Below, piece by piece: positions 1 through 64,000 of a stretch of DNA of 64,000 nucleotides (positions are counted from its first letter, which is position 1; every line of letters begins with the position of its first letter). A program made the translations under genes and the position numbers. The DNA is taken from the sequence record LR756504.1; one strand, written 5' to 3'. The notes beneath the pieces were generated by a model. The model was not told the DNA's origin and did not search any database. It was given only the letters and a program-made list of their open reading frames with translations.

Positions 1-213
1 ATAAATATTGAAGTTGATATTAATATAATTGGAATAGGGCGTGTCGAAGAAGATGATAATGAAGCATTCTATTTAATTGTTGATTCTTTTGATTTAAATA
101 ATATTAGAATTGAAAATGATTTCGAATATAAAGATTTACATATTACTTTAGGATTCAAAGAAAAAGATATATTCATACCAAAAGGATTGGATACAGTGGT
201 ACTTAAATTATGA
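1..213 (+). CDS. 2H phosphoesterase-like protein, C-terminal part (5' truncated by window; not in ORF track)
   Basis: Frame 1 is open from base 1 to TGA 211-213: ...IGIGRVEEDDNEAFYLIVDSFDLNNIRIENDFEYKDLHITLGFKEKD..., containing the HxT (HITLGF) 2H motif. Confidence 0.65.
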   Translation: MNIEVDINIIGIGRVEEDDNEAFYLIVDSFDLNNIRIENDFEYKDLHITLGFKEKDIFIPKGLDTVVLKL

Positions 214-572
214 GAAAACTATATGATAGATTAAAAATACTAAAGGATAATCAAGAATTTATTTCCGATTTTGTTATTTATTTAAATGAACAAGAAAATT
301 GGAAATCATCACTCGAAAACTATGAAATAAATGATAAAATCATAGTTAAAGAGTGTAATTTTACTATAGTAAATGAAAATCATAGAGAATCTCTAACAGC
401 TATCATTGAAGTATTTAAAATAGGAGATAATAAAAAATCCAATTATACTTATTGTTTATTTAATATAGATGTAAATGGTGAATTAAGTTCTAATATAGTT
501 GAAAACTTAGAAATATTTTTCATTGATATGACATCAATCATTAGAAAGCATAGAATAACATACTTCATATGA
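210..572 (+). CDS. hypothetical protein
   Basis: 120-aa ORF; ATGA overlap with upstream and downstream ORFs. Confidence 0.6.
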   Translation: MRKLYDRLKILKDNQEFISDFVIYLNEQENWKSSLENYEINDKIIVKECNFTIVNENHRESLTAIIEVFKIGDNKKSNYTYCLFNIDVNGELSSNIVENLEIFFIDMTSIIRKHRITYFI

Positions 573-1105
573 TGAGATTAAATAATAAAAACTTTAGAGA
601 GATTTTTTTCAAAATTGATGCTGATAATATTAATGATTTAAAAAATGAAATATTGAATATATTTAAAATAAATAATATATCATCATCTTACTATTTTAGA
701 ACATGGTTTAATTTACCTATTAATAAACATAGAAATATTAGCGGATATGTAAAAAATCCATTTGAAGCACCATCTATTAATCAATTAACAGGTATTGTTC
801 AATTTTTGCATTTTTCTAAAATTGATGGATTGCCTCTATTTTTTGCATATCAAACACCCGTAGATTTTTCGGGAATACAACCTAATATGGATGTGAATAA
901 TAATACTTTAGGGCTAACAGAAAATATTATAATTGGTTTTAGTTCAAAATTAGAGTCTAATAAAATTATAGACAGTAATTATCAAATAGGAAATTTAAAC
1001 AACGTTAAAGTATTACTTGCTAGTTTACTTGAATCTGATTATCCTAATGATACTTTTAATCTAAAAAATAGAAGTGATAGAATAGAAAATTTATTAGAAG
1101 ATTGA
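569..1105 (+). CDS. hypothetical protein
   Basis: 178-aa ORF in the same operon. Confidence 0.6.
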   Translation: MMRLNNKNFREIFFKIDADNINDLKNEILNIFKINNISSSYYFRTWFNLPINKHRNISGYVKNPFEAPSINQLTGIVQFLHFSKIDGLPLFFAYQTPVDFSGIQPNMDVNNNTLGLTENIIIGFSSKLESNKIIDSNYQIGNLNNVKVLLASLLESDYPNDTFNLKNRSDRIENLLED

Positions 1106-1750
1106 TTATTTCTCTACATTTCTTTCGATGTAAAGTCCTATAGTTTTCACTAAACTACTTAAATCGTCTAATTCCACAGTAGTTGGTTTATCTAAATATT
1201 TAAATGTTAATTTAAATTTTTCATCATTTTCTTTTCTCAAATCAAGTATAATATCACTTTTGTTATTAACATTGAATTTAAAATCCATGCTTAACTTTTG
1301 ACAAGGTATTACAACGAATTCTGGATGATAATCAAATTCATACACTGAGTATCCTTCTATTTTATTTTCGAAAAAATAATTATTAATAGTTTGTTCTGGT
1401 GATACCATAAGTTCACTTAATGCTAATATATTTTCTCCAAATTTATTCTCAGAAAAAATTCTGTTTATTTTGGATTCAAGTTCATCTAAATTTGCAAATT
1501 TTAATAATCTATATTTACAATTTAAATCATAAAGATATAAGAATTCAAGCGAACGTAAATTTTCTTTATTTTCATCAAGCTTAAAAATAAAGCGAGTGTG
1601 TATAATAAGAGTAGTATCATTAGTTAGCTTATGAAAATTCAAAATCCAGTTCCAACCATTTTTATCCTTTTCGATAACGGCTTTAAATCTATAAAGATGT
1701 GTATCTTCAAAAATTATTTTTATTCTCTCTTGTAATTCTACCCAAGTCAT
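1106..1750 (-). CDS. hypothetical protein translationally coupled to bS21
   Basis: 214-aa ORF; its ATG overlaps the rpsU stop (TAATG at 1748-1752). Confidence 0.7.
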   Translation of the reverse strand: MTWVELQERIKIIFEDTHLYRFKAVIEKDKNGWNWILNFHKLTNDTTLIIHTRFIFKLDENKENLRSLEFLYLYDLNCKYRLLKFANLDELESKINRIFSENKFGENILALSELMVSPEQTINNYFFENKIEGYSVYEFDYHPEFVVIPCQKLSMDFKFNVNNKSDIILDLRKENDEKFKLTFKYLDKPTTVELDDLSSLVKTIGLYIERNVEK

Positions 1751-1938
1751 TAATCGTTGTCTTTAAATTTTTGTTGAACATAAATAGCTTTAAGCTTCTT
1801 AGTTCTTTTTTTAACAGATGATTTTTCAAAAGCCTGTCTTGCTCTTAATTCTTTTATAACTCCAACTTTTTCAAATTTTCTTTTGAATTTTTTAAGAGCT
1901 TTATCTATATTACCATCTTTTATTTCTATAATTAGCAT
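1750..1938 (-). CDS. rpsU: 30S ribosomal protein bS21 (phage-encoded)
   Basis: MLIIEIKDGNIDKALKKFKRKFEKVGVIKELRARQAFEKSSVKKR...KAIY matches the Bacteroidota bS21 pattern. Confidence 0.93.
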   Translation of the reverse strand: MLIIEIKDGNIDKALKKFKRKFEKVGVIKELRARQAFEKSSVKKRTKKLKAIYVQQKFKDND

Positions 1939-1958
1939 GATTGTATTTATTTTTTATA

Positions 1959-4679
1959 TTAAAATCTTTCTGTTTTAAAATGTTCTATTTCTATCAAATA
2001 TTTTTCGCTTATTGTTGTAGATACTCTATCAATATTAGTAATAGTAATAGTATATCCCGTATTTATTCTAAATGACATTGGTTGAGTGAAATATGAACCA
2101 TCTAATTGATATTCATTACTAATACCAGCTTGATCATCATTTACCAATCTGAATATTTCTGCAAAATCTGGTAATGTTGAATCTGATGTTATTTGTAAAT
2201 TGAATGTATTGTTTACAATTTCTCCAACTATAGGATATTGTCCAGAAATATCAACTTTTGTTGTTTTATAAATTATATTAAAATTTTCGAGTGTAATAAC
2301 ATCACCAACTTTAAATGCATTTGTTTGAAGAGGTTTTATTCCAATCGAAATAAAATAATTATCTGTTATTTTTTTAATTGATATCACTTCTGGTGTAAAT
2401 GTTGATGGTATAGAATTCCATCTTTTCGAAATACCATCCGTTATTATATTGGCATTTAAATTTTTATCAATTGGTAAATCAATAGTTTTTGTTAATTTAT
2501 AACCAGCTATATTATCAACGTTATCAACTAATTTAGTAAGCATACTTATATTAAGCTGTTTATTAAATTGAGCATCTTTTGGATAAATTTTAAATACCGC
2601 AGATTGTCTATAATCTAAATCTCTATCTAAAACTATATTAAGAGGCTTACCTAAATTTACATCCGATGTATCATCATTTATAATATTAATCATAAAATCT
2701 TTTCCTGATGGGACTATTAACTTGTAATTAATAATTGTATTATTTTGATTATTATAAAGCGTACTCACTGGTAATTGTTGAATTAAGCCAAATCTCGAAT
2801 CCTTACTATCTAATATAAGTAATGGTGGATTTACCGTTTCATCGACAGTAACTTTGATAGTTTCAGAATCTTTTATTTGATGTCTTTTATATAAATTTAG
2901 TAAAGTGTATAGTGAATCAATTCTGAAATTAATATCTCTAACATCAGTTTGGGTATAAAGAAGAGATTTTAAATTAGCTAATTCTTCCTGAAATGTAGAT
3001 AAATTAACTGCTAAGGATAAGAAAATATCATTTGTTTTAGCAATCCTTAACATTACTTCATTAAATAAGTCAAAACCAAAAATTGAATATACTTTTTGTG
3101 GATCGAATGCTTCAATTATATTATCATTATTGATATTAAAGTTTAAGTTAATATTAAATTGATATGATAAACCATCTTGTTTACCATTAGATACCAATTT
3201 TTTATAAGTTTCTATTTTATTATCTACTGCTGGATTAACAAATGTGAGTCCGTATAAATTAATTCCAAAATTAGTGCCATTAGATTTAGTTTTATCTTCT
3301 ACTTGATAATACCATAATATAACGTTGAATTCGAAATCTTTAGGTGGTAAATTATTAAAACTTTGGGCGTTTAATTCGTCAAAATTTTTAGAAACTTTAC
3401 CTGGTAAGTTCATTTTGATATAATGTGAATAATCAAAATCAACGCCCAAACCATCTATATTAGAACCATCAAACTCTGGATATACAAAAGGAGCTTCAGC
3501 AACTCTTGTTTTTTTTCTATTGGTTTCAGTAATACCAAAATAGTCTCCTCTTTTTCTATCAGCTGCGCCAGCAGAATTTATATACTTCTGATCAACATCG
3601 AAATATGCGTATTGATCACCTGGAAATAATTCTGGATTTAATACAATTGGAGATTCTGATAATTCACCACCTATAATTTCAGGTTGATCTTGACTCGGAA
3701 GAATTGGATATTGATTACCTGGTCCATAATTTTTATCAGAACTAATTCTGAATAGAATATCAGGTGTCTGACCATTTTGATCGGGTATATAAGCAACCAC
3801 TTCAGTATATGATCGATTTGCCATTTGAACATTGTTTACAGAGCTAATTTCACCAATGTATTGAACTACTTGTTGATATTTTAATTGTAATGATACAACA
3901 GCGAAATTATTCCAAAATATAGGTTCAGTTTGACTAACTACTATTCTAATAACATCATTTTTATTATTTTCATTTGCTGAAGTATCTACTGTATTAACTA
4001 AGAATTCTCTTGAAATACCACCATCGAATATTTGAAATGTTCCTTCACTTGTTAAAATAATAGTATCCGATGGTTTTATAGTAGTACTTGAAGCAATCGT
4101 AATTTCATATACCTTTAAGAAATTTCCTAATGTTTCTGGATCTGGTACTAAATCACCAGTATCTACAATATTAGATACATTATATTTAATAACACTTCTT
4201 TCTTTCCATAAATATTCTTTAAAATAATCATCTGGTGCATTATCATTTATTGCAAATTCTGTAGAATCAACATATTCATCATTTGGTATAGCAGGTTCAA
4301 ATTGCATAGCACCAGTTTTTCTTAACCATTTCCAAAAAATCTTTTCTGATGTAGTTTGTATTTCATTAGGATCATAAAAATAAGTATTATTATTTATTTT
4401 AGATTCACGTATTACTGATTCTTGATTAGCAACATAATTTCTCAATGAATTTACTAATAAATCACCCATATCTGTAATAACATTAAAAGACTCTGTATTG
4501 AACTGTTCAGGATTTGTAAAATCCATTTTTGATAAATCTAAATTTAATAACATAAATTTAGAAAAATTCATGTGATAATTCTCATTTTGATGAGATGCTG
4601 AAATGTCTTCTGATGCACCTGGAACAACATAAGTAGTATACCCCTGATTTTTAAGAAATTTGTAAAGAGGAGTTGCCAT
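1959..4679 (-). CDS. putative virion structural protein (906 aa)
   Basis: Large beta-rich Asn/Ile-rich ORF preceded by the late-type TAATATATA motif; no catalytic motifs seen. Confidence 0.5.
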   Translation of the reverse strand: MATPLYKFLKNQGYTTYVVPGASEDISASHQNENYHMNFSKFMLLNLDLSKMDFTNPEQFNTESFNVITDMGDLLVNSLRNYVANQESVIRESKINNNTYFYDPNEIQTTSEKIFWKWLRKTGAMQFEPAIPNDEYVDSTEFAINDNAPDDYFKEYLWKERSVIKYNVSNIVDTGDLVPDPETLGNFLKVYEITIASSTTIKPSDTIILTSEGTFQIFDGGISREFLVNTVDTSANENNKNDVIRIVVSQTEPIFWNNFAVVSLQLKYQQVVQYIGEISSVNNVQMANRSYTEVVAYIPDQNGQTPDILFRISSDKNYGPGNQYPILPSQDQPEIIGGELSESPIVLNPELFPGDQYAYFDVDQKYINSAGAADRKRGDYFGITETNRKKTRVAEAPFVYPEFDGSNIDGLGVDFDYSHYIKMNLPGKVSKNFDELNAQSFNNLPPKDFEFNVILWYYQVEDKTKSNGTNFGINLYGLTFVNPAVDNKIETYKKLVSNGKQDGLSYQFNINLNFNINNDNIIEAFDPQKVYSIFGFDLFNEVMLRIAKTNDIFLSLAVNLSTFQEELANLKSLLYTQTDVRDINFRIDSLYTLLNLYKRHQIKDSETIKVTVDETVNPPLLILDSKDSRFGLIQQLPVSTLYNNQNNTIINYKLIVPSGKDFMINIINDDTSDVNLGKPLNIVLDRDLDYRQSAVFKIYPKDAQFNKQLNISMLTKLVDNVDNIAGYKLTKTIDLPIDKNLNANIITDGISKRWNSIPSTFTPEVISIKKITDNYFISIGIKPLQTNAFKVGDVITLENFNIIYKTTKVDISGQYPIVGEIVNNTFNLQITSDSTLPDFAEIFRLVNDDQAGISNEYQLDGSYFTQPMSFRINTGYTITITNIDRVSTTISEKYLIEIEHFKTERF

Positions 4680-4683
4680 ATTT

Positions 4684-4708
4684 TATATATTATTTATAGT
4701 ATATATAA
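4684..4708 (-). promoter_or_regulatory. putative late promoter cluster (TAATATATA, TTATATATA, TATAAATA)
   Basis: Three overlapping motifs directly upstream of ATG 4679; T(A/T)ATATATA recurs before many structural genes. Confidence 0.5.
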
Positions 4709-4725
4709 AATCCAATACATTTCAA

Positions 4726-5775
4726 ATGAATATTAAAAACAAAGAATTTATAGAAAAAGCTAATAAAATACATAATAACAAATATGATTATTCATTAATT
4801 AATTATGTTAATAACAGAACAAATATTAAAATAATTTGCTCTATACACGGAGAATTTGAACAAATTCCAGATAAACACACAAACAGAAAACAAGGATGTC
4901 CTAATTGTAGCCCAACAAAAAAAATAACACATGAGTACTTTTTATCAGAAACTAAAAAAAAATATGATAATTTATTTNNNNNNNNNNNNNNNNNNNNNAA
5001 ACATTCGCATGATTACATTAAAATAATTTGTTCTAAACATGGTGAATTTAAAGAAAAACCTTATATTCATTTAAAAAGAAATACTTGCATAGGTTGTAAA
5101 AAAATAATTGTTCTTAATAGATACATCGAAGAATGTCAAGAAATACACAACAACAAATACGATTACTCTTTAGTAAAATATACTAATTGTTATAATAAAG
5201 TTGATATTATATGCTCAGAACATGGTATTTTTAAACAAGCATTACATTCTCATAAACAAGGACATGGATGTACTAAATGTGGAATTAGTATCAAATATGA
5301 AGGTTACAACTTTATAGAAAAGGCTATTAAAATACACAATAATATATATGATTATTCATTGGTTGAGTATAAAAATAATACAATTAAAGTTAAAATTATA
5401 TGTACAAAACATGGTATTTTTGATCAACAACCAGTATCCCATTTAATGGGACACGGTTGTCCAAAATGTAAATCTTCTAAAGGAGAAAAACAAATACAAA
5501 AATTTTTAGATGATAATGAAATAGAATATAATTATCAATATATAATAAATTTCAATAATAAAAAATATTTATATGATTTCCATTTACCTGAGCATAATTT
5601 ATATATTGAATATGATGGCGAACAACATTTTAAACCAGTTAAATATTTTGGCGGATTAAATAAATTTTTACAAAGAATTAATAACGATTTTCAAAAAGAT
5701 AAGTATTGTATATTAAATGATGTAAATTTATTAAGGATACCATATTGGGAAATTATTAATATAGAAAAAACATAA
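4726..5775 (+). CDS. freestanding (homing-type) endonuclease: four Zn-binding repeats plus C-terminal PD-(D/E)XK/Vsr-like nuclease
   Basis: Four repeats of KYDYSLxxY...KIICxxHGxF...HxxGxGCxxC; C-terminal YDFHLPEHNLYIEYDGEQHF. Confidence 0.8.
   Translation: MNIKNKEFIEKANKIHNNKYDYSLINYVNNRTNIKIICSIHGEFEQIPDKHTNRKQGCPNCSPTKKITHEYFLSETKKKYDNLFXXXXXXXKHSHDYIKIICSKHGEFKEKPYIHLKRNTCIGCKKIIVLNRYIEECQEIHNNKYDYSLVKYTNCYNKVDIICSEHGIFKQALHSHKQGHGCTKCGISIKYEGYNFIEKAIKIHNNIYDYSLVEYKNNTIKVKIICTKHGIFDQQPVSHLMGHGCPKCKSSKGEKQIQKFLDDNEIEYNYQYIINFNNKKYLYDFHLPEHNLYIEYDGEQHFKPVKYFGGLNKFLQRINNDFQKDKYCILNDVNLLRIPYWEIINIEKT
4978..4998. other. assembly gap (21 N)
   Basis: Run of 21 n inside repeat 2 of the endonuclease; the frame is preserved. 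Confidence 0.99.
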
Positions 5776-5822
5776 GAAATTATTATATTTTATTCTGTTT
5801 TATAATAAAATATAATAATTTC

Positions 5823-6194
5823 TTATGTTTTTTCTATTCTATAACACTTTCTACCATGTTGATTTATGTATTTAATTACACCATCATATCCTTTATCTTT
5901 AGATAAAACATAGAAAATTGTATCTTTGTCTGTAATTTTATTAAATTCTCCAAGAAGATAACACAAATGGAAGTCTAAGTTATTTCTACCTTCTGATGCT
6001 ATTTTTATCCACGTTAGATTAGTTCCTAGTTCTTGTGTTCTTTTAACTAGTTCAAAAGGTATTCTATTTTGAAAACTTCCTACCAACATGAATATTTTAA
6101 CATTGTCCAGTTTAATTTTATCTACATTTAGTTGATGTATATTTTCTAAATCAACAAATAAATATTTTGGCTTACATTCCTTTACTCTTATCAT
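5823..6194 (-). CDS. PIN/NYN-like domain protein
   Basis: FVDLENI...GRNNLDFHL...VLSKDKGYD acidic PIN motifs. Confidence 0.75.
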   Translation of the reverse strand: MIRVKECKPKYLFVDLENIHQLNVDKIKLDNVKIFMLVGSFQNRIPFELVKRTQELGTNLTWIKIASEGRNNLDFHLCYLLGEFNKITDKDTIFYVLSKDKGYDGVIKYINQHGRKCYRIEKT

Positions 6195-6255
6195 ACCCTT
6201 CTTAGTTTCTTACTTATTAATATAAAAAAGTATTTTGTTTTAAAAAATGAAACAG

Positions 6256-6432
6256 TTATTTAAGTAATAATATCAACAATTCATTGAGAAAATATAATAC
6301 ACAGAAAAATATTACACCTACTATAATACCAAACATGAAATTTCCTATGCCTCCACAAAAGGCAACACCGAACAACGCAAATAATATTGAAGAAATTAGC
6401 ATTAACACAAAAAACTCTTTAATTTTTTCCAT
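6256..6432 (-). CDS. small two-TM membrane protein (58 aa; below ORF-track cutoff)
   Basis: MEKIKEFFVLMLISSILFALFGVAFCGGIGNFMFGIIVGVIFFCVLYFLNELLILLLK; follows 6444..6863 in the same orientation. Confidence 0.65.
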   Translation of the reverse strand: MEKIKEFFVLMLISSILFALFGVAFCGGIGNFMFGIIVGVIFFCVLYFLNELLILLLK

Positions 6433-6443
6433 TATTTTATAAT

Positions 6444-6863
6444 TTAAGATTTTAACATTCCTAGTATTTTTACAGAAGTAATAAATAATAAATTCTGAAC
6501 GGACATTTCACCAACTTCGGAATATCTATTATCACTTATCCATTCTTTAACTGCTTTTTTGTGATAAGTTTCTGCTAAAACCACAGCTAATTCAAGAGAT
6601 TCTAATTTATTGATTTCTATCTGAATAGCAGATAGATTCTTATTCTTATTTAAAATATCGTATGCCACTTCTGCATAAAAAGATACTAAATTTTCATTAG
6701 ATGCTGTAAGCTCTATGAGTTCTTCCATAGAAACATTATTCTTCCCAATAAAACTTACAACATCGTCAATATATTCATTTTTCATGAAGCCAACTCCTTC
6801 TGAATCATTATGTTCAGATATAAGATAATTAATAAATTTTTGCAATTTTTTTTCAAAACTCAT
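6444..6863 (-). CDS. hypothetical protein
   Basis: 139-aa ORF in the operon under the host-type promoter at 7086-7117. Confidence 0.65.
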   Translation of the reverse strand: MSFEKKLQKFINYLISEHNDSEGVGFMKNEYIDDVVSFIGKNNVSMEELIELTASNENLVSFYAEVAYDILNKNKNLSAIQIEINKLESLELAVVLAETYHKKAVKEWISDNRYSEVGEMSVQNLLFITSVKILGMLKS

Positions 6864-6865
6864 AT

Positions 6866-7057
6866 TTAATCAATGTTTTGTGCGTTTAAAAAGTCTTCCT
6901 GATTTTTGAATTCAAATGTTGATATAATTATAATTGGTTGTTGCATTTCTTCTACTAAACTTTTAAGTGATGGGAATTTTTCGGATGCTTTGAAATATGT
7001 TCCAAAACCACCACCTAAAGCATTTTTATATGCGTAAGAAAACATAAAATATCTCAT
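6866..7057 (-). CDS. hypothetical protein
   Basis: 63-aa ORF, first gene after the host-type promoter. Confidence 0.6.
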   Translation of the reverse strand: MRYFMFSYAYKNALGGGFGTYFKASEKFPSLKSLVEEMQQPIIIISTFEFKNQEDFLNAQNID

Positions 7058-7085
7058 ACTATATCTTTAAATTCTTAAACATGTA

Positions 7086-7117
7086 CAAATATAAGATATT
7101 TTATATAATTTTCCAAA
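7086..7117 (-). promoter_or_regulatory. Bacteroidota housekeeping-sigma type promoter
   Basis: Minus strand TTTG-N20-TATATTTG matches the -33 TTTG / -7 TAnnTTTG consensus. Confidence 0.75.
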
Positions 7118-7160
7118 CTTTTAAAAGAAAAAACATTTTAATTTTGTAAGACAAAAAATA

Positions 7161-7169
7161 TAATATATA
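7161..7169 (+). promoter_or_regulatory. putative late promoter TAATATATA
   Basis: 20 nt upstream of the baseplate wedge ATG. Confidence 0.5.
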
Positions 7170-7189
7170 ACTAAAATCTTTGCGATTAA

Positions 7190-8935
7190 ATGAATCTTAA
7201 ATTTATTGAGGTTAAATTTCAAACATTAAAGACTGAAATTAATGACTTTATCAAGAAAACATACAATAAATCCGATGTTTTATTATCAGCAAGCGATCCT
7301 TACGGACATATTTTAGGTGCAATTGAGATGATTTTTAGTTCATCTTTACTTTATTTAAAGAATGTAACTGCTCAATTTGATATTAACAACCCAAAGAATA
7401 CTAATGGTAAAATGATAAAAGCCTTAGCGAGAGTTGGTGGGTATAATCCTGGGAGAGCTATAAGTGCTACTGGTACTCTCACATTACAATTAAAACCTGG
7501 CATAGATATTTTAGAAGAAATTCCTGGTGGTGAAATCACTATTTTACATGGATCTAAAATAACTAACAAAAGTAATAATTTAGATTATTATATTGATTTA
7601 GGTATAGAAAAAGCGTCTTACTTATTGAGTCATAATACTAAATATTTTTTACCTGTGGTTCAAGGTAAAGTAGAGACATTTCCATTTACTGGAACTGGTG
7701 AACAACTACAGTCATTTTCGGTAGATTTGCCTAATGGGCAATCACCTGAACAATTTAGAATAACTGTTAAGGTTGATGGACAAATATGGAGTATAAAAGA
7801 CCATTTATATGATATACTTACAGATGAAGAAGCTTGTGTTGTACGAACTGGTATTAATGGTGGATTAGATATTTATTTTGGAACAGGGTTTTTTGGAAAA
7901 ATACCAGGTATAAGTGATGAAATAGAAGTTAGATATGTTGTGTCAGATGGTTCATTAGGTAATATTCCACATAAATTAGTTAATGATTGGACATTTACTG
8001 ACGAACTTTTTGATAAATTTGGAACACCTGTTGATATTGAAAAAAACTTTAATGTATTTATAGAAAATGAAGTGAGTATGGGTGGCGATTCAGAAAATCC
8101 ATTATTTACAAAAGCTATATTACCACATGTTTCAAGAAACTTTGTTTTAGCAAGACCTGAACAATATATTTTCCATTTAAAGAGATTAAATGTATTTTCT
8201 CAAATTGATGCTTATACAACAGAAAAAGGAACTGATAATGATGATGGGAATGATAAAGATGATTCTGTAGTATATTTATTTTTAATTCCTGATATTGCAT
8301 TATTTCTACAAGGTGGTACATCATATTTTGATTTAGATTTAAATGCTTTTATTTTAGAACAATTTGAAAAAGATAAAGTTGAGAGATATTTAAGAACACA
8401 AGGTACTATAGGTTTAGGTAATGCTGTTAAAATTATTGATCCTATAATTAGGAAATATATTATTAATATTCATTTAAGAATTTTTGAAGATGCTAATGAA
8501 GATAATATTAGAAGTGAAATTAGTAGTAACCTTAGCTCATACTTTGGAACTTTAGTAAGGAGAGGTATTATTCCTAAATCAGACATTATTAGAATTATAG
8601 AAGAGATTGATGGTGTTGACTCAATAGATTGTAGTTTTATATCGGAATCAAATGAATCATATCATTTAAGCTTTGAAAAATATAAACAAAGTATAATGAG
8701 AAACAATCCAAAAGCTAATCCATTAACTATCAAAATGACTGGTTATGATCCAAATAGAGTAATTGGATTAGATCCTAAACTTGGTGATATTCTTTATAAT
8801 AAGAATGAATTACCTATCATAAGAGGTGGATTTAGAACTAGAAATGATATTTATTATAATGAAACACCAAACAGTAAAGGACTAAGCTCAATTAACATAG
8901 AAATACTTGGCATTAGTAAAAGAACGATGTTTTAA
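7190..8935 (+). CDS. baseplate wedge subunit (T4 gp6 / baseplate J-like)
   Basis: ARVGGYNPGRAISATGTL, GLDIYFGTGFFGKIP, IEVRYVVSDGSLGN, GGDSE...ILPHVSRNFVLARPEQY pattern. Confidence 0.85.
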   Translation: MNLKFIEVKFQTLKTEINDFIKKTYNKSDVLLSASDPYGHILGAIEMIFSSSLLYLKNVTAQFDINNPKNTNGKMIKALARVGGYNPGRAISATGTLTLQLKPGIDILEEIPGGEITILHGSKITNKSNNLDYYIDLGIEKASYLLSHNTKYFLPVVQGKVETFPFTGTGEQLQSFSVDLPNGQSPEQFRITVKVDGQIWSIKDHLYDILTDEEACVVRTGINGGLDIYFGTGFFGKIPGISDEIEVRYVVSDGSLGNIPHKLVNDWTFTDELFDKFGTPVDIEKNFNVFIENEVSMGGDSENPLFTKAILPHVSRNFVLARPEQYIFHLKRLNVFSQIDAYTTEKGTDNDDGNDKDDSVVYLFLIPDIALFLQGGTSYFDLDLNAFILEQFEKDKVERYLRTQGTIGLGNAVKIIDPIIRKYIINIHLRIFEDANEDNIRSEISSNLSSYFGTLVRRGIIPKSDIIRIIEEIDGVDSIDCSFISESNESYHLSFEKYKQSIMRNNPKANPLTIKMTGYDPNRVIGLDPKLGDILYNKNELPIIRGGFRTRNDIYYNETPNSKGLSSINIEILGISKRTMF

Positions 8936-8937
8936 CG

Positions 8938-10809
8938 ATGAAGTATATTAAGAATTTTAGTGATAAACTTTTTGAGAATCTTATTTTAGAAAAAGAACTT
9001 ATCATAAGTGATAAATTAAAAGATATTCTTAAGAAAATGAGGCATCCATTTGCATCATTAATATTATCTAAGCTTGGTGAAGATTTAGTTGATAGTTCAT
9101 ATATAGATATTGACAAAGAACCTGGTATGATTAATTATATTCCTTATAATAAAGAAATTGACTTCCATACTAAGAAAGAGTTAACTGAGCCTGATAAGTG
9201 GATTAAAAGTAGAACTAAACAGCCTATAGCTAGAGTTATTAAACCAATATTATCAAAGTTGAATATAATATTCAACGAATCAGATATTGAAAAATTTGTA
9301 AATGAATATAAGTCATTACAGAAACCATCTAAATTTATTTTAGCCGAAGGTAAAGATATAATTAAATATTATTCAGAAAGAAACTATTCACATGATAATG
9401 AAGAAAGTTCGAGTTTAACACATAGTTGTATGAGATATGATGATGCTGGAAAATATCTTTCAGTATACGTAAATAATCCAAATGTAAAATTAGTTGTAAT
9501 GCTTGATGAATATAATAAAGTTTCTGGTAGAGCAGTATTGTGGTTAAATGCAACAGCAAATGACAAACCGTGTATTTTTATGGATAGAATCTATACCGCT
9601 AAACAAGCATATGAAGAATCATTTAAAAATTATGCTATAAGTAATAATTGGTGGTTTAAAGTTTATCAAAGAGCATCTGATGATGATATAACTAATGGTA
9701 AAGATTCGATAATTAATGCAAAAATTAGAGTTGTTATACCAAATGATGATTGGAATCATATTAAAAAACCATATATGGACACACTTCCATATTTAAAAGA
9801 GGAGTTTGTAAATAATAAATTTGCATATACATTAAGTAATTTTGCAGGAAATACTGATTGGAAAGAAATGTGGACAAATCAAGACGGTGCTTGTACAAAA
9901 AGTACTAATTATGAAAGTTCTGAAATGGAAATGAATCTAATTTCATCTGAATTAGAATTAGATATTTCTAAATTAGTGCCACAAAAATCAAAAGGTGTGT
10001 ATCAATACGGAAATGCTAAATATTGGATAACTCCTTTAGAAAATGCTAAGAAAAGATGTGTAACTAAATTAATGAAAGATGATAATTGGAAAAGATTTGC
10101 TACTGTTAAAACTTTATCAAAAAGATATGACTATTTAATAAGAAATCAAGTTAGTGAAAAAGTTAAGGATGATATAAAAGAGTCACCAGAAAAATATATT
10201 AAATTATTATATGATACTTTAACTCCTTTTTATTGGGTGAGTAGTTTAACATCAAATATTGTAGATGGTGATAAAAAGGAATTCCTTTCTATTATATTAG
10301 AAGGTTTATTAGTAAATAAAACTATTTATAATAAATTTATAAATTTAATGCATTCTGAATTATATACATTTTATAATTTTGGTGAAATCATTGATAATTT
10401 AAAAGAATTTTCAAAAGAAAATGTAACTAAAATTGTAGACTTATATAATGGACATGATACAAAAAGATTGAGACAATTTATAATTGATAAATTTGAGAAC
10501 AAAAATAAGCCAGATAATAAATTTAATAAATTTGTTGTTGAAACTTTACCGAGAGAGCAATTAATAGCTGAATTAGATGATACTCTTTTCATTGAATATA
10601 ATTATATTCAAATTGCTAAAATAAATTCTGAATTTTTTGATGAAGAGAAATTTATGCAAGATGTTTATAAAGATGTTAAAAATTCTAAATATAGTTTAAA
10701 ATGGACATGTGAACTTTTAGCAAGATTTGAAGAAATTAGAGCAAATGTTATATCTACTGATGGTGTTGAGATTATTATTTCAGGAAAATGTATTTACAGA
10801 ATAAAATAA
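8938..10809 (+). CDS. SCMR-domain family protein, paralogue 1 (with N-terminal leader)
   Basis: SCMRY...GRAVLW...FMDRIY...WWFK...KPYMDT; leader MKYIKNFSDKLFENLILE. Confidence 0.8.
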   Translation: MKYIKNFSDKLFENLILEKELIISDKLKDILKKMRHPFASLILSKLGEDLVDSSYIDIDKEPGMINYIPYNKEIDFHTKKELTEPDKWIKSRTKQPIARVIKPILSKLNIIFNESDIEKFVNEYKSLQKPSKFILAEGKDIIKYYSERNYSHDNEESSSLTHSCMRYDDAGKYLSVYVNNPNVKLVVMLDEYNKVSGRAVLWLNATANDKPCIFMDRIYTAKQAYEESFKNYAISNNWWFKVYQRASDDDITNGKDSIINAKIRVVIPNDDWNHIKKPYMDTLPYLKEEFVNNKFAYTLSNFAGNTDWKEMWTNQDGACTKSTNYESSEMEMNLISSELELDISKLVPQKSKGVYQYGNAKYWITPLENAKKRCVTKLMKDDNWKRFATVKTLSKRYDYLIRNQVSEKVKDDIKESPEKYIKLLYDTLTPFYWVSSLTSNIVDGDKKEFLSIILEGLLVNKTIYNKFINLMHSELYTFYNFGEIIDNLKEFSKENVTKIVDLYNGHDTKRLRQFIIDKFENKNKPDNKFNKFVVETLPREQLIAELDDTLFIEYNYIQIAKINSEFFDEEKFMQDVYKDVKNSKYSLKWTCELLARFEEIRANVISTDGVEIIISGKCIYRIK

Positions 10810-10810
10810 C

Positions 10811-10819
10811 TAATATATA
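10811..10819 (+). promoter_or_regulatory. putative late promoter TAATATATA
   Basis: Between paralogues 1 and 2, 21 nt upstream of ATG 10841. Confidence 0.5.
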
Positions 10820-10840
10820 GTGAGTAAAACTTAAAAGATT

Positions 10841-12874
10841 ATGAACGAATTAATTCAATTAATTAACATTTTAAATGGACTTGTAGAAGAAAAAGAAATC
10901 GTTCTTGGTCCAACTCTTATCAAAAAATTAAAGGCTATGGATAGCCCTATTGCAAAATTCATTTTAGATTGTGCTGTTGAAAAACTTGACTTAGACGTCG
11001 ATTATTCATTTGTTGAATTTGATGAACAAGATGCAATGGTATCTCTTCTTAAAAATAGATGGGAGGATGAAGTCGGCAAAGATATATTCACTTCAAAAAG
11101 AAGAGAAAAGATGAAAATAAGCCGTTTAATTATGGCTTTAACTGTTAAGAAAGGTATTAAATTTCCAGAAAAAGAAATTGAAGAATTTGTTAATCAATAT
11201 AAATCTTCACAAAAGAAATTTGAATTTAGAGAAATAGAAGGTAGAGAAATAAAAGAATGGTATAATGAAAGAAATTATACTAATGATAGGGATGGGAATC
11301 CGTCTCTACACAATTCTTGTATGAGATTAGCAGAGACACAAAGCTACTTTACTGTTTATATGGAAAGCCCCAATGTTAGATTATTAGCATTGATTGATAA
11401 TGACACAAATAAATTAATGGGTAGAGCTATTGTATGGAAAAATGCACATATGGATGGTGTTGGTGAAGTAACTTATATGGATAGAGTTTATACCGCTAAA
11501 CAAGCATATGAAAATTTATTTAAAGATTATGCTAAATCTAAAGGTTGGTGGTTTAGAGTAGTTCAAACAAATCAAGATATGACAATTACAAATGGTACTG
11601 AAAAAAAATCAAACTGGATAATTGATTGTCAAATTGCGGATTTAGATTGGTCGCGTTATAATAAACCTTATATGGATTCATTAAAATATATGACATATAT
11701 GAGAAAGAATGGAAGATATGTTCCTGTAATGACAAATAATTCAAATAACTATAAAGAATTGTGGCAATCAACATCAGGTTCGGGTACAACAAATAATAAT
11801 TATGTCAGTGAGCACGAAAGACTACTATCAGTAGCTAGAGCTTTAGGTATTGATCAAGCATCATTAAAAGTATCCGATAATGATGAAAAAATAATAGTGC
11901 GTGATGATGGTGTTGATTTTGCATCATATTCTATGCAAGAATTGCAATTAGTTGGTGCTATAAAATTTATAGAAAAAGATAAAATAAGAGACATCGATCC
12001 TGCCAATTATATAAACATTATTCCTAATCGTGAAATTTGGGAAAAACTTAGTGAAATGTCGGTTGATGTTATAGTAGATAAATTAGTAGAATTTGAAAAA
12101 TATATTAATAAACAAAATGGTGTTAATTTATTAATTGATATTAGTACAGATGAAGAAATTCTTAGACAATTCAAATATTATTTAAATAAAAGATATGATG
12201 ATGTACTTCATTATTTAATGAAAAATGCTAAACCAAATTTAGAAAGATTTGTAGAATCTGCATCGAAATCAAAAGTAAATAAGAAAAAAATAGTTAAAGA
12301 AAGTATAGATGATGATAACGATGAAGATGATGTTAAAAATGATACTAAAGGTGTGATACAAAAAGGTGATATAAATGAGCCAGTATCATTAGATAACTTA
12401 TTAAAACAAACAGAAGTTAATATTCAACATATGGTGGACTTTTATGAAAAAAGTAAAGCTAACAAAGATGTATGTATATCATTTTTAAAACATAAAATTG
12501 CTCGTTTAAAAATAAGATTTTTCTTGAAGAAATTTGGTAAAGATGATGATAAAAGAAAACGTTTGGTTATAGAACAAGTTATACCAGCATTATCAAACAG
12601 TATGCAACCATTAGAGTTTGTAAAAAATTATCTTAAAATTTCTAATAAAGAATTCTTCAAAATAATTAGTGAAAATTTAAATAGAAATATTATTGAAAGA
12701 GTTGCAATGAACACTCTTCAAAATAATCCTGACGTTAGAAAAGAACTATTATCTATCGATAATAGAGAATTGAGAAGTGGTAATTACTATATCTATAAAG
12801 TTAAAGATGATGATAAAAAGGAAGGTGATGTGGAAATTAAGAAACGAGGACCAGGCAGACCCAGAAAAAAATAA
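10841..12874 (+). CDS. SCMR-domain family protein, paralogue 2 (leader plus C-terminal AT-hook)
   Basis: SCMRL...GRAIVW...YMDRVY...WWFR...KPYMDS; ends KKRGPGRPRKK. Confidence 0.8.
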   Translation: MNELIQLINILNGLVEEKEIVLGPTLIKKLKAMDSPIAKFILDCAVEKLDLDVDYSFVEFDEQDAMVSLLKNRWEDEVGKDIFTSKRREKMKISRLIMALTVKKGIKFPEKEIEEFVNQYKSSQKKFEFREIEGREIKEWYNERNYTNDRDGNPSLHNSCMRLAETQSYFTVYMESPNVRLLALIDNDTNKLMGRAIVWKNAHMDGVGEVTYMDRVYTAKQAYENLFKDYAKSKGWWFRVVQTNQDMTITNGTEKKSNWIIDCQIADLDWSRYNKPYMDSLKYMTYMRKNGRYVPVMTNNSNNYKELWQSTSGSGTTNNNYVSEHERLLSVARALGIDQASLKVSDNDEKIIVRDDGVDFASYSMQELQLVGAIKFIEKDKIRDIDPANYINIIPNREIWEKLSEMSVDVIVDKLVEFEKYINKQNGVNLLIDISTDEEILRQFKYYLNKRYDDVLHYLMKNAKPNLERFVESASKSKVNKKKIVKESIDDDNDEDDVKNDTKGVIQKGDINEPVSLDNLLKQTEVNIQHMVDFYEKSKANKDVCISFLKHKIARLKIRFFLKKFGKDDDKRKRLVIEQVIPALSNSMQPLEFVKNYLKISNKEFFKIISENLNRNIIERVAMNTLQNNPDVRKELLSIDNRELRSGNYYIYKVKDDDKKEGDVEIKKRGPGRPRKK

Positions 12875-12927
12875 AGTAATAAAAAAGCCCTTTAAAATTT
12901 TAAAGGGCTTTTTTATTACTTTATTTT
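12868..12927. terminator. 60-bp perfect palindrome / bidirectional terminator
   Basis: aaaataaagtaataaaaaagccctttaaaa|ttttaaagggcttttttattactttatttt between convergent paralogues. Confidence 0.85.
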
Positions 12928-14736
12928 GTATATGTAATGTCTGAGAATATTGTGTTCTCGCTCATCAATTGATAGTAATTTTTTTCTTTGCACATCTTTA
13001 ATTTGATTTTCAATCAAATCTACTAAATTAATATATCTCTCTATTTTTTTATATTTATCTGTTGTAAATGATTTTTCAATAAAATCTAATACATCAATAC
13101 ATAATGATGAATTTACCAACATATCAATAATATTAGAATCAGTATAATCATCTAAAGATATTTCACTAAAAAATCTTTGTTTTATTTCGGTAGTACCATA
13201 TTCTTCTAAAAACATTCCAACTACTTCATATAAAGCTTTTCTTGAATTAGTATTATCATTATCATAACCATATTCAATAATTTTACAATTTAATTCATTA
13301 AACTCATTAAGCTGAGTCCAACTACTAAATAGGTATGGTGCAGATGTTACAACTTGTGAAAAACCAAATTGTGAATGTTGAAATTTATCAGTAAGTCTTC
13401 TATAATAATCTCTATTTGTTATAAATGGTCTGACTAAATTTAAAAATTCTTCTCTGCTTAATTTTGTGAAAATTCTTACGTAGTTATTTTTATCTTTCTT
13501 TAAAGTTGACCAAAATTTATCCTTATTTTCACGAACATATTTAATTAATTCATTTTTATAATTTCTGTAAAAGTCACTACTTAAATTTGGAAACTTTAAC
13601 TGAAATTTTACAATATTTTCAAATGGATTTTTTAAAAATATACTTTTTACAGAATAATTTAATTCATCACCGCTATTAAAAATTTGGTATGATTCTTCAC
13701 CAATTGAATATGTATTATTATCAATTTTTATAAAATCATTAATATTTTTGTTAAGTACTTGTGCAAGAGAAAATGGTTTATCCAATGGATGTGAATAACT
13801 ATGATTAATAACAACATTACTTTGGTGATCACCAAAGCTTTGTCTATGTGCAAGAGTATCGTTATTATTTGTTAAAAATAATCCATATGTACCATCACTC
13901 TTAGGTAAAAATTTCATTAGTCTTAGTGAATCAACATAAGGACTTTTAACATTATAATTATAGTTAACATCTGTTCTAATTTCGGCTATTAAAAGTGGTT
14001 TTAATTGTTGTGTTATACCATTGGTTATTTCTGGATTTTCATTACCTTGTCTTATTTTAAACCACCATCCTCTTGCTGTAGCATACTGTTTGAATTTTTC
14101 AACAATTGAATCATTGATAGAATAAATTCTATCCATATAAGTTCCAACAGCACCATTAATTAGAATGCCATTCCAAATTAACGCTCTTCCTTCAACTTTT
14201 CCATCATCATTTAATAATGCAAGAACACCAACAACTTGTGAATTTTCCGTATATAAAGTGAACCATTCTTGACATTTATCAAATCTCATACAAGAATTCA
14301 ATAGAGAACACCCAGATGATGAATATGATGAGTTTTTATTATATGTACTTTCATTGTAATATTTACCAAAGTCTTTACCGTGAGATAATATAAAATTACC
14401 ATTATCTCTAGCACATCTATATTTATTTACAAATATTTCAATTTCGGCATCTGTAAATTCAATATTTTTACTTTGTAATATTGATCTTACGACTCTACCG
14501 ATTTTAACACTTGTTCTAACTTTAACTTTCCATTTTTCTTCCTCTGATAATCCATCTTCTTTATTTATGGGAAGATAGCTGAATATTGTAGTATCTGTTT
14601 CGGAATCAATGTAGCTAAATTTTAAATCCAATACATCTTCTTTGGAATTCAAATCCAATAAAATAATAGAAATTTTATCATTAATACGTCTCAAAGTAGA
14701 AATTAATGAATTTCCTAAAATAATTTTCTTACTCAT
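12916..14736 (-). CDS. SCMR-domain family protein, paralogue 3 (leaderless; start likely 14736, MSKKIILG)
   Basis: SCMRF...GRALIW...YMDRIY...WWFK...SPYVDS; start chosen by alignment with paralogue 4. Confidence 0.8.
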   Translation of the reverse strand: MSKKIILGNSLISTLRRINDKISIILLDLNSKEDVLDLKFSYIDSETDTTIFSYLPINKEDGLSEEEKWKVKVRTSVKIGRVVRSILQSKNIEFTDAEIEIFVNKYRCARDNGNFILSHGKDFGKYYNESTYNKNSSYSSSGCSLLNSCMRFDKCQEWFTLYTENSQVVGVLALLNDDGKVEGRALIWNGILINGAVGTYMDRIYSINDSIVEKFKQYATARGWWFKIRQGNENPEITNGITQQLKPLLIAEIRTDVNYNYNVKSPYVDSLRLMKFLPKSDGTYGLFLTNNNDTLAHRQSFGDHQSNVVINHSYSHPLDKPFSLAQVLNKNINDFIKIDNNTYSIGEESYQIFNSGDELNYSVKSIFLKNPFENIVKFQLKFPNLSSDFYRNYKNELIKYVRENKDKFWSTLKKDKNNYVRIFTKLSREEFLNLVRPFITNRDYYRRLTDKFQHSQFGFSQVVTSAPYLFSSWTQLNEFNELNCKIIEYGYDNDNTNSRKALYEVVGMFLEEYGTTEIKQRFFSEISLDDYTDSNIIDMLVNSSLCIDVLDFIEKSFTTDKYKKIERYINLVDLIENQIKDVQRKKLLSIDEREHNILRHYIYKIK

Positions 14737-14870
14737 GTTTGATTTAAATTGAATTAATATTTGATAGAATATTTCATATATACTATTGAATATCAACAAT
14801 ATATATTATTGACAATATTAAATGAGCCTTTTTGATAATTTAAAATACCCATTAATACCTTTAATTTTAA

Positions 14871-14902
14871 CAAAGATAGTTAATATGTTTATATAAAACA
14901 AG
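14871..14902 (-). promoter_or_regulatory. Bacteroidota-type promoter (near consensus)
   Basis: Minus strand CTTG-N20-TATCTTTG upstream of paralogue 3. Confidence 0.55.
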
Positions 14903-14932
14903 AAATGTATAAAAAAATTTATATATAGTTTT

Positions 14933-15193
14933 ATGGGATTACATAAAGATAAAGAATTACAAGAGCTATACTTTTTAAAGCATAGAAAAGATAATCCTCT
15001 TCATAGACACTTTCCTTGGGAAGATAGTCTTTTAAAGAATACTACCTCAACTTATATATGGAAAAATCCTATAATGAATACATTTTTAACAAAAATTGAG
15101 AAGATATTAGTATTAATGGTTGAAAAAATGAATGTTGCGAGAAACTTTTTTAACTATACCGTAGATAAATATTATAATGACCATTGGGGTTAA
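14933..15193 (+). CDS. hypothetical protein
   Basis: 86-aa ORF preceded by TTATATATA (14919-14927). Confidence 0.6.
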   Translation: MGLHKDKELQELYFLKHRKDNPLHRHFPWEDSLLKNTTSTYIWKNPIMNTFLTKIEKILVLMVEKMNVARNFFNYTVDKYYNDHWG

Positions 15194-15212
15194 AAATATT
15201 TACACTCTTTTA

Positions 15213-15240
15213 AAACAAATTCTATAGAATTTACTATAAT
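15213..15240 (+). promoter_or_regulatory. putative middle promoter AAAC-N18-TATAAT
   Basis: Same architecture recurs upstream of 27942, 42973, 43106 and 45210. Confidence 0.5.
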
Positions 15241-15257
15241 TAAAAAAGAATTATAAT

Positions 15258-15824
15258 ATGAGAGTTGATCACATGGCTTTTAGGGTAGCAGATAAAGAAA
15301 AAACTGCTAAATTTTTCATAGAATGTTTTGGCTATAGATTAGCCGAAGATTTACCAGATGGATTTGATATTACATTTGAAGATAATACTACAGCTAAATG
15401 TTTAGTATTATTACCACCAGAAAAAGCTATAGGTGGTGCTAATTTACCATGGTTAACATATATGACAGATTTTGATAAGAAGTTAGGACAAGAATATCAT
15501 TTAGCTCCTGAAATATTTATATCGCAAGGTTCGCCTGGTTCTGTAGTTGATGAATGGGTTAAAAAAAGACAAGTGTATGGTGGAGCACTTTTACACCATA
15601 TCGCATATCAAGTTGATTCGGTTGAACTAAAAATGAAAGAATGGCAAGAAAAAGGATATGCTGAATTTACTACAGAAAAACCTTTAACATGCCCAGGTCT
15701 TACTCAAGTATTTACTAAACCATCCGAACTTACAGGTATTATATATGAATTTATTGAAAGAGAGTCGCACGGTTTCTGTAAAGAGAATGTAAAAGACTTG
15801 ATGAATTCTACTAAAGGACTATAA
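15258..15824 (+). CDS. VOC (glyoxalase / methylmalonyl-CoA epimerase / HPPD-like) superfamily protein
   Basis: RVDHMAFRV, LHHIAYQVDSV, QVFTKP...IYEFIER metal-ligand pattern. Confidence 0.8.
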   Translation: MRVDHMAFRVADKEKTAKFFIECFGYRLAEDLPDGFDITFEDNTTAKCLVLLPPEKAIGGANLPWLTYMTDFDKKLGQEYHLAPEIFISQGSPGSVVDEWVKKRQVYGGALLHHIAYQVDSVELKMKEWQEKGYAEFTTEKPLTCPGLTQVFTKPSELTGIIYEFIERESHGFCKENVKDLMNSTKGL

Positions 15825-15832
15825 ATGACTTT

Positions 15833-15860
15833 GGGGACTTTTGTGTCCCCTTTGTTTTTT
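15833..15860 (+). terminator. rho-independent terminator
   Basis: GGGGAC-ttttgt-GTCCCC followed by a T-rich tract. Confidence 0.7.
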
Positions 15861-15978
15861 ATTTATATCAAGTTGAGATTTTATACATCAATTTTAATCC
15901 CGAACTATCAATATTTTTATCAACATTATAAAACAAAGAATTATTTTTTTATATATAGTAAAAGTCTTTTTATATTAA

Positions 15979-16371
15979 ATGTCAGAAAAAAGTGTTGCTA
16001 AAAAATTTGGACGTGTAGTTAAACTACCTAAAAATTACGATGCTGTAAAATTCATGGAAAATGTTAAAATTCCAAGAAATAAATTATGGTATGTTCTTGT
16101 AGAAAAACAGCAAGCATCAGATCCAACAGAAGAATTACACATGATTAAATATAACCAAGATGGTGTCAATCTTAATCAATTTGTTGCAGAATTAAAATCA
16201 TATTATTTGACTAAATTCAAAGATGATAAAAAAATGACGGCTGTGATAGAAAAAATTACAGTTAAAGGTAATGAAAAATTTTCCATTATTCAAAATATTC
16301 CAACACTTGAAATTGATGGTGAAAAATTAATAAGTAAAATAACTAAAGACTTAATTAAATTATTAAAATAA
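15979..16371 (+). CDS. hypothetical protein
   Basis: 130-aa ORF preceded by TTATATATA (15949-15957). Confidence 0.7.
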   Translation: MSEKSVAKKFGRVVKLPKNYDAVKFMENVKIPRNKLWYVLVEKQQASDPTEELHMIKYNQDGVNLNQFVAELKSYYLTKFKDDKKMTAVIEKITVKGNEKFSIIQNIPTLEIDGEKLISKITKDLIKLLK

Positions 16372-16396
16372 AAAAAAGCCCATCTAGGGCTTTTTT
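16372..16396. terminator. bidirectional terminator
   Basis: AAAAAAGCCC-atcta-GGGCTTTTTT between convergent genes. Confidence 0.75.
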
Positions 16397-16397
16397 A

Positions 16398-16649
16398 TTA
16401 ACTTTCAACTATTATAAAAATATTGATATCATCAATAAAATGTATTGAATCTGCACACATAGTTCTTGATAGAGCCTCTAAATATTCATATGCTTTCTTC
16501 ATTTTTTGACTATAAATCTTAATTTCAGTTAAAATAAACTCTTGTTTAAATAGATTTTCTTCATTTCTCAGAATAACATCTTTTGAGTAGATTGAATTTT
16601 CAAGTTTTGTTATAATAGCATATAATTCTTCTTTATACGATTTAGCCAT
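16398..16649 (-). CDS. hypothetical protein
   Basis: 83-aa ORF. Confidence 0.55.
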   Translation of the reverse strand: MAKSYKEELYAIITKLENSIYSKDVILRNEENLFKQEFILTEIKIYSQKMKKAYEYLEALSRTMCADSIHFIDDINIFIIVES

Positions 16650-16712
16650 AATTTTCTCATTTCTTTAAATATATGTAAAAATAATAAATAATACAAATAA
16701 AAGTATAAAAAA

Positions 16713-17018
16713 TTATTTCTCCATTTTTTCTATTAAATCGCGACATTCTATACATTTTTCATAATCTTCAACTTCTATGAATTTATTTAGGCATTTTTTT
16801 AAAGGTGATATTAACTTAGTTCTACTTACTTTAACATTATAAAGAATACCTTCCAAGTGAACATAAAAAAGTGTCAGAGTCTCCATATCAGTTTCTATAT
16901 GATTTTTTATTTTATTATAAACATAATTATTAATTGTTGAAACATCATCAGTTAAAGCTTTATTAATGTCCTCAACTGAGTCAAAAACATAGGTATCTAA
17001 TTTTTTTGAATAGTACAT
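16713..17018 (-). CDS. hypothetical protein with C-terminal UVR-like motif
   Basis: Ends FIEVEDYEKCIECRDLIEKME, resembling the UvrB/UvrC (EdYEkAa.lRD.I) motif. Confidence 0.55.
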   Translation of the reverse strand: MYYSKKLDTYVFDSVEDINKALTDDVSTINNYVYNKIKNHIETDMETLTLFYVHLEGILYNVKVSRTKLISPLKKCLNKFIEVEDYEKCIECRDLIEKMEK

Positions 17019-17062
17019 ATAATTCCTTTTATTTATGTATTTATTATTTTTATAATCTGTTT

Positions 17063-18544
17063 TTAAATTGCAACAGGTGCAGTAACTATTATAGTAGCAT
17101 CATAAATCCAGTGTGAAAATTGTTGATTTCCATCACCATCTCTACCTGCTAATCTCCATTTATATGTTCTACCATTTTTAACAAGCCAATCTAAAATTTG
17201 AACATTAACATTATCAAGTAATTTATTACCATTTAAATAATTTATTAATGGTTCTGTTGCAGAATTTTTAATTAAATCAACGCCCCAATATAATTCTATT
17301 TGATTTGCAAAACCAAATGGATCTTTACCTGGTTCTGGTGAGCGAGGCCCAAACTGTTCTCTAATATTTTGTTGTCTTTCAAAATTTTGATAGCCTTTAC
17401 TAACAGTAATATTACTCCATGTTGATTGTTTAGTCGAATGATAGGCATCTAACCATTTATCGAGTGATGTAGCAACTTCATCAATTAAATATTTCTGTTC
17501 ACCATCAGGAAAAGCTTTCTGTCCATATTTACTTATAGTTAATTTATTAACATCCAATCTACCATTTTCATTACCATCAAATGGTTTTACAACTTTTTGT
17601 AGTTCTTCATTTGTAGGATTTGGTGGTAAATTGGAATTTGCTAAATTTTTAGATATGTTTGTACCTGGTACACCTTTACCTGTTTCAGCAGATGGTGGTC
17701 TTTCTTCTGCTGTATATCCTCTTGATTCTGGTGTTTTTTTATTTTCTTGATATCTAGAATTCCAAGTATCTCCTAATTGAGCTTTATCAAATTGTCTTGT
17801 TTGAGCTTTTACTTGTTTATCATCCACTACATATACATGATCTGATAAAAAAGTATCTTTTAATTTTCTATGTGTTAAGTATTCATTTAAACATTGCAAT
17901 AAACCTGGATTAGGTATTACTGGAGCACCCAAATTGCCGAGATATGGACCACCTTTACTACCCATTAAATTCTCAACTAATGAATCAAACCATTTAAGCC
18001 ATTTTTCACCAAGCATAATTCTTTCATATGCTTCATCTGTCCCTAAATATAATTTAGCATTATTATCTCTTAAATTTAGAGCCATATTTCCATCTGGATC
18101 AATATTAATGTTTGATTTTACATAATCAAACATTACACCCATTTCTATATCATGAAAATATTGATGTTTATCATCATATGTAACAGCATAGAAGTTTTTA
18201 TAAGAATCATCACTCAATGAATTTAATTTTTCTTGTAAATTAAAATTATAGTGTTCTGTACTATCATAAATAGGTTTATAATAATCACCCTCTAAAAATG
18301 TAATTCTAACTACTTTTTCTAAAGCAGGTGTAAAAAATGTATTTCCTCTACCATCTAAAGTTGGACTTGCCCACGGAATATCCTGTGTCGATATACTATT
18401 TGGTTCACCATTTTTACCATGAAATCTTTCAATTCTGGCTTTAATTCTACCCTTTTTTTTACCAGTAATACCGCTTCCATTAATATCAATAGCTTCTACT
18501 ATTGCTAAAAAACTTTTACTTAGTAGATCATCCTTATTTATCAT
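17063..18544 (-). CDS. baseplate central spike (gp5-like OB-fold) with degenerate M15 peptidase-like C-terminal domain
   Basis: N-terminal GRIKARI...IPWASP...FFTP...VRITFLEGDYYKPIY; C-terminal NGRL...SKGYQ...PGKDPFG...WLVKNG...SHWIY. Confidence 0.75.
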   Translation of the reverse strand: MINKDDLLSKSFLAIVEAIDINGSGITGKKKGRIKARIERFHGKNGEPNSISTQDIPWASPTLDGRGNTFFTPALEKVVRITFLEGDYYKPIYDSTEHYNFNLQEKLNSLSDDSYKNFYAVTYDDKHQYFHDIEMGVMFDYVKSNINIDPDGNMALNLRDNNAKLYLGTDEAYERIMLGEKWLKWFDSLVENLMGSKGGPYLGNLGAPVIPNPGLLQCLNEYLTHRKLKDTFLSDHVYVVDDKQVKAQTRQFDKAQLGDTWNSRYQENKKTPESRGYTAEERPPSAETGKGVPGTNISKNLANSNLPPNPTNEELQKVVKPFDGNENGRLDVNKLTISKYGQKAFPDGEQKYLIDEVATSLDKWLDAYHSTKQSTWSNITVSKGYQNFERQQNIREQFGPRSPEPGKDPFGFANQIELYWGVDLIKNSATEPLINYLNGNKLLDNVNVQILDWLVKNGRTYKWRLAGRDGDGNQQFSHWIYDATIIVTAPVAI

Positions 18545-18547
18545 ATA

Positions 18548-21181
18548 CTATATATTATCACCACCCTTATTCTTCTTCAAATAATCTTTAAAAGATTTCA
18601 AATCTGAAAATTTATCTGGTTGAATATATTTATGATCAACCGTTGGATTTACATCTTCATTAGGATATGTTATTGATTTTTTTGTATTAGAATTTATATC
18701 TTCGTTAGGATCATTAATTTTAGTATTTATGGATTGGTTAACATTTTCAGACGGCTTTTTTATTTCGCCTTTACCTTCCATTAAATCTTCTTTCGGTGAT
18801 TTAATATCATGTTTTACAACACCATTTAAATCTTCTTTTGGTGCGATAAACTTATGATTTATTTTATCATTCAAATCAACTACTTTACCATTATTATCAG
18901 GATTAGTAATTACATCTCCTTTTGGATTTTGTAAATTTTCGTTTGGTGATTTAATATCATGTATAATATCAAGGTTTACATCTTCATTAGGATTTACATA
19001 TTTAAAGTTTTTAACTGGATTTACATCTTCATTAGGATTTACATATTTAAAGTTTTTAACTGGATTTACATCTTCATTAGGATTTACATATTTAAAGTTT
19101 TTAACTGGATTTACATCTTCTACAGGAGTTGTAATATTATGTCCAGTAGAAGGTTGTAAATTTTCATTAGGATTTACAAATTTATAATTTTTATCTGGGT
19201 GTAAGTCTTCATTTGGTTGAACTGATGTATATTTATATTTCGTATTTGTATAAGCATCTGTTGTACCACTTACTAATACTTTGCCTTCATCATTGTTTTT
19301 ATTAACAAATAAAGGATTATTAATATCTAAAATTATAGATGATTTAGGATTCTTATTTGAATTATAAATGTATGTTGCACTACTTGGTATGCCTGCTACA
19401 TTGGCTATAATACCGCTATCATTAACATTATAACTAAATTCTGGAGTATCAGTTAGAGGTGTTTGAATACTCATATTAGTTTTAACTTCTCTCACATTCT
19501 TAGGTTTATTATTTACATATCCTAAGTCAATTGTTTTTTTAAAAACTTTATTTTGTAAAAAACTCCTTACTGATCCACCAATGTTAGTATTTATTTGATT
19601 CTTTAGAGATTGAACACCATCACTAACCACTTGAGCACCAGCTTTAACAGCATTATTTCCTATTGTCTTGGCAAATCTGCCCAAAGCTGTATCATTATTA
19701 TCATTTATAAGTAACCCTCTATTTTTAAGAACATCTAATTTTTCACCCAAACCAGGTTCTTTTCCTATATTATTAGTTGAATATTCTCTTTTTTGTGTGT
19801 TTTTGCCGCCATATCTAGTTTTACTTAAAAACACTTCATTATTAGTTAAATTTGGTGAGAAGTATTTATCGCCTAATATAAATTTATTATAATTTGAATC
19901 ATATAATGCGGAATAAAAAATTCTATTTACCTTTCTATATTTTATCTTCATTTGTAATGAAGAATAATCAGTATTTATTCCATTAAATCCACCAATTGTT
20001 AAGCTTGATGGATTTAAACTTTGTGGGAAAAAGAATTCACAGTCTTTCAATTCATAAATTACTCTTGAATAATTATTTCTGATAGCATCTCTTAAATTAT
20101 CATCGACACTTGTATGTCTTGTAAAATTTCTAATATCTGAAATTTTAATATACAAATTAAATCTTAATAAATTTTCTGGTATTAACTTTTTACCCATATT
20201 ATAAGAATATGTTAAATTTCTATAAAGAAATGCCATTCTATTTGAATACATTCTTACATCTTCATTTAAAGTGAATGTTAATGATTCTTGTTCAGTACCA
20301 AACATTCTATCTTCGCTTGATTTATAATCAACAAATAAATTATCAAGTTTATCTAACCCATCAACTTTAAAAACATAATGGTTTTTAAATATTCTTGTTT
20401 TATATTCATTACCATCAAGTGTTTCTGGACTTTCAAAAATGTTAGTAATTGAGTTTTTAAATTCATTGTAATAATCCAAAGCATACGACAATTCTCTATG
20501 TATTGGTTTATAATTAGTTATAAAGTCTGTTAGATTTGATGGTGCTGTAACTGTTTGACTATTGTCTGGTGATTCACCAGCCTTCCTACCACTACTTGTC
20601 TCCACATCACCTATAAATAATGGTGATGTCATATCCAATCTAAAGCTAACACTTAGTATAGTAGGATCTTCTATAGTATCTAAAATTGATAATAATTTAG
20701 TAGTCCCCTCTACATCAGAACTTAAATCATTATCCAAATAATACCAATATTTAAATGAATATGCGTTTTTATCTACTAACTGATCTAGATTTATTTTCCA
20801 TTTAGTACCAACGTTATATAAATTAATAGCACTAATACCAGCATCCCATAGATTACCATTATATGTGTCTTGTAAAATTCTTGATATGGAATCTTTATTT
20901 ATATTGTCTATACTTACATCTGTTGTAAGAAACTCTGAGTTGTTGTACTTATTTCTTTCAGATTTAGGTTTTAATTTATCTGCTATTGATTGAATAGCAC
21001 CATTTGCAAAATTGACACCGCTATTAAAAATATTATTAGCAGCATCAGCCAATCCACCAAACGTTTTACTACCTTGGCCAAATAAATTTTTCTCATTATT
21101 TTTCCCAATATCCTTTTTTAGTGGTAAACTGTTTTCGTCTTGGGTGTATAAATTTTTTTTAGGTGTATCGTTAGTGGCCAT
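18548..21181 (-). CDS. putative baseplate/tail structural protein with C-terminal 15-aa repeats
   Basis: 877 aa, directly upstream of the gp5-like gene; late motif upstream; PxE(D/N) repeats. Confidence 0.55.
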   Translation of the reverse strand: MATNDTPKKNLYTQDENSLPLKKDIGKNNEKNLFGQGSKTFGGLADAANNIFNSGVNFANGAIQSIADKLKPKSERNKYNNSEFLTTDVSIDNINKDSISRILQDTYNGNLWDAGISAINLYNVGTKWKINLDQLVDKNAYSFKYWYYLDNDLSSDVEGTTKLLSILDTIEDPTILSVSFRLDMTSPLFIGDVETSSGRKAGESPDNSQTVTAPSNLTDFITNYKPIHRELSYALDYYNEFKNSITNIFESPETLDGNEYKTRIFKNHYVFKVDGLDKLDNLFVDYKSSEDRMFGTEQESLTFTLNEDVRMYSNRMAFLYRNLTYSYNMGKKLIPENLLRFNLYIKISDIRNFTRHTSVDDNLRDAIRNNYSRVIYELKDCEFFFPQSLNPSSLTIGGFNGINTDYSSLQMKIKYRKVNRIFYSALYDSNYNKFILGDKYFSPNLTNNEVFLSKTRYGGKNTQKREYSTNNIGKEPGLGEKLDVLKNRGLLINDNNDTALGRFAKTIGNNAVKAGAQVVSDGVQSLKNQINTNIGGSVRSFLQNKVFKKTIDLGYVNNKPKNVREVKTNMSIQTPLTDTPEFSYNVNDSGIIANVAGIPSSATYIYNSNKNPKSSIILDINNPLFVNKNNDEGKVLVSGTTDAYTNTKYKYTSVQPNEDLHPDKNYKFVNPNENLQPSTGHNITTPVEDVNPVKNFKYVNPNEDVNPVKNFKYVNPNEDVNPVKNFKYVNPNEDVNLDIIHDIKSPNENLQNPKGDVITNPDNNGKVVDLNDKINHKFIAPKEDLNGVVKHDIKSPKEDLMEGKGEIKKPSENVNQSINTKINDPNEDINSNTKKSITYPNEDVNPTVDHKYIQPDKFSDLKSFKDYLKKNKGGDNI
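18975..19120. repeat. perfect 45-bp tandem repeat (3.2 copies), coding VNPVKNFKYVNPNED
   Basis: Unit tttacatcttcattaggatttacatatttaaagtttttaactgga starts at 18975, 19020 and 19065, with a partial copy at 19110. Confidence 0.95.
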
Positions 21182-21198
21182 TAAGTTTTAACCTTAAT

Positions 21199-21220
21199 AT
21201 TTTAATATATATATTAAAAT
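21199..21220. promoter_or_regulatory. 22-bp palindrome: putative bidirectional late promoter
   Basis: ATTTTAATATATATATTAAAAT carries TAATATATA on both strands between divergent genes. Confidence 0.6.
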
Positions 21221-21233
21221 GTTTCAACTTTAA

Positions 21234-22742
21234 ATGATGGAATACTTCTTTAATTATGACTATTTTAGAATAAATGAAGCTGATGATAATAAAGGGCTTA
21301 AAGCAAGTCTTAATAATAATATTGGAAATAATGTATCTAATGTAGATAATACAAAAATAGCTGATGCGCCAATAAATACTGCTGGTACAGATGGTACATC
21401 GGGTACTAATATAATTGAAAGTACTGATGAGACATCTTTAAATAATAAAATTCAAGAATGGAATACATTATATTCACAAGCATTTAAATTCCAAAACGAT
21501 ATGCCCAAAGACGTTAACTCTAAAGTTGATTTAACTAATATAGGACAAAAGAACCCTAATAATGACACTCAAATAACAGATTATAATAATAGTTTATTAG
21601 CTAAAGTAAGGGATGGTATAATTAAAATAGCAGAATTACTTACAAGTAAAAATGGTGACAGCTTTATGTTTAAAGGTAGGACAATAAATATAGTTGGACA
21701 CACAAGTTCACCAGCTAAACCAGAATATAATATAATTTTGGCAAAAAGAAGATCTGATTTTGTTATTAATGCTATAAAAAGTGCAATGAATACGATATTA
21801 AAAAATTCAGCGAAACCAGAAGATATTGTATCATTTGTTTCTGCACCTAAAGGAGAAACAGAATTAATTATCAGAAATGATACACAAAGTGGTGATGCTA
21901 TATTAAATACTAATAATAAAGAGATTGAGGGTAGCATTGATGTTAAACAATACCAAACACCAGAACAAAAGCAGGGATTGAATAGAAGGGTTGTAATAGG
22001 CTTAGATAAGTTTCCTATTAGGTATAATCAACCAGAGAAAGAAATTATTTCTAGCAGTACTGATATACCTATTATAAATCCTACGGATGTTAAATTTAAT
22101 ACCGATAGTTATATCTTAACATCAAAAAGCGATTCTATTTTAACTAATTTTGCGAATGAAATTTTAGAAGCTATTAAAAATAATAGTAATTTAACTGACA
22201 TATATATTTGTTCGCATTCACATAAAGCTAAAGAAGAAGATCCTAATGATATAATAGATCAAGAAAATAAAATATTCTACATAAGTTTAAATAGAGCGGT
22301 ATCGGTTAAAAACTTTTTACAAAACAGGGGAATAAAAATCAAATATCACTTAATTCCATGTTCATATTTAATACCTAAAGGAAATAGCGCAGACGAAAAT
22401 AAAAGAGTTGAAATATATTTCAACGAAAATAATGATGTTAAAAAAGCTAAAAATGCATTTAATCAATTATCTAAAAAATATGGTATTGAAAATAATAATG
22501 GTGAATATGATGCTGATAGAATACTTACCAATAAAGTTTTAAGAAAAGATATCATCACTAATATAATTGCTTGTATGAAAGAAGGTGTAAAAGAAAAATG
22601 GATACCTTTAGAATTATGGTATGATGAATATGGTACTAATGAAGATAATTTAAAGGCATATAAGAAAGAGTTGGAAAATACTGTATCTAAATATGGTAAA
22701 AATAAATACTCGGTAGAAGATTTTGTCTACATAAAGAGATAA
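21234..22742 (+). CDS. protein with two OmpA-like peptidoglycan-binding domains
   Basis: IVGHTS...YNIILAKRRSDFV...KGE...LNRRVVI and a degenerate VKFNTDSYIL...ISLNRAVSVKNFL...NKRVEI. Confidence 0.75.
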   Translation: MMEYFFNYDYFRINEADDNKGLKASLNNNIGNNVSNVDNTKIADAPINTAGTDGTSGTNIIESTDETSLNNKIQEWNTLYSQAFKFQNDMPKDVNSKVDLTNIGQKNPNNDTQITDYNNSLLAKVRDGIIKIAELLTSKNGDSFMFKGRTINIVGHTSSPAKPEYNIILAKRRSDFVINAIKSAMNTILKNSAKPEDIVSFVSAPKGETELIIRNDTQSGDAILNTNNKEIEGSIDVKQYQTPEQKQGLNRRVVIGLDKFPIRYNQPEKEIISSSTDIPIINPTDVKFNTDSYILTSKSDSILTNFANEILEAIKNNSNLTDIYICSHSHKAKEEDPNDIIDQENKIFYISLNRAVSVKNFLQNRGIKIKYHLIPCSYLIPKGNSADENKRVEIYFNENNDVKKAKNAFNQLSKKYGIENNNGEYDADRILTNKVLRKDIITNIIACMKEGVKEKWIPLELWYDEYGTNEDNLKAYKKELENTVSKYGKNKYSVEDFVYIKR

Positions 22743-22744
22743 TT

Positions 22745-23242
22745 TTAATTTGCCATTAATATAACATTATAAACATCTTTTCCATCATAAATAGTAAAAT
22801 ATCCAAAATTTTCTATATTTTCTCTAAGCATTGCGAGATTATGACTATTTGAACTTTTGTAAGATTCTAATATATTTTTTTCAATAGAATTTAATCTATG
22901 ATTTGCAACATTTAAATATACTACACAATTTTCTTTACATACGTAATTGGGATAAGCATTATTCGGTATATACCCTACTTTATATACTCTATTATATGGT
23001 GTTGTATAATTAGGATTGGAATTATTATGCCCCCCTTCATTGTGTTGTAAATAATTGTAATCGCATTGTAGTTTAGCAGCTTTTTCTAATGTTTCATCAT
23101 ATTTCAATTGATTTAACCCTTTAGATGATCTATAATCATTCAAAAGTCTTAAAAATTCATATTTATCCCCATAATTAGAAGTCTGAGAAAAACTTACTAA
23201 AAAACAGGAGGTTAAAATTAATATTAATAGACTCATTTTCAT
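22745..23242 (-). CDS. CAP/SCP domain protein with signal peptide
   Basis: Hydrophobic N-terminus; LLNDYRSSKGLNQL...LEKAA...GHN...ENC...SSNSHNLAML. Confidence 0.8.
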   Translation of the reverse strand: MKMSLLILILTSCFLVSFSQTSNYGDKYEFLRLLNDYRSSKGLNQLKYDETLEKAAKLQCDYNYLQHNEGGHNNSNPNYTTPYNRVYKVGYIPNNAYPNYVCKENCVVYLNVANHRLNSIEKNILESYKSSNSHNLAMLRENIENFGYFTIYDGKDVYNVILMAN

Positions 23243-23246
23243 AATA

Positions 23247-23278
23247 CAAAGATATAAAGAATTGTATCATTATGCAAA
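23247..23278 (-). promoter_or_regulatory. Bacteroidota-type promoter
   Basis: Minus strand TTTG-N20-TATCTTTG, 4 nt before the CAP start codon. Confidence 0.7.
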
Positions 23279-23280
23279 TT

Positions 23281-23982
23281 TTATTTGTCTTTTTTATATG
23301 TTCTACTTTTATCAAGTGTGTAATGCCTCATTTTCAATAAATCAGAATCTTTTCTATGTTCTTTTTTAGGCTCTTCTGTATCAATTTTAATTCCTGATGG
23401 TTCTAATTTTCTATCAATTGCATCAAATGCTGTAATATTAAAATTTGGTAATTTAGTTTCAATGTATTCACCTTTCATCATTCTAAATAATACTTTTGTA
23501 GAATCCGAAAAAGGAACTACTTTAAATTCTAATTTTTCTGGAATTCTAATGCTTGAAAGATTTTCTAACTTACATTTGATTATTATTTTATCAAATTTTT
23601 CTATTTCAAAAAGAACTTTACACAAAGCTTTTACAGCTTCGGTTGCATACCCTTTCCCAGCATATCTAGTATCAATCCAATAACCAATCTCTTTTCCCTT
23701 ACTCTTTCCAGCATTCCAATGATGCACTCCAATATTACCAATAAAATTATTATCTTTATCAAAAATAGCATATTTATTATCTGAATCCAAATCAAAATTA
23801 CCTCTGAATCGTCTCACAACTTCTATATTCCCATCAATATCCGTAGGGTGACTTTTAACCCATAGCATCCAAGGTTCAAATTCATTTATACTATGTTTGA
23901 CTGCATCCATATACTTAGAAACGTCCATTAAATCATAGCACCTAATTACGAGTCTTTCGGTAATAATTTTATATGTTTTCAT
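23281..23982 (-). CDS. GNAT acetyltransferase, RimJ/RimL family
   Basis: TERLVIR...IGNIG...EIGYWIDTRYAGKGYATEAVKAL...ENLSSIRIPEKL. Confidence 0.85.
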   Translation of the reverse strand: MKTYKIITERLVIRCYDLMDVSKYMDAVKHSINEFEPWMLWVKSHPTDIDGNIEVVRRFRGNFDLDSDNKYAIFDKDNNFIGNIGVHHWNAGKSKGKEIGYWIDTRYAGKGYATEAVKALCKVLFEIEKFDKIIIKCKLENLSSIRIPEKLEFKVVPFSDSTKVLFRMMKGEYIETKLPNFNITAFDAIDRKLEPSGIKIDTEEPKKEHRKDSDLLKMRHYTLDKSRTYKKDK

Positions 23983-23989
23983 TTAACTA

Positions 23990-24226
23990 TCAGATTTTAA
24001 TACAAACTTCTTTGTATCCAAACACTTTTAAATATGACATAATTGTTGGCAATGTAGGTTGGTAGCTTGGATTGTTTCTTTCAATTCTACTTAAATGTGG
24101 AGCATCAGTACCCATTATTTTAGCTAATGAAACCAATGTCATACCATTCTTTTTTCGAATATTTCTCAATTGTGTACCAACAGGCTCGGTTTTTTCTACA
24201 TCGAAAATCATTTTTCCTTCGTTCAT
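23990..24226 (-). CDS. XRE-family helix-turn-helix regulator
   Basis: QLRNIRKKNGMTLVSLAKIMGTDAPHLSRIERN...PTLPTI. Confidence 0.88.
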   Translation of the reverse strand: MNEGKMIFDVEKTEPVGTQLRNIRKKNGMTLVSLAKIMGTDAPHLSRIERNNPSYQPTLPTIMSYLKVFGYKEVCIKI

Positions 24227-24308
24227 GTGATTTTATTTAATTGGTAGTAATTCAATAAAATATGCAATCAATCTAATATTTAGAAAATAGTATTTTTGAA
24301 TTATAATA

Positions 24309-24339
24309 CAAATATAACCAAAAAATATTAAAAAACAAA
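24309..24339 (-). promoter_or_regulatory. Bacteroidota-type promoter
   Basis: Minus strand TTTG-N19-TATATTTG upstream of the HTH-GNAT operon. Confidence 0.7.
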
Positions 24340-24348
24340 AAATATTTA

Positions 24349-25692
24349 TTAAACTTCAAAATTATTAACTGATAATTCCCTTTTAACCATTTTAATTTCT
24401 TGTTTTAATCCTATTTCTGGCGAATACCTGAAATTTATAGCTGTGATAAGCCAACCACCAGATAATCTATTATTTAATGATTCCTGTCCAACAGTGTTTT
24501 CGAAAATAGACACTATTATCTTTTGAAATTTAATAAAATTAAAATTGGGATATTTCATAGTAATTGTCATTGAAACTTTACCCAATTCTTCTAAATTGGA
24601 TTTATTTAATAATGAAGCATAATTATAATGTACATGTGTATTATCAATATCTAAAGGTGGTAAATATTCTTTTTTTATATTAGTTTGAAAAAATCCATCA
24701 GTTTTATTATCTTTGGGAAAACTCTTTAATATTATTCCTTTTCCATCGGTGTTTGTTTCTAATGTAAATTTTAAATCCGTACCAGCCTTTTCGCCCCAGT
24801 TTCCAGTTTTATCATAATAGAATAATTCTGTTCTATAGCCATTCTTTAAACTTATTTTTGTAGATTTATTAGATACTTTATAATCTTCAAATACTATATT
24901 CCAATCACTTTTAGCAAATGAATCATTAACTAAATATAAATCATCAACTCTTTGCATATTTTCTTCATTACTAGATATCATTGATGTTAAAATACCTTTT
25001 AATTCCTTAGCATTTTCTTTAAGCTCAGTCTCAACTTCTATAAAATTCAAATTATAATAATAATCTATAAATGTTGTAAAAAATGAAGATTCATCTTTAA
25101 AAGATTTTTCAGTAACATCTTGTATGAATTTATAATTTTCTATACCTGGATTGATCCAATTCATTACATCATCAGTAGAAGATATATTAGTATTAAATCC
25201 TAGTTTAATTTTAGATGATAACTCTTTCAAAGTATTAAAACTACTTTTTCTACTAAATGATTGTACATTTTGTAAATATAAACCATCAACATTAGGAAGT
25301 CCTTGTATATAAAATAATTTTTCTGCTTCTAAAAAAGAGAAATCAACAATTTTAAAATCCATTCTGATAGGTCTTAATGCTGGTGATGAATTACTATCTT
25401 TTGTTCTTGAATCTAAATATATTGATATTATAGTATTATCCATTGCGAATGCATCTTTATACATAATATTAAATGTATCTTTAAAATATATTCTAAGACG
25501 AGGAAAAAATCCATCAGTATCTAAGTAAAAACTATTTATAAGTTTTGGATTTATTAAAATACCATTATACCACACTAAAGGTACTTTACCAAGACTAATT
25601 AAATCCCCTTGTAAAAGTTCTTGTGAACCATTTGCAGCATCTATTTCAATAGTATATACTCCAATATTAGGACTTGCTGTATTTTTAATCAC
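24349..25692 (-). CDS. putative baseplate hub protein (gp27/GPD-like)
   Basis: Position in baseplate cluster; C-terminal SGGWLITAINFRYSPEIGLKQEIKMVKREL is typical of hub proteins. Confidence 0.5.
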   Translation of the reverse strand: MIKNTASPNIGVYTIEIDAANGSQELLQGDLISLGKVPLVWYNGILINPKLINSFYLDTDGFFPRLRIYFKDTFNIMYKDAFAMDNTIISIYLDSRTKDSNSSPALRPIRMDFKIVDFSFLEAEKLFYIQGLPNVDGLYLQNVQSFSRKSSFNTLKELSSKIKLGFNTNISSTDDVMNWINPGIENYKFIQDVTEKSFKDESSFFTTFIDYYYNLNFIEVETELKENAKELKGILTSMISSNEENMQRVDDLYLVNDSFAKSDWNIVFEDYKVSNKSTKISLKNGYRTELFYYDKTGNWGEKAGTDLKFTLETNTDGKGIILKSFPKDNKTDGFFQTNIKKEYLPPLDIDNTHVHYNYASLLNKSNLEELGKVSMTITMKYPNFNFIKFQKIIVSIFENTVGQESLNNRLSGGWLITAINFRYSPEIGLKQEIKMVKRELSVNNFEV

Positions 25693-25694
25693 TT

Positions 25695-26309
25695 TTATTG
25701 ATTAATTTTCTTTATATATCTGTTAACTAAAACTCTTTCAATAGTATCTGGTTGTATATCTGTTAATGGTCCTGGTAATGCTATAGGTGTCTCAGGTGCA
25801 ATATTTGGATTTTTAAATAAATTTGGTGCTATCTTTATTTTATTATTATCAATAACTATTTGAGGTGAATTTGATGGTAAAACAGAAGGTGGTAAAGCAT
25901 CAGTTCTATTAACAATTCCCCTAGCATTGGGGTCTTTCTTTCTCTTCTTTAAAACATTTAATAAATCAGATTTAACTTTACTTAATAGTTCTTCTATTCC
26001 GCTTTGTCTTATAACTTCAGAAACTTTTAATAATCCTTCCGCATCAGAATCAGTACAGAAAAATAATACATCACCTTCTCTTATAGAAAATGGATTCATA
26101 ATATTATTCAATTGGCATAATGTACCAACAAATTTTGTAGTATTATAAATATCATTAGATACTAAGTCTAATCTCATATTATGTTTTCTATCACAAACAA
26201 AAACACTTAAATTTACTTGATTGCCATTATAAGTTGTAATAAATAAATTATATAAACCTGTTGTAGTATCTAATTCTAATTCTGCTAAATATTCATAACC
26301 TATGGTCAT
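25695..26309 (-). CDS. baseplate wedge / LysM-like protein (gp53 / tail X-like)
   Basis: RLDLVSNDIYNTT...LCQLNNIMNPFSIREGDVLF. Confidence 0.65.
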   Translation of the reverse strand: MTIGYEYLAELELDTTTGLYNLFITTYNGNQVNLSVFVCDRKHNMRLDLVSNDIYNTTKFVGTLCQLNNIMNPFSIREGDVLFFCTDSDAEGLLKVSEVIRQSGIEELLSKVKSDLLNVLKKRKKDPNARGIVNRTDALPPSVLPSNSPQIVIDNNKIKIAPNLFKNPNIAPETPIALPGPLTDIQPDTIERVLVNRYIKKINQ

Positions 26310-26317
26310 TTTTAAAA

Positions 26318-27862
26318 TTACTTTTTTGGTATTGTGGGTGTTGGTGATGATGGTGTATTAGTATCAGAAATATACTGATCATAATCAGGATTCATTCGCC
26401 AATCTTCATAAATATAGACGCGGCCTCTACCCGCATTAAATATTCTTTCTAATTCGTTCCTACCTCTATGTCTTGCAGATTTGAGCGTGTATGTACAAGT
26501 AAATGTATTTGGAAAATCATTATATCCCAATTCTTTTCCCAATTCAAGTTTAGATGACTCTACAATTAAATCACCACATGATACAATAGGGTTTTTTGGA
26601 TTACCTATAGTAACATGCCATGTACCAGAAGGCATACCAGTATCATATGCTAATGCACCTTTTAACGATTCTCTATATGTACTTATAAATTGTTTTATTG
26701 CTTTATCAGTAACTTTAGATAAAGTACCCGATGGATTTTTTGCTATATTAGAAACATTAGCTATAATTTCATTTGATGTTTTTGTATAAGTATCTTTTAC
26801 CTTACTAAAAAATTCCTTCATAGCTTTTTCAAAATTTTCAAAATTTATTTGAAATTCACCATTAATTAAATTTGTAATTAATTCGTTATTAGTTAAAAAT
26901 TTAATAGGGTATTTAAACTCTGACACAGATGTGCCCATTCTTAAAGAATTTGAAATTAAATCTATTATAGCAATACCTGGATCAACATTATTGATATATC
27001 TCATTTCATATTCAAAGCTTAAACTTGGAAAAGATATGCTACTTACAATATTAGCTTTACCTGGACCAGTACTTCTTTTTTTAGAACCTGTAACTAAATT
27101 TGGATTACCTTCTATTGATCTTCCTAAAAATTCAACACCATCTATTCTAACAAAATCACCACCCAATGTATCTAATAATGCACCTAAAATAGAACTGTCG
27201 AAGTTATTACTGCCAGTTTTTATAGAATTTCCACCTTTTACATCTTTTTCAATTTGAGAGAATGCATCTGATATTGGACCACTATCTTCCCATCCTTCAT
27301 TAAATGTTAATGATAACGGTGTTTCATCTGGTTTTAACCATGTTATCATTGTAGCTAAAGGTTGAGTATATAAATAAGCATTTGAATTTGTATTACTATT
27401 CTTAACTTGAAAATCAAATAAATTATCTGGTACACCATTTTTAAATCTTCTTAGTATAATTAATCTATTATTAGGAAAATAGCCTATATTTCTACAATAC
27501 ACAAAATCTTGATACCTTAATTGAAGTGATGGATATTTTTCACTCCATTTTACTAAATGTTGAATAGACAACCCATCAGTTTCATCAATTTCCGTATCAC
27601 CTTCTACTGGTACATTTAATTGTGTTATCTTATTAGGTATAAATTTACCACTAGCATCTCTTTTAAAATCTTCCCATGGTTCATTTCTTACATATCTCGC
27701 ATAATCTATAATAGCATTTCTTTGGAATAATGATTTATTACCACTTAAATTTATAGTGCCTGATGATGAATTACCATTTCTAGATAAATTCTTTTTAATT
27801 TGGTCACCACTTAAATTATCATTAAAGTCAAATTTGCCTAAATCAGATAAACTATCAGCCAT
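26318..27862 (-). CDS. putative tail tube initiator / baseplate protein (gp48/gp54-like)
   Basis: WHVTIGNP...GDLIVESSKLELG...NDFPNTFTCTYTLK tube-like fold; late motif at 27882-27890. Confidence 0.45.
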   Translation of the reverse strand: MADSLSDLGKFDFNDNLSGDQIKKNLSRNGNSSSGTINLSGNKSLFQRNAIIDYARYVRNEPWEDFKRDASGKFIPNKITQLNVPVEGDTEIDETDGLSIQHLVKWSEKYPSLQLRYQDFVYCRNIGYFPNNRLIILRRFKNGVPDNLFDFQVKNSNTNSNAYLYTQPLATMITWLKPDETPLSLTFNEGWEDSGPISDAFSQIEKDVKGGNSIKTGSNNFDSSILGALLDTLGGDFVRIDGVEFLGRSIEGNPNLVTGSKKRSTGPGKANIVSSISFPSLSFEYEMRYINNVDPGIAIIDLISNSLRMGTSVSEFKYPIKFLTNNELITNLINGEFQINFENFEKAMKEFFSKVKDTYTKTSNEIIANVSNIAKNPSGTLSKVTDKAIKQFISTYRESLKGALAYDTGMPSGTWHVTIGNPKNPIVSCGDLIVESSKLELGKELGYNDFPNTFTCTYTLKSARHRGRNELERIFNAGRGRVYIYEDWRMNPDYDQYISDTNTPSSPTPTIPKK

Positions 27863-27894
27863 TTGTTTAAATACTTTTTTTTATATATTAAATA

Positions 27895-27922
27895 AAACAT
27901 TGATGTTAATTTTAGCTATAAT
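27895..27922 (+). promoter_or_regulatory. putative middle promoter AAAC-N18-TATAAT
   Basis: Upstream of ORF 27942. Confidence 0.45.
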
Positions 27923-27941
27923 AACAGAAAAATAGAATATC

Positions 27942-28199
27942 ATGAAAACATACGATGAAATGAACTCCTATATAGGGGAATTATGTGAATATAGTAAATC
28001 TCTATCGGATTTAACTATAGATGAATTAAATGAGTTCATTAACAACTTTACAATCTTAGAAAAAGGTGAGAAAATGCTTTTACTTGAAATGATTATAGAT
28101 AACATATCAGAAACAGAATTAAAAAATAAAACTTATTATACATTCCTTCAAAATGAAGAGATTGTGTCATTATTGAGAGAAATGTTGGATGAGTTGTAA
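27942..28199 (+). CDS. hypothetical acidic protein
   Basis: 85-aa ORF starting MKTYDE. Confidence 0.6.
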   Translation: MKTYDEMNSYIGELCEYSKSLSDLTIDELNEFINNFTILEKGEKMLLLEMIIDNISETELKNKTYYTFLQNEEIVSLLREMLDEL

Positions 28200-28216
28200 T
28201 GGTAAAATAAAAAAAA

Positions 28217-28618
28217 TCAATAATTCTTTATAATTTGAGAGTGAGAAAAAGAATCCAATTCTTCTAATACCGTATTTAACCAATTGGTCCCTACAAATTC
28301 TTCAAAAAATAAAAGTAAATTAAAATTTTGTTCTTCTGACAAAACATTCTTTAACTCTAAAAGTTTTATAACATCTAATTGAGGGTTATAAAAATTTGGA
28401 ATATAATAAACATCTTTCTTTTTTTCTTTGGCGAGTTGAATTTTCTTCCATATTAAAACTTTAAAAAAAGCAATCGCGTCAGAATCATCAACATTAATTT
28501 TTTCTTCTTCTAAAATTTTCTTAATGTCAATAACATACTTATTTCTTATTTTATTTACTTTAAAATACTTATCAATTTTCTTCCTTGTTTTAACAAAGCA
28601 TAAATAAAAAGACGACAT
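28217..28618 (-). CDS. hypothetical protein
   Basis: 133-aa ORF. Confidence 0.65.
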   Translation of the reverse strand: MSSFYLCFVKTRKKIDKYFKVNKIRNKYVIDIKKILEEEKINVDDSDAIAFFKVLIWKKIQLAKEKKKDVYYIPNFYNPQLDVIKLLELKNVLSEEQNFNLLLFFEEFVGTNWLNTVLEELDSFSHSQIIKNY

Positions 28619-28621
28619 ATA

Positions 28622-28780
28622 TTACTTTGTAATTATTTTTTTAAATACAGAAGTAATATCAATATTATAATTAATTTTCATACCGTATTTATCTTTAATT
28701 CTGTCCTTCGTAGCTATTTCTCCAAGATTTTTTTTATAACCAAATTGGAAAGATAGTACACAATTTTGTAATTTTAACAT
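28622..28780 (-). CDS. small hypothetical protein (52 aa; not in ORF track)
   Basis: MLKLQNCVLSFQFGYKKNLGEIATKDRIKDKYGMKINYNIDITSVFKKIITK fills the gap between 28618 and 28813. Confidence 0.5.
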   Translation of the reverse strand: MLKLQNCVLSFQFGYKKNLGEIATKDRIKDKYGMKINYNIDITSVFKKIITK

Positions 28781-28812
28781 ATGTTATATATCCGCAATTA
28801 TTGCGTCTCTGA

Positions 28813-29751
28813 CTATTTTATTAAAAATGTAAATGTGTTTTTTACTGGTATTGCATTAGATACTTTTTCTATTTCTATTGTTCTGTATCCCTCTTCAAAA
28901 CCTAAATCTAAAGGCAATTCTGTTTTACCAGCTTCTAAAGTAAATATTTTATTCTGCCCTTTTATACGTATTTCGATATTCTTTAATGATGGACTTCCTA
29001 TCTTAACCCGTAATGGATCAGGTAATAAAATTAACTCTGGTGCATAATTAGCTCTAGTTAAAGATTGTGTAAATAAAATATGCCCTTCAACACAAACATT
29101 GAAAGTTTTAGTATTTTCCCAAATATAAGGCAATTCTGTTTGTCCCTTTGATATTAAAAAATCATTGCTATTTACGGATATAACCAAATCATAATTACAT
29201 GGTTTATTAAGTCTCACACCATATGTCATTTTAGTCAATCTATTAGGGAATTTTTCATAATCAATAACCATATTAGAATATAAAACGCCATTTATTCTAA
29301 AATTAATAACTTTATAATCATTAATTAAATAATGAAAAATATGAGATGATACTGAACGGTTTACTTCTACAACTTTATTAATATCACCGTCTATAACAAT
29401 TTTATGTGTAGATTTAATATTGTTTATATTTAATTGTAATGTTATTACACCCTTTAAATAAGACAATATCGGGTATATTTCTACAAATTCTTTTTGTTTT
29501 AATTCTGTTGTTAACGATAGATTAAATATAATAGATTCATTTTTTTCTTTAACAAATATTTTATAATCTGTATTATCATCTATCACATTAATATCAAATT
29601 CTATTTGCTGATTTAATCTTACAAAAGATATCTCAGTCTTAGAATTATTAATTATCAAAAAGATTTTAATATTTTCTAATAAGGGGCTGTCCTTTAACAA
29701 ACATATATGATTTACACCATAATAAATATTAGAATTTTCTATACTCCACAT
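28813..29751 (-). CDS. hypothetical beta-rich protein, probably structural
   Basis: 312 aa; TAATATATA at 29772-29780. Confidence 0.55.
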   Translation of the reverse strand: MWSIENSNIYYGVNHICLLKDSPLLENIKIFLIINNSKTEISFVRLNQQIEFDINVIDDNTDYKIFVKEKNESIIFNLSLTTELKQKEFVEIYPILSYLKGVITLQLNINNIKSTHKIVIDGDINKVVEVNRSVSSHIFHYLINDYKVINFRINGVLYSNMVIDYEKFPNRLTKMTYGVRLNKPCNYDLVISVNSNDFLISKGQTELPYIWENTKTFNVCVEGHILFTQSLTRANYAPELILLPDPLRVKIGSPSLKNIEIRIKGQNKIFTLEAGKTELPLDLGFEEGYRTIEIEKVSNAIPVKNTFTFLIK

Positions 29752-29827
29752 TTAAAATTTGTTATTTAGAGTATATATTAAAAAAATAATTATTAATAGA
29801 AAAAAATGTCTTATATCATCTATTCTC

Positions 29828-32800
29828 TTATTCACCATAGATACCATTATCTACAACACCATTTAAGAATATACCACCTTTCCATAATCCATTTGAAAAT
29901 AATCCCATATCAAATATACCACCCAACCATGTTCCATTTGACCAATGTGAAACCACAAATGGGCCTTCTACATAACCTAAGTTAGTTAATGCTATTGATT
30001 CTTTAGTAAACGAAATTTCATTTACTAATGTATAATCATAACAAGAAGGAAGAGGTGTTGGTGATGGTGGTGAAACCGATGGCACTAAATTTGTTGTGAT
30101 TAGAATTGTATAATCATCAATTATATCTATAACTTCATGTTTTACTGGTTTAGTATTATACCCCAAATCTTCTGCTTTAGAATCAACAACATCTGTAATA
30201 ATTGGATTACCTATTATCGTAAAACTATTCTTTAATCCATTTATTGTTTTAAAGTAGTGTGGTTTCTTGAATTTTATTTCAATTGTTCCACCATATACTA
30301 AATAGAAAGATTCTATTTCCATATCAGATAACCAATAACCATTATACCATACGCCATTATTAAAACGTCCCATTTTCCAAATACCACCATAGAAATCACC
30401 TTTATCCCACACACCGTTATACCATGTAGAATTTGCATAATTAATGGATGCTATAGTTTTACCATTTACATCAATAGTTAATCCTGAATGGAATTCACCA
30501 CCTTTCCACCAACCATATTCCCATATTGCTTTATGTAATAAAGATGCTTTAGTACCAAATCTTGATTTAACTCTAACTGTTTGATCCCAAATACCATTTT
30601 CCCAAACACCATTTTCAAAATCTCCACCAAGCCATGTTCCATAATGCCATATAGACGGGAACATTGATTCTGAGAAAGTTCCTGATAACCATGTTCCTCC
30701 AAAAAATTCACCCCCCATAAATGTACCATTGTACCATGTACCATCAAGAAATTGACCATTGTACCATAATCCATCATATCTATTTCCTTTATTAAATGTA
30801 CCATTGTACCACGTGCCATTATAAAAATTACCTGAACCAAATAATCCTTTATACCAAATTGAATTTGATGCATCATCACCTGGTATAACTTCAATTAAGT
30901 TAAAATTATTAATTGTTCTATATGAATAAAAATCACCTTTTATCCATTCAATATTAAATGCTCTACCTGAATACCATGTACCATCTTCCCAAATTCCACA
31001 TAACCAATCACCTTGATACCAAACAAGTCCTTTATCATTTTCTCCAATAATAGCATTGCGCATATCAGCATTTAATATCCAGTAATATTTCTTCTCTAGT
31101 TGTTGTAATGTTAAACCATCGACTAAACGATAATTATACTTTTCAATGTCAATATTTTTTAATATTAATCTATTCGAATCAACACCTAAATTTTTAGGCT
31201 CTACTGATATTGCTTTCTTAAATATTTTATCAATACCTAATTCGTGTAAATCAACTGGGCGATAATATAAATTAGGATCAGTTTTCCAATCTATAATATT
31301 TATATTCCAATCGCTATCATTATCTAAATACACAACAGCAGATATATTATTTCTAATGTTAACATCATTTAAAATATATGGTGCGTATGCTGTAGCAGTC
31401 TTAGTTTGATTAAAATATGAATTATTAAAGAATTCTACACCATTTGTTCCACCATTTGGTAATGGGAACATTAAATCATCTGTAAATTCTAAGTCTTGAC
31501 TTATTTCTTTTAGTGTATTTCTAGTTCTTAAAGAAACTGTCGTAGATGAATCATGTAATTTATTTTCTAATTCATAATTAAAATGTAATACATATCTCTT
31601 TTTATCAGGATACTTAGAATAAGATATTATTTCTATTTTAGATAAATATGTTCTTCTAACTGATTTAGCACCTCTTACAATATCAATGAATGTACCTGGT
31701 ACAAAATTTAATGCATCTATTAAATCATTACCTATATAAATTTTATTACCTACAATAGTAAATTCTTTGAATTCATTTAGATTATTTCTTAATAAATTAT
31801 TATATGTGAAATTATGTGATGGCAAATTAAACGAGTAATTTTCATCGAATATTGGATTAATATTATTCAAGAATGATATTAAATCATACTTAGGACCATA
31901 CACGACATCTTCACTATAAGCTATAGGATAGATAGTTTCTGAACCATTAATACCAACTTTTAAATAAGATTCTAAATTGTAATATTTAGTTAAATCATTT
32001 ACAAATCCTTCGACATAAATATTATCAGATTTATTAACATCGAGTATATATGACTGTGCTAACAAATGTTCAGAAAATACTTCTTCTAAATGAAGTAAAT
32101 TACCATTAAAATAATTTAAGTTTTTTAATAATAATTTAGAGCCATAACGAGCATCTTCTATAATATCTTGTTCAAATAATGTCCATAAAGTTATCGTTTG
32201 ATTAACTACATTGTAATCTCTAACAATAAAATTATCACTCAATATTAATATACCACATTCAACTTGTATATCATTTAATGTTGATGTTGGTAATACATTT
32301 TCAGCTTCGTAATTATTAATAGTTAACAAAACAACATTCTTAATATAATCTATAAGTGTTAAAACATTTCTTGTTGATAAGCTATTTGTATTAATATTTA
32401 AATATCCTACTTTTAAGAATCCAATATCATTTATCTTAACGTGACTATCCATATTAAATTCATTATATGGTGTATTTATGTTTAATTGTATATCATAACC
32501 ATTTTGAATTGATAAAGATTTATCACTTTTTGTTAATGTTAGTTTAATAACATCCCCTTGTGTTGTAGCAAATGTAAATGAATCAAGTTGAATTTTAGTT
32601 GAATAACTTCTTTCGTGTAAGGCAGAACCATTATAAGAACCTGAAACAAATGTTTCACCACTTGTACTATTAACTAAATCATTTACAATTCTAAAGAAAT
32701 TAGTTCCATTAATAGTATTAGTTAAGAAGTTAGTTCCACTAGTACTTTCAGTAAATAATCCTTCATTAAATTCACCATTCCATAAATAATTATCTAAGTA

Positions 32801-35800
32801 TCCTGATGTTGAAGCTGCTGAAATTCTCTTGTTATATTTTATCCAAGGTTCTATTTTAGCGAATTTATCTAATCCACCGTCCAATACCCTACGATTCAAA
32901 TAGAAGTAATCTTGAAATGCTAAGAAGTTATTTTGATTATTGACTGTACCATAATCAGTAAATTCAATATAATCATCAGGTAAGAAATAATAACATGCAA
33001 GCAAACTCTTAGGAAAATATGTTTTAGGTACTTCAAAACCACCTTCTTCTAAATGAAGATTGATCTTTCTTCCTAAATAATAATCAAGGAATAATAACTT
33101 TGGTTGGAATATTTTATTTAAATTTTGTTCTTCAAATGCAGAATTATCTTCAACATAATATAATAAATCGCCATATCCAGATGTACTACTATCTACTTTG
33201 AATAAACTTTTTCTTATTGCATTTACTCTATCACCAACCGTAAATAAATAATTATTATTAATATCAATTTTATTTAAAGGTGAGTCATTTGTAAAGAATA
33301 AATCAATTTCTATATCATGTATATTACTATTAGTATCAACAACAATCCTATCATATTCAAAAGAATATATATTTTTATTACTTAAAATAAATGCTCGCTT
33401 CTCATTTGTTTCAAAATTTATATATGGTTTTATTTCTCTCCAATCTGTTAAATTGTTTGTTTTAAAGAAATTTAATGTAGGTTCTTTGTAATTTAATTTA
33501 GTAACCAATTCTAACTGTAATAACAAATCTCTATCGCCGCAAATTAAGAATTTATTATCCCCTAAATATTTAACATCATTTAATGTTTGTTGATATTGAT
33601 CAGCATCCATTGATGTTTTCATATCTAAATGAATAGAATTATTCAAATCGGAATCGAGTATTTGTTTATCTATTGTATTTAACTCCAATTTATTTAAAAT
33701 TTTATCAACACTCCAAATAAAATCTTTCCTTGTTAAATGTACCAAAGTTCCACCATTACCTAATAGTATAGCACTATTAGATGAATATATTAATACTTTT
33801 TGCCAATCTCTATTTTTTATTTCTTCTGGTAAAACAATTGATTCGAATGATTCACCGCCTGTAAAAGTAGCAAGAATAACACCACTATCACCTGATAGTA
33901 ATCCATTTTTATTTCCAAAAAATGATATAGAATTTAAATTTTGACTTACACCAGTTTCTTGAACTGCCCATGAAATACCATTATCAATACTTTTTATTAA
34001 AATACCATTCTTTCCAATCATCCATATAACACCTGACCAAGATGGAACTACATAGCCTTTATCTCTTAGTGAGTCTTCTATAAAAACTTCAATATCAGAA
34101 AAATCATTTTTATATAATAAATTTTGTAATTCTATTGACCAAGAAGTTGAACTATTATCTTTAAATAGTATTCCAGAATCTCCAATAATTAATCCATCAG
34201 TATCTTGTTCATATGTCAAACAATCTTCCCATAAATTGTAATCGTCTGATGTATTTTTCATAGATGATAAATATAATTTATTACTTCCACTTTGTGAAAG
34301 AATACTAATTTTAGTATTTGCATCTGATCCTGTAAATGAATCTATCGCTATAGGAGTTTTATTACTCGTCCATTTTTTAGTCCACGGTAAACAAGTCCAA
34401 GAAAATTTATTATCTCTTTGTAATTTAAACCATGTTATTGATTTATTTAATGGGTTTAATATTGTGATAAACTCTTCATTATTAACAGTATGGTATGTTA
34501 AATCAACATTATATGCTAACTTAAGCATAGTTGCATTACCTTTATTATCAATAAATCTTTTACTTGCTCCTGTAGTATTATTATATTGCCATAATTGAAT
34601 TTCATCGTAAATAGTAGAAACTAATATTAAAACTTTATTCTGTCTATTATAAATTCCGTGTATAGTTTTTAAATTTTTTGTCCATAAACTATTATTTAAA
34701 TCTAAATTTAAGTTATCTCTGTAAATATTTAATCCATCTATAATAAAGCTATTTGTACCATTAACTAAGTATTTATTACTTTTTAATGGATAAGTACCTA
34801 TGTAATCAAGAGTTTGTAATCCCGATGTAGTATTTAAATATTCATCTGATAATAAATGTATATTACCATTAATATCCAATAAGTAAATATTTAGTAAATA
34901 ATTTGAAATATCGGAAATTGTTCCTTGACTTTTACCGTAAATAGTTTTTATTTGTGCTATATTGTTATTAAATAATGACGATGTTGAATTACTACCATTA
35001 TTGTAAATATTATCATCACTATTATATAAATATGGAAGACTATTAACTACAGTAAAATCTTCTATAGTGCCAGTTCCATTATGGAAAATATTTGTTGATG
35101 AATATGTAGTATTAAATTTAAATATTTTATTGTTTTCTAGAAAATATAAATCATAATTCTCTAAATAAATTGATTTTATATTATTAGATGTGCTATAAAT
35201 TTTATAAATTTTTTCATCATTTAAATCAATTCTATAAATAACATCTTTTATACCATTAGTACCACTAGCAGAATCATTTTCTAATACAAATAAATTATTA
35301 GAAAATTCTTGTATTTGTGATACGCTTTGTATAGTAGGTAATATGGCATCCCTATTTAAACCACCAAAAAAAATATTGTTTGTGGTAGTATTAGATATTG
35401 TTTCAAGATGATATGAATTTTTATCATCTAATTTCCAATATCCCTTTAAATTAGAATAAATAACATCCGTTGGATTTATAGTTTTACCCATTCTCGAATT
35501 TAACTGTGATGGATTTAATTCTTTATCCCATATTCTAAATTGAGATATATCACCTCTATAATTAGGGAATTTAAAATCAGATTTGCCTATAAGACAAGTA
35601 TCAAGTATTAAATTTTTAATTGATAATGGTGTTTTAAATGAATTTTTTTGATCTACTATAGTACCAACTAAAACTGGTGAAATTTCATTTTCTTCTTTAA
35701 AATATAATTTACCTGTTGCTTTATTGGCTGTATATTGCCAAGTAAATGCAACACTTAATGATACATTTTCTCTAATTACTCTATTCGCTTTTAATTTAAT

Positions 35801-38566
35801 AAAATTAGTATAATTTTCAGACATTACTAAATATGGAAATCCATCACCATCTTTTAAAATAAATGACATATAACTTAGTACTGGTAATTGAAAAGAAAAA
35901 CTAAATCCAAAAAACGAATATGTGAATGTTTTTGATTTTTCACCAAAATAAAATACAGGCATTTGATTTCTTATACCATTTGGTTTAATCTTAAATTCTA
36001 CGGTAAATGAACCATTTCCGTTTATAATAGTAGACATAGGAACTTTTGACATATCGGAATAATCATTAATACCATCATATGTTCTATAATCACCATTTGA
36101 AATTTTAGGGACTAATAAATTAAAATTTGATCCACTTATACCATCAAGTAAATTAGTTATACGAGAATTTTTCAAATATAAATTGGTGCTATTTCTGTAT
36201 ATGTTAACTTCAAAATCATCGTACCATGTATTTGGAGAACTTGGTGGATTCCATGCATAAGTATTAACATAAATATCACTCATATCAGCAGGTGTACCAT
36301 CTTCATTATAAAGAATATTAGGTACTGTAACAGTTACAGTTAGTTTTTGGTAATTAAATCCTGTTCCTGTATATTGTGCAGGAAACCACGTTTGCGTACC
36401 ACCAGCGATACCAGTAGTGCTGGCATAATGAAAATTCCCGTTAACATTAGTTAATGAATTAACTAAAAGTCCAGCAGCAGTATTGCTACTTGCCCATATG
36501 GTTGATTGAATCACATCACCACTTTTAACATGACGATTAACACCTGGTCCATATTGATCACTACCCAATTTAATAGCATTTGAAGAATTAGGATTTATTG
36601 AATAATTTACATGTGTATTATCTATTTTTGATGAATAATTATCATTATGAAATAATTCATAATCACCACCATCAAAACTAGTTTTTATGCTTGTAATTAG
36701 AGTTGTAATTGGATCTTTTATTTCCCAATCATTTATTTTTTCTTTACTGAAGAAATTTAATTCATAATCTTTATCTTTTTGCCAACCCAATAAATTAATT
36801 AAATTAGTTTCATCTATACAAAATTCTTCTGGTTTACCATTTACTAAATATGAAATATGTATAGTAGAACCGTCAATATCTACTCTTAATTTTTTAATAT
36901 TACCTATAACATTTTTAATTGTATAAGTACTTCCATTATAAAACAAATTAACTGATGTGGAATTTATAAAGAAATAGTATTCATTTCCATTATTTAAATA
37001 TTCAAATTCTATAGCACCATTTAAAGTAATTGGTGTCATAAATGATGTGGAATTAAAAATAATACCTTGTATTATAGCATGTGTATAAGAACCAACAATA
37101 TCATTAGTAAGGAAAATTCCAGATGAACCGCTTAATAATTTAAAATCAACTACATTTGATGGTAATGTACTAGCAATATTAAAATAATTATATACTAAAC
37201 TAGTTCCTTCTGTACCTGCTATTGTAGGTGTTTCAATATTATCTTTAAATAAAAAGAAATTGTTATCTTTTTTACCTACCAAATAAATATCACTACCGAT
37301 ATTTTCAATTTTAGAAATAAATTGTGTATTATCATAATAATTTTTATATTGAACAAAATTAGTACCATTACTATAGTCTAATGTTCTATAATTAGCATTA
37401 ACTGAATAGAAATCTGTACCATTTGTACCATAAATATTTTCAGTAAAATCAAAATTAGTTAATGGTTCATTTTTAGTAAAATAAACCAAATCAGAAAAAC
37501 TATGATTTTGAAGTAATCTATAACTTAATCTATTTCTTACGATATAATTAGTAGACTCTATAAATATTTTAGGTTCGTCAAGAGATGGATATTCGCCATT
37601 TTGTTCTCTATCTAAAAAGAACTGTTTTTCTCTATTGAAAATTCCTTCTTTAACATATACCGAATATAAATAATAATCTTCTATTGTATCGAAAGATATA
37701 TCTAATGTCAATTTTTGATTTAAATATTCATAAACACCATTTTCTGTTGTATTTATCTGGTTTTTAAGCAATATTTTATGTTTAGATACTGCTAATGTAC
37801 CATCAACATTCAAAATTGGATAAATTTTATTAATATCGATATTTTCAGTCGTAGCTAAATCAATTAAAGTGAAATTCTTCAATAATTTAGTTAAAATCTT
37901 TTCTGAAGTAAACAAATTTCTTTGGGAATATCCCCACTCACCTTCAACCCACGAATCTTGGTAATAATTTTTCCATGAACTTAGTGTATAAGAACTATTA
38001 ATTAGAATATGATTGAAACTTGTCCCATAAGTACCAAAATCCCATGTAACAACAGTTGTAATCGTATTGTCAATGAAGTTAGTGCCTTGTATTAACCCTC
38101 CCGAAGATGATGTATTCAATACGGGAGCATTAGTACCATTAGTACCATAATAAGTTGTTATAATAGGCTGATAGACGGTAAAAAAGGTATCTGCACCATC
38201 TTCTTCAAACAACAAAGAATTAGCAGCTTTGATATATCCGCTATCCATGTAATTTTTCAAATCTTGTGAATTCAAGATTGTATCATCTGATAAATCTTTA
38301 GATAAATTATAATAGAATCCCTTCTTTAATTCTAAACCTTCTAAAAGGATGATTTCTGGTGCAACATTTGTTAAAGATACCCAAAATGCGTGCTGATATT
38401 TCAAAACATTATATACGTCTTCTAATGTATTAGTAACTGAATATCCAGAAGCATTAATACATTTAGAGTAAGTTTTAAGTTTATCTAAAATATTTACAAA
38501 AAAGTCGGTATCACGCAGATTATCCTTTTTAGAATAAGTATAGTTCTCTTTATTCCAAAGCATCAA
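29828..38566 (-). CDS. giant multidomain tail/virion protein (2912 aa): tail-fibre N-domain, CBM-like, LamG, BNR/YCF48-type propeller, WxxG repeat region
   Basis: LATTENID...VDG...ILLKNQ...ENGVY; FTVEFKIKP...GDISQFRIWDKEL...GYWKLDD; GKNGILIKSIDNGISW...LNSISF; WYNGTF/GTWYNG repeats. Confidence 0.75.
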   Translation of the reverse strand: MMLWNKENYTYSKKDNLRDTDFFVNILDKLKTYSKCINASGYSVTNTLEDVYNVLKYQHAFWVSLTNVAPEIILLEGLELKKGFYYNLSKDLSDDTILNSQDLKNYMDSGYIKAANSLLFEEDGADTFFTVYQPIITTYYGTNGTNAPVLNTSSSGGLIQGTNFIDNTITTVVTWDFGTYGTSFNHILINSSYTLSSWKNYYQDSWVEGEWGYSQRNLFTSEKILTKLLKNFTLIDLATTENIDINKIYPILNVDGTLAVSKHKILLKNQINTTENGVYEYLNQKLTLDISFDTIEDYYLYSVYVKEGIFNREKQFFLDREQNGEYPSLDEPKIFIESTNYIVRNRLSYRLLQNHSFSDLVYFTKNEPLTNFDFTENIYGTNGTDFYSVNANYRTLDYSNGTNFVQYKNYYDNTQFISKIENIGSDIYLVGKKDNNFFLFKDNIETPTIAGTEGTSLVYNYFNIASTLPSNVVDFKLLSGSSGIFLTNDIVGSYTHAIIQGIIFNSTSFMTPITLNGAIEFEYLNNGNEYYFFINSTSVNLFYNGSTYTIKNVIGNIKKLRVDIDGSTIHISYLVNGKPEEFCIDETNLINLLGWQKDKDYELNFFSKEKINDWEIKDPITTLITSIKTSFDGGDYELFHNDNYSSKIDNTHVNYSINPNSSNAIKLGSDQYGPGVNRHVKSGDVIQSTIWASSNTAAGLLVNSLTNVNGNFHYASTTGIAGGTQTWFPAQYTGTGFNYQKLTVTVTVPNILYNEDGTPADMSDIYVNTYAWNPPSSPNTWYDDFEVNIYRNSTNLYLKNSRITNLLDGISGSNFNLLVPKISNGDYRTYDGINDYSDMSKVPMSTIINGNGSFTVEFKIKPNGIRNQMPVFYFGEKSKTFTYSFFGFSFSFQLPVLSYMSFILKDGDGFPYLVMSENYTNFIKLKANRVIRENVSLSVAFTWQYTANKATGKLYFKEENEISPVLVGTIVDQKNSFKTPLSIKNLILDTCLIGKSDFKFPNYRGDISQFRIWDKELNPSQLNSRMGKTINPTDVIYSNLKGYWKLDDKNSYHLETISNTTTNNIFFGGLNRDAILPTIQSVSQIQEFSNNLFVLENDSASGTNGIKDVIYRIDLNDEKIYKIYSTSNNIKSIYLENYDLYFLENNKIFKFNTTYSSTNIFHNGTGTIEDFTVVNSLPYLYNSDDNIYNNGSNSTSSLFNNNIAQIKTIYGKSQGTISDISNYLLNIYLLDINGNIHLLSDEYLNTTSGLQTLDYIGTYPLKSNKYLVNGTNSFIIDGLNIYRDNLNLDLNNSLWTKNLKTIHGIYNRQNKVLILVSTIYDEIQLWQYNNTTGASKRFIDNKGNATMLKLAYNVDLTYHTVNNEEFITILNPLNKSITWFKLQRDNKFSWTCLPWTKKWTSNKTPIAIDSFTGSDANTKISILSQSGSNKLYLSSMKNTSDDYNLWEDCLTYEQDTDGLIIGDSGILFKDNSSTSWSIELQNLLYKNDFSDIEVFIEDSLRDKGYVVPSWSGVIWMIGKNGILIKSIDNGISWAVQETGVSQNLNSISFFGNKNGLLSGDSGVILATFTGGESFESIVLPEEIKNRDWQKVLIYSSNSAILLGNGGTLVHLTRKDFIWSVDKILNKLELNTIDKQILDSDLNNSIHLDMKTSMDADQYQQTLNDVKYLGDNKFLICGDRDLLLQLELVTKLNYKEPTLNFFKTNNLTDWREIKPYINFETNEKRAFILSNKNIYSFEYDRIVVDTNSNIHDIEIDLFFTNDSPLNKIDINNNYLFTVGDRVNAIRKSLFKVDSSTSGYGDLLYYVEDNSAFEEQNLNKIFQPKLLFLDYYLGRKINLHLEEGGFEVPKTYFPKSLLACYYFLPDDYIEFTDYGTVNNQNNFLAFQDYFYLNRRVLDGGLDKFAKIEPWIKYNKRISAASTSGYLDNYLWNGEFNEGLFTESTSGTNFLTNTINGTNFFRIVNDLVNSTSGETFVSGSYNGSALHERSYSTKIQLDSFTFATTQGDVIKLTLTKSDKSLSIQNGYDIQLNINTPYNEFNMDSHVKINDIGFLKVGYLNINTNSLSTRNVLTLIDYIKNVVLLTINNYEAENVLPTSTLNDIQVECGILILSDNFIVRDYNVVNQTITLWTLFEQDIIEDARYGSKLLLKNLNYFNGNLLHLEEVFSEHLLAQSYILDVNKSDNIYVEGFVNDLTKYYNLESYLKVGINGSETIYPIAYSEDVVYGPKYDLISFLNNINPIFDENYSFNLPSHNFTYNNLLRNNLNEFKEFTIVGNKIYIGNDLIDALNFVPGTFIDIVRGAKSVRRTYLSKIEIISYSKYPDKKRYVLHFNYELENKLHDSSTTVSLRTRNTLKEISQDLEFTDDLMFPLPNGGTNGVEFFNNSYFNQTKTATAYAPYILNDVNIRNNISAVVYLDNDSDWNINIIDWKTDPNLYYRPVDLHELGIDKIFKKAISVEPKNLGVDSNRLILKNIDIEKYNYRLVDGLTLQQLEKKYYWILNADMRNAIIGENDKGLVWYQGDWLCGIWEDGTWYSGRAFNIEWIKGDFYSYRTINNFNLIEVIPGDDASNSIWYKGLFGSGNFYNGTWYNGTFNKGNRYDGLWYNGQFLDGTWYNGTFMGGEFFGGTWLSGTFSESMFPSIWHYGTWLGGDFENGVWENGIWDQTVRVKSRFGTKASLLHKAIWEYGWWKGGEFHSGLTIDVNGKTIASINYANSTWYNGVWDKGDFYGGIWKMGRFNNGVWYNGYWLSDMEIESFYLVYGGTIEIKFKKPHYFKTINGLKNSFTIIGNPIITDVVDSKAEDLGYNTKPVKHEVIDIIDDYTILITTNLVPSVSPPSPTPLPSCYDYTLVNEISFTKESIALTNLGYVEGPFVVSHWSNGTWLGGIFDMGLFSNGLWKGGIFLNGVVDNGIYGE

Positions 38567-38657
38567 AATTTGATATTTTGAAATATATATAAAGAATAGT
38601 TATCCCTGACTAAAAGATTTAATAAGAATTTTGTTTTAAAAATTATCTATAATTATT

Positions 38658-39722
38658 TTATTTTTTCTCAAAATGTAATATTATAAATTTCATATTTTTA
38701 TCAGAATATCCATCCATAATTCTTTTACTTTTAAACTCATAACCATCAATGTTTTGCATTATTTTAATAGCATTATGGAGTTTAAACTCAATTTCTGGAT
38801 CATTACTCGTAAATTCTACAACAATCTCATATTCATTAACTGTAGCTCTACCAAAACCAAATTCATTAAATTTTACAGGTTCTAAATTAATATCACAATT
38901 CTTTAAAATTTCACTTATTTTACCACAAATTTCTTTTTTATATTCTTCTTCTTTCTTGTCCGATGGTTCATGTAATTCTTTTCTTCTTTTTTTCCAAAAT
39001 ACATCATACTCGGATTCAGTCATATTAGAAAGCATTTTTCTAATTTCTTGTTCATTATCACCTAATCTTAAATCAAATGTTAGTAATCTACCATCTTTAC
39101 CTTTAACTTCGATATGTTTAATTATAGGCTTAATACCTTTTTCTATATTTTTTATACTCATAGAATTCTTATATTTAGATGATTTTAAATCAGGATATTG
39201 AATATTAAATTCTTCTATAAAATAATCAAATAATTGATTTGCTATATCTGATGAAATATTATATTTATCTACTTTTTCGTTAAATCGTTGTTTTTGTGTA
39301 CCATCCAAATTTTCAAAATTCTTTATATCATTAACTGTAACATTTGTTAATTTAATTCTTGATGTATTAAAAGCCTTTTCTAACTCATTTTTTTTAAGAA
39401 CAATAAAAAATGGAATATTATCTATTATAACTCTTCTATCACCATGTTCAATATTACTTGAAAATACATCTCTTTTAATTGGGTGATACTTTCCAAAAAC
39501 GTAATTTATTGTATAATTTTTACCGATAGTGAGATTATTCAATGATATATTAGTCCCGCCCCTATCAACAATTTTGATTTTTTTTAAGTCACTACCATAC
39601 TTTTCAAAGTCATTTGAAATATCATGAAAAAGTTGCACAGCTTTTTCATCATTTTCTTTTCTTTCAGGACTTAATCTAGCTAAATTTCCCCAAAATCCTT
39701 CATATGTTTTTAAATATTTCAT
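38658..39722 (-). CDS. hypothetical protein with capsid-targeting-like leader (start likely 39722, MKYLKTYEGF)
   Basis: The in-frame ATG at 39722 follows the stop of 39725..39952 by 2 nt. Confidence 0.65.
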   Translation of the reverse strand: MKYLKTYEGFWGNLARLSPERKENDEKAVQLFHDISNDFEKYGSDLKKIKIVDRGGTNISLNNLTIGKNYTINYVFGKYHPIKRDVFSSNIEHGDRRVIIDNIPFFIVLKKNELEKAFNTSRIKLTNVTVNDIKNFENLDGTQKQRFNEKVDKYNISSDIANQLFDYFIEEFNIQYPDLKSSKYKNSMSIKNIEKGIKPIIKHIEVKGKDGRLLTFDLRLGDNEQEIRKMLSNMTESEYDVFWKKRRKELHEPSDKKEEEYKKEICGKISEILKNCDINLEPVKFNEFGFGRATVNEYEIVVEFTSNDPEIEFKLHNAIKIMQNIDGYEFKSKRIMDGYSDKNMKFIILHFEKK

Positions 39723-39724
39723 AA

Positions 39725-39952
39725 TTATCGTTTTATTTTTAATATCCAAGACTTTTTCTCTTTAGTAAGAACATATATTTGCTCTTTAATTTTAATTCCA
39801 GAATCTAATAAGTTAGAAAGGATCTTATTTGTAAAATCTTCTAAAAGGTAAATTTCCTCCATATATTCCATTAACTTAATTTCATACTCCTCTTCGTTAA
39901 GAAATATCAAATCATATAATAATTTCTGTTCCTTGGTTAATTCATTACTCAT
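39725..39952 (-). CDS. hypothetical protein
   Basis: 75-aa ORF; TAATATATA at 39993-40001. Confidence 0.6.
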   Translation of the reverse strand: MSNELTKEQKLLYDLIFLNEEEYEIKLMEYMEEIYLLEDFTNKILSNLLDSGIKIKEQIYVLTKEKKSWILKIKR

Positions 39953-40083
39953 TTTAATAAAAGATTTTTATCAACTTTATACAAGATCATGATATATATT
40001 AATAATATTATATGTTTTATTATTATTATTATTTTGTGGAATAGTATATTTATAGATATATAATTAAAAAAAGTAATTGATAT

Positions 40084-40887
40084 ATGTCAAAGAAAGCTTC
40101 TACAAAAAGAACTACTAGAACATCATCTAGAAAAACTAATAAAATGGAAATGGAAATGGAAATGATGGAAGATATTAGAATTAATACTAATAAAAAATCA
40201 CAAGACTTGACTTATAATCTAAATACAAAATTTAAAAATGTTAAACAAAAAGAATTATACAATGCTATATTAGATAATAGAATTATTTTTGTAAAAGGTA
40301 GTGCTGGAACAGGTAAAACTTTTGTTGCTTTGTTTGCAGCATTAAACTGTTTAAAAACTAAATCTTTTAATATAAAGAAGATTATATTAACAAAACCATA
40401 TTTACAAGTTGGTAATAATAATAATAGTACTGGTTATTTGAAAGGTACTCTGGAGGAAAAGATTCAACCATATTTTACTTCATTTTATAGTAATTTAAAT
40501 AAATTAATTGGTGGCACGTGGACAAATAGTTTAAAAGAAGCTGGATTTATAGAAGATAAACTTTTAAATTTTGTTAGAGGTGAAACTTTTGGTGAGCACG
40601 ATTCTAATGGTAATCCATTAGGTTGTGTAGCTATATTAGATGAAGGTCAAAATACCACAGTTAGTGAAATGAAGACGTATATTTCAAGAATGGGAGAAGA
40701 TACTAAACTTATAATTTTGGGTGATTCTGACCAAATTGATATTAAGCTTGGTAGAAATGAAATTAGTGGCTTAGATGATGCATTTGAAAGATTTAAAGAT
40801 ATAGATGGTATAGCATTTATAGAATTTAATGAAGAAGATATTGTAAGAGATAAATTTTTAATTGAAATAATGAAAAGATATAAATAA
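40084..40887 (+). CDS. phoH: PhoH-like ATPase
   Basis: GSAGTGKT Walker A, FVRGETF, ILDEGQN, ISRMGEDTKLIILGDSDQID. Confidence 0.93.
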   Translation: MSKKASTKRTTRTSSRKTNKMEMEMEMMEDIRINTNKKSQDLTYNLNTKFKNVKQKELYNAILDNRIIFVKGSAGTGKTFVALFAALNCLKTKSFNIKKIILTKPYLQVGNNNNSTGYLKGTLEEKIQPYFTSFYSNLNKLIGGTWTNSLKEAGFIEDKLLNFVRGETFGEHDSNGNPLGCVAILDEGQNTTVSEMKTYISRMGEDTKLIILGDSDQIDIKLGRNEISGLDDAFERFKDIDGIAFIEFNEEDIVRDKFLIEIMKRYK

Positions 40888-40889
40888 TT

Positions 40890-41351
40890 ATGAGACCAGT
40901 AAGAATTAATTTAACAGAAATAACAGAAGATAAATTTTTATATATGATGTTAAAATATTTTCCATCAGTAGAAGAATCACACGTTGATTGGATAAAACAG
41001 TTTTATATGGAAATGTCTGAAAGATATTTCCAAGTAATATTAGATTTGGATTCTGGTGAAGTAATTCAAGCTTTTTTACCAGATGGAACATGGGCTTTGT
41101 CTAAGTTTTATATTGATTTAGTACCAACACCAGATAAACTTGACGAGAATGGTTTTGAAAAAATAGATGATATGAAATATCTTGATAAAGAATTTAATAA
41201 TATAAATAAATTGAATAAACCTAAGAAAAAAGAAATTGTTATTGATGAAAAGAAAATTGATAAAATATTAGATAAAATTTCTAAAAATGGTAGAGAATCT
41301 TTATCTATACAAGAAGAACAAATATTAAAATTGTATGCTAAAAAAAAATAA
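40890..41351 (+). CDS. hypothetical protein with C-terminal ILDKISxxGxxSL motif (DUF6576-like)
   Basis: IDKILDKISKNGRESLSIQEEQIL. Confidence 0.6.
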   Translation: MRPVRINLTEITEDKFLYMMLKYFPSVEESHVDWIKQFYMEMSERYFQVILDLDSGEVIQAFLPDGTWALSKFYIDLVPTPDKLDENGFEKIDDMKYLDKEFNNINKLNKPKKKEIVIDEKKIDKILDKISKNGRESLSIQEEQILKLYAKKK

Positions 41352-41382
41352 TAAAAAAGGAGTTTAAAAACTCCTTTTTTAT
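41351..41382. terminator. bidirectional terminator
   Basis: ataaaaaaggagttt-aa-aaactccttttttat between convergent genes. Confidence 0.75.
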
Positions 41383-41398
41383 TTAACATAGAATGTAT

Positions 41399-42973
41399 TT
41401 AATTTAAATTTATTTTTAATTCTTCATATGGATAATTTCTTTCTCCATAAAATCTTTTCCTTTCAATATAATGTTTATATAAAATATTGGAAGGTGTTTT
41501 ATCGAATGTGTCAACTATATCAAAAACATTCGCACATTCTTTATCATCGTGTAACCTTAAAATTCTACCCACACTTTGAATTATTATCTGTTCTGATTTA
41601 TAAGATTCTAAAAATATTACATTAGATAATGATTTTATTGATATACCAACTGCCAATATACCAAACGATGCAACTAATATCTTTGGATTACCTGTGGTAA
41701 TTTCCATCTCAGTTTTAATATACTTTCTATTTTCTGATTTAACATCACCATCAATATAATGAACATCTATATTTTCTAATTTTTCTCTACATGTATGATA
41801 AAATGATGTTCCATAATCTTTAATATTAAAGAGAACTAGTGTATTTTTAGTTATCTTAGATAAAAGTTTTTCGATAATAAAATTTGTTCTTTTAGCAGAC
41901 GCTTGTACATATTTTCGTTCAAGTTCAAAACATGCTTTACCATTACCACCTCTTCTAATCAAACTAATATTATCATTGAATTCAGAATCTTGATGATTTA
42001 AAATTAATGCTTTTATTTTTACTGGTGTAATAACACCTTTTTTCATTAATTCATCTGCTCTAACTTCTGATATTTTAGGGCCCATCAAAGATTGAATAGT
42101 AAGGTGATCTATAGTTTCCTTATTTGGAAATGTGCCACTCATACCAAATCTTATATGCGCAGAGCCGAAAGTATTACCTAAAACTTTAGCAACCATTTTA
42201 ATATCAGTAGAATTCCCTGAACCTGATTTATGTGCTTCGTCTCCTGCTATGCCATAAAATTGATTAAACCATTCTTTATCTCTTTTTTCCAAGCTTTGGT
42301 ATGTTCCTATAACAATATTAGCTTCGCCCTCGCTACGTCTTGGTTTATCCGACATTATTTCATCCATTTTAATAATAAGTGGTTCAGTATTTGTATTATC
42401 GAAACCGAAGTTATAATCCAATATATCATCATAGAATTGAGTTACTAAGCTTATATTTGGTACTATTAATAAAAATTTAGCATTTGGATTAATATATTTT
42501 ATTGTATAAAAAGCAATTATAGCAAATATTAATGATTTTCCACCACCTGTAGCTACTTCGGTTATACAATATCTATTTTTTAGAATTTTATATGCTGTTT
42601 GTATTTGATGTTCATATGGAGTAAATATTTCACCCTTTCTTGTAATATGATTTTTAAAAAAGTCTTTACAAAAATCTTCAACATTTTCTAATGTGATATT
42701 TTTATTAATTGGGAAATCTTCTTTGTTTTCGATTTCAAATTTCCAACTATTCATTTTACATAAATCAAAACATTCTCTCCAAAGACCTAAATTTATTTGA
42801 CCATTATTAAAATGTGATATAGTACCATCCCACACACCTAAACGAAATCGAGGTTGATATTTATAATTTTTTACATGTCTAGTCAAATGTAATTTTAACT
42901 GATGATATTCGGTCCTAGTAGAATCTACAATTATAAGCTTTTCTTTTTCTAAGTCTAATCTAAATTTCATCAA
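41399..42973 (-). CDS. uvsW: UvsW-like SF2 DNA helicase
   Basis: PYEHQ, VATGGGKS, GTYQSL, DEAH, GMSGT, GISIK, QSVGRILR. Confidence 0.9.
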   Translation of the reverse strand: MMKFRLDLEKEKLIIVDSTRTEYHQLKLHLTRHVKNYKYQPRFRLGVWDGTISHFNNGQINLGLWRECFDLCKMNSWKFEIENKEDFPINKNITLENVEDFCKDFFKNHITRKGEIFTPYEHQIQTAYKILKNRYCITEVATGGGKSLIFAIIAFYTIKYINPNAKFLLIVPNISLVTQFYDDILDYNFGFDNTNTEPLIIKMDEIMSDKPRRSEGEANIVIGTYQSLEKRDKEWFNQFYGIAGDEAHKSGSGNSTDIKMVAKVLGNTFGSAHIRFGMSGTFPNKETIDHLTIQSLMGPKISEVRADELMKKGVITPVKIKALILNHQDSEFNDNISLIRRGGNGKACFELERKYVQASAKRTNFIIEKLLSKITKNTLVLFNIKDYGTSFYHTCREKLENIDVHYIDGDVKSENRKYIKTEMEITTGNPKILVASFGILAVGISIKSLSNVIFLESYKSEQIIIQSVGRILRLHDDKECANVFDIVDTFDKTPSNILYKHYIERKRFYGERNYPYEELKINLN

Positions 42974-42993
42974 TTGTCCTATTTTAGGTATAT

Positions 42994-43020
42994 ATTATAT
43001 ACCAAATCATTGTTCGGTTT
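42994..43020 (-). promoter_or_regulatory. putative middle promoter AAAC-N17-TATAAT (overlaps TAATATATA at 42989-42997)
   Basis: Upstream of uvsW. Confidence 0.45.
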
Positions 43021-43072
43021 TATAAATTTTGTAGTTATTTCAGTATTTTTATAATATTATTATATTATTTTT

Positions 43073-43100
43073 AAACTTTTTATAAATGTTAATGTATAAT
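43073..43100 (+). promoter_or_regulatory. putative middle promoter AAAC-N18-TATAAT
   Basis: 5 nt upstream of the adk ATG. Confidence 0.5.
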
Positions 43101-43105
43101 ACACA

Positions 43106-43684
43106 ATGAAAAATATTGTTTTATTCGGATCACCAGGTAGTGGTAAAGGTACACAAAGCCAAATATTAACTAATACTTATGGTTTGGTACATTTTAATAT
43201 GGGTGAGATTTTAAGAAAAGAGTATGAAGATGGTACAGAATTAGGAATAGTGGCAGCATCCTATTGGTTAAAAGGAAACTTATCGCCTAATGATATTGTA
43301 ATAAATATTTTCGATGCAAACTTAAAAAAATATGATGATAATTGTACAGGATTTATATTTGATGGATTTCCAAGAACAATAGAACAAGCAATATCATTAG
43401 ATAATCTATTAGATAAATTTAATACTAAAATACATCATATGATTTTATTAGATGTTAATAATGAATTATTAACAGAGAGATTAATAGAAAGAGGAAAAAC
43501 ATCAAATAGACATGATGATAAAGATACTGTTATAATTGAAAAAAGATTACAAGTTTATAGTAAAAATACTTTACCTGTTGCTGAATTTTATAAAGCGCAA
43601 AACAAACTCAACGTGATAAATGGAGTTGGAACTATCCAAGAAATTGCGGATAGAATATTTACCGTTATCCACCAAACAATTTAA
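43106..43684 (+). CDS. adk: adenylate kinase (short-LID type)
   Basis: GSPGSGKGTQ, GFIFDGFPRTIEQA, RGKTSNRHDD. Confidence 0.95.
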   Translation: MKNIVLFGSPGSGKGTQSQILTNTYGLVHFNMGEILRKEYEDGTELGIVAASYWLKGNLSPNDIVINIFDANLKKYDDNCTGFIFDGFPRTIEQAISLDNLLDKFNTKIHHMILLDVNNELLTERLIERGKTSNRHDDKDTVIIEKRLQVYSKNTLPVAEFYKAQNKLNVINGVGTIQEIADRIFTVIHQTI

Positions 43685-43700
43685 AAAATAAAATATTAAT

Positions 43701-44300
43701 ATGAGTGAAAAAATTGAAAATGTAAGCTACAGTTTAGGTGTAAATGTAGGAACTAATCTAAAGAAAGAAGGATTTGGTGAATTAAATATTGAAAAATTTG
43801 CTAAGGCAATTGAAGATGTTTTTGCTGCAAGAGATTTGGAAATTCCTGTAGAAAAAACGGATGAAATTATCAATACATTCTTTGCAACTTTACAAAAAGA
43901 AAAATTTGAAAACAATGCTAAAGATGGTGTAGATTTTTTAGCTACTAATGCTACAAGAGATGGTGTAACAGTACTTCCAAGTGGATTGCAATACGAAGTT
44001 ATTACAGAAGGTAATGGTGCTATTCCAACTGCTGATAATACAGTAACAACACATTATCATGGTACATTGATTGATGGTACAGTATTTGATTCGTCTGTTA
44101 ATAGAAATGAACCTGCAACATTTGCGGTCAATCAGGTTATTAAAGGATGGGTTGAAGTATTACAATTAATGCCTGTTGGTTCTAAATGGAGAATTTTCAT
44201 TCCATCAGAATTAGCTTATGGTGAAAGAGGTGCAGGTAAAGCTATTGCACCACATTCAACATTAATTTTCGAAATTGAATTATTAGAAATTGCTGAGTAA
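43701..44300 (+). CDS. fklB: FKBP-type peptidyl-prolyl cis-trans isomerase (FklB-like)
   Basis: SYSLG, LPSGLQY, HYHGTLIDGTVFDSS, VIKGW, LAYG...IAPHSTLIFEIELL. Confidence 0.92.
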   Translation: MSEKIENVSYSLGVNVGTNLKKEGFGELNIEKFAKAIEDVFAARDLEIPVEKTDEIINTFFATLQKEKFENNAKDGVDFLATNATRDGVTVLPSGLQYEVITEGNGAIPTADNTVTTHYHGTLIDGTVFDSSVNRNEPATFAVNQVIKGWVEVLQLMPVGSKWRIFIPSELAYGERGAGKAIAPHSTLIFEIELLEIAE

Positions 44301-44724
44301 TATAAAAACATATTTTAAGTGGCTATGGTTATACTTCTTATTGTGGAAACACTTTAGGAAGTATACTATTTTTTCTATTAAATTTAGAATAGAAAATTAT
44401 ACTGCTAATTTTACATTTAGATTTAATTTAAAAGATTCTCCGATATTATCTTTTTGGATTCCAAAAGAAGAAGATGCTGTAATATTTTTTCATATAGCAT
44501 CCTTATTAAAATATTCTAATAAAGGATATTATTCTGAAATATACACATTTGGTGATAATTTTACTCCATATGAAGCATTAGAATATCTTGTTAAATTTAT
44601 ACCATTATTTATTGAAAATTATAATTCTATACAATCTGATAATCGAGATCAGATGGAAACTAATATAGTTAATTTAGTAAAAAGTATGAATAGGAAAAAT
44701 ATAATAGATTCTATAATAGAATAG
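44290..44724 (+). CDS. hypothetical protein
   Basis: 144-aa ORF with TTG start overlapping the FKBP stop. Confidence 0.5.
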   Translation: MLSNIKTYFKWLWLYFLLWKHFRKYTIFSIKFRIENYTANFTFRFNLKDSPILSFWIPKEEDAVIFFHIASLLKYSNKGYYSEIYTFGDNFTPYEALEYLVKFIPLFIENYNSIQSDNRDQMETNIVNLVKSMNRKNIIDSIIE

Positions 44725-45210
44725 TTATTGCAAGTATGTCATAAATCCAAGTTTGTTCTTAACTGCATAGCCTATATTATCACATGCTACACGAGTTTCT
44801 CTTAAAAATTCAACATGTAGTTCGAGCATTTCCATACTTCTTTGTGTTTGTGCTAAATCACGATTTATCATTTCCCTTTGTTGTCTATCAGTAGTTTTCA
44901 TACCAAACCCATGCATATAATATTCAGTTCTATCTGCAAGACATTTATTTAATTTAGTTTTATCTTTAGAAATTTTACTTAAATAATTAGTTATTTCTTC
45001 TGTTAATTTTTGTCTTAGTGACAATGAATTTGCTTGTATATCAAGAAACATTTTAGCATCACTTGATCTTAATGCATCAAATAAAGGGTGTATTTCATTT
45101 GACCATTTTTGTCTTTGTTGATCTAAAAAATCTTGTATTTTATCGTTTGCTCCTAAAACTTTATCGTTCTGTTGATCTACTGAGGGTCTATCTGCTTTTG
45201 AATAATCCAT
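44725..45210 (-). CDS. putative UvsY-like recombination mediator
   Basis: Helical, about 160 aa, near uvsW; RTEYY...INRDL...VEFLRET...IGYAVKN resembles UvsY C-terminus. Confidence 0.5.
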   Translation of the reverse strand: MDYSKADRPSVDQQNDKVLGANDKIQDFLDQQRQKWSNEIHPLFDALRSSDAKMFLDIQANSLSLRQKLTEEITNYLSKISKDKTKLNKCLADRTEYYMHGFGMKTTDRQQREMINRDLAQTQRSMEMLELHVEFLRETRVACDNIGYAVKNKLGFMTYLQ

Positions 45211-45215
45211 ATGAT

Positions 45216-45242
45216 ATTATATCTTTTTTTCTTATAAAGTTT
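45216..45242 (-). promoter_or_regulatory. putative middle promoter AAAC-N17-TATAAT
   Basis: 5 nt upstream of ATG 45210. Confidence 0.5.
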
Positions 45243-45251
45243 AATATACAA

Positions 45252-46007
45252 TTAAGCCTTTTTATATACTATGTTGAAATAATAATCAAATTTAGAATTT
45301 AATGACGACTCAGTAGCTTTATATAATACTGTAGCAGTAGTTTGTGAAGAATTTGTAGTCATTTGAAAGCTAGTTGCCTTAATTTGTTTTTTAAATGCTA
45401 TAACTCTATTTTGATACTGCGTAGTATTTTCACCAGCAAGCGGTATAGGTGTTATTAAATCTTCTCTAAATTTATTTTGATATTGTAATGCTATTTCACC
45501 ATTTTCTTGTTTAGTTCCTATTTTATAATATCTTACAAATAATTCAATTGTATCAAATTTTATTCTTGGTATAACATTATAGTCTATGTAGTCATAAATA
45601 CTTCTATCAATATCATTAAATCTTGTTTTATCATTTGATATACCTGAAAATGTTTTATTCTTTTTTAGTTGTGCGAATAAATATTGTCTAATACAATTAC
45701 TTAAATCAAATGTAAATTCCCATCGAGTAAATTCAACTTTGTCTTGATCACTTTGATTAGGATAAATTCTAAGGCTATGTGATTCAGATTTTAAATTGAA
45801 TGTATCTAATATTCTATTTTCACTATCAACACCAAGTCCTTGTGTTTTGTCTATAGATTCGTTCCATATAATATCATTTTCATCAACAGATATAACATCT
45901 TCTAATTCAAGAATTTTAGAAGTAAAAAAAGTTCTTACTTCTTTCATATTATGTGTTCCAGCGACAAGCTCAACAGAAAATTCTTTTGATATAAAATTCT
46001 TTTTCAT
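45252..46007 (-). CDS. hypothetical protein, probably structural
   Basis: 251 aa, 3 nt downstream of the 2458-aa gene. Confidence 0.55.
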   Translation of the reverse strand: MKKNFISKEFSVELVAGTHNMKEVRTFFTSKILELEDVISVDENDIIWNESIDKTQGLGVDSENRILDTFNLKSESHSLRIYPNQSDQDKVEFTRWEFTFDLSNCIRQYLFAQLKKNKTFSGISNDKTRFNDIDRSIYDYIDYNVIPRIKFDTIELFVRYYKIGTKQENGEIALQYQNKFREDLITPIPLAGENTTQYQNRVIAFKKQIKATSFQMTTNSSQTTATVLYKATESSLNSKFDYYFNIVYKKA

Positions 46008-46010
46008 AAA

Positions 46011-49000
46011 TTATTTCCTCCTTTTATTGAATAATGATTTAATTACATCTGCAAATTTAGATGGTGCTTTAGCAATTGTTTGTATAATTTTAGTTGGTTC
46101 TACTATTTTAACATTTCCTATATATTGAACTGCACTAAATGCTGATGTTTTTCCTTGTTCTATAACTTTTTGAAGCCATGTTTGACTATGATATTGTGCT
46201 GTGGGTAATTTCGTATTAAGTACTAATGTTTGAAGATTAGTAACTGGTTTACTTTTTTTAGCAAGCATAAATTCATTCTTCTTAAATGTAGGCTTCTGTT
46301 CAATTACAATAGATTCTTTTGTGCTTGGTGGTGGTGGTGTCGATACATAACGCTCATCACTAAATCCTACAATATTGGCATCCGAAACTATCCAATTTAA
46401 ACTATCTACATTCACTTGTATATCAGAAGCAGGGAAGTATGCTGATTCGAAATGGAAGTATGCAACTTCATCTTTTTCATTTTCTTTAAATCCGTCATTT
46501 GAAAAAGATGTTTTTATTCTTGCCCATCTTGACATATCAGCAATCATTTTACCACCCATTAAATCTTTTAAAGTACTTGAACCTTTTCCTTCATCAAATC
46601 TATAATATGCAACAAGTGATTTAAGTGGGTCTAAATATGATTCTGGTCTCAAAATAAATGTATAGTTAGTATTTATTTGTTCACCACTTCTTACATAATT
46701 CCAATATCTTAATTCATCTAAACCACCTTTAAATGTTCTTCTGCCTAATGCTATTGTACTATCTGTTCCAATGAGTAATGACCAACTATTATTAATATCA
46801 ACATTTAAATAATAATCCAATGATGTAAAATTATCTTGAAATTCTCTATAAGCATCGTCTATAGTAATGCCTAATTCTTTTTCTTGTAATTGTTTATCCC
46901 AATAATCAAGTTCTCTATAACCTCTTATAGAATCAAGCCAGTATAACGTTTTATTATCTTGTAAATCGTTTCTTATTTTAGAAGCTAATGTTTGAAAATC
47001 AGGGAATTTTGAAATATTTTCTGATTTAGGGTAGAATCTTTTTCTATTTTCAATAAATAAAGCTACTAATTCTTTTTCTGATGGTTTTGTATAACTTTCG
47101 GATAAGAAATCATTAATTTTAGCATCTAAAGAACCATCGATGTAAATACTTTTTAATGATGTGAATGTATCCACTACACACGCTACATGATGCCATGCAC
47201 CATCACTAATATCTGTTGTAGATATTAAATTATGTTTTTCATATTGACCATTTAATTTTCTATGACATGTTCTAAATGCTAATTTATCATCTTTTCCATT
47301 TTTACCAATAATAAAAGTGAAATTATTAAATGTATTATTAGTCCATGGATCATCGGATGTATCCTCACCTTTATATAAAATAGTTTCGTAATCTTTTGTC
47401 CAACCATCAATTCTAACCCAAAATTCAATTGTAATGTCAGCCATATATCCAGTTGTTCTTATATCAGCGTTTTTAAGTGAAGTTTTATTATGTTTTTCAC
47501 TTATAGTACTTTCGATATTAGCTATAACAGGAATTCCAACTGTTGATAAATGGCTACTTTTAATTTCAATTATGAAGTTATAATATGATCCTGGATTTCT
47601 TGATATAATTTTAAATGATTTAAAGTTTCCTTTAAAAATATTTCCAAATATAGGAGAAGATGTATCAACTTCTATAGCTTCATAATTAGGTGTAATTACA
47701 TTATTAATTAATCCTATAATCTGTGTCATATCTAATGCACTATTATCATCGGGGTGTCTCGAATTTACAATAACTGAAATTTTATCACCATTGTCTGGAA
47801 CAATATTAAATTCTATTGTTTCATTTATAGATTTACTATTAATTAAACTTTCGTGTATATTTGAAATAAGTTGTTGAGGTGATGGAATAGGTATTGGTTG
47901 GAAATTTAAACCAGGTACAAATAATACTTTACCTAATGGTTGTATATGGGTAGGATTAGTTAACAACTTATTCTTAGCATTTTCTGCTGCTATTTTAGCT
48001 TCTAAATCAGTTAATGCTTTTATATCACTAGGTCTCTTAAAGAACGGATCTCTTCTTAGTTGTTCTTTTAATTGTCTTTCCTTTTCTAATAACTGTAGAA
48101 TATTACTTTGTGGTGGTATAAATGGTTTTGGTTCAAAGAAATATTTCTGTTTAATTTTTGTATTAATAACACCTGGTATGAAAGGTAATTTAACTCTTTG
48201 TGATATATTTTTAAATAATCCATTTTTTCTTCTATTAATTTCAGGTTCGAAAGCATGTAATTTTATAGTATTTATATAAGTTTTAGGACTTTTAATATTA
48301 GTAAACCACTTCAATGTCCATTCAGGATTTAAATTAGAATCTCCTAAATTTATTGTTTGTCCAACATATACAATAGAATTCCCATCTAAAATATTTGTCC
48401 ATCTTTCTGGTTCAAATGAGAATGGTTCAGTGTGTGAAATTCTTAAATAAGGACCAGTTTTATTTGTTAAATAAGTTCCATTACTACCAGCATCAACAAT
48501 AAAACCTCTTGATAATAAATCAGAAGTTGTTTTAGTAATACCACCTATTATAGCCGAAGAAGATTTTATATTACTAACTAATGTTGGGAATGTTGAATAT
48601 TTTTCTCTTCCTATCAGACGGAATGGGAATGTATGTACATCACCAACTTCAGTATCTTTTTTAATATAACCACCCCATGTTCCGATTAAATCATTTTCAT
48701 AAATTATTCCACCAGTACCATTTGTTGCACCCACATTAATGTCTAAGAAATTATCAACAACAGAACTCAATTGTAATTTCATAGGATAAATATCTATAGT
48801 CCCTGTACCATTTACTAATTTGAAATTTATTTTAGCATTTATTATATTACCATATACATAATAATTTTCTAAATTCGAGCCTGATGACCCATTATATGAT
48901 AATAAATTATTACCACTATATGTAAGTGTTGGTGTATATTTATATGTTTTAAATGAATTTGTAGTTGATGTACCATTAGGTGTAATTGTTTGATAATTAG

Positions 49001-52000
49001 CAGCCAAAATATATTTAGTACTAGATTGATTAACATCTTGTGGATCATTTATTAATTCAATCCATACATTCAGTGCTGTTGCTGAACCAACTTTATTAAA
49101 GAAATCTAATGTTAATGTATAATCTTGATTAGCTAATAATTTAACATTAATTGATTTAATATCAGATGATGGAACACCGATTATAGTTTGTCTAAAAAAG
49201 CTTCTTTCACCTTCTGGTTCATTTAAAATGAAATTTTCATAATTTAGATTATCTGTGTAATGTCTTTCTAAATTAAATTTAGGCGCATCTTGAATTCTTA
49301 AATAATCTTTTATACCATCATAAAGAACTGTATAGCCAGCAATACCAGGATATACATTAGATTCAACTTCAACTTTTCTTGATTGGTAATAGAAGCCTGG
49401 TTCCCAGTTAGAAGAAAATAAATATCTTGAGTCAAATTCATAACCATATTCATCAACCATCGGATAAATACTTTTTCCGTTACCGCTATCTATTTTAAGA
49501 ATATTACTTTCAGTATTACATTTAGAAAAAATCAATTCATTAATAGAACCAAAATTAACTACATTTGGAGATTCTGTTGAACTTGATGGATCATAGAATT
49601 TCCAATTACCACTTTCTTTAATACTTGGTACACCATTAGTTAATTTCGTTAATTCGATATAACCCATCGGTCTAAATAATGGAACTGTTCTAAATATAGG
49701 AACATAAGGACCTGAATATCTAAATACTGATGGATCTAAATCATTATCCAATTCCCATGTTTGTCTATTATCTTTACCATCCACAATTTCTTTAGCAATA
49801 GGATAATAGTTATATGAGTTTACATCCAATAAACTTCCCACTCTGAATCCATCGGATGTAAAATTCACATTATTAGTAGGACTATCGGTATCGTCGTCTA
49901 ATACAATTCTATTTTTAAATGTATTATTTATATCTATGTCAACATTAATGGGATTTACACTAAATGCATTTTGCTTTATAATTGTTTCTTCTGGTAATTT
50001 ATACTTAATTATAACATCTGTTGTTTCGTATGTCATTGGATTTGAAATTGTGCCATCGTTATAAATATGAATATATTTTGTATCGTCTTTACCTTCTGGT
50101 GGATTATAGTTAAAATTATTTAAATTAAATAAAAATGTTTGTAGCATAAAATCACGAGGTCTTGATACAACAGAACTATTTACCTTAAATCCAGTATTAT
50201 CCCATTTAATAGGACTTACTTCTTCTCTTTCTATGTTATCATTATACCAAACATCTATTTCACATGTTTCAGCGTTTATAGCAGTACCGCTCGTTCCATC
50301 AGTTAATTGACTAATTTGAATAGTTTCTTCAGTGTCAACATAAAGATGTATCAGAACATTTTTCCAATAATCATTTACATAAATATCAACTCCACTATTA
50401 TTATTACCACTACCATTTAGCTTTCTTCCAAAAACTATAGCGAATTTATAATCTTCATAATTTATATTCACTTTAGTTATAATATCATCAATGAGTGTTG
50501 AATTACTTTCCTCATCACTAAATTTAATTTTATCTACATCGAATATTGTATACTTAACACCTCTAAATATTGTATAAGGATCATTAAATTCATTTGCTGA
50601 TATAAATGTTGAATATTTAGTTGTTAGTTCTAAACCATCAATTGTTTCTTGATCTGATTTGAATATGTATTCGAAATAATCGTAATCAGTTGAAACGTAT
50701 TTTGATAAATCGAAAAAAGGTTCTTTTAAATGTAAAGAATAAAATTTATAATCTTTAGCATTATTTAAACCAAAACGATAAAAATAATCTAAATCTAAAT
50801 TACTTCTTATAGGAAAATTATTTCCAGTAAATATACTGGGTTCTCTATTAAAGATACCAGCCATATCTAAACTATAATTCAATCTATATGGATAGTCATG
50901 TAAACCTTGACTATTTAAAAATCCCCATTTACATATTGATTGATTTTTTCTCCAAATTTCTGTCAGATCATTTTGATTTATTTCCCATAATTCATCAGAA
51001 GAAATATATTCAGAAGAAACTGGAATATAATTAGTATCAACCGATTTATTAGGATCTTGTTTAGATTTAATTAATGAAGATTTAATTTTAGCGTCACTTA
51101 TTTCTCCTTTACCATCTAATCCCCAAGTAAGAACATCTTCTAAATTTGCTGGATCTGAATTTGATTTAAAATCGAATTCGTAAGTTTTCAAGTTATCATC
51201 AACTCTCCAAACATATTGTTCTTCTCTATAATATCTTCTTTTTAATGATACTTGTCTATCTGTAACACCACCCCAATTAGTACCATCAATAGTTCCAGAA
51301 AATAATGACCAACTCGAATCATACTCTCTTCTAAATAATTCAAAATCCTCATATGGTTTTTGTGTAAATGGATTTATTTCACCTATTTGATCTCTTATGG
51401 TATATGGTCTATTATTTAAATCTGTGATAGGAATTCTTCTCGCTCTGTCATTAGTACCAATTAAAGAACGAACTTTTACTATAATATCTCTATATTCTGT
51501 TGCATATAATTTAGGTTCTAATGAATTATTTAATTCAAACTTCTTTTCATATTCAAAATTAGCATAATCAGTTTCAACTCTATCAAAATCAAAATCTTTT
51601 ATGTCTGTGAAATTTATTCTTAAAATATCAAAATATGGGGGTATTGAATCGGATTTAGTTGATTCTATATTTACTCTTTTGTAATAAGCAGGATTTTTAT
51701 TTATATAACCATTATTTATCCAAGATACAATATCTCTATCATTAACATTTATTGACCAGTCTGTTTGTATGTAATATTTACCTTTTAAATTTGGATTTGT
51801 ATTTGGGTATTGTTTAACAACATGATAATTATTATCAATATTAATTAAAAATAAGTCAGCATTATTAAAGTTGGGAATTGTGAAATCATTTGAAAAACTT
51901 AACGTATTTATTCTAAATAATAATGTAGGAATTCCATCAACTAAAACAGTATCAAATAATCTTTGATATGATGTAAATAATGGATTTACACTTTGAATAA

Positions 52001-53387
52001 TATTAGTTCCTAAAGTATTATTAATTTTTTGTGAATTTACTACTATTTTATGTTTACCTGTTGTAAGTTCATTTATTAAAATTTTCTTAAATTGTGATAA
52101 TGTTTTATCATCTATTGTATTTGTTGTAAAGAATTCATTATTTTCATCTGACATTAATTCGCCGTCAACAATTCTTTGAACGATTGTAGAAGTTGTAGTT
52201 TTGGTAATTTTTAATTTATGTTCAATGATAATATCAGATACCACTCTATAAATGAAATCACCTATAATACCATCAAGTTTAAAAACATCCTTATCTGGAT
52301 TTTCAATTCTTTCAATTCTATAAAATTTACCTTTCCATTCTACCCAATAAGTAAGAGTATCTTTCCATCCTTTTTTAATAGGATTAAATGAATATAATCT
52401 ACCTTTAGCTTCTCTTACAAATTTATTATCTTTCAAAAATGGTATTTCACTAACTTCAATGGCTGATAAATCTTTAAGAGTCTCTTCAGTAACTTTACTT
52501 AATTCTGATGCTTGATATGGTGATACTGTTTTAACAGTTGGTTTATCATCTACATAAAATCCAATATAGCGATTTATCGACCACTTTCTTAAAGATGTAG
52601 GTGTAGCAGGAGTATCATCGAATAAAAATTTCATATTAATTATGTGTGGATATACTAAATTATTGTCCTGCCATAACTGTGTGAAATATTCTTCTGTCTT
52701 GAATATTGGTGTGTTTTTACTTTGAACATCTTTTAAACTTAAATACTTTTTTACCCATCCACCATTAATGGTGTCTATGCCAGAAATTTCTGATAAATCG
52801 TCACCATGATTTACAAATAAAGGGAATTTAGGATAATCTTCATCAGATATAAAATTTCTTTTAATCCACACGCCTAAATCAGTATTCTCAGTTAAATCAT
52901 ACATGGAAACAAATTTCCAATTATCAATAATCTGACTTCTAAAATTAGATGCATCCGAGTCTTGATTTAATGAACCTGATCCATCAACACGTAATATTAT
53001 AAAATTCTTAGGTAAAGCATTATTTTTTATGTATAGAGGAGCTAAATATTCATACTCTTCATTATAATAAGTATCTTCTGTAAAGAAAGCACCCGAATGA
53101 TAAGTATCATCAAATTGATGTCTATAATCATCATATACTTCCGATGTATCATTATCAAATTTAACATCAAAAACAGTTTTACTTTCAATATCTTGAAAAA
53201 AATATGGTATTACTTCTTTCCAATATTCTTCTTTTTTTATTTCAACATGTTGTAGTCTTTGTTGTCCTAAAGTCTTATTAATAGCAAAGCTTTCTAAAAA
53301 CAATTTGTAATCAGAACTCACTACTAATTTGATGTTACCTGTTAAAGCTGGATTAGTACGTACTAAAAAGAAGCTCCTATCTATCAT
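46011..53387 (-). CDS. giant virion structural protein (2458 aa) with C-terminal LamG-like domain
   Basis: ITIEFWVR...WHHVACV...IYIDG...GGLDELRYWNYVRS...LVAYYRFDEG; TTATATATA at 53412-53420. Confidence 0.7.
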   Translation of the reverse strand: MIDRSFFLVRTNPALTGNIKLVVSSDYKLFLESFAINKTLGQQRLQHVEIKKEEYWKEVIPYFFQDIESKTVFDVKFDNDTSEVYDDYRHQFDDTYHSGAFFTEDTYYNEEYEYLAPLYIKNNALPKNFIILRVDGSGSLNQDSDASNFRSQIIDNWKFVSMYDLTENTDLGVWIKRNFISDEDYPKFPLFVNHGDDLSEISGIDTINGGWVKKYLSLKDVQSKNTPIFKTEEYFTQLWQDNNLVYPHIINMKFLFDDTPATPTSLRKWSINRYIGFYVDDKPTVKTVSPYQASELSKVTEETLKDLSAIEVSEIPFLKDNKFVREAKGRLYSFNPIKKGWKDTLTYWVEWKGKFYRIERIENPDKDVFKLDGIIGDFIYRVVSDIIIEHKLKITKTTTSTIVQRIVDGELMSDENNEFFTTNTIDDKTLSQFKKILINELTTGKHKIVVNSQKINNTLGTNIIQSVNPLFTSYQRLFDTVLVDGIPTLLFRINTLSFSNDFTIPNFNNADLFLINIDNNYHVVKQYPNTNPNLKGKYYIQTDWSINVNDRDIVSWINNGYINKNPAYYKRVNIESTKSDSIPPYFDILRINFTDIKDFDFDRVETDYANFEYEKKFELNNSLEPKLYATEYRDIIVKVRSLIGTNDRARRIPITDLNNRPYTIRDQIGEINPFTQKPYEDFELFRREYDSSWSLFSGTIDGTNWGGVTDRQVSLKRRYYREEQYVWRVDDNLKTYEFDFKSNSDPANLEDVLTWGLDGKGEISDAKIKSSLIKSKQDPNKSVDTNYIPVSSEYISSDELWEINQNDLTEIWRKNQSICKWGFLNSQGLHDYPYRLNYSLDMAGIFNREPSIFTGNNFPIRSNLDLDYFYRFGLNNAKDYKFYSLHLKEPFFDLSKYVSTDYDYFEYIFKSDQETIDGLELTTKYSTFISANEFNDPYTIFRGVKYTIFDVDKIKFSDEESNSTLIDDIITKVNINYEDYKFAIVFGRKLNGSGNNNSGVDIYVNDYWKNVLIHLYVDTEETIQISQLTDGTSGTAINAETCEIDVWYNDNIEREEVSPIKWDNTGFKVNSSVVSRPRDFMLQTFLFNLNNFNYNPPEGKDDTKYIHIYNDGTISNPMTYETTDVIIKYKLPEETIIKQNAFSVNPINVDIDINNTFKNRIVLDDDTDSPTNNVNFTSDGFRVGSLLDVNSYNYYPIAKEIVDGKDNRQTWELDNDLDPSVFRYSGPYVPIFRTVPLFRPMGYIELTKLTNGVPSIKESGNWKFYDPSSSTESPNVVNFGSINELIFSKCNTESNILKIDSGNGKSIYPMVDEYGYEFDSRYLFSSNWEPGFYYQSRKVEVESNVYPGIAGYTVLYDGIKDYLRIQDAPKFNLERHYTDNLNYENFILNEPEGERSFFRQTIIGVPSSDIKSINVKLLANQDYTLTLDFFNKVGSATALNVWIELINDPQDVNQSSTKYILAANYQTITPNGTSTTNSFKTYKYTPTLTYSGNNLLSYNGSSGSNLENYYVYGNIINAKINFKLVNGTGTIDIYPMKLQLSSVVDNFLDINVGATNGTGGIIYENDLIGTWGGYIKKDTEVGDVHTFPFRLIGREKYSTFPTLVSNIKSSSAIIGGITKTTSDLLSRGFIVDAGSNGTYLTNKTGPYLRISHTEPFSFEPERWTNILDGNSIVYVGQTINLGDSNLNPEWTLKWFTNIKSPKTYINTIKLHAFEPEINRRKNGLFKNISQRVKLPFIPGVINTKIKQKYFFEPKPFIPPQSNILQLLEKERQLKEQLRRDPFFKRPSDIKALTDLEAKIAAENAKNKLLTNPTHIQPLGKVLFVPGLNFQPIPIPSPQQLISNIHESLINSKSINETIEFNIVPDNGDKISVIVNSRHPDDNSALDMTQIIGLINNVITPNYEAIEVDTSSPIFGNIFKGNFKSFKIISRNPGSYYNFIIEIKSSHLSTVGIPVIANIESTISEKHNKTSLKNADIRTTGYMADITIEFWVRIDGWTKDYETILYKGEDTSDDPWTNNTFNNFTFIIGKNGKDDKLAFRTCHRKLNGQYEKHNLISTTDISDGAWHHVACVVDTFTSLKSIYIDGSLDAKINDFLSESYTKPSEKELVALFIENRKRFYPKSENISKFPDFQTLASKIRNDLQDNKTLYWLDSIRGYRELDYWDKQLQEKELGITIDDAYREFQDNFTSLDYYLNVDINNSWSLLIGTDSTIALGRRTFKGGLDELRYWNYVRSGEQINTNYTFILRPESYLDPLKSLVAYYRFDEGKGSSTLKDLMGGKMIADMSRWARIKTSFSNDGFKENEKDEVAYFHFESAYFPASDIQVNVDSLNWIVSDANIVGFSDERYVSTPPPPSTKESIVIEQKPTFKKNEFMLAKKSKPVTNLQTLVLNTKLPTAQYHSQTWLQKVIEQGKTSAFSAVQYIGNVKIVEPTKIIQTIAKAPSKFADVIKSLFNKRRK

Positions 53388-53479
53388 TAATAACTAATTT
53401 ATTATTATCGTTATATATAAAAAAGAATAGTATCTTTGATGTTTATTTTTTAATTTAAAGAAAAATTATGACGTTTTCG

Positions 53480-56095
53480 TTATGCTATTCTAAAACTTAT
53501 TCCACTTAAACTTACCCACCCAGAATTACCTTGTAAAATCATAACTAAACCATTAGGAAAAACATCAATTCTACCATATGTTACATCTAATAATGATTGT
53601 GGATTATCTGAACAAACTATTTGATATATTTCTTTTTGTGCTGGTCTGTATCCAACAGGTAATATAGCAATTCTTGACCATGTTGTGTTAATAGGTGTTC
53701 TGTAAACTCTAATAGCCTCATTTGGATATTTATCATTAGCATCATCGTTATCATCATTATTTAATATAACTCTAATTAATCCTGATAAATAAACTCTAGC
53801 TTCATGCTTATAGAATTTTGCAGTTCCGAAACCATTTACGTAATTTTCCCATGGTTGTTCTAAAACCATATCTTGTGTAGTTTCTACATTTTCGGCAGTT
53901 TCAATTTGTCTTATTTTATCAGTTAAATTTATAATTCTACCTGAAGCATCGCGAATAGCTATATTATCTGCAAAGTGTGGGAAATATTTATTTTCAACAA
54001 CAGTGAAATCGCCTAAATGTTGATCAAGTGTCTTACCATTTAATTCTGTCATAATTCTATTTCTTACAGATTCAAGTTCAGCATTTTTAATAATTAAATC
54101 TTCTGGCTTTCTACCAGTTAATAATTCATCTGGGAATGTTAGAACAATTGAATTTGACCAATCACTTTCGATTGGCGCATTATCAATACCAACTTCGCTA
54201 ATAGATTTGACTCTTATTTCAATTTGCTCATTAGGTGAAATTGGTATTTGGATAGAGTTAATATTTGGTGAGTCAATATTAGATAAATCTTCTTGTTCCC
54301 AAACATATGATTGTGTGGTAACATTAAAACTTCTATCTCTAAGAGTTGATATAATTGGTTTCCATGGAGAAAATACTGCATTAGTTATAGTTCCATCCGA
54401 GTTGGTAACTTTAAATACTCCATTTTCACTTTCTTGTCCCGATTTAGAAGCTTTTTTATATTCGAGATGAAATTTAACAATTTCTTGTGGTCTTGTTTTA
54501 CCATTTTCTATAGGTAAAGGTATTTGCCAAAATCCTTCTACAGCAAATATCGGATCAACAGCATTATTAGATTGATTCGCAGCTAATATTTCACTAACAG
54601 TAGAAGATAATAACTCAGTTTTACTCTGTATATCTTGTGTAATTTTAGTAATTTGAGTATCTAAATTTTGTTTATCTTTTTGATTTTTAAATGTTTTACC
54701 AAATAATTCTTTTCTCTTTTCAGTAAGAGTTTTATTTAATTCATCTAAGTTAGAACGTAAGCTATTTGCTTGTGAATGCTGTTTTCTATTTTTCTCAAGT
54801 TCTGGCGTATCAGTAGCATGTTTGTTAATTTGCCTAATTCTAAAATTATTAATATCAAGAGTTGGTACTGTTGGTTTTAATCCTAAGTGTCTTGGGATAT
54901 ATCTGTTTACTAAATCTTTTAATATTTCGCCAAAATCTTTAACTTGGTTAATATAGAATTCTGTCATAGATTTACCATTATCACCAATTCCACTATCAGA
55001 TTGTAAAATTAAATCATTTGTATAATAAGCTGTTCCTGGACTCCAATTTCTTGCTATTAAATAATTCTCGGTGTTAATAGGTTTAACAAAAAGAACATTA
55101 TATTCATTAAATCCAATTGAAATATCAACTTTCTTATTGATAATAATAGGGCTATAATATTTCATACCACCGACAATTGCAACAGGAATAGGTTCTTCAC
55201 CTTCAACTCTTTCGAATCTAACTCTTATTTCAGAAGCATCTTTATTAATTTCTATAATTCTATATCTTGTAGTTGAAAAAGCAGTATTTATGATAAGTTC
55301 ATCATTTAACTGTAAAGTTTTTTTAGTTCGAGTTTTAATTTCATAATAATCTAAAGTATCAAGTAAATACCATTCTTTTCTATTTACTTTATCATCAAAT
55401 ATGCCTAAAATAGTAAAGAAGCCTTCAAATTGTAATTCATTAGCATCTAATGTAAATTCTTGTTCATCATAATTACCAACTGAATTTGCAACAACGCCAG
55501 GAGTATTACCAATCCATGTTTCAAGCTCAATTATAGTAACATTTGTTCTATTTTTGAAATTTTTATTGAATAAATCAATAGCTTGTTGACCTCTTGTTGT
55601 AAAATCTCCATTAGAATTTAATTCAAAATCTATAATGTATCTTCTTGATAAGACTTTTCTAACATTATTTTCAACTTTACCACTTAAATCAATTCTAATT
55701 ATCAATAAAGGATTTAGTAAGGCATCAAAAAACCAGTTTTTTTCAGTTAAAAAATTTGAAATATTACTTAGTTCTCCCAAAGAATTAGGTTCTCTATTTA
55801 AATCAACTTTAATTATTTTTGAATATTCATTTCTTGCTGGTTGTATTGTTGCACCTCTTTGATCTACACTTGATAATGTGCGTAAGTTTTGATTTAATCT
55901 TTCTAATTCGGATTTTATATATCCCAATGATGGAAGATTGACTGTTTGAACTTGTTGATTTTCGTCAACTATTTGAACTTGAATATTATTTTCTGTACTA
56001 CTAATAGCTTGATTTAAAGATGCTATTACTGTTAATGAATTATTTTGAAGATCAATTATCTGTTGACTTAATGATATAAAAGAATTTCTTACCAT
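53480..56095 (-). CDS. tail fibre/minor tail protein: coiled coil, FN3-like domain and C-terminal receptor-binding-like domain
   Basis: IEIRVKSISEVG...ESDWS; WENY...RVYLSGLI...LPVGYRP...GWVSLSGISF; late motif at 56118-56126. Confidence 0.65.
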   Translation of the reverse strand: MVRNSFISLSQQIIDLQNNSLTVIASLNQAISSTENNIQVQIVDENQQVQTVNLPSLGYIKSELERLNQNLRTLSSVDQRGATIQPARNEYSKIIKVDLNREPNSLGELSNISNFLTEKNWFFDALLNPLLIIRIDLSGKVENNVRKVLSRRYIIDFELNSNGDFTTRGQQAIDLFNKNFKNRTNVTIIELETWIGNTPGVVANSVGNYDEQEFTLDANELQFEGFFTILGIFDDKVNRKEWYLLDTLDYYEIKTRTKKTLQLNDELIINTAFSTTRYRIIEINKDASEIRVRFERVEGEEPIPVAIVGGMKYYSPIIINKKVDISIGFNEYNVLFVKPINTENYLIARNWSPGTAYYTNDLILQSDSGIGDNGKSMTEFYINQVKDFGEILKDLVNRYIPRHLGLKPTVPTLDINNFRIRQINKHATDTPELEKNRKQHSQANSLRSNLDELNKTLTEKRKELFGKTFKNQKDKQNLDTQITKITQDIQSKTELLSSTVSEILAANQSNNAVDPIFAVEGFWQIPLPIENGKTRPQEIVKFHLEYKKASKSGQESENGVFKVTNSDGTITNAVFSPWKPIISTLRDRSFNVTTQSYVWEQEDLSNIDSPNINSIQIPISPNEQIEIRVKSISEVGIDNAPIESDWSNSIVLTFPDELLTGRKPEDLIIKNAELESVRNRIMTELNGKTLDQHLGDFTVVENKYFPHFADNIAIRDASGRIINLTDKIRQIETAENVETTQDMVLEQPWENYVNGFGTAKFYKHEARVYLSGLIRVILNNDDNDDANDKYPNEAIRVYRTPINTTWSRIAILPVGYRPAQKEIYQIVCSDNPQSLLDVTYGRIDVFPNGLVMILQGNSGWVSLSGISFRIA

Positions 56096-56155
56096 TATGG
56101 TATTAAATATTTTTAGTTATATATAAAAAAATTATGTTCTGATTGATTAAAATGG

Positions 56156-56176
56156 AAAAAACCGCACTAGGCGGTT
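56156..56176 (-). terminator. rho-independent terminator
   Basis: AACCGC-ctagt-GCGGTT followed by a T-run on the minus strand. Confidence 0.65.
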
Positions 56177-56196
56177 AAAAAAAATCTTATTAAAAT

Positions 56197-56409
56197 TTAC
56201 TTCTTTTTTGGAGCTTTAGGCTTAAGTTTAGAGTGCTGTTTTTTAACAGTTTCTTCTACTTTTTTAGTTGTATCTTTAATTTTTTCAACAACTTGTGCTT
56301 CTTTTTCTTTTACTAATTTAACGAATTTTTCTGTTTTTGTATCAGTTTTAGCATCTTTAACAAAAACATATTTAACTTTTGTCCATAATTGTTTAAATAA
56401 CTTCAACAT
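56197..56409 (-). CDS. small Lys-rich hypothetical protein
   Basis: 70 aa; ends KLKPKAPKKK. Confidence 0.6.
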   Translation of the reverse strand: MLKLFKQLWTKVKYVFVKDAKTDTKTEKFVKLVKEKEAQVVEKIKDTTKKVEETVKKQHSKLKPKAPKKK

Positions 56410-56468
56410 AAAACTTATATATTTTTTATTATATAGTAAAATGTTATTTTTCCCTTATAGGGAAACTA

Positions 56469-57035
56469 TTATTTGTATGAACCTATTCCATCAAATCCAC
56501 CAGATGATTTAACAGGCTTTTTGATAAAATGTTTAGACATTTTACCTAAATATACATCACAATCATTATCAAATGCTTGACAATTGCATTTTCTTGAAAA
56601 TTCTTCTACTTTAGCAACAGCATCATCATAATGAAGTCCACTACATACAACTTCGCAATCAGTATCACTTTGTTTATCAATACCTAATCTTTCACCATTA
56701 TTTGTCATACATTTAATAATACACCAATCAGCTTTAGGTGTAGTAGAGAAATTGTCATTTGGATTAAATCCAGTAGAAACTGGTAAGTCGACTTCTGGTT
56801 TTGGACAAATTGCTATTACGCCATCTTCCATAGCATCAATTTCTTCTTCTTTAGATGCATCACCTGTTTTAACTTTTACTTCAATTTCCAATGAATCTTC
56901 AACATTTTCAGCTTCGACATCATTTTCTACACCATATTCCAATTTATCTTCAATATCTTTAATGGTTTCTTCTTCATTTTCATTTAGATAACCATTTTTA
57001 TAATTCTCGTATGTTTTTAAATATTTACTTTTCAT
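56469..57035 (-). CDS. acidic hypothetical protein with capsid-targeting-like leader
   Basis: MKSKYLKTYENYKNGYLNE; TAATATATA at 57059-57067. Confidence 0.7.
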   Translation of the reverse strand: MKSKYLKTYENYKNGYLNENEEETIKDIEDKLEYGVENDVEAENVEDSLEIEVKVKTGDASKEEEIDAMEDGVIAICPKPEVDLPVSTGFNPNDNFSTTPKADWCIIKCMTNNGERLGIDKQSDTDCEVVCSGLHYDDAVAKVEEFSRKCNCQAFDNDCDVYLGKMSKHFIKKPVKSSGGFDGIGSYK

Positions 57036-57122
57036 ATGAAAAAGTCTATGTTTTTCTGTATATATTAAAAATTATACTCATATTTCTAAACTTTGCTTAT
57101 AAAATAATTATTATTATAATAA

Positions 57123-57154
57123 GTTGGAATTATGCTATTAAATACTTAACTTTG
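57123..57154 (+). promoter_or_regulatory. Bacteroidota-type promoter (near consensus)
   Basis: GTTG-N20-TAACTTTG upstream of the sigma gene. Confidence 0.55.
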
Positions 57155-57175
57155 TATTATAGTTAATAAATAATT

Positions 57176-57718
57176 ATGAAAGAGGCGGACAAAAATAACG
57201 AGAGTGTAGTAACTTTATCTGTTAAAGAAATGACTGATAAGTTCATGGGCGTAAGAGGTGTGCTTTTTAGACATATTATGTTTAAATTCTATCTTAATAG
57301 AGATGATGCTGATGATTTACTTCAAGATGTATATTATAAAATGTTAAATAATATACACAAATTCAAATCTGATACAAATTTCAAAGCATGGGCTTATACA
57401 ATTACGTCAAGATTGTTTATTGATAAGTATAGAGTTAGCAAAAAAAACCAATGTGTTGACGTGGAAGATGATACATTAGAATTAATGTTAAAATCTGATA
57501 GAAATGGGAGCGATTCGTTATTCTTAATACAGGATATTAAGAAAGCTATTGCCGCTATTAAGAATCCAAGAGATAAACGATTAGCTGAAATGTACTACGA
57601 TGGCTTTAAATACGAAGAGATGGTAGATGAATTAAAAGTACCTATGGGTACTATCAAAGGTAGGTTACATAATGTTAAAGCGTATTTGGCCAAAGAATTA
57701 GCAATGTATAATGTATAA
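57176..57718 (+). CDS. ECF-type RNA polymerase sigma-70 factor
   Basis: Region 2 DADDLLQDVYYK...FKAWAYTI; region 4 GFKYEEMVDELKVPMGTIKGRLHN. Confidence 0.9.
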   Translation: MKEADKNNESVVTLSVKEMTDKFMGVRGVLFRHIMFKFYLNRDDADDLLQDVYYKMLNNIHKFKSDTNFKAWAYTITSRLFIDKYRVSKKNQCVDVEDDTLELMLKSDRNGSDSLFLIQDIKKAIAAIKNPRDKRLAEMYYDGFKYEEMVDELKVPMGTIKGRLHNVKAYLAKELAMYNV

Positions 57719-57720
57719 AA

Positions 57721-57752
57721 TAAAGGGAGATTTAATCTCCCTTTATTTTTTT
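57721..57752 (+). terminator. rho-independent terminator
   Basis: AAAGGGAGA-tttaa-TCTCCCTTT plus T-run. Confidence 0.75.
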
Positions 57753-57766
57753 AATATAAAAATTAA

Positions 57767-58075
57767 ATGAAAATAATATTATCTATACCTGTTTATATTA
57801 ATATTATTCCTAAAGGAGTTAATTATTATAAAAATATTGATATTGAATGTACTTTTATTAAAAGAAAATATAACAATTTTAAATTGAATAAAGATGATTT
57901 AATTTCTAAATTGGGTGTATTTTTTTCGGATTCACATAATCAAAAAATAAACATTAATTGTTCTACTTGCTTTACTTTGGAGTCGGGTATTAATTTAGAA
58001 GATTATCCAAACTTCATTATATTAGAAAGGACTTTAAAAAGTCATAGAGATATTATTATAGAATCTCTTCTATAG
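57767..58075 (+). CDS. hypothetical protein
   Basis: 102-aa ORF. Confidence 0.45.
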   Translation: MKIILSIPVYINIIPKGVNYYKNIDIECTFIKRKYNNFKLNKDDLISKLGVFFSDSHNQKININCSTCFTLESGINLEDYPNFIILERTLKSHRDIIIESLL

Positions 58076-58760
58076 CATTTTCAACTTTAATTGATTCGTA
58101 TTCTACATTAGGAAATTTGGAAGCCATCATTTTATCTACGGCTTTTATAGTTTTTCTATTATCATCATAAAAATATACTTTAGTTGGATTATATTCAAAT
58201 ATTAATTGCGATATAACATCCGATTTCCATTTAGGTGTTGTTCCTGAATTACCTGGATATGTAAATAAGCCTCTATTTGGTAATTCTAAATTAAATTTAG
58301 TCAAACAATCTTTAACTTTATCTTCCATTCTAAAACTTCTTGCTGTAATTATAGCTTTATTTTTAGCCATTTTGTATATATGTGCAATTTCGGGATTTAC
58401 TTCAGTTGGTAAACTAATATCGGATAAGCTAAATTGTGTAGGACTTGTCATATAGATTCTACTACCTTTAACCACCCAATTTTTTACATTAGGTGTTATT
58501 TGGAAGCGTTGTTCATTGAGTACGTATATTCTACCATTTTCATGTTTTAAATCGTTTACAGAAGCTCCTATTTCATTTAAACAAATATTTAATAATGATG
58601 AAAGAGTGTGTCCTTCATTTAAAGTTTGAATAATCAAATCATTAAAGTATGGAGACCTTACAAGGGTATCATCGAAGTCAAAAATATAGAGTTCTTCTAT
58701 TTTATGCGATGCATTTTCAGCAGAAAAATTTTCAAATGTTTTAATGTGTTTACTTCCCAT
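58056..58760 (-). CDS. HAD-superfamily phosphatase (Swiss-Army-Knife RNA-repair-like) with capsid-targeting-like leader
   Basis: FDFDDTLVRSP, IITAR, YFYDDN; N-terminus MGSKHIKTFENF; TAATATATA at 58766-58774. Confidence 0.8.
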   Translation of the reverse strand: MGSKHIKTFENFSAENASHKIEELYIFDFDDTLVRSPYFNDLIIQTLNEGHTLSSLLNICLNEIGASVNDLKHENGRIYVLNEQRFQITPNVKNWVVKGSRIYMTSPTQFSLSDISLPTEVNPEIAHIYKMAKNKAIITARSFRMEDKVKDCLTKFNLELPNRGLFTYPGNSGTTPKWKSDVISQLIFEYNPTKVYFYDDNRKTIKAVDKMMASKFPNVEYESIKVENAIEEIL

Positions 58761-58790
58761 TGTATTATATATTAATACTAAAGGGTTATA

Positions 58791-58823
58791 AAAAAGGGGA
58801 AGTTTTTAACTCCCCCTTTTTTT
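58791..58823. terminator. rho-independent terminator of paralogue 4
   Basis: AAAAAGGGGAAGTT-ttt-AACTCCCCTTTTT. Confidence 0.7.
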
Positions 58824-58827
58824 GATA

Positions 58828-61050
58828 TTAAATTTCAGCTATTAAATCATTACTTCTATAACCATTTTCTTCTCCGTTGCTCCATACAACGTTGTATGGA
58901 TAATAATCGTCTTCCCATGGTTCGCGATTAAACACTTGTGTGATTGTTCCAATATTTTCTGGTGCTTGTTCATAAAACTTAGAATTGGTTTTAAGTTTTA
59001 CACGAGTTTCTACACCTACTAAATTGGTATCAACAATGTCAACCCAAACCATTTTCTTTTTCAACTTCTTAATGAACGTTCTCACAGTTTCATAAGTATT
59101 GCCTGTTTTTTGAACAAGTAAATCATTTAAAGTATATGTGTTAGTATTTCCATTTTTCCAAGTAATTGAAATACTACCATTTGATTTAGTATTATCAACT
59201 ACACCATTTGTACCTTGTGATTGATTTAAATATTGACTTCCTGGTTTTAGTTTAACTACATCACCTTTCTTTATTTCTTTAACTGATGTGAAGTCTCCTG
59301 ATGAGTAATCCCAATCATAGCTCAATTCCAAAATCGCTGAACCATCATTTTTCATTAATAAATTTTCAACACCTGGCTCTAACCCATACGCGATTAGTTC
59401 TTCTACTTGAGCATGTGAAAGATTTAGCCACAGCTTATCTTCGCTATAAAATATATTAAATTTTGATGCTATCTTAGCAAGAACAGCACCATCAATAAGT
59501 TTAGTCTTGGCAAAGTCAACAACATTCTTAAGAGTGATTCTATCAGTAAAAGAATCATCAAATTTAGCCATCATTTTTAATTGAGAATCATTGTAATTAT
59601 CAATTGACGATTTGAATAATTCTGGTTTTTCTTTAACAATTTTTTCATTAAGTGTATCTGATGTAATATCAGTCATTAAAAAGTTTTGAGAATCACCTTT
59701 GATATTTCTAATCCAACCATTAACATTATTAACTCTAACATATGGATGTGTAAGAACATCAACTAATTGTTCGTGATATTCTTTGTTATATTTTTTCTTA
59801 CTGATATTTTTAATTTTATCACCAAGTTGAAAACGTGTAAAGTCATTGCTGTCATAATTCATTGCAATGAAAGTGAGCGGAACATCATTTTTATCAAAAA
59901 GAACTAATACAGTATTGCAGTTATCCGTAAGATGTCCACTTCCAGCATTGAAAATATTTTCGGGTGTTTCAATATCTGACCAATAGAAACCATTATCATA
60001 TTTAATAAATGGCTTCTTGGGCAACATCTTGTTAAGAATATCTCTTTTCTTATGATAGTGACTATTACCTTGTGGTGTACCGTCAAGTCTATCCCATCTT
60101 TCGAGCCAATTCAAATCTTTAGGACTTCTATCTTTATCATTTCTATGTGAGATAAGAACTGGTACAAGATTTTCACCTTCTAATTTATAACCAAAGAATC
60201 TCATTGTATCAGCATAAGGTTTTCTTATTCTAGAATAATCTAGAATAGGAGGAATATAAACTAACATTTTAGGATCATTGTGTACTTTTACACCATCACT
60301 AATTTCTCTAAATGGGACATGTGTTTCTTGATTTGTACCTTGTCTCATTTTAAACCACCAACCTTTTTGAATAGCATAGTTTTTAAATGTTTCTTCCAAT
60401 GGTGCATCCATAGTATAAATTCTATCCATGAATGTTACTTTACCTATATTCTCAATTCCAACATTTTCCCAAATCAAAGCTCTACCAATTAAAAGTCCTT
60501 TTTCATTGAAAAGACAAAGCATTGAAATGTCATCATTATTTTCATAAACACTAAAAAATGTATTACATTTTTCGTGTCTCATACAAGAACCATACAAACT
60601 TCTTCCTGGATTTTGTCCTTCCCCGCTATATTGACTTAAATCGTATGTTTCTTGATTGTAATATTTAGTGATGTCTTTACCTTTAACTAATTTAAAATTG
60701 TGTGGGTTTTGTGTGGTTTTATATTCATTGACAAATTGTTCAATTTCTTTGTCAATAAAATTAAGTCCTTTATTTTGAAGAAATGCTCTAATAACTTTAC
60801 CAATAGCAACCTGTTGTCTACCTTTAGTCCACTTGTCTTTATCGGGCAATTCCTCTTTAGTTTTATGGCAAAACTCTTTCCCAGCAGGAAGCCATGAAAT
60901 CATCCCATCTGCTTTATCGAAGTCAATATAAGAGTTCTCTAAAAGATTCTCTTTGTTATTGTGTGCATCAACAAGAATTTTAGCATATGGGTGTGTCATT
61001 TGTGATAACACGGAAATCAATTTGCTACTTAGTATGATTCTCTTTTCCAA
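58828..61050 (-). CDS. SCMR-domain family protein, paralogue 4 (leaderless; two C-terminal SH3/KOW-like repeats)
   Basis: SCMRH...GRALIW...FMDRIY...WWFK...KPYADT; TTG start. Confidence 0.8.
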   Translation of the reverse strand: MEKRIILSSKLISVLSQMTHPYAKILVDAHNNKENLLENSYIDFDKADGMISWLPAGKEFCHKTKEELPDKDKWTKGRQQVAIGKVIRAFLQNKGLNFIDKEIEQFVNEYKTTQNPHNFKLVKGKDITKYYNQETYDLSQYSGEGQNPGRSLYGSCMRHEKCNTFFSVYENNDDISMLCLFNEKGLLIGRALIWENVGIENIGKVTFMDRIYTMDAPLEETFKNYAIQKGWWFKMRQGTNQETHVPFREISDGVKVHNDPKMLVYIPPILDYSRIRKPYADTMRFFGYKLEGENLVPVLISHRNDKDRSPKDLNWLERWDRLDGTPQGNSHYHKKRDILNKMLPKKPFIKYDNGFYWSDIETPENIFNAGSGHLTDNCNTVLVLFDKNDVPLTFIAMNYDSNDFTRFQLGDKIKNISKKKYNKEYHEQLVDVLTHPYVRVNNVNGWIRNIKGDSQNFLMTDITSDTLNEKIVKEKPELFKSSIDNYNDSQLKMMAKFDDSFTDRITLKNVVDFAKTKLIDGAVLAKIASKFNIFYSEDKLWLNLSHAQVEELIAYGLEPGVENLLMKNDGSAILELSYDWDYSSGDFTSVKEIKKGDVVKLKPGSQYLNQSQGTNGVVDNTKSNGSISITWKNGNTNTYTLNDLLVQKTGNTYETVRTFIKKLKKKMVWVDIVDTNLVGVETRVKLKTNSKFYEQAPENIGTITQVFNREPWEDDYYPYNVVWSNGEENGYRSNDLIAEI

Positions 61051-61074
61051 TTGAGTTATAATTTAAATTCCTTA

Positions 61075-61105
61075 CAAATATACAAACCTTTTTTCAAAAA
61101 ACAAA
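61075..61105 (-). promoter_or_regulatory. Bacteroidota-type promoter P1 of paralogue 4
   Basis: TTTG-N19-TATATTTG. Confidence 0.7.
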
Positions 61106-61164
61106 GAAATTAATAAAAATATTTAATTTCAAGCTATTTTCCCATAGTTTTTTGAGTTTAAATA

Positions 61165-61196
61165 CAAATATAGAGAAATGTTATCAACTATACAAA
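61165..61196 (-). promoter_or_regulatory. Bacteroidota-type promoter P2 of paralogue 4
   Basis: TTTG-N20-TATATTTG. Confidence 0.7.
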
Positions 61197-61200
61197 TAAA

Positions 61201-61224
61201 AAAAGGAGTTTTTCAACTCCTTTT
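61201..61224 (-). terminator. rho-independent terminator
   Basis: AAAAGGAGTT-tttc-AACTCCTTTT at the end of 61223..62341. Confidence 0.7.
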
Positions 61225-62341
61225 AATCTATTTTAAGATAATCTTTAATTTTTTCTTGGGCAGTTTCTTTATCGACTTTTATTATTTTCTTGTTACCCTT
61301 TTTTTGTAGTATATTTAAATGTGTTAAAATTTTACTAGCATCCTCCAATTCTTTACCTGTTAAATCAGCATTAGACATTTTCATAATCTTATTTAGCTGC
61401 GCCATATATGGTATAGAATCACCTATTTTAGTATCACTTGAAAAAATAATATCGATAAGTGTATTGTATTGTGAGAATGTTTTATATTTAGTATCTTTTT
61501 GTATTTTGGTTTCAAAATCAGTTACTCCTCTATGATTATAGTAATTTTTAAACCAAATACCAATAATTATAAATACTTCTATAATTGTAGAGAAAATTAA
61601 AAATCTAATAGAATTATCAGCATTCGAAGAAATAGATTCATTTGCTTTATTTTCTGTACTTTCTTTATGATTTGTTAATAAGTCATTACGTTCTTTTTTT
61701 AATTCTTTTATCTTAGCATCATTTTTTTCTATAAGAGCTTGATTCTCTTTTATTTGCTCTCTATAATATTTTTTATCTCTTTGAGTTGTAGCATCATCTG
61801 ATTTCTCTTCATAATCTAATTTCTTTTTTGATAAAAATTCTGAAGCAGAGTCTAATTTACTAATTTTATTATCGTATAGTGTTGTTGTAGAATCTTGGTA
61901 TGTTTTAACTGTTATTTCAGTAGTTTCTTTTATTTCATCGGTTTTCGCTGCATATGATCTTGCACCATTTAAAGATAAATAAAAACTTATACTTATACAT
62001 ACCATTGCACTTAGAGCTAATACTTTAATTTCAGTGCCATTAAATTTAAATTTCTCTCTTATGAATGCTAAACTAAATTTATCGAATAAATATCTTTTAA
62101 AAAATTCTAATCCTGATAAAATTAAAACACAAATAATTAATGCTATTGCTAAAGTAGATGGTGATTGTGTAGTAATAGCTTGTTTTAATATTTTATCTGC
62201 ATGAAAATAAGCAAATACAATACTAAAAATATTAGCAACAAAGCTAGCATAAAATAAAATTTTAGTCAATCCTCTGTAATTGGAAAAGAAATCTTTATTT
62301 TTTACTTCTTCTTTTAATTTTTTATAGTCATTAAAGTTCAT
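61223..62341 (-). CDS. membrane protein with three N-terminal TM helices, a coiled coil and a fourth TM helix
   Basis: Hydrophobic segments ILFYASFVANIFSIVFAYF, LAIALIICVLILSGL, VLALSAMVCISISFYL and FLIFSTIIEVFIIIGIWF flank a charged coil. Confidence 0.7.
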   Translation of the reverse strand: MNFNDYKKLKEEVKNKDFFSNYRGLTKILFYASFVANIFSIVFAYFHADKILKQAITTQSPSTLAIALIICVLILSGLEFFKRYLFDKFSLAFIREKFKFNGTEIKVLALSAMVCISISFYLSLNGARSYAAKTDEIKETTEITVKTYQDSTTTLYDNKISKLDSASEFLSKKKLDYEEKSDDATTQRDKKYYREQIKENQALIEKNDAKIKELKKERNDLLTNHKESTENKANESISSNADNSIRFLIFSTIIEVFIIIGIWFKNYYNHRGVTDFETKIQKDTKYKTFSQYNTLIDIIFSSDTKIGDSIPYMAQLNKIMKMSNADLTGKELEDASKILTHLNILQKKGNKKIIKVDKETAQEKIKDYLKID

Positions 62342-62354
62342 ATTAAATATAGTT

Positions 62355-62414
62355 TTACGAATATTGTATTCCTAATTTTAGATTTGTTTTAAAATAGGGA
62401 TACAATATTCGTAA
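62355..62414. terminator. long imperfect hairpin downstream of the clp gene
   Basis: ttacgaatattgtattcct ... agggatacaatattcgtaa (19-bp arms, one mismatch). Confidence 0.55.
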
Positions 62415-62436
62415 TTATCTATTATATATCTGATAA

Positions 62437-64000
62437 TCAAGCTTCTTTCTCTTCTTTCAATCCTACAGATATTGCATCATTTTCTATATTAATAACAAGT
62501 GTAGAATCATTTTCAGGAGCGTTTACAAGTAAGAATTCACAAAGAGCATCGGTAATTTCATTCTGAATAGTTCTTTTTAAGAATCTTGCACCATATTCTT
62601 CACTATATCCCTTATCAACCAAATATGTTTTAGCCTTTTTAGTGATTTTAAGATTATATCCTCTATTATCTTTAAGCATTTTTCTAACGCTATCAATCTC
62701 AATCTCCATAATTTCAGCCATCTGATCTTTTTTCAATTGTTCGAATACTATTATATCATCAATCCTATTCCATATTTCTGGGGTAAAGAATTTCTTAGCA
62801 GTTTCGATACTTTTATCACGAAGTTTATTATCGTCTTTAGCAAATCCAACAGATTTAATAGCAGTTTCTCTTGCACCAAGATTAGAAGTCATAATGACAA
62901 TACAATTTCTAAAGTTAATTTTTTTACCACTACCATCCGTCAATTCACCAACATCTAACATTTGAAGAAGAGTGTTTAATACTTCTGGATTTGCTTTTTC
63001 TACTTCATCTAATAAAACTAAACTATACGGATTCCTTCTTAATTGTTCAAACTTACCACCTTTATCATGCCCAACATATCCTGGAGGCGCACCAATTAAA
63101 GCTGATGAACTAATCTTTTCCATGAATTCTGACATATCAAGTCTTAACAATGCACCGTTATACCAAGATTCTGCTAAAACTTTTGCAAGTTCTGTTTTAC
63201 CCGTGCCTGTCATACCAAGGAACAAAAAACTAGCAACGGGTTTGTTTGGTGAGTTAATCCCAAGAACACTCCTTCTTAATGCCTTAACGATTTTATCTTT
63301 TGCTTCTTGTTGACCAATGATACGTTCATCAAAATTTTTAATAAGTGTTTTTATTTTATCACCACCATTAAGTGTCATATCATCAAGAGGGATTTTTGAT
63401 TGTAAAGATATAACTTTAAGAATATCCTCTCTATTAATAACTCTTTTATTCTCCTCTCTTTTGGTTTCCCATTTATTAATTTCTTTAGTTAAAGATGTTT
63501 GAGTCTTTTTAATAGACTTCTTTAATAGCATAATATCTTGCCATCTCTCTTCTACTATTATAGATTTCTTTTCTTCATTTAAATCAGCAAGTTCTTGTTC
63601 AAGTTTTGATACTTTATCAGGGAAAGACATTGATTCTATATTAGCTTTTGCACCAGCTTCATCAACTAAGTCTATAGCTGAATCTGGTAAATGTCTGTCA
63701 GGTAAAAATCTTTTTGCAAGAAATGGAATTTCGGCTAAAACATCGTCGGGATAAACAACAGAATGATATTGTTCATAGCTTTCTTTACAATTTTGTAAAA
63801 TTTTTACAGTTGTTTCGGGTGTTGGATCTTCGACGCTAAGTTTTTGAAATCTTCTCGCCATTGCACCATCCTTTTCAAAATATTTTTTACATTCATCGTG
63901 TGTAGTAGCACCTATACATTGAATAGTACCATTACTCAAATGTGGTTTGAGTATATTTGCAATATTCATTGAGTTATTACTACTGCTATCCATAATAATA
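62437..64000 (-). CDS. clpC: ClpC/ClpA-type AAA+ ATPase, 5' truncated by window edge
   Basis: NILKPHL...IGATT...LARRFQ, PDSAIDLVDEAGA, GMTGTGKT, LLDEVEKA, VGF loop; frame stays open to the window end. Confidence 0.85.
   Translation of the reverse strand, partial: IIMDSSSNNSMNIANILKPHLSNGTIQCIGATTHDECKKYFEKDGAMARRFQKLSVEDPTPETTVKILQNCKESYEQYHSVVYPDDVLAEIPFLAKRFLPDRHLPDSAIDLVDEAGAKANIESMSFPDKVSKLEQELADLNEEKKSIIVEERWQDIMLLKKSIKKTQTSLTKEINKWETKREENKRVINREDILKVISLQSKIPLDDMTLNGGDKIKTLIKNFDERIIGQQEAKDKIVKALRRSVLGINSPNKPVASFLFLGMTGTGKTELAKVLAESWYNGALLRLDMSEFMEKISSSALIGAPPGYVGHDKGGKFEQLRRNPYSLVLLDEVEKANPEVLNTLLQMLDVGELTDGSGKKINFRNCIVIMTSNLGARETAIKSVGFAKDDNKLRDKSIETAKKFFTPEIWNRIDDIIVFEQLKKDQMAEIMEIEIDSVRKMLKDNRGYNLKITKKAKTYLVDKGYSEEYGARFLKRTIQNEITDALCEFLLVNAPENDSTLVINIENDAISVGLKEEKEA

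What the first reader, a model, noticed from the sequence alone, without database searches (positions are those of the whole stretch)
8938..14736. Four-member SCMR-domain family with apparent virion-packaged and early-expressed versions
ORFs 8938, 10841, 12916 and the distant 58828 share a ~280-aa N-terminal domain: S(Y/F)(I/V)(D/E)...EIExFVNxY(K/R)...G(K/R)(D/E)...SCMR...GRAxxW...MDR(I/V)Y...WWF(K/R)...PYxD. Paralogues 3 and 4 start MSKKIILG and MEKRIILS. Paralogues 1 and 2 have a ~17-aa extension ending in Glu (...LILE|KELII, ...LVEE|KEIVL) exactly where the leaderless ones begin. The leadered pair lies in the baseplate operon behind TAATATATA; the leaderless pair lies behind host-type TAnnTTTG promoters (paralogue 3 also has TAATATATA at 14800-14808). 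C-termini diverge: 1-3 end in a shared (L)SxDxxE...(Y/C)IY(K/R)(I/V)K motif and 4 ends in SH3-like repeats. All of this is seen in the sequence. Inference: one enzymatic module with an invariant Cys, Arg, Asp and Tyr, possibly related to PcfJ-like/GNAT-type phage domains, that is delivered from the capsid and also made early, with swappable C-terminal targeting modules. I know of no functional description of it.
Basis: partly seen in the sequence, partly recalled or inferred. Interest (0 to 1): 0.85.

Follow-up and report, generated by a model that had tools for sequence, protein, structure and literature searches.

The report
Two-form GNAT-like huge-phage protein family
A 636-kb phage of Bacteroidetes carries 14 copies (four in this window) of an uncharacterised, phage-wide protein module with an acetyltransferase-like fold and an invariant cysteine; copies with a short T4-like leader ending in glutamate lie behind phage-type promoters and copies without it behind host-type promoters, which fits one enzyme that is both packed into the virion and made early, although neither the packing nor the chemistry has been shown.

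Summary
The four ORFs share a ~290-aa N-terminal module (profile E 1e-136 to 1e-143). The full genome (LR756504.1, 636 kb, Mahaphage clade) has 14 paralogues, sister huge phages have about 8-19, and an exhaustive search finds 4,309 protein clusters, almost all unnamed and viral.

AlphaFold gives a confident model (pLDDT 93.5). Residues ~128-308 have a GNAT-like fold; every top hit in three structure searches is a GNAT, but Z is only 6.4-6.8. Residues 19-131 match no solved fold. Eight residues are invariant in 306 sequences (Y145, S163, C164, R198, D216, R217, Y219, P278). The GNAT CoA-binding motif is absent, and PcfJ kinship is not supported.

The ~17-aa leader is a feature of the whole family (about 80% of relatives). 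It ends in (I/L)-x-Glu and resembles the T4 capsid-targeting sequence. The genome encodes a T4-type protease, scaffold and capsid module.

In five genomes or contigs, a host-type TAnnTTTG box precedes 7 of 11 leaderless copies and 0 of 19 leadered ones. Leadered copies follow a phage TATATATA motif or sit in operons with structural genes.

Virion packaging, leader cleavage, expression timing and enzyme activity remain inferences.

The parts
7161..7169 (+). TAATATATA promoter-like motif, 20 nt before the baseplate-wedge gene that heads the P1 transcription unit
   Evidence: the same motif lies 4-5 or 15-26 nt before 21 of 45 ORFs in the window
7190..8935 (+). Baseplate wedge subunit (T4 gp6-like); P1 starts 2 nt after its stop
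   Evidence: phrog_219 E 2.4e-16 and phrog_6 E 1.2e-08; its 69%-identical orthologue is likewise followed by a leadered paralogue in a related phage contig
8938..10809 (+). Paralogue 1 (623 aa), leadered, with no promoter motif of its own
8938..8991 (+). P1 leader (aa 1-18), ending ...LILE. Predicted helix 2-15 at lower confidence than the domain. Starts with the MKY(I/L)KxF tag that recurs across the genome
   Evidence: (pLDDT 76-78 against >93 for the rest)
8992..9330 (+). N-terminal alpha/beta subdomain (aa 19-131) with no match to a solved fold
   Evidence: folds confidently on its own (pLDDT 91.2); best VIA Z 3.5, Foldseek E >= 0.76
9319..9861 (+). GNAT-like subdomain (aa 128-308) that carries the invariant residues Y145, S163, C164, R198, D216, R217, Y219 and P278
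10811..10819 (+). TAATATATA motif 21 nt before P2
10841..12874 (+). Paralogue 2 (677 aa), leadered (aa 1-17, ending ...LVEE)
   Evidence: the orthologue in a related phage lies directly behind the wedge gene
12839..12871 (+). Basic tail of P2 that resembles an AT-hook (GRP core flanked by Lys/Arg)
   Evidence: read from the translation; Lys-rich tails also end other family members; DNA binding is an inference
12916..14736 (-). Paralogue 3 (606 aa from the ATG), leaderless, convergent with P2
   Evidence: its orthologue in a related phage is leaderless with TAAATTTG 21 nt upstream
14800..14808 (-). TAATATATA 63 nt before the ATG of P3 (0 nt before an in-frame TTG at 14799)
14871..14878 (-). TATCTTTG, the nearest host-type box to P3, 134 nt from its ATG (a weak case)
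   Evidence: none within 90 nt
58828..61050 (-). Paralogue 4 (740 aa, TTG start), leaderless; a stop lies 4 codons upstream
58831..59283 (-). C-terminal tandem repeat of P4 (aa ~590-740), possibly small SH3/Tudor-like barrels
   Evidence: two stretches each on phrog_11307, phrog_18715 and phrog_9469, all of unknown function; weak Atlas leads to Mind-bomb SH3, MIB_HERC2 and Tudor
61075..61082 (-). TATATTTG, a host sigma-A-type -7 box, 24 nt before the start of P4
   Evidence: the consensus is from PMC9723704
57176..57718 (+). Phage sigma-factor gene, itself behind a TAnnTTTG box (21 nt): a candidate early gene whose product may read the TAATATATA promoters
   Evidence: phrog_1740 E 2.4e-22; motif distance; the cascade is an inference

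Best explanation
The four ORFs belong to a large family specific to phages. It has 14 copies in this 636-kb genome.

ARCHITECTURE. The shared ~290-aa module has two parts. The first is a novel alpha/beta subdomain. The second is a GNAT-like subdomain whose strictly invariant residues lie on the elements that form the active site in GNAT enzymes:
- Tyr145 on helix alpha1;
- Ser163-Cys164 in the alpha1-alpha2 loop;
- Arg198 on strand beta3;
- Asp216-Arg217-x-Tyr219 on strand beta4;
- Pro278 and Asp281 before strand beta6.

PROPOSED CHEMISTRY (inferred). The module is an enzyme that transfers or removes an acyl-type group on a host macromolecule, possibly through the cysteine. It probably does not bind acetyl-CoA in the canonical way. 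The divergent C-terminal modules choose the target. These modules include zinc-finger repeats, basic or AT-hook-like tails, small beta-barrel repeats and helical regions.

PROPOSED DELIVERY (inferred). The family comes in two forms.
- Leadered copies, such as P1 and P2, have a 12-20-aa amphipathic N-terminal helix ending in (I/L)-x-Glu. They are transcribed from the phage's own TATATATA-type promoters or in operons with structural genes. They would be targeted to the prohead, trimmed after the Glu by the phage's T4 gp21-type protease, and injected with the DNA.
- Leaderless copies, such as P3 and P4, start exactly at that cut position. They sit behind host sigma-A-type TAnnTTTG promoters and would be made early from the incoming genome.

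SHOWN: the homology, the fold prediction, the invariant residues, the conservation of the leader, the link between leader and promoter motif, and the presence of the protease module.
INFERRED: enzyme activity, cleavage, packaging and expression timing.
For: FAMILY AND FOLD.
- Profile E 1e-136 to 1e-143 for the four copies.
- 14 copies in LR756504.1. The three sister genomes gave 11, 11 and 19 matches, which come to about 8-19 genes each once split matches are merged.
- 4,309 clusters at E <= 1e-3.
- Model pLDDT 93.5, pTM 0.88.
- Nearly all of Foldseek's 50 best PDB rows are GNATs (best E 9e-4). All 50 best VIA rows are GNATs (Z 6.4 over residues 130-307; Z 6.8 for VipF). The Atlas also returns GNAT clusters.
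- Eight residues are 100% invariant in 306 sequences.

LEADER.
- Of 176 relatives with an N-terminus aligned to the profile's start, 80% have a 10-23-aa leader. Glu fills the position before the domain in 89% of them, with I/L two residues earlier.
- The leader helix has lower confidence than the domain.
- Leaderless copies have stops 4-11 codons upstream, so the domain exists naturally without the helix.
- The T4 capsid-targeting sequence MKTYQEFIAE is cleaved off after its Glu (PMC8442874). It scores in the top 1% of 10-mers against the family's leader matrix and beats 99.8% of its own shuffles.
- T4-family prohead proteases all cut after Glu, and giant-phage heads hold processed paralogue families (PMC5694885).
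- The genome encodes a gp21-family protease (phrog_207, E 6e-35) next to gp22-like and gp23-like genes.

PROMOTERS.
- TAnnTTTG at promoter distance precedes 7 of 11 leaderless copies and 0 of 19 leadered or extended ones, across LR756504.1, three sister genomes and one related contig. My hand-computed one-sided Fisher value is about 2e-4; the copies are related to one another, so they are not independent.
- TAnnTTTG is the flavobacterial sigma-A -7 box (PMC9723704).
- The phage's own sigma-factor gene has the same box at the same spacing as P4.
- The arrangement wedge gene, then leadered copy, then convergent leaderless copy is conserved in a relative whose neighbouring genes are 57-80% identical.
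Against: - There are no virion proteomes and no RNA data for this phage, so packaging, cleavage and timing are untested.
- The structural Z-scores (6.4-6.8) are below the level the tool regards as safe on their own.
- The GNAT pyrophosphate-binding motif (Q/R-x-x-G-x-G/A after beta4) is absent, and the model shows no alpha4 helix.
- The leader could simply be a conserved structural or regulatory helix.
- The leaders of P1 and P2 score low or negative against the family-wide leader matrix (2.5 and -3.0).
- The homologue in Cellulophaga podophage phi38:1 (gp037) lies among metabolism genes and is annotated only as hypothetical, not structural. I did not check whether that record marks structural proteins at all.
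- TAATATATA also precedes a helicase gene, so it is not a marker of virion genes.
- The position of P1 and P2 behind a baseplate gene suggests the tail as much as the head.
Confidence: 0.4

Rival explanations
1. The N-terminal helix is an integral or regulatory part of the protein, for example an autoinhibitory, docking or oligomerisation helix. It is not a cleaved capsid-targeting propeptide. The two forms would then be isoforms expressed at different times and never packed into the virion.
For: The helix is conserved family-wide, as a structural element would be. AlphaFold builds it as a regular helix. The phi38:1 homologue lies among non-structural genes. The leaders of P1 and P2 fit the family-wide consensus poorly.
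Against: Natural leaderless copies begin exactly at the end of the helix, so the fold does not need it. The conserved (I/L)-x-Glu at the junction matches the specificity of the protease family this genome encodes. The helix has markedly lower model confidence than the domain.
Confidence: 0.3
2. P1 and P2 are tail or baseplate-associated virion proteins, co-expressed and assembled with the wedge. They are not capsid-internal ejection proteins.
For: P1 starts 2 nt after the gp6-like wedge gene. Further baseplate genes lie nearby. The wedge-then-paralogue order is conserved in a related phage.
Against: Most other leadered copies are not near recognisable tail genes; the two copies outside the window follow a helicase-like gene. 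An intracellular-type enzyme fold with DnaJ-type zinc fingers or basic tails is unusual for a baseplate part. The leader ending in Glu fits prohead processing.
Confidence: 0.15
3. The module is not a catalyst. It would be a GNAT-shaped binding module: a family of inhibitors, decoys or adaptors (for instance against host defences) whose many copies track diverse host targets.
For: The CoA-binding motif and helix alpha4 are missing. Copy number is high and variable (about 8-19 per genome) and C-termini turn over fast, a pattern typical of arms-race genes.
Against: Eight residues, polar and nucleophilic ones among them (Ser-Cys, Asp-Arg-x-Tyr, Arg), are invariant in 306 sequences that are otherwise only about 24% conserved. 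That pattern is typical of catalytic or ligand-binding sites rather than of binding surfaces that keep changing.
Confidence: 0.2
4. The shared N-termini reflect constraints on RNA or translation initiation. The mRNAs may be leaderless or lack a Shine-Dalgarno sequence and start right after a TATATA promoter, or a mobile promoter-plus-first-codons cassette may be shared. In that case the N-terminus is not a protein signal.
For: In many ORFs with the MKY(L/I)KxF tag, the TATATA motif lies only 4-6 nt before the ATG. Bacteroidetes lack Shine-Dalgarno sequences (PMC6847099 abstract).
Against: The family's leaders are conserved as amino acids across phages with different codon choices. They extend 15-20 residues. 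P1 has the tag without any TATATA motif.
Confidence: 0.1

Closest known systems
T4 Alt / ModA / ModB ADP-ribosyltransferases
   Same: One enzymatic module present as paralogues. One of them (Alt) is packed in the head, trimmed by gp21 and injected with the DNA (PMC5694885); that ModA and ModB are made early is established knowledge. This is the same logic proposed here.
   Different: The fold and chemistry differ (ART fold against GNAT-like). There are 3 copies in T4 against 14 here. No sequence or structural relation was found.
T4 internal proteins and their capsid-targeting sequence (MKTYQEFIAE)
   Same: A short N-terminal tag ending in Glu and removed by the prohead protease (PMC8442874). 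The family-wide leader consensus shares the pattern K-x-Y-x-(D/E)-F-(I/L)-x-E.
   Different: The leaders here are longer (12-20 aa), and a second conserved (I/L)-L-E lies at the junction. The leaders of P1 and P2 themselves are divergent. No cleavage data exist.
Paralogous, proteolytically processed head/ejection proteins of giant phages (SPN3US paralogue families A and B, phiKZ inner-body proteins)
   Same: Multi-copy families in giant-phage virions, short shared N-terminal propeptides, and cleavage after Glu by a gp21-family protease (PMC5694885).
   Different: Those families have no known leaderless, early-expressed twins, and they are unrelated in sequence to this module (no PHROG hit).
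GNAT (Gcn5-related N-acetyltransferase) superfamily, e.g. RimI 7n1l, Legionella effector VipF 7wx7
   Same: The order of secondary-structure elements over residues ~128-308 follows beta1-alpha1-alpha2-beta2-beta3-beta4-alpha3-beta5...beta6-beta7.
   Different: No Q/R-x-x-G-x-G/A motif, no alpha4 helix, a long alpha1-alpha2 loop carrying an invariant Ser-Cys, and an extra N-terminal subdomain of unknown fold. Sequence identity is 7-15% and Z is only 6.4-6.8.
PcfJ-like domain (Pfam PF14284)
   Same: To the eye, both have a Cys-containing motif (HCVG against SCMR) followed by helices and beta-strands.
   Different: Profile-profile probability is 0.1%. PcfJ relatives carry PF14284 in the precomputed tables, whereas no family member does.
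Phage Mu Mom (recalled from memory, not tested here)
   Same: A phage protein with a GNAT-like fold that lacks the canonical acetyl-CoA motif and modifies a macromolecule (DNA).
   Different: Mom is a single-copy late gene with no leader or variable C-terminal modules. No comparison was run.

Membership tests
GNAT superfamily | Mixed alpha/beta core with the order beta1-alpha1-alpha2-beta2-beta3-beta4-alpha3-beta5-(alpha4)-beta6-beta7 | tested here: met
   The secondary-structure order in the model fits. All 50 best VIA rows are GNATs (Z 6.4, rmsd 3.9 over 113 residues; Z 6.8 in the second look). Nearly all of Foldseek's 50 best PDB rows are GNATs (probability up to 0.97). The strength is moderate: Z is below 8.
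GNAT superfamily | Motif A, Q/R-x-x-G-x-G/A, at the beta4-alpha3 turn, which binds the CoA pyrophosphate | tested here: not met
   The family consensus after beta4 reads FMDRIYxxxDxxxxxFKxYA, with no conserved Gly.
GNAT superfamily | Helix alpha4 (motif B) after beta5 | tested here: not met
   The secondary-structure assignment of the model shows no helix between residues 241 and 263.
GNAT superfamily | Acyl-CoA-dependent acyl transfer | not testable with these tools
   This needs biochemistry.
PcfJ-like (PF14284) | Match to the Pfam model or to a PcfJ profile | tested here: not met
   None of the listed relatives carries PF14284 (3, 120), whereas all 101 listed PcfJ relatives do. hhalign of A3 against the PcfJ profile A4 gives probability 0.1%. 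Caveat: the PcfJ profile is shallow (9 sequences).
T4-type capsid-targeting propeptide | A short tag at the extreme N-terminus, ending in Glu with I/L at P3 | tested here: met
   P1 ends ...L-I-L-E and P2 ends ...L-V-E-E. In the family, Glu occupies that position in 89% of cases, with I/L two residues before it.
T4-type capsid-targeting propeptide | A gp21-family (S77) prohead protease and a scaffold/core in the same genome | tested here: met
   phrog_207 E 6.3e-35 at LR756504.1 186557-187495, next to a gp22-like ORF and a gp23-like capsid gene (phrog_138, E 1e-19). These genes lie outside the window.
T4-type capsid-targeting propeptide | Sequence likeness to the T4 tag | tested here: inconclusive
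   The T4 tag scores in the top 1% against the family leader matrix, but P1 and P2 themselves score only 2.5 and -3.0.
T4-type capsid-targeting propeptide | Presence in virions with the tag removed | not testable with these tools
   The phage is uncultured, and only its source DNA run holds the locus.
DnaJ/BSD2-type cysteine-rich domain (PF00684 / PF25436) | Tandem CxxCxGxG repeats | tested here: met
   Met for paralogues outside the window (loci L005 and L006) and for most relatives. None of the four window copies has them.
SH3-like / MIB_HERC2 repeats (C-terminus of P4) | Small beta-barrel repeat recognised by a profile or a fold match | tested here: inconclusive
   Two tandem stretches match three PHROGs of unknown function. 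Atlas feature scores are 0.77-0.81 and TM 0.38-0.44 to Mind-bomb SH3, MIB_HERC2 and Tudor clusters. No dedicated model was made.

The most novel reading that the evidence does not exclude
The family would be a new class of phage effector enzymes: a GNAT-derived fold that has lost canonical CoA binding and works through an invariant Ser-Cys / Asp-Arg-x-Tyr site, fused to a fold not seen before. Its N-terminal K-x-Y-x-(D/E)-F-(I/L)-x-E ... (I/L)-L-E leader would be a capsid-delivery signal in use across thousands of uncultured phages. Huge phages would then load their heads with a dozen differently targeted copies and also express leaderless twins from host promoters straight after entry.
Probability: 0.2. 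Interest if true: 0.85.

Novelty: new variant of a known kind. Interest (0 to 1): 0.62.

Why it matters
- The largest known phage genomes are mostly unannotated. This single module accounts for about 8-19 genes in each of the four Mahaphage genomes examined and for more than 4,000 unnamed protein clusters in metagenomes. A function for it would therefore annotate a large block of viral dark matter.
- The pairing of leader with phage promoter, and of no leader with host promoter, gives a prediction that can be read from sequence alone: which copies are injected and which are made early.
- If the leader is a capsid-targeting tag, it would extend the T4 mechanism far beyond T4-like coliphages. 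It would also offer a way to list candidate ejected proteins in uncultured phages.
- The invariant Ser-Cys and Asp-Arg-x-Tyr residues on a GNAT-like scaffold without the CoA motif point to chemistry not yet described for this fold.

Tried and rejected
- Sequence libraries gave nothing for the shared domain: PHROGs, NCBIfam, PADLOC, and PDB sequences with two profiles.
- PcfJ kinship was tested with pCF10 PcfJ alone and with a nine-sequence profile. Probability was 0.1-0.2%, so it was rejected.
- The word-index search with the 310-aa domain found only 3 proteins. The exhaustive profile search was needed.
- Cluster names were uninformative: 'hypothetical', or 'DnaJ-class chaperone' because of the zinc fingers.
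- T4 head proteins searched with phmmer and tblastn against the 348-kb record that holds the window found nothing. The head module lies in the part of the 636-kb genome that this record lacks, and PHROG profiles found it there.
- Expression evidence was not available. Only the source DNA run holds the locus. The phi38:1 transcriptome paper uses a different gene numbering and no supplement is held, so the timing of its homologue could not be read.
- A literature search for 'PcfJ' returned only C. elegans pCFJ plasmids.
- The C-terminal region of P1 gave no usable feature hit and only weak LRR-like shape matches, from a low-confidence Atlas model. It was not pursued.
- The N-terminal subdomain was folded alone. 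It matched nothing.
- The BFVD search found remote structural relatives in cultured phages (Caulobacter Lullwater, Klebsiella KpV48, Shigella Buco and others). I could not fetch or examine them.
- Complex prediction was not used, because no specific protein-protein contact is claimed.

Full report
WHAT IS THERE. The window belongs to an uncultured phage genome, LR756504.1 (636,363 bp; 100% identity over 8 kb). It is one of the four largest complete phage genomes described by Al-Shayeb et al. 2020. That paper places it in the Mahaphage clade and predicts a Bacteroidetes host (PMC7162821). The record that holds the window is 26% G+C.

A profile built from them scores E 1e-136 to 1e-143 on each copy, so chance is excluded.

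THE FAMILY IS FAR LARGER THAN FOUR.
- The 348-kb record that holds the window has six copies.
- The full 636-kb genome has 14.
- The three sister huge phages (635, 642 and 735 kb) gave 11, 11 and 19 matches, or about 8-19 genes each once split matches are merged.
- An exhaustive profile search of 1.84 billion representative proteins finds 4,309 clusters at E <= 1e-3 and 870 at E <= 1e-30.
- The Atlas labels the nearest clusters viral and 'hypothetical'.
- Among cultured phages, only the Cellulophaga podophages of the phi38:1, phi40:1 and Calle group carry a recognisable copy. It is annotated as hypothetical and lies among metabolism genes.
- The usual architecture elsewhere is: leader, domain (often with an insertion), then DnaJ/BSD2-type CxxCxGxG zinc-finger repeats. 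Pfam recognises only those repeats (PF25436, PF00684).
- The domain itself has no Pfam, PHROG, NCBIfam, PADLOC or PDB sequence match.

FOLD. I modelled P1 residues 1-310 using an alignment of 93 diverse relatives. The model has pLDDT 93.5 and pTM 0.88.
- Residues ~128-308 are GNAT-like. Nearly all of Foldseek's 50 best PDB rows are GNAT acetyltransferases (best E 9e-4, probability up to 0.97).
- An independent all-against-all structural search gives 50 GNATs out of 50 (best Z 6.4, rmsd 3.9 over 113 residues).
- A second look at Foldseek's matches raises this to Z 6.8 for the Legionella effector VipF.
- The Atlas shape search also returns GNAT clusters.

The Z-scores are modest, and the tool warns that values under 8 can reflect only a common arrangement. 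I therefore rate the fold assignment as moderately supported. The main argument for it is that the hits are so uniform.

Two defining GNAT features fail. There is no Q/R-x-x-G-x-G/A motif after beta4 (the consensus reads FMDRIYxxxDxxxxxFKxYA). The model also shows no alpha4 helix.

Residues 19-131 fold confidently on their own (pLDDT 91.2). They match nothing solved (best Z 3.5; Foldseek E >= 0.76).

INVARIANT RESIDUES. In 306 family sequences, Y145, S163, C164, R198, D216, R217, Y219 and P278 are 100% conserved. M165, Y177, W202 and D281 are conserved at 99% or more. In the 93-sequence alignment, mean column identity is 24%.

By the secondary structure of the model, these residues lie on alpha1, the alpha1-alpha2 loop, beta3, beta4 and the loop before beta6. 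In GNAT enzymes these elements surround the acceptor and acyl-donor site; that point rests on established knowledge of the fold. I had no access to the model coordinates, so I could not check whether the residues cluster in space. Calling the module an enzyme is an inference.

THE LEADER. They are a feature of the whole family.
- Of 176 relatives with an N-terminus aligned to the profile's start, 80% have a 10-23-aa extension, 14% have none and 6% have longer ones. The sample is biased towards one subfamily.
- The consensus is K-Y-x-(D/E)-F-(I/L)-N-E-S-L-E-L-(I/L) followed by L-E-S. Glu fills the second position after the boundary in 89% of leaders, with I/L two residues before that Glu.
- That pattern matches what T4-family prohead proteases cut. 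All of them cleave after Glu (PMC5694885).
- The T4 capsid-targeting sequence is MKTYQEFIAE and is removed by one cut (PMC8442874). It scores in the top 1% of all 10-mers against the family's leader matrix and beats 99.8% of its own shuffles. I regard this as suggestive, not decisive.
- P1 and P2 themselves score only 2.5 and -3.0.
- In the model the leader is a helix (residues 2-15) at pLDDT 76-78, against more than 93 for the domain.
- Leaderless paralogues have stops 4-11 codons upstream of their starts, so the domain exists naturally without the helix.
- The full genome encodes a gp21-family protease (phrog_207, E 6e-35) next to a gp22-like scaffold ORF rich in (I/L)-x-E sites and a gp23-like capsid gene (phrog_138, E 1e-19), in the same order as in T4.

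PROMOTERS. The count of TAATATATA in the window is not above chance (14 found, 11.8 expected). However, 12 of the 14 copies lie 0-27 nt before an ORF start. The relaxed form (T/A)ATATATA precedes 21 of 45 ORFs in two tight spacing classes, 4-5 nt and 15-26 nt. The genes it precedes include baseplate genes, the two giant ORFs and a helicase. It therefore marks phage-specific transcription rather than virion genes alone.

TAnnTTTG is the sigma-A -7 box of flavobacteria (PMC9723704). In the window it precedes P4 (24 nt) and the phage's own sigma-factor gene (21 nt). This fits a cascade in which host-read early genes include the factor that reads the TATATATA promoters, but the cascade is an inference.

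I then classified every paralogue I could.
- In LR756504.1, 3 of 5 leaderless copies have TAnnTTTG within 40 nt, against 0 of 9 leadered or extended copies. Six of those nine have T(A)ATATATA 5-26 nt upstream, and the other three directly follow an upstream gene.
- In the three sister genomes the figures are 3 of 5 leaderless against 0 of 8 leadered at promoter distance.
- A related phage contig shares the neighbouring genes at 57-80% identity. There the wedge gene is followed after 8 nt by a leadered P2 orthologue. A convergent, leaderless P3 orthologue has TAAATTTG 21 nt upstream. A further leadered copy has AATATATA 4 nt upstream.
- In total, TAnnTTTG precedes 7 of 11 leaderless copies and 0 of 19 leadered ones. 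My hand-computed one-sided Fisher value is about 2e-4. It is about 1e-3 if one TAACTTTG lying 5 nt from an ATG is counted as a promoter. Orthologues and paralogues are related, so these are not independent trials.
- P3 in the window is the weakest case. Its nearest host-type box is 134 nt away, and TAATATATA lies 63 nt away.

C-TERMINI. The regions downstream of the domain in the 14 paralogues show no significant BLAST similarity to one another.
- P1-P3 and their orthologues share only a terminal S(I/T)D..E...YIYK(I/V)K motif.
- P2 ends in a basic tail that resembles an AT-hook. Other members end in Lys-rich tails.
- The two copies outside the window carry zinc-finger repeats.
- P4 ends in a tandem repeat that matches three PHROGs of unknown function and has only weak likeness to SH3- or Tudor-type barrels.
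- 'Swappable targeting modules' is a fair description of this pattern. What the modules target is unknown.

INTERPRETATION. A phage-specific module derived from the GNAT fold, probably catalytic, is made in two forms. One form has a T4-like propeptide and is co-expressed with phage-specific or structural genes. The other has no propeptide and sits behind host-type promoters.

The closest analogies are:
- T4 Alt (packed, processed and injected) together with ModA and ModB (made early);
- the T4 internal proteins with their targeting tag;
- the processed paralogue families in giant-phage heads.

Four rivals remain open:
- the helix is a structural or regulatory part of the protein;
- P1 and P2 belong to the baseplate;
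- the module binds a partner and does not catalyse a reaction;
- the shared N-termini reflect constraints on translation initiation.

Packaging, cleavage, expression timing and chemistry are all untested. No RNA or proteome data exist for this phage.

VERDICT.
- I rate the novelty as a new variant of known kinds (the GNAT fold, and capsid-delivered plus early paralogues).
- Interest is moderately high. The reasons are the size of the family, its expansion in the largest known phages, and the leader-to-promoter rule, which can be read from sequence and tested at the bench.

Noticed in passing
Whole 348-kb record; in the window 8938 (P1), 38658-39722 (-), 56469-57035 (-), 58056-58760 (-): An N-terminal tag, M-K-(Y/H/F)-(L/I)-K-x-(F/Y), often followed by E-(D/N)-(F/Y), opens 23-30 of 564 ORFs, where about 3.6 are expected from the internal rate. 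These ORFs are otherwise mostly unrelated; many are small and acidic. None of the 23 strict cases has a TAnnTTTG box upstream. Many have a TATATA motif only 4-6 nt before the ATG. The tag could be a targeting signal shared by many proteins, a requirement of leaderless mRNAs, or part of a mobile promoter cassette.
   Followed up: partly
Window-wide, e.g. 4684-4692, 18549-18557, 21203-21216, 27882-27890, 29772-29780, 42989-42997, 57059-57067, 58766-58774: (T/A)ATATATA lies before 21 of 45 ORFs in two tight spacing classes, 4-5 nt and 15-26 nt from the start codon. The short class would give mRNAs with almost no 5' leader.
   Followed up: partly
57176-57718 (+): The phage-encoded sigma factor (phrog_1740) has a host-type TAnnTTTG box 21 nt upstream. 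It is a candidate early gene whose product may read the TAATATATA promoters.
   Followed up: no
29828-38566 (-) and 46011-53387 (-): Two giant ORFs of 2,912 and 2,458 aa, each with a TATATATA-type motif 17-24 nt upstream. I did not examine them.
   Followed up: no
4726-5775 (+): An HNH/homing-endonuclease gene (phrog_559, E 6.5e-75) lies between structural-type genes. In the related contig L064 the flanking 906-aa gene has the opposite orientation, so the region has been rearranged.
   Followed up: no
LR756504.1 183588-187495 (outside the window): A T4-order head module: a gp21-family protease inside a 769-aa open frame, a gp22-like scaffold, and a gp23-like capsid protein. The capsid protein's N-terminus (KWSPILE ... 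IHE then NVGY) parallels the T4 gp23 propeptide (the comparison with T4 is from memory). The profile match to the capsid gene is split and crosses one TAA.
   Followed up: partly
The record holding the window (347,857 b) compared with LR756504.1 (636,363 b): The IMG/VR record that holds the window is classed as complete, with inverted terminal repeats. Yet it covers only part of the curated 636-kb genome and lacks the head module. The 'complete' label looks doubtful.
   Followed up: no
LR756504.1 283548-284384 (-), locus L014: One paralogue has a 140-aa N-terminal extension in place of the short leader. It starts MLHPMLFFDDFLNEE, behind a TATATATA motif 6 nt upstream. Another (L018) has a ~160-aa extension that ends in a leader-like helix.
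   Followed up: no
15258-15824 (+): A glyoxalase/VOC-like ORF sits in the baseplate region. It is conserved at 80% identity in the related phage contig, where Pfam gives weak Glyoxalase hits.
   Followed up: no

Follow-up and report, generated by a model that had tools for sequence, protein, structure and literature searches.

Targeting of proteins to the phage capsid by short N-terminal tags is known experimentally from T-even phages, in which the tag marks a few internal proteins, about three per genome and basic in T4, that counter host restriction. The T4 capsid-targeting sequence is MKTYQEFIAE (PMC8442874); it is cleaved after Glu by the gp21 prohead protease and leaves the cargo intact. 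In phiKZ-like giant phages, many head-internal and ejection proteins are likewise processed after Glu by gp21-related proteases (phiKZ gp175 and SPN3US gp245, MEROPS S80), and paralogous families carry shared N-termini (PMC5694885), but the propeptides are mostly longer than 100 residues, lack a common short consensus, and are cut at S/A/G-x-E. Protease-scaffold fusions or nested genes, such as lambda C/Nu3 and the "prohead core scaffolding protein and protease" of Tenacibaculum phage PTm1, place an N-terminal protease before a helical scaffold region and are encoded between the portal and capsid genes. By analogy of function only, the cargo-loading peptides of encapsulins direct diverse enzymes into an HK97-fold shell, although these peptides are usually C-terminal, bind the shell itself and are not cleaved; this comparison was not tested here.

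Here we examined a 64,000-nt stretch (the window) of LR756504.1, a 636-kb uncultured megaphage, in which a sequence-only reading had identified a recurrent T4-like capsid-targeting leader on unrelated proteins, placed the four strongest cases in transcription units headed by a common motif, and predicted an injected cargo set consisting of an SCMR protein, a HAD phosphatase and two unknowns. The observation holds, and is much stronger than could be seen from the window. All six N-termini are where they had been placed: MKYIKNFSDKLFENLILE at 8938(+), MKYLKTYEGF at 39722(-), MKSKYLKTYENYKNGYLNE at 57035(-), MGSKHIKTFENF at 58760(-), MMEYFFNYDYFRINE at 21234(+) and MKTYDE at 27942(+). Lack of enrichment at N-termini relative to internal positions had been put forward in advance as grounds for abandoning the idea, and the opposite was found. 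Using the pattern [KR][YHF][LIVM]K.[YFW][EDS].[FYWL] over all six frames, 12 of 12 matches in a 348-kb fragment of the genome and 18 of 19 in the full 636-kb genome lie within 6 residues of an ORF-initial Met, although only 5.2% of eligible positions are of that kind (binomial p = 1.2e-22); 18 of 19 matches to the K-[YH]-[LI]-K-x-[FY]-E-x-[FY] text in the full genome sit 1-3 residues after an ORF's first Met. A PSSM built without the Met column finds 39 N-terminal sites at 12 bits or more and only a handful of internal ones. Chance or AT-rich composition was rejected on these positional statistics and on reversed-pattern controls, which gave 0-1 hits against 10-22 real hits. Codes 4 and 15 add little ORF coverage over code 11, so code 11 was kept, and the run of N at window positions 4978-4998 was left masked without reference to the matching stretch of LR756504.

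About 60 of 904 proteins (6.6%) carry the leader, rather than the four to six originally listed, and they are otherwise unrelated: after 16 residues were trimmed, 51 leader proteins fall into 49 BLAST clusters. The full form is MK[YH][IL]KxFExF[IL]NE, and in this genome it is mostly the shorter MKYLKxFE[DN][FY] followed by an acidic linker. Synonymous codon use in the leader equals genome-wide use (for example, AAA 77% against 85% and TTT 77% against 78%), so the peptide is what is selected. None of the 60 leader proteins has a hydrophobic stretch of 14 or more residues within the first 45, against 49 of the other proteins, and the leader does not qualify as a Sec/Tat or lipoprotein signal.

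Within the window, three of the four strong cases score 23-25 bits. The 354-aa ORF of unknown function at 38658-39722(-) has a strong leader (codons 39693-39722; 23.2 bits) and is the second gene of its unit. The 188-aa acidic ORF at 56469-57035(-) has a leader (56979-57035; 24.3 bits) ending in Y-L-N-E, a gp21-type [LI]-x-E site. In the 234-aa HAD-like protein at 58056-58760(-), the leader (58725-58760; 25.1 bits) is followed by a variable acidic linker and a DxDxT motif at residues 28-32, and orthologues at 41-46% identity keep MK[WY][IL]K[LF]FE[DN]F. Assignment of this protein to the HAD superfamily is moderately supported: D28, D30 and T32 are invariant and T139, K179 and D200 are conserved in 10 homologues, and the best Foldseek hits of an AF2 model, in which residues 1-18 have pLDDT below 50 while the core reaches 86-94, are HAD domains; yet TM is only 0.40-0.56 and Pfam HAD_2 scores E 0.07 or worse, which leaves membership undecided. 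The fourth case, a 623-aa ORF at 8938-10809(+), has a weak leader (8938-8991; 10.6 bits). Its designation as an SCMR protein has no support, since Pfam finds nothing on it, or on the other three main cases, and it belongs to a viral family of at least 14 paralogues of unknown function, three of them in the window at 10841-12874(+), 12916-14736(-) and 58828-60999(-); a protein atlas gave only viral hypothetical clusters and a weak GNAT-like structural hint on which we do not rely. Of the two weaker cases, the 502-aa ORF at 21234-22742(+) carries an OmpA-type peptidoglycan-associating domain (44.6 bits), no signal peptide, and a degenerate leader that keeps F-R-I-N-E, whereas the 85-aa ORF at 27942-28199(+) has a low PSSM score and no ATATATA promoter, is not supported as a member, and is probably a coincidence.

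The proposed link to a promoter also holds. Leader genes lie behind the AATATATA promoter that precedes the capsid, portal, sheath and baseplate genes. Exact TAATATATA occurs at 7161-7169(+), heading the unit 7190-8935 plus 8938-10809; at 39993-40001(-), heading the two-gene unit from 39952 to 38658; at 57059-57067(-), 23 nt upstream of the ATG at 57035 (long-spacing class); at 21203-21211(+); and at 58766-58774(-), 5 nt upstream of the ATG at 58760, a short-spacing class that implies a leaderless or near-leaderless mRNA. A G+C-rich, terminator-like hairpin followed by a T-run at 58796-58816(-), read from the sequence without a consensus scan, lies between the gene ending at 58828 and the promoter of the HAD-like gene and marks the latter as its own transcription unit. 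Genome-wide, 26 of 34 leader genes have ATATATA within 60 nt upstream, against 151 of 870 other genes (odds ratio 15, p = 3e-13). The motif also precedes a DnaB-like helicase gene and is therefore not strictly a structural-gene promoter.

A T4-type head module is present at LR756504 positions 183-191 kb, outside both the window and the 348-kb fragment, in which a search for the T4 gp21 family found nothing. In the order portal, protease-scaffold, capsid protein, it comprises a Portal_T4 match of 221.5 bits, a prohead protease at 185342-187480(-), and a Gp23 match of 91.7 bits whose N-terminus has K-W-S-P-I-L-E, like T4 K-W-K-P-L-L-E. The protease matches phrog_207 at 2e-32 and scores 23.6 bits against Peptidase_S80 (cut-off 23.4) and 22.4 bits against S77 (below its cut-off of 27); hhalign of the protease family against T4 gp21 gives 95.9% probability, with the catalytic His and Ser motifs aligned (GELDHP to GELNHP and ISSRAAG to VSSRGLG). 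A sequence search of the PDB with the protease-scaffold returned nothing at E up to 1. The protease is fused to a scaffold domain built from a regular 14-residue repeat (Y-S-E-Y-[ILV]-A-E-x-L-D-x-x-I-x), each copy carrying a putative cleavage site.

The last seven residues of the full leader, [FY]xx[FY][LI]xE, have the same pattern as YQEFIAE of the T4 tag and as the unit present in 11 copies at exact 14-residue spacing in this scaffold. In LR756504, 11 of 90 heptad sites are scaffold repeats and 27 of the other 79 lie in the first 20 residues of proteins (p = 1.7e-9); in the 735-kb LR756501, 14 are in the scaffold and 56 of the other 105 are N-terminal (p = 1.6e-31). For [FYW]xx[FYW][LIV]NE, 15 of 20 sites lie in the first 25 residues (p = 1e-10), and the protease-scaffold protein itself carries five LNE/VNE sites. 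The leader is not an exact copy of a repeat, since the repeat has Ala where the leader has Asn at P2. Likeness to MKTYQEFIAE extends to the initial M-K and the terminal heptad, but the stretch is too short for a statistical homology test and the leader has a three-residue insertion ([IL]-K-x) relative to T4. A similar reservation applies to the cleavage site, which is present in full-form leaders and in three of the four strong window cases (YLNE; IEE before the HAD core; LFE/ILE), whereas MKYLKTYEGF at 39722 has no clear site and many class-A leaders have T or K rather than L/I at the P3 position of the F-E site, so a canonical [LI]-x-E is not always found.

The leader is a trait of a whole clade of jumbo and megaphages. 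In about 46 non-redundant related jumbo phages, a roughly 115-aa acidic gene between portal and protease-scaffold, the slot of T4 gp67/gp68, always begins MK.[IV]K[TL][FY]E.F. BLAST of this class-B head-module protein, and of two leader-like genes next to the portal or capsid gene in megaphage relatives, found no homologue in LR756504 or LR756501. The leader is common in viral contigs, with more than 116 and more than 120 stretches in IMG/VR (both lower bounds), against 9 in 596 Gb of prokaryote genomes, and it is kept in relatives with 20-43% G+C. The same protease-scaffold occurs in 14 of 25 and 19 of 26 large leader-bearing contigs, and in 3 of 3 near-complete ones in the second set. The cultured phages PTm1 and PAU have no match to the leader pattern, and PTm1 has a different scaffold repeat and no N-terminal heptads. 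Lak-A1, which was not followed up, and LR756501 have no match to the 8-residue core, although LR756501 uses a variant prefix, MIKK[FY], with the same heptad. A homologous enzyme in Maribacter phage Molly_1 lacks the leader, so the leader is an add-on module.

We propose that the recurrent N-terminus is a capsid-targeting propeptide of the T4 kind, an explanation we consider the best available and somewhat more likely than not; the sequence-only interpretation is thus supported in part, its core idea having gained evidence while the size of the set, the SCMR assignment and the MKTYDE case required correction. The pattern of hydrophobic residues (positions 4, 7, 10 and 11) is that of an amphipathic helix, as read from the sequence, since the one structure model left the leader unmodelled. 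In this view, proteins made from the AATATATA (late-type) promoters would use the leader to join the assembling scaffold core as a pseudo-repeat, the shell of Gp23-type capsid protein would close around the core, and the protease would cut after the Glu of [LIV]-x-E in scaffold repeats and leaders alike. Scaffold fragments and leaders would then leave while the cargo stays inside with the DNA, and cargo with peptidoglycan-binding or lytic domains (PG_binding_1, SLT and OmpA are represented) and no secretion signal would act when ejected into the next host. Our data establish the motif and its position, selection at the peptide level, the association with the promoter, the T4-type head genes, the shared heptad, and the presence of the leader on a conserved head-module gene; scaffold binding, cleavage, retention in the capsid and injection are inferences. 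There are no virion proteomics, N-terminomics or cultured members to draw on, so encapsidation and cleavage are unobserved, whether the tag is necessary and sufficient for encapsidation was not assayed, and a predicted complex between the first 40 residues of a leader protein of G047, a complete 256-kb relative, and its 604-aa protease-scaffold scored 0.00, which is no evidence either way. Other features sit less easily with the proposal. The cargo set is very large (6-10% of genes) and two thirds of it is acidic, unlike the internal proteins of T4; some cargo in relatives looks like cytoplasmic enzymes (NMNAT-like, 2H phosphoesterase, and one primase-like ORF); and T4 gp67 and gp68 themselves lack the T4 targeting sequence.

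Several alternatives deserve consideration. The one we take most seriously, although we regard it as doubtful, is that the leader is an amphipathic helix with a role unrelated to the capsid, such as a degron or protease-recognition tag that times protein lifetime, a membrane or compartment targeting helix, or an oligomerisation handle, and that its likeness to the scaffold repeat reflects convergence of helix-forming sequences. The K-aromatic-aliphatic-K-aliphatic start resembles published N-terminal ClpX recognition motifs, a similarity not tested here, and both the cytoplasmic-looking enzymes and the lack of structure in the AF2 model are compatible with such a role. This would not explain, however, why the heptad is otherwise concentrated in the head scaffold at exact periodicity, why the leader co-occurs with that scaffold type and is absent from PTm1, why a conserved head-operon gene always carries it, or why it is nearly absent from cellular genomes. 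It is also possible, but unlikely, that the leader does bind the scaffold core while the tagged proteins are transient core or assembly components that, like T4 gp22, gp67 and gp68, are degraded or expelled at maturation. The only leader protein with a positional link to the head is the small acidic gene in the gp67/gp68 slot, and many leader proteins are small and acidic like gp67, but folded enzymes and peptidoglycan-binding or lytic domains (HAD-like, HD, SLT, PG_binding_1, OmpA) make little sense as disposable scaffold parts, and in T4 the same kind of tag leaves the cargo intact (PMC8442874).

Two further readings, at the level of nucleic acid, appear very unlikely. An initiation-region element needed for translation of leaderless or short-leader late transcripts in a host without Shine-Dalgarno use would fit the 20 of 51 leader genes with the promoter only 3-7 nt from the ATG, and the almost exclusively A/T codons of the leader. 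Synonymous codons nevertheless vary while the residues are fixed, about 40 short-spacing genes have quite different N-termini, and the leader persists across a wide range of base composition. Alternatively, a mobile promoter-plus-start cassette, like the PeSL cassettes of T4-type phages, could have been copied in front of many genes without the peptide having a function, since promoter and leader travel together and leader genes cluster in some genome regions. Only the ATATATA core is shared, however, and neither the DNA between promoter and ATG nor the codons are conserved as such a cassette would require, whereas the peptide is kept by the HAD-like orthologues and across hundreds of divergent contigs. 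Purifying selection on the leader, which would argue against a functionless by-product, is already indicated; shuffling may explain how the leader spread but not why it is maintained.

Compared with the T4 system, the tag described here is likewise an N-terminal sequence of 10-13 residues in a phage with a homologous protease, portal and major capsid protein, and its genes are co-regulated with the head genes. It differs in residing on about 60 to more than 100 proteins per genome, in a mostly acidic cargo that includes enzymes, in the fusion of protease to scaffold, and in matching the scaffold's own repeat, which is not the case for T4 gp22. It differs from the phiKZ and SPN3US propeptides in being short and nearly invariant and in having [LI]-x-E, where a site is present, as its putative cleavage site. 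Full-text searches of the literature collection examined found neither the leader strings nor any paper linking capsid targeting with mega- or huge phages. A more far-reaching possibility, which we offer tentatively, is that the leader is a single copy of the scaffold repeat, so that cargo is loaded by slotting in among the roughly 11-14 tandem Y-x-E-Y-[ILV]-A-E units and the cis-linked protease then trims scaffold and leaders at the same Glu. By this route a whole clade of 250-735-kb phages, represented by at least 583 contigs in IMG/VR, would pack 60 to more than 100 different proteins, 6-10% of their proteome, into the capsid and deliver them with the DNA, including peptidoglycan-acting modules and enzymes of kinds known from counter-defence (2H phosphoesterase, NMNAT-like, HD, HAD).

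A tag resembling that of T-even phages thus marks dozens to more than a hundred proteins per genome in the largest known phages, none of which is cultured, and it probably identifies a very large set of capsid-packaged, possibly injected, proteins. The question of which core component the T4 targeting sequence recognises, which is of long standing, also becomes testable. If the tag works as proposed, mimicry of the scaffold repeat would be a concrete loading rule that could be used to load foreign proteins into large capsids. The packaged, and probably injected, protein set of uncultured megaphages could then be read from sequence alone, which would help explain what part of their very large gene content is for.

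The window has a G+C content of 25% and is identical to positions 472,061-536,060 of LR756504.1, a circular uncultured phage genome of 636,363 bp. A 348-kb record covering the same DNA (G000), classed as complete with inverted terminal repeats, proved to be a fragment of this genome that runs from LR 378,400 through the end to about 89,800. Its exact terminal inverted repeat is 123 bp and matches LR 378400 and about 89.8 kb, and the record looks like an assembly artefact, so that searches confined to it miss the head module. We therefore rebuilt the full genome from the public record, leaving out the stretch that matches the masked N run at window 4978-4998. Genetic code 11 fits, other codes add little ORF coverage, and a simple codon-usage gene caller gave 904 genes covering 90% of the genome.

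The observation made by the sequence-only reading, that a similar N-terminus recurs on unrelated proteins, holds, and all six N-termini (8938, 21234, 27942, 39722, 57035 and 58760) are where they were reported. Lack of enrichment at N-termini relative to internal positions had been set out in advance as grounds for rejecting the proposed leader, and we find the opposite. A regular expression for the core, [KR][YHF][LIVM]K.[YFW][EDS].[FYWL], applied to all six frames, matches 12 times in the 348-kb record and 19 times in the full genome, and 12 of 12 and 18 of 19 of these matches lie within a few residues of the first Met of an ORF, although only 5.2% of eligible positions are of that kind (p = 1.2e-22). 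The motif is not a by-product of AT-rich composition. A PSSM built without the Met column finds 39 N-terminal sites at 12 bits or more, and the few internal sites are mostly mis-called starts. The only strong internal copy (K-Y-L-K-T-F-E-S-F, 24.5 bits) is at residue 337 of LR756504 154616-156016(+), just after a Y-L-N-E site and before an acidic run, and looks like a fusion of two cargo modules or a lost stop and start. Of the window cases, those at 39722, 57035 and 58760 score 23-25 bits, the 8938 case is weak (10.6 bits), 21234 is a degenerate form, and 27942 is unsupported. After removal of the first 16 residues, 51 leader proteins fall into 49 BLAST clusters, so the description of the proteins as unrelated is correct. 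The codons of the leader vary synonymously at the genome-wide rate, showing that the peptide is under selection, not the RNA.

In many proteins the leader has a second half, F-[LI]-N-E at residues 10-13, and the motif [FYW]xx[FYW][LIV]NE has 15 of its 20 occurrences in the first 25 residues (p 1e-10). Two pattern scans of IMG/VR returned more than 116 and more than 120 stretches, with nearly all matches at ORF starts, in contigs of 5-483 kb and 20-43% G+C, in front of diverse proteins; the canonical form there is MKHIKLFEQFINE. In contrast, the same pattern occurs only 9 times in 596 Gb of prokaryote genomes, in each case in a metagenome-assembled genome. Taking the strong PSSM hits together with the N-terminal heptads described below, 60 of 904 proteins (6.6%) of LR756504 carry a leader; none of these has a hydrophobic N-terminal stretch, and two thirds are acidic.

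The most enriched 8-mers upstream of genes are AATATATA and its neighbours, which are about 12-fold enriched and sit at two distinct distances from the ATG, either 4-5 nt (about 60 genes, implying leaderless or near-leaderless mRNAs) or 16-25 nt (about 100 genes). Examples of the AATATATA promoter-like motif in the window lie at 58766-58774(-), 18549-18557(-) and 4684-4692(-). A second upstream motif, TAnnTTTG, is found at 124 genes genome-wide, including window 6866-7057(-), 22745-23242(-), 45252-46007(-) and 57176-57718(+), and is almost mutually exclusive with ATATATA (110 genes against 167, with 14 having both). It matches the -7 element of Bacteroidota promoters, suggesting a Bacteroidota host and an early gene class. 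ATATATA precedes the capsid, portal, tail-sheath and baseplate genes, and 26 of 34 leader genes against 151 of 870 others (odds ratio 15, p 3e-13). Since it also precedes a DnaB-like helicase gene, we call it a phage-specific late-type promoter rather than a strictly structural one. Two giant ORFs at window 29828-38563(-) and 46011-53387(-) (2911 and 2458 aa), each behind an ATATATA motif, lie near a baseplate-like gene (17063-18544, phrog_37871) and are probably tail or fibre components, although they were not analysed.

No gp21-like gene was found in the window or in the 348-kb record. The full genome, however, has at 183-191 kb a portal (Portal_T4, 221 bits), a 764-aa ORF whose likely start is Met53, and a major capsid protein (Gp23 family, 91.7 bits). 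The 764-aa protein starts with a protease domain that matches phrog_207 at 2e-32, with Pfam S80 at its cut-off and S77 just below its cut-off, and a profile of 16 homologues matches T4 gp21 at 95.9% probability with the catalytic His and Ser motifs aligned. Behind the protease lies a scaffold-like region built of a 14-residue repeat, Y-S-E-Y-[ILV]-A-E-x-L-D-x-x-I-x, plus five [LV]-N-E sites. A 612-aa ORF on the opposite strand, LR756504 187410-189248(+) (7410-9248 in locus L128), is inserted between the portal and protease genes and overlaps the long form of the protease ORF. It resembles a homing endonuclease by its content, without having been compared with any family library, and related megaphage loci also have extra DNA at this spot.

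The T4 capsid-targeting sequence is MKTYQEFIAE (PMC8442874), and T4-family proteases cut after Glu, for example at ITE-6 and LTE-619 in Alt (PMC5694885). The T4 tail YQEFIAE, the leader tails FEQFINE and FNDFLNE, and the scaffold repeat YSEYIAE all fit [FYW]xx[FYW][LIV]xE. In LR756504 this heptad occurs 90 times; eleven copies are scaffold repeats at exact 14-residue spacing, and of the other 79, 27 lie in the first 20 residues of proteins (7.5 expected, p 1.7e-9). In the 735-kb LR756501 there are 119 in all, with 14 in the scaffold and 56 of the other 105 at N-termini (p 1.6e-31), and the leader prefix is MIKK[FY] rather than MKYLK. In LR756501.1 the hexapeptide DPYGEE, often DPYGEE-x-W, also recurs at varied positions in 92 of 989 predicted proteins, often shortly after the leader. 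LR756504 has none, but seven of its leader proteins have [DE]-W-[DE]-[DE] at residues 7-12; the function is unknown, and it may be a second sorting or cleavage signal. The cultured relative Tenacibaculum phage PTm1 has a protease-scaffold with a different repeat, is counted as having no N-terminal heptads (2 of 20), and has no leader pattern either.

In the complete 256-kb relative G047 and in about 46 non-redundant relatives, the small acidic gene (about 115 aa) between the portal and the protease-scaffold always begins MK.[IV]K[TL][FY]E.F. This is the slot of the T4 core proteins gp67 and gp68, which themselves lack the T4 tag. At least 583 IMG/VR stretches encode this protease-scaffold, and among large leader-bearing contigs it is present in 14 of 25 and 19 of 26, and in 3 of 3 near-complete ones in the second set. 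In five loci of megaphage relatives (L285, L286, L297, L299 and L300), a conserved gene of about 129 aa just downstream of the capsid gene starts with a leader-like M-[IK]-K-x-[FY]-x-x-F-x-E and continues K-K-x-K-F-P-N-I; BLAST found no homologue of it in LR756504.

Most leader proteins have no known family. Those with Pfam hits include PG_binding_1 (LR 241456), SLT (LR 544908), OmpA (window 21234), HD plus a tRNA-nucleotidyltransferase domain, and a P-loop protein. The window protein 58056-58760 has an invariant DxDxT motif, and its orthologues at 41-46% identity keep the leader; in the structure model the leader is unstructured and the core resembles HAD domains, though weakly. A family of at least 14 paralogues (about 470-770 aa), represented in the window at 8938-10809(+), 10841-12874(+), 12916-14736(-) and 58828-60999(-) and at no fewer than 10 loci elsewhere in LR756504, including the ORF with the strong internal leader copy, shares an N-terminal domain of about 300 aa and has no known family. 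Some members carry the leader, some start directly at the domain, and two have N-terminal extensions of 125-165 aa, one of which starts with a leader-like FFDDFLNE. In relatives the leader sits on 2H phosphoesterase, NMNAT-like, isochorismatase-like and SET-like proteins, assignments that, except for the 2H family, are read from sequence motifs. The 2H homologue in Maribacter phage Molly_1 has no leader. In an IMG/VR contig (locus L243), a 927-aa primase-like ORF (CHC2 zinc-finger text C-P-F-H-D-D-H-N-P-S) begins MKYIKVFSRFFNE, which is either a chance match to the pattern or a replication enzyme carrying the leader, which would be awkward for the cargo model. The enzymes are less expected cargo and we count them as a caveat, whereas peptidoglycan-directed domains without any secretion signal fit delivery from the virion.

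The proposal of the sequence-only reading, a T4-like capsid-targeting leader, is partly supported by these results. We consider capsid targeting with retained cargo somewhat more likely than not. It is also possible, though unlikely, that the tagged proteins have only a transient role in the core, and a role of the helix unrelated to the capsid is doubtful but carries more weight than the transient one. We regard an RNA-level signal and functionless spread of a cassette as very unlikely. About 40 genes with the 3-7-nt promoter spacing have ordinary N-termini, which argues against the leader being a requirement of leaderless translation. The sequence comparisons establish the motif, its position and its genomic associations, whereas binding, cleavage, retention and ejection are inferences that nothing here shows, and the single complex prediction gave no answer.

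The principle is that of T4. The scale, the fixed 10-13-residue consensus across hundreds of contigs, the fusion of protease and repeat scaffold, and the match between tag and scaffold repeat are not described in the literature searched, in which, with most subscription journals outside its coverage, the leader strings gave no hits and no paper links capsid targeting with mega-, huge or jumbo phages. The simplest reading joins these facts as follows. A late-made protein with the leader would join the scaffold core, and the T4-type shell would close around it. The protease fused to the scaffold would then cut after Glu in both the repeats and the leaders, and the cargo would stay in the head.
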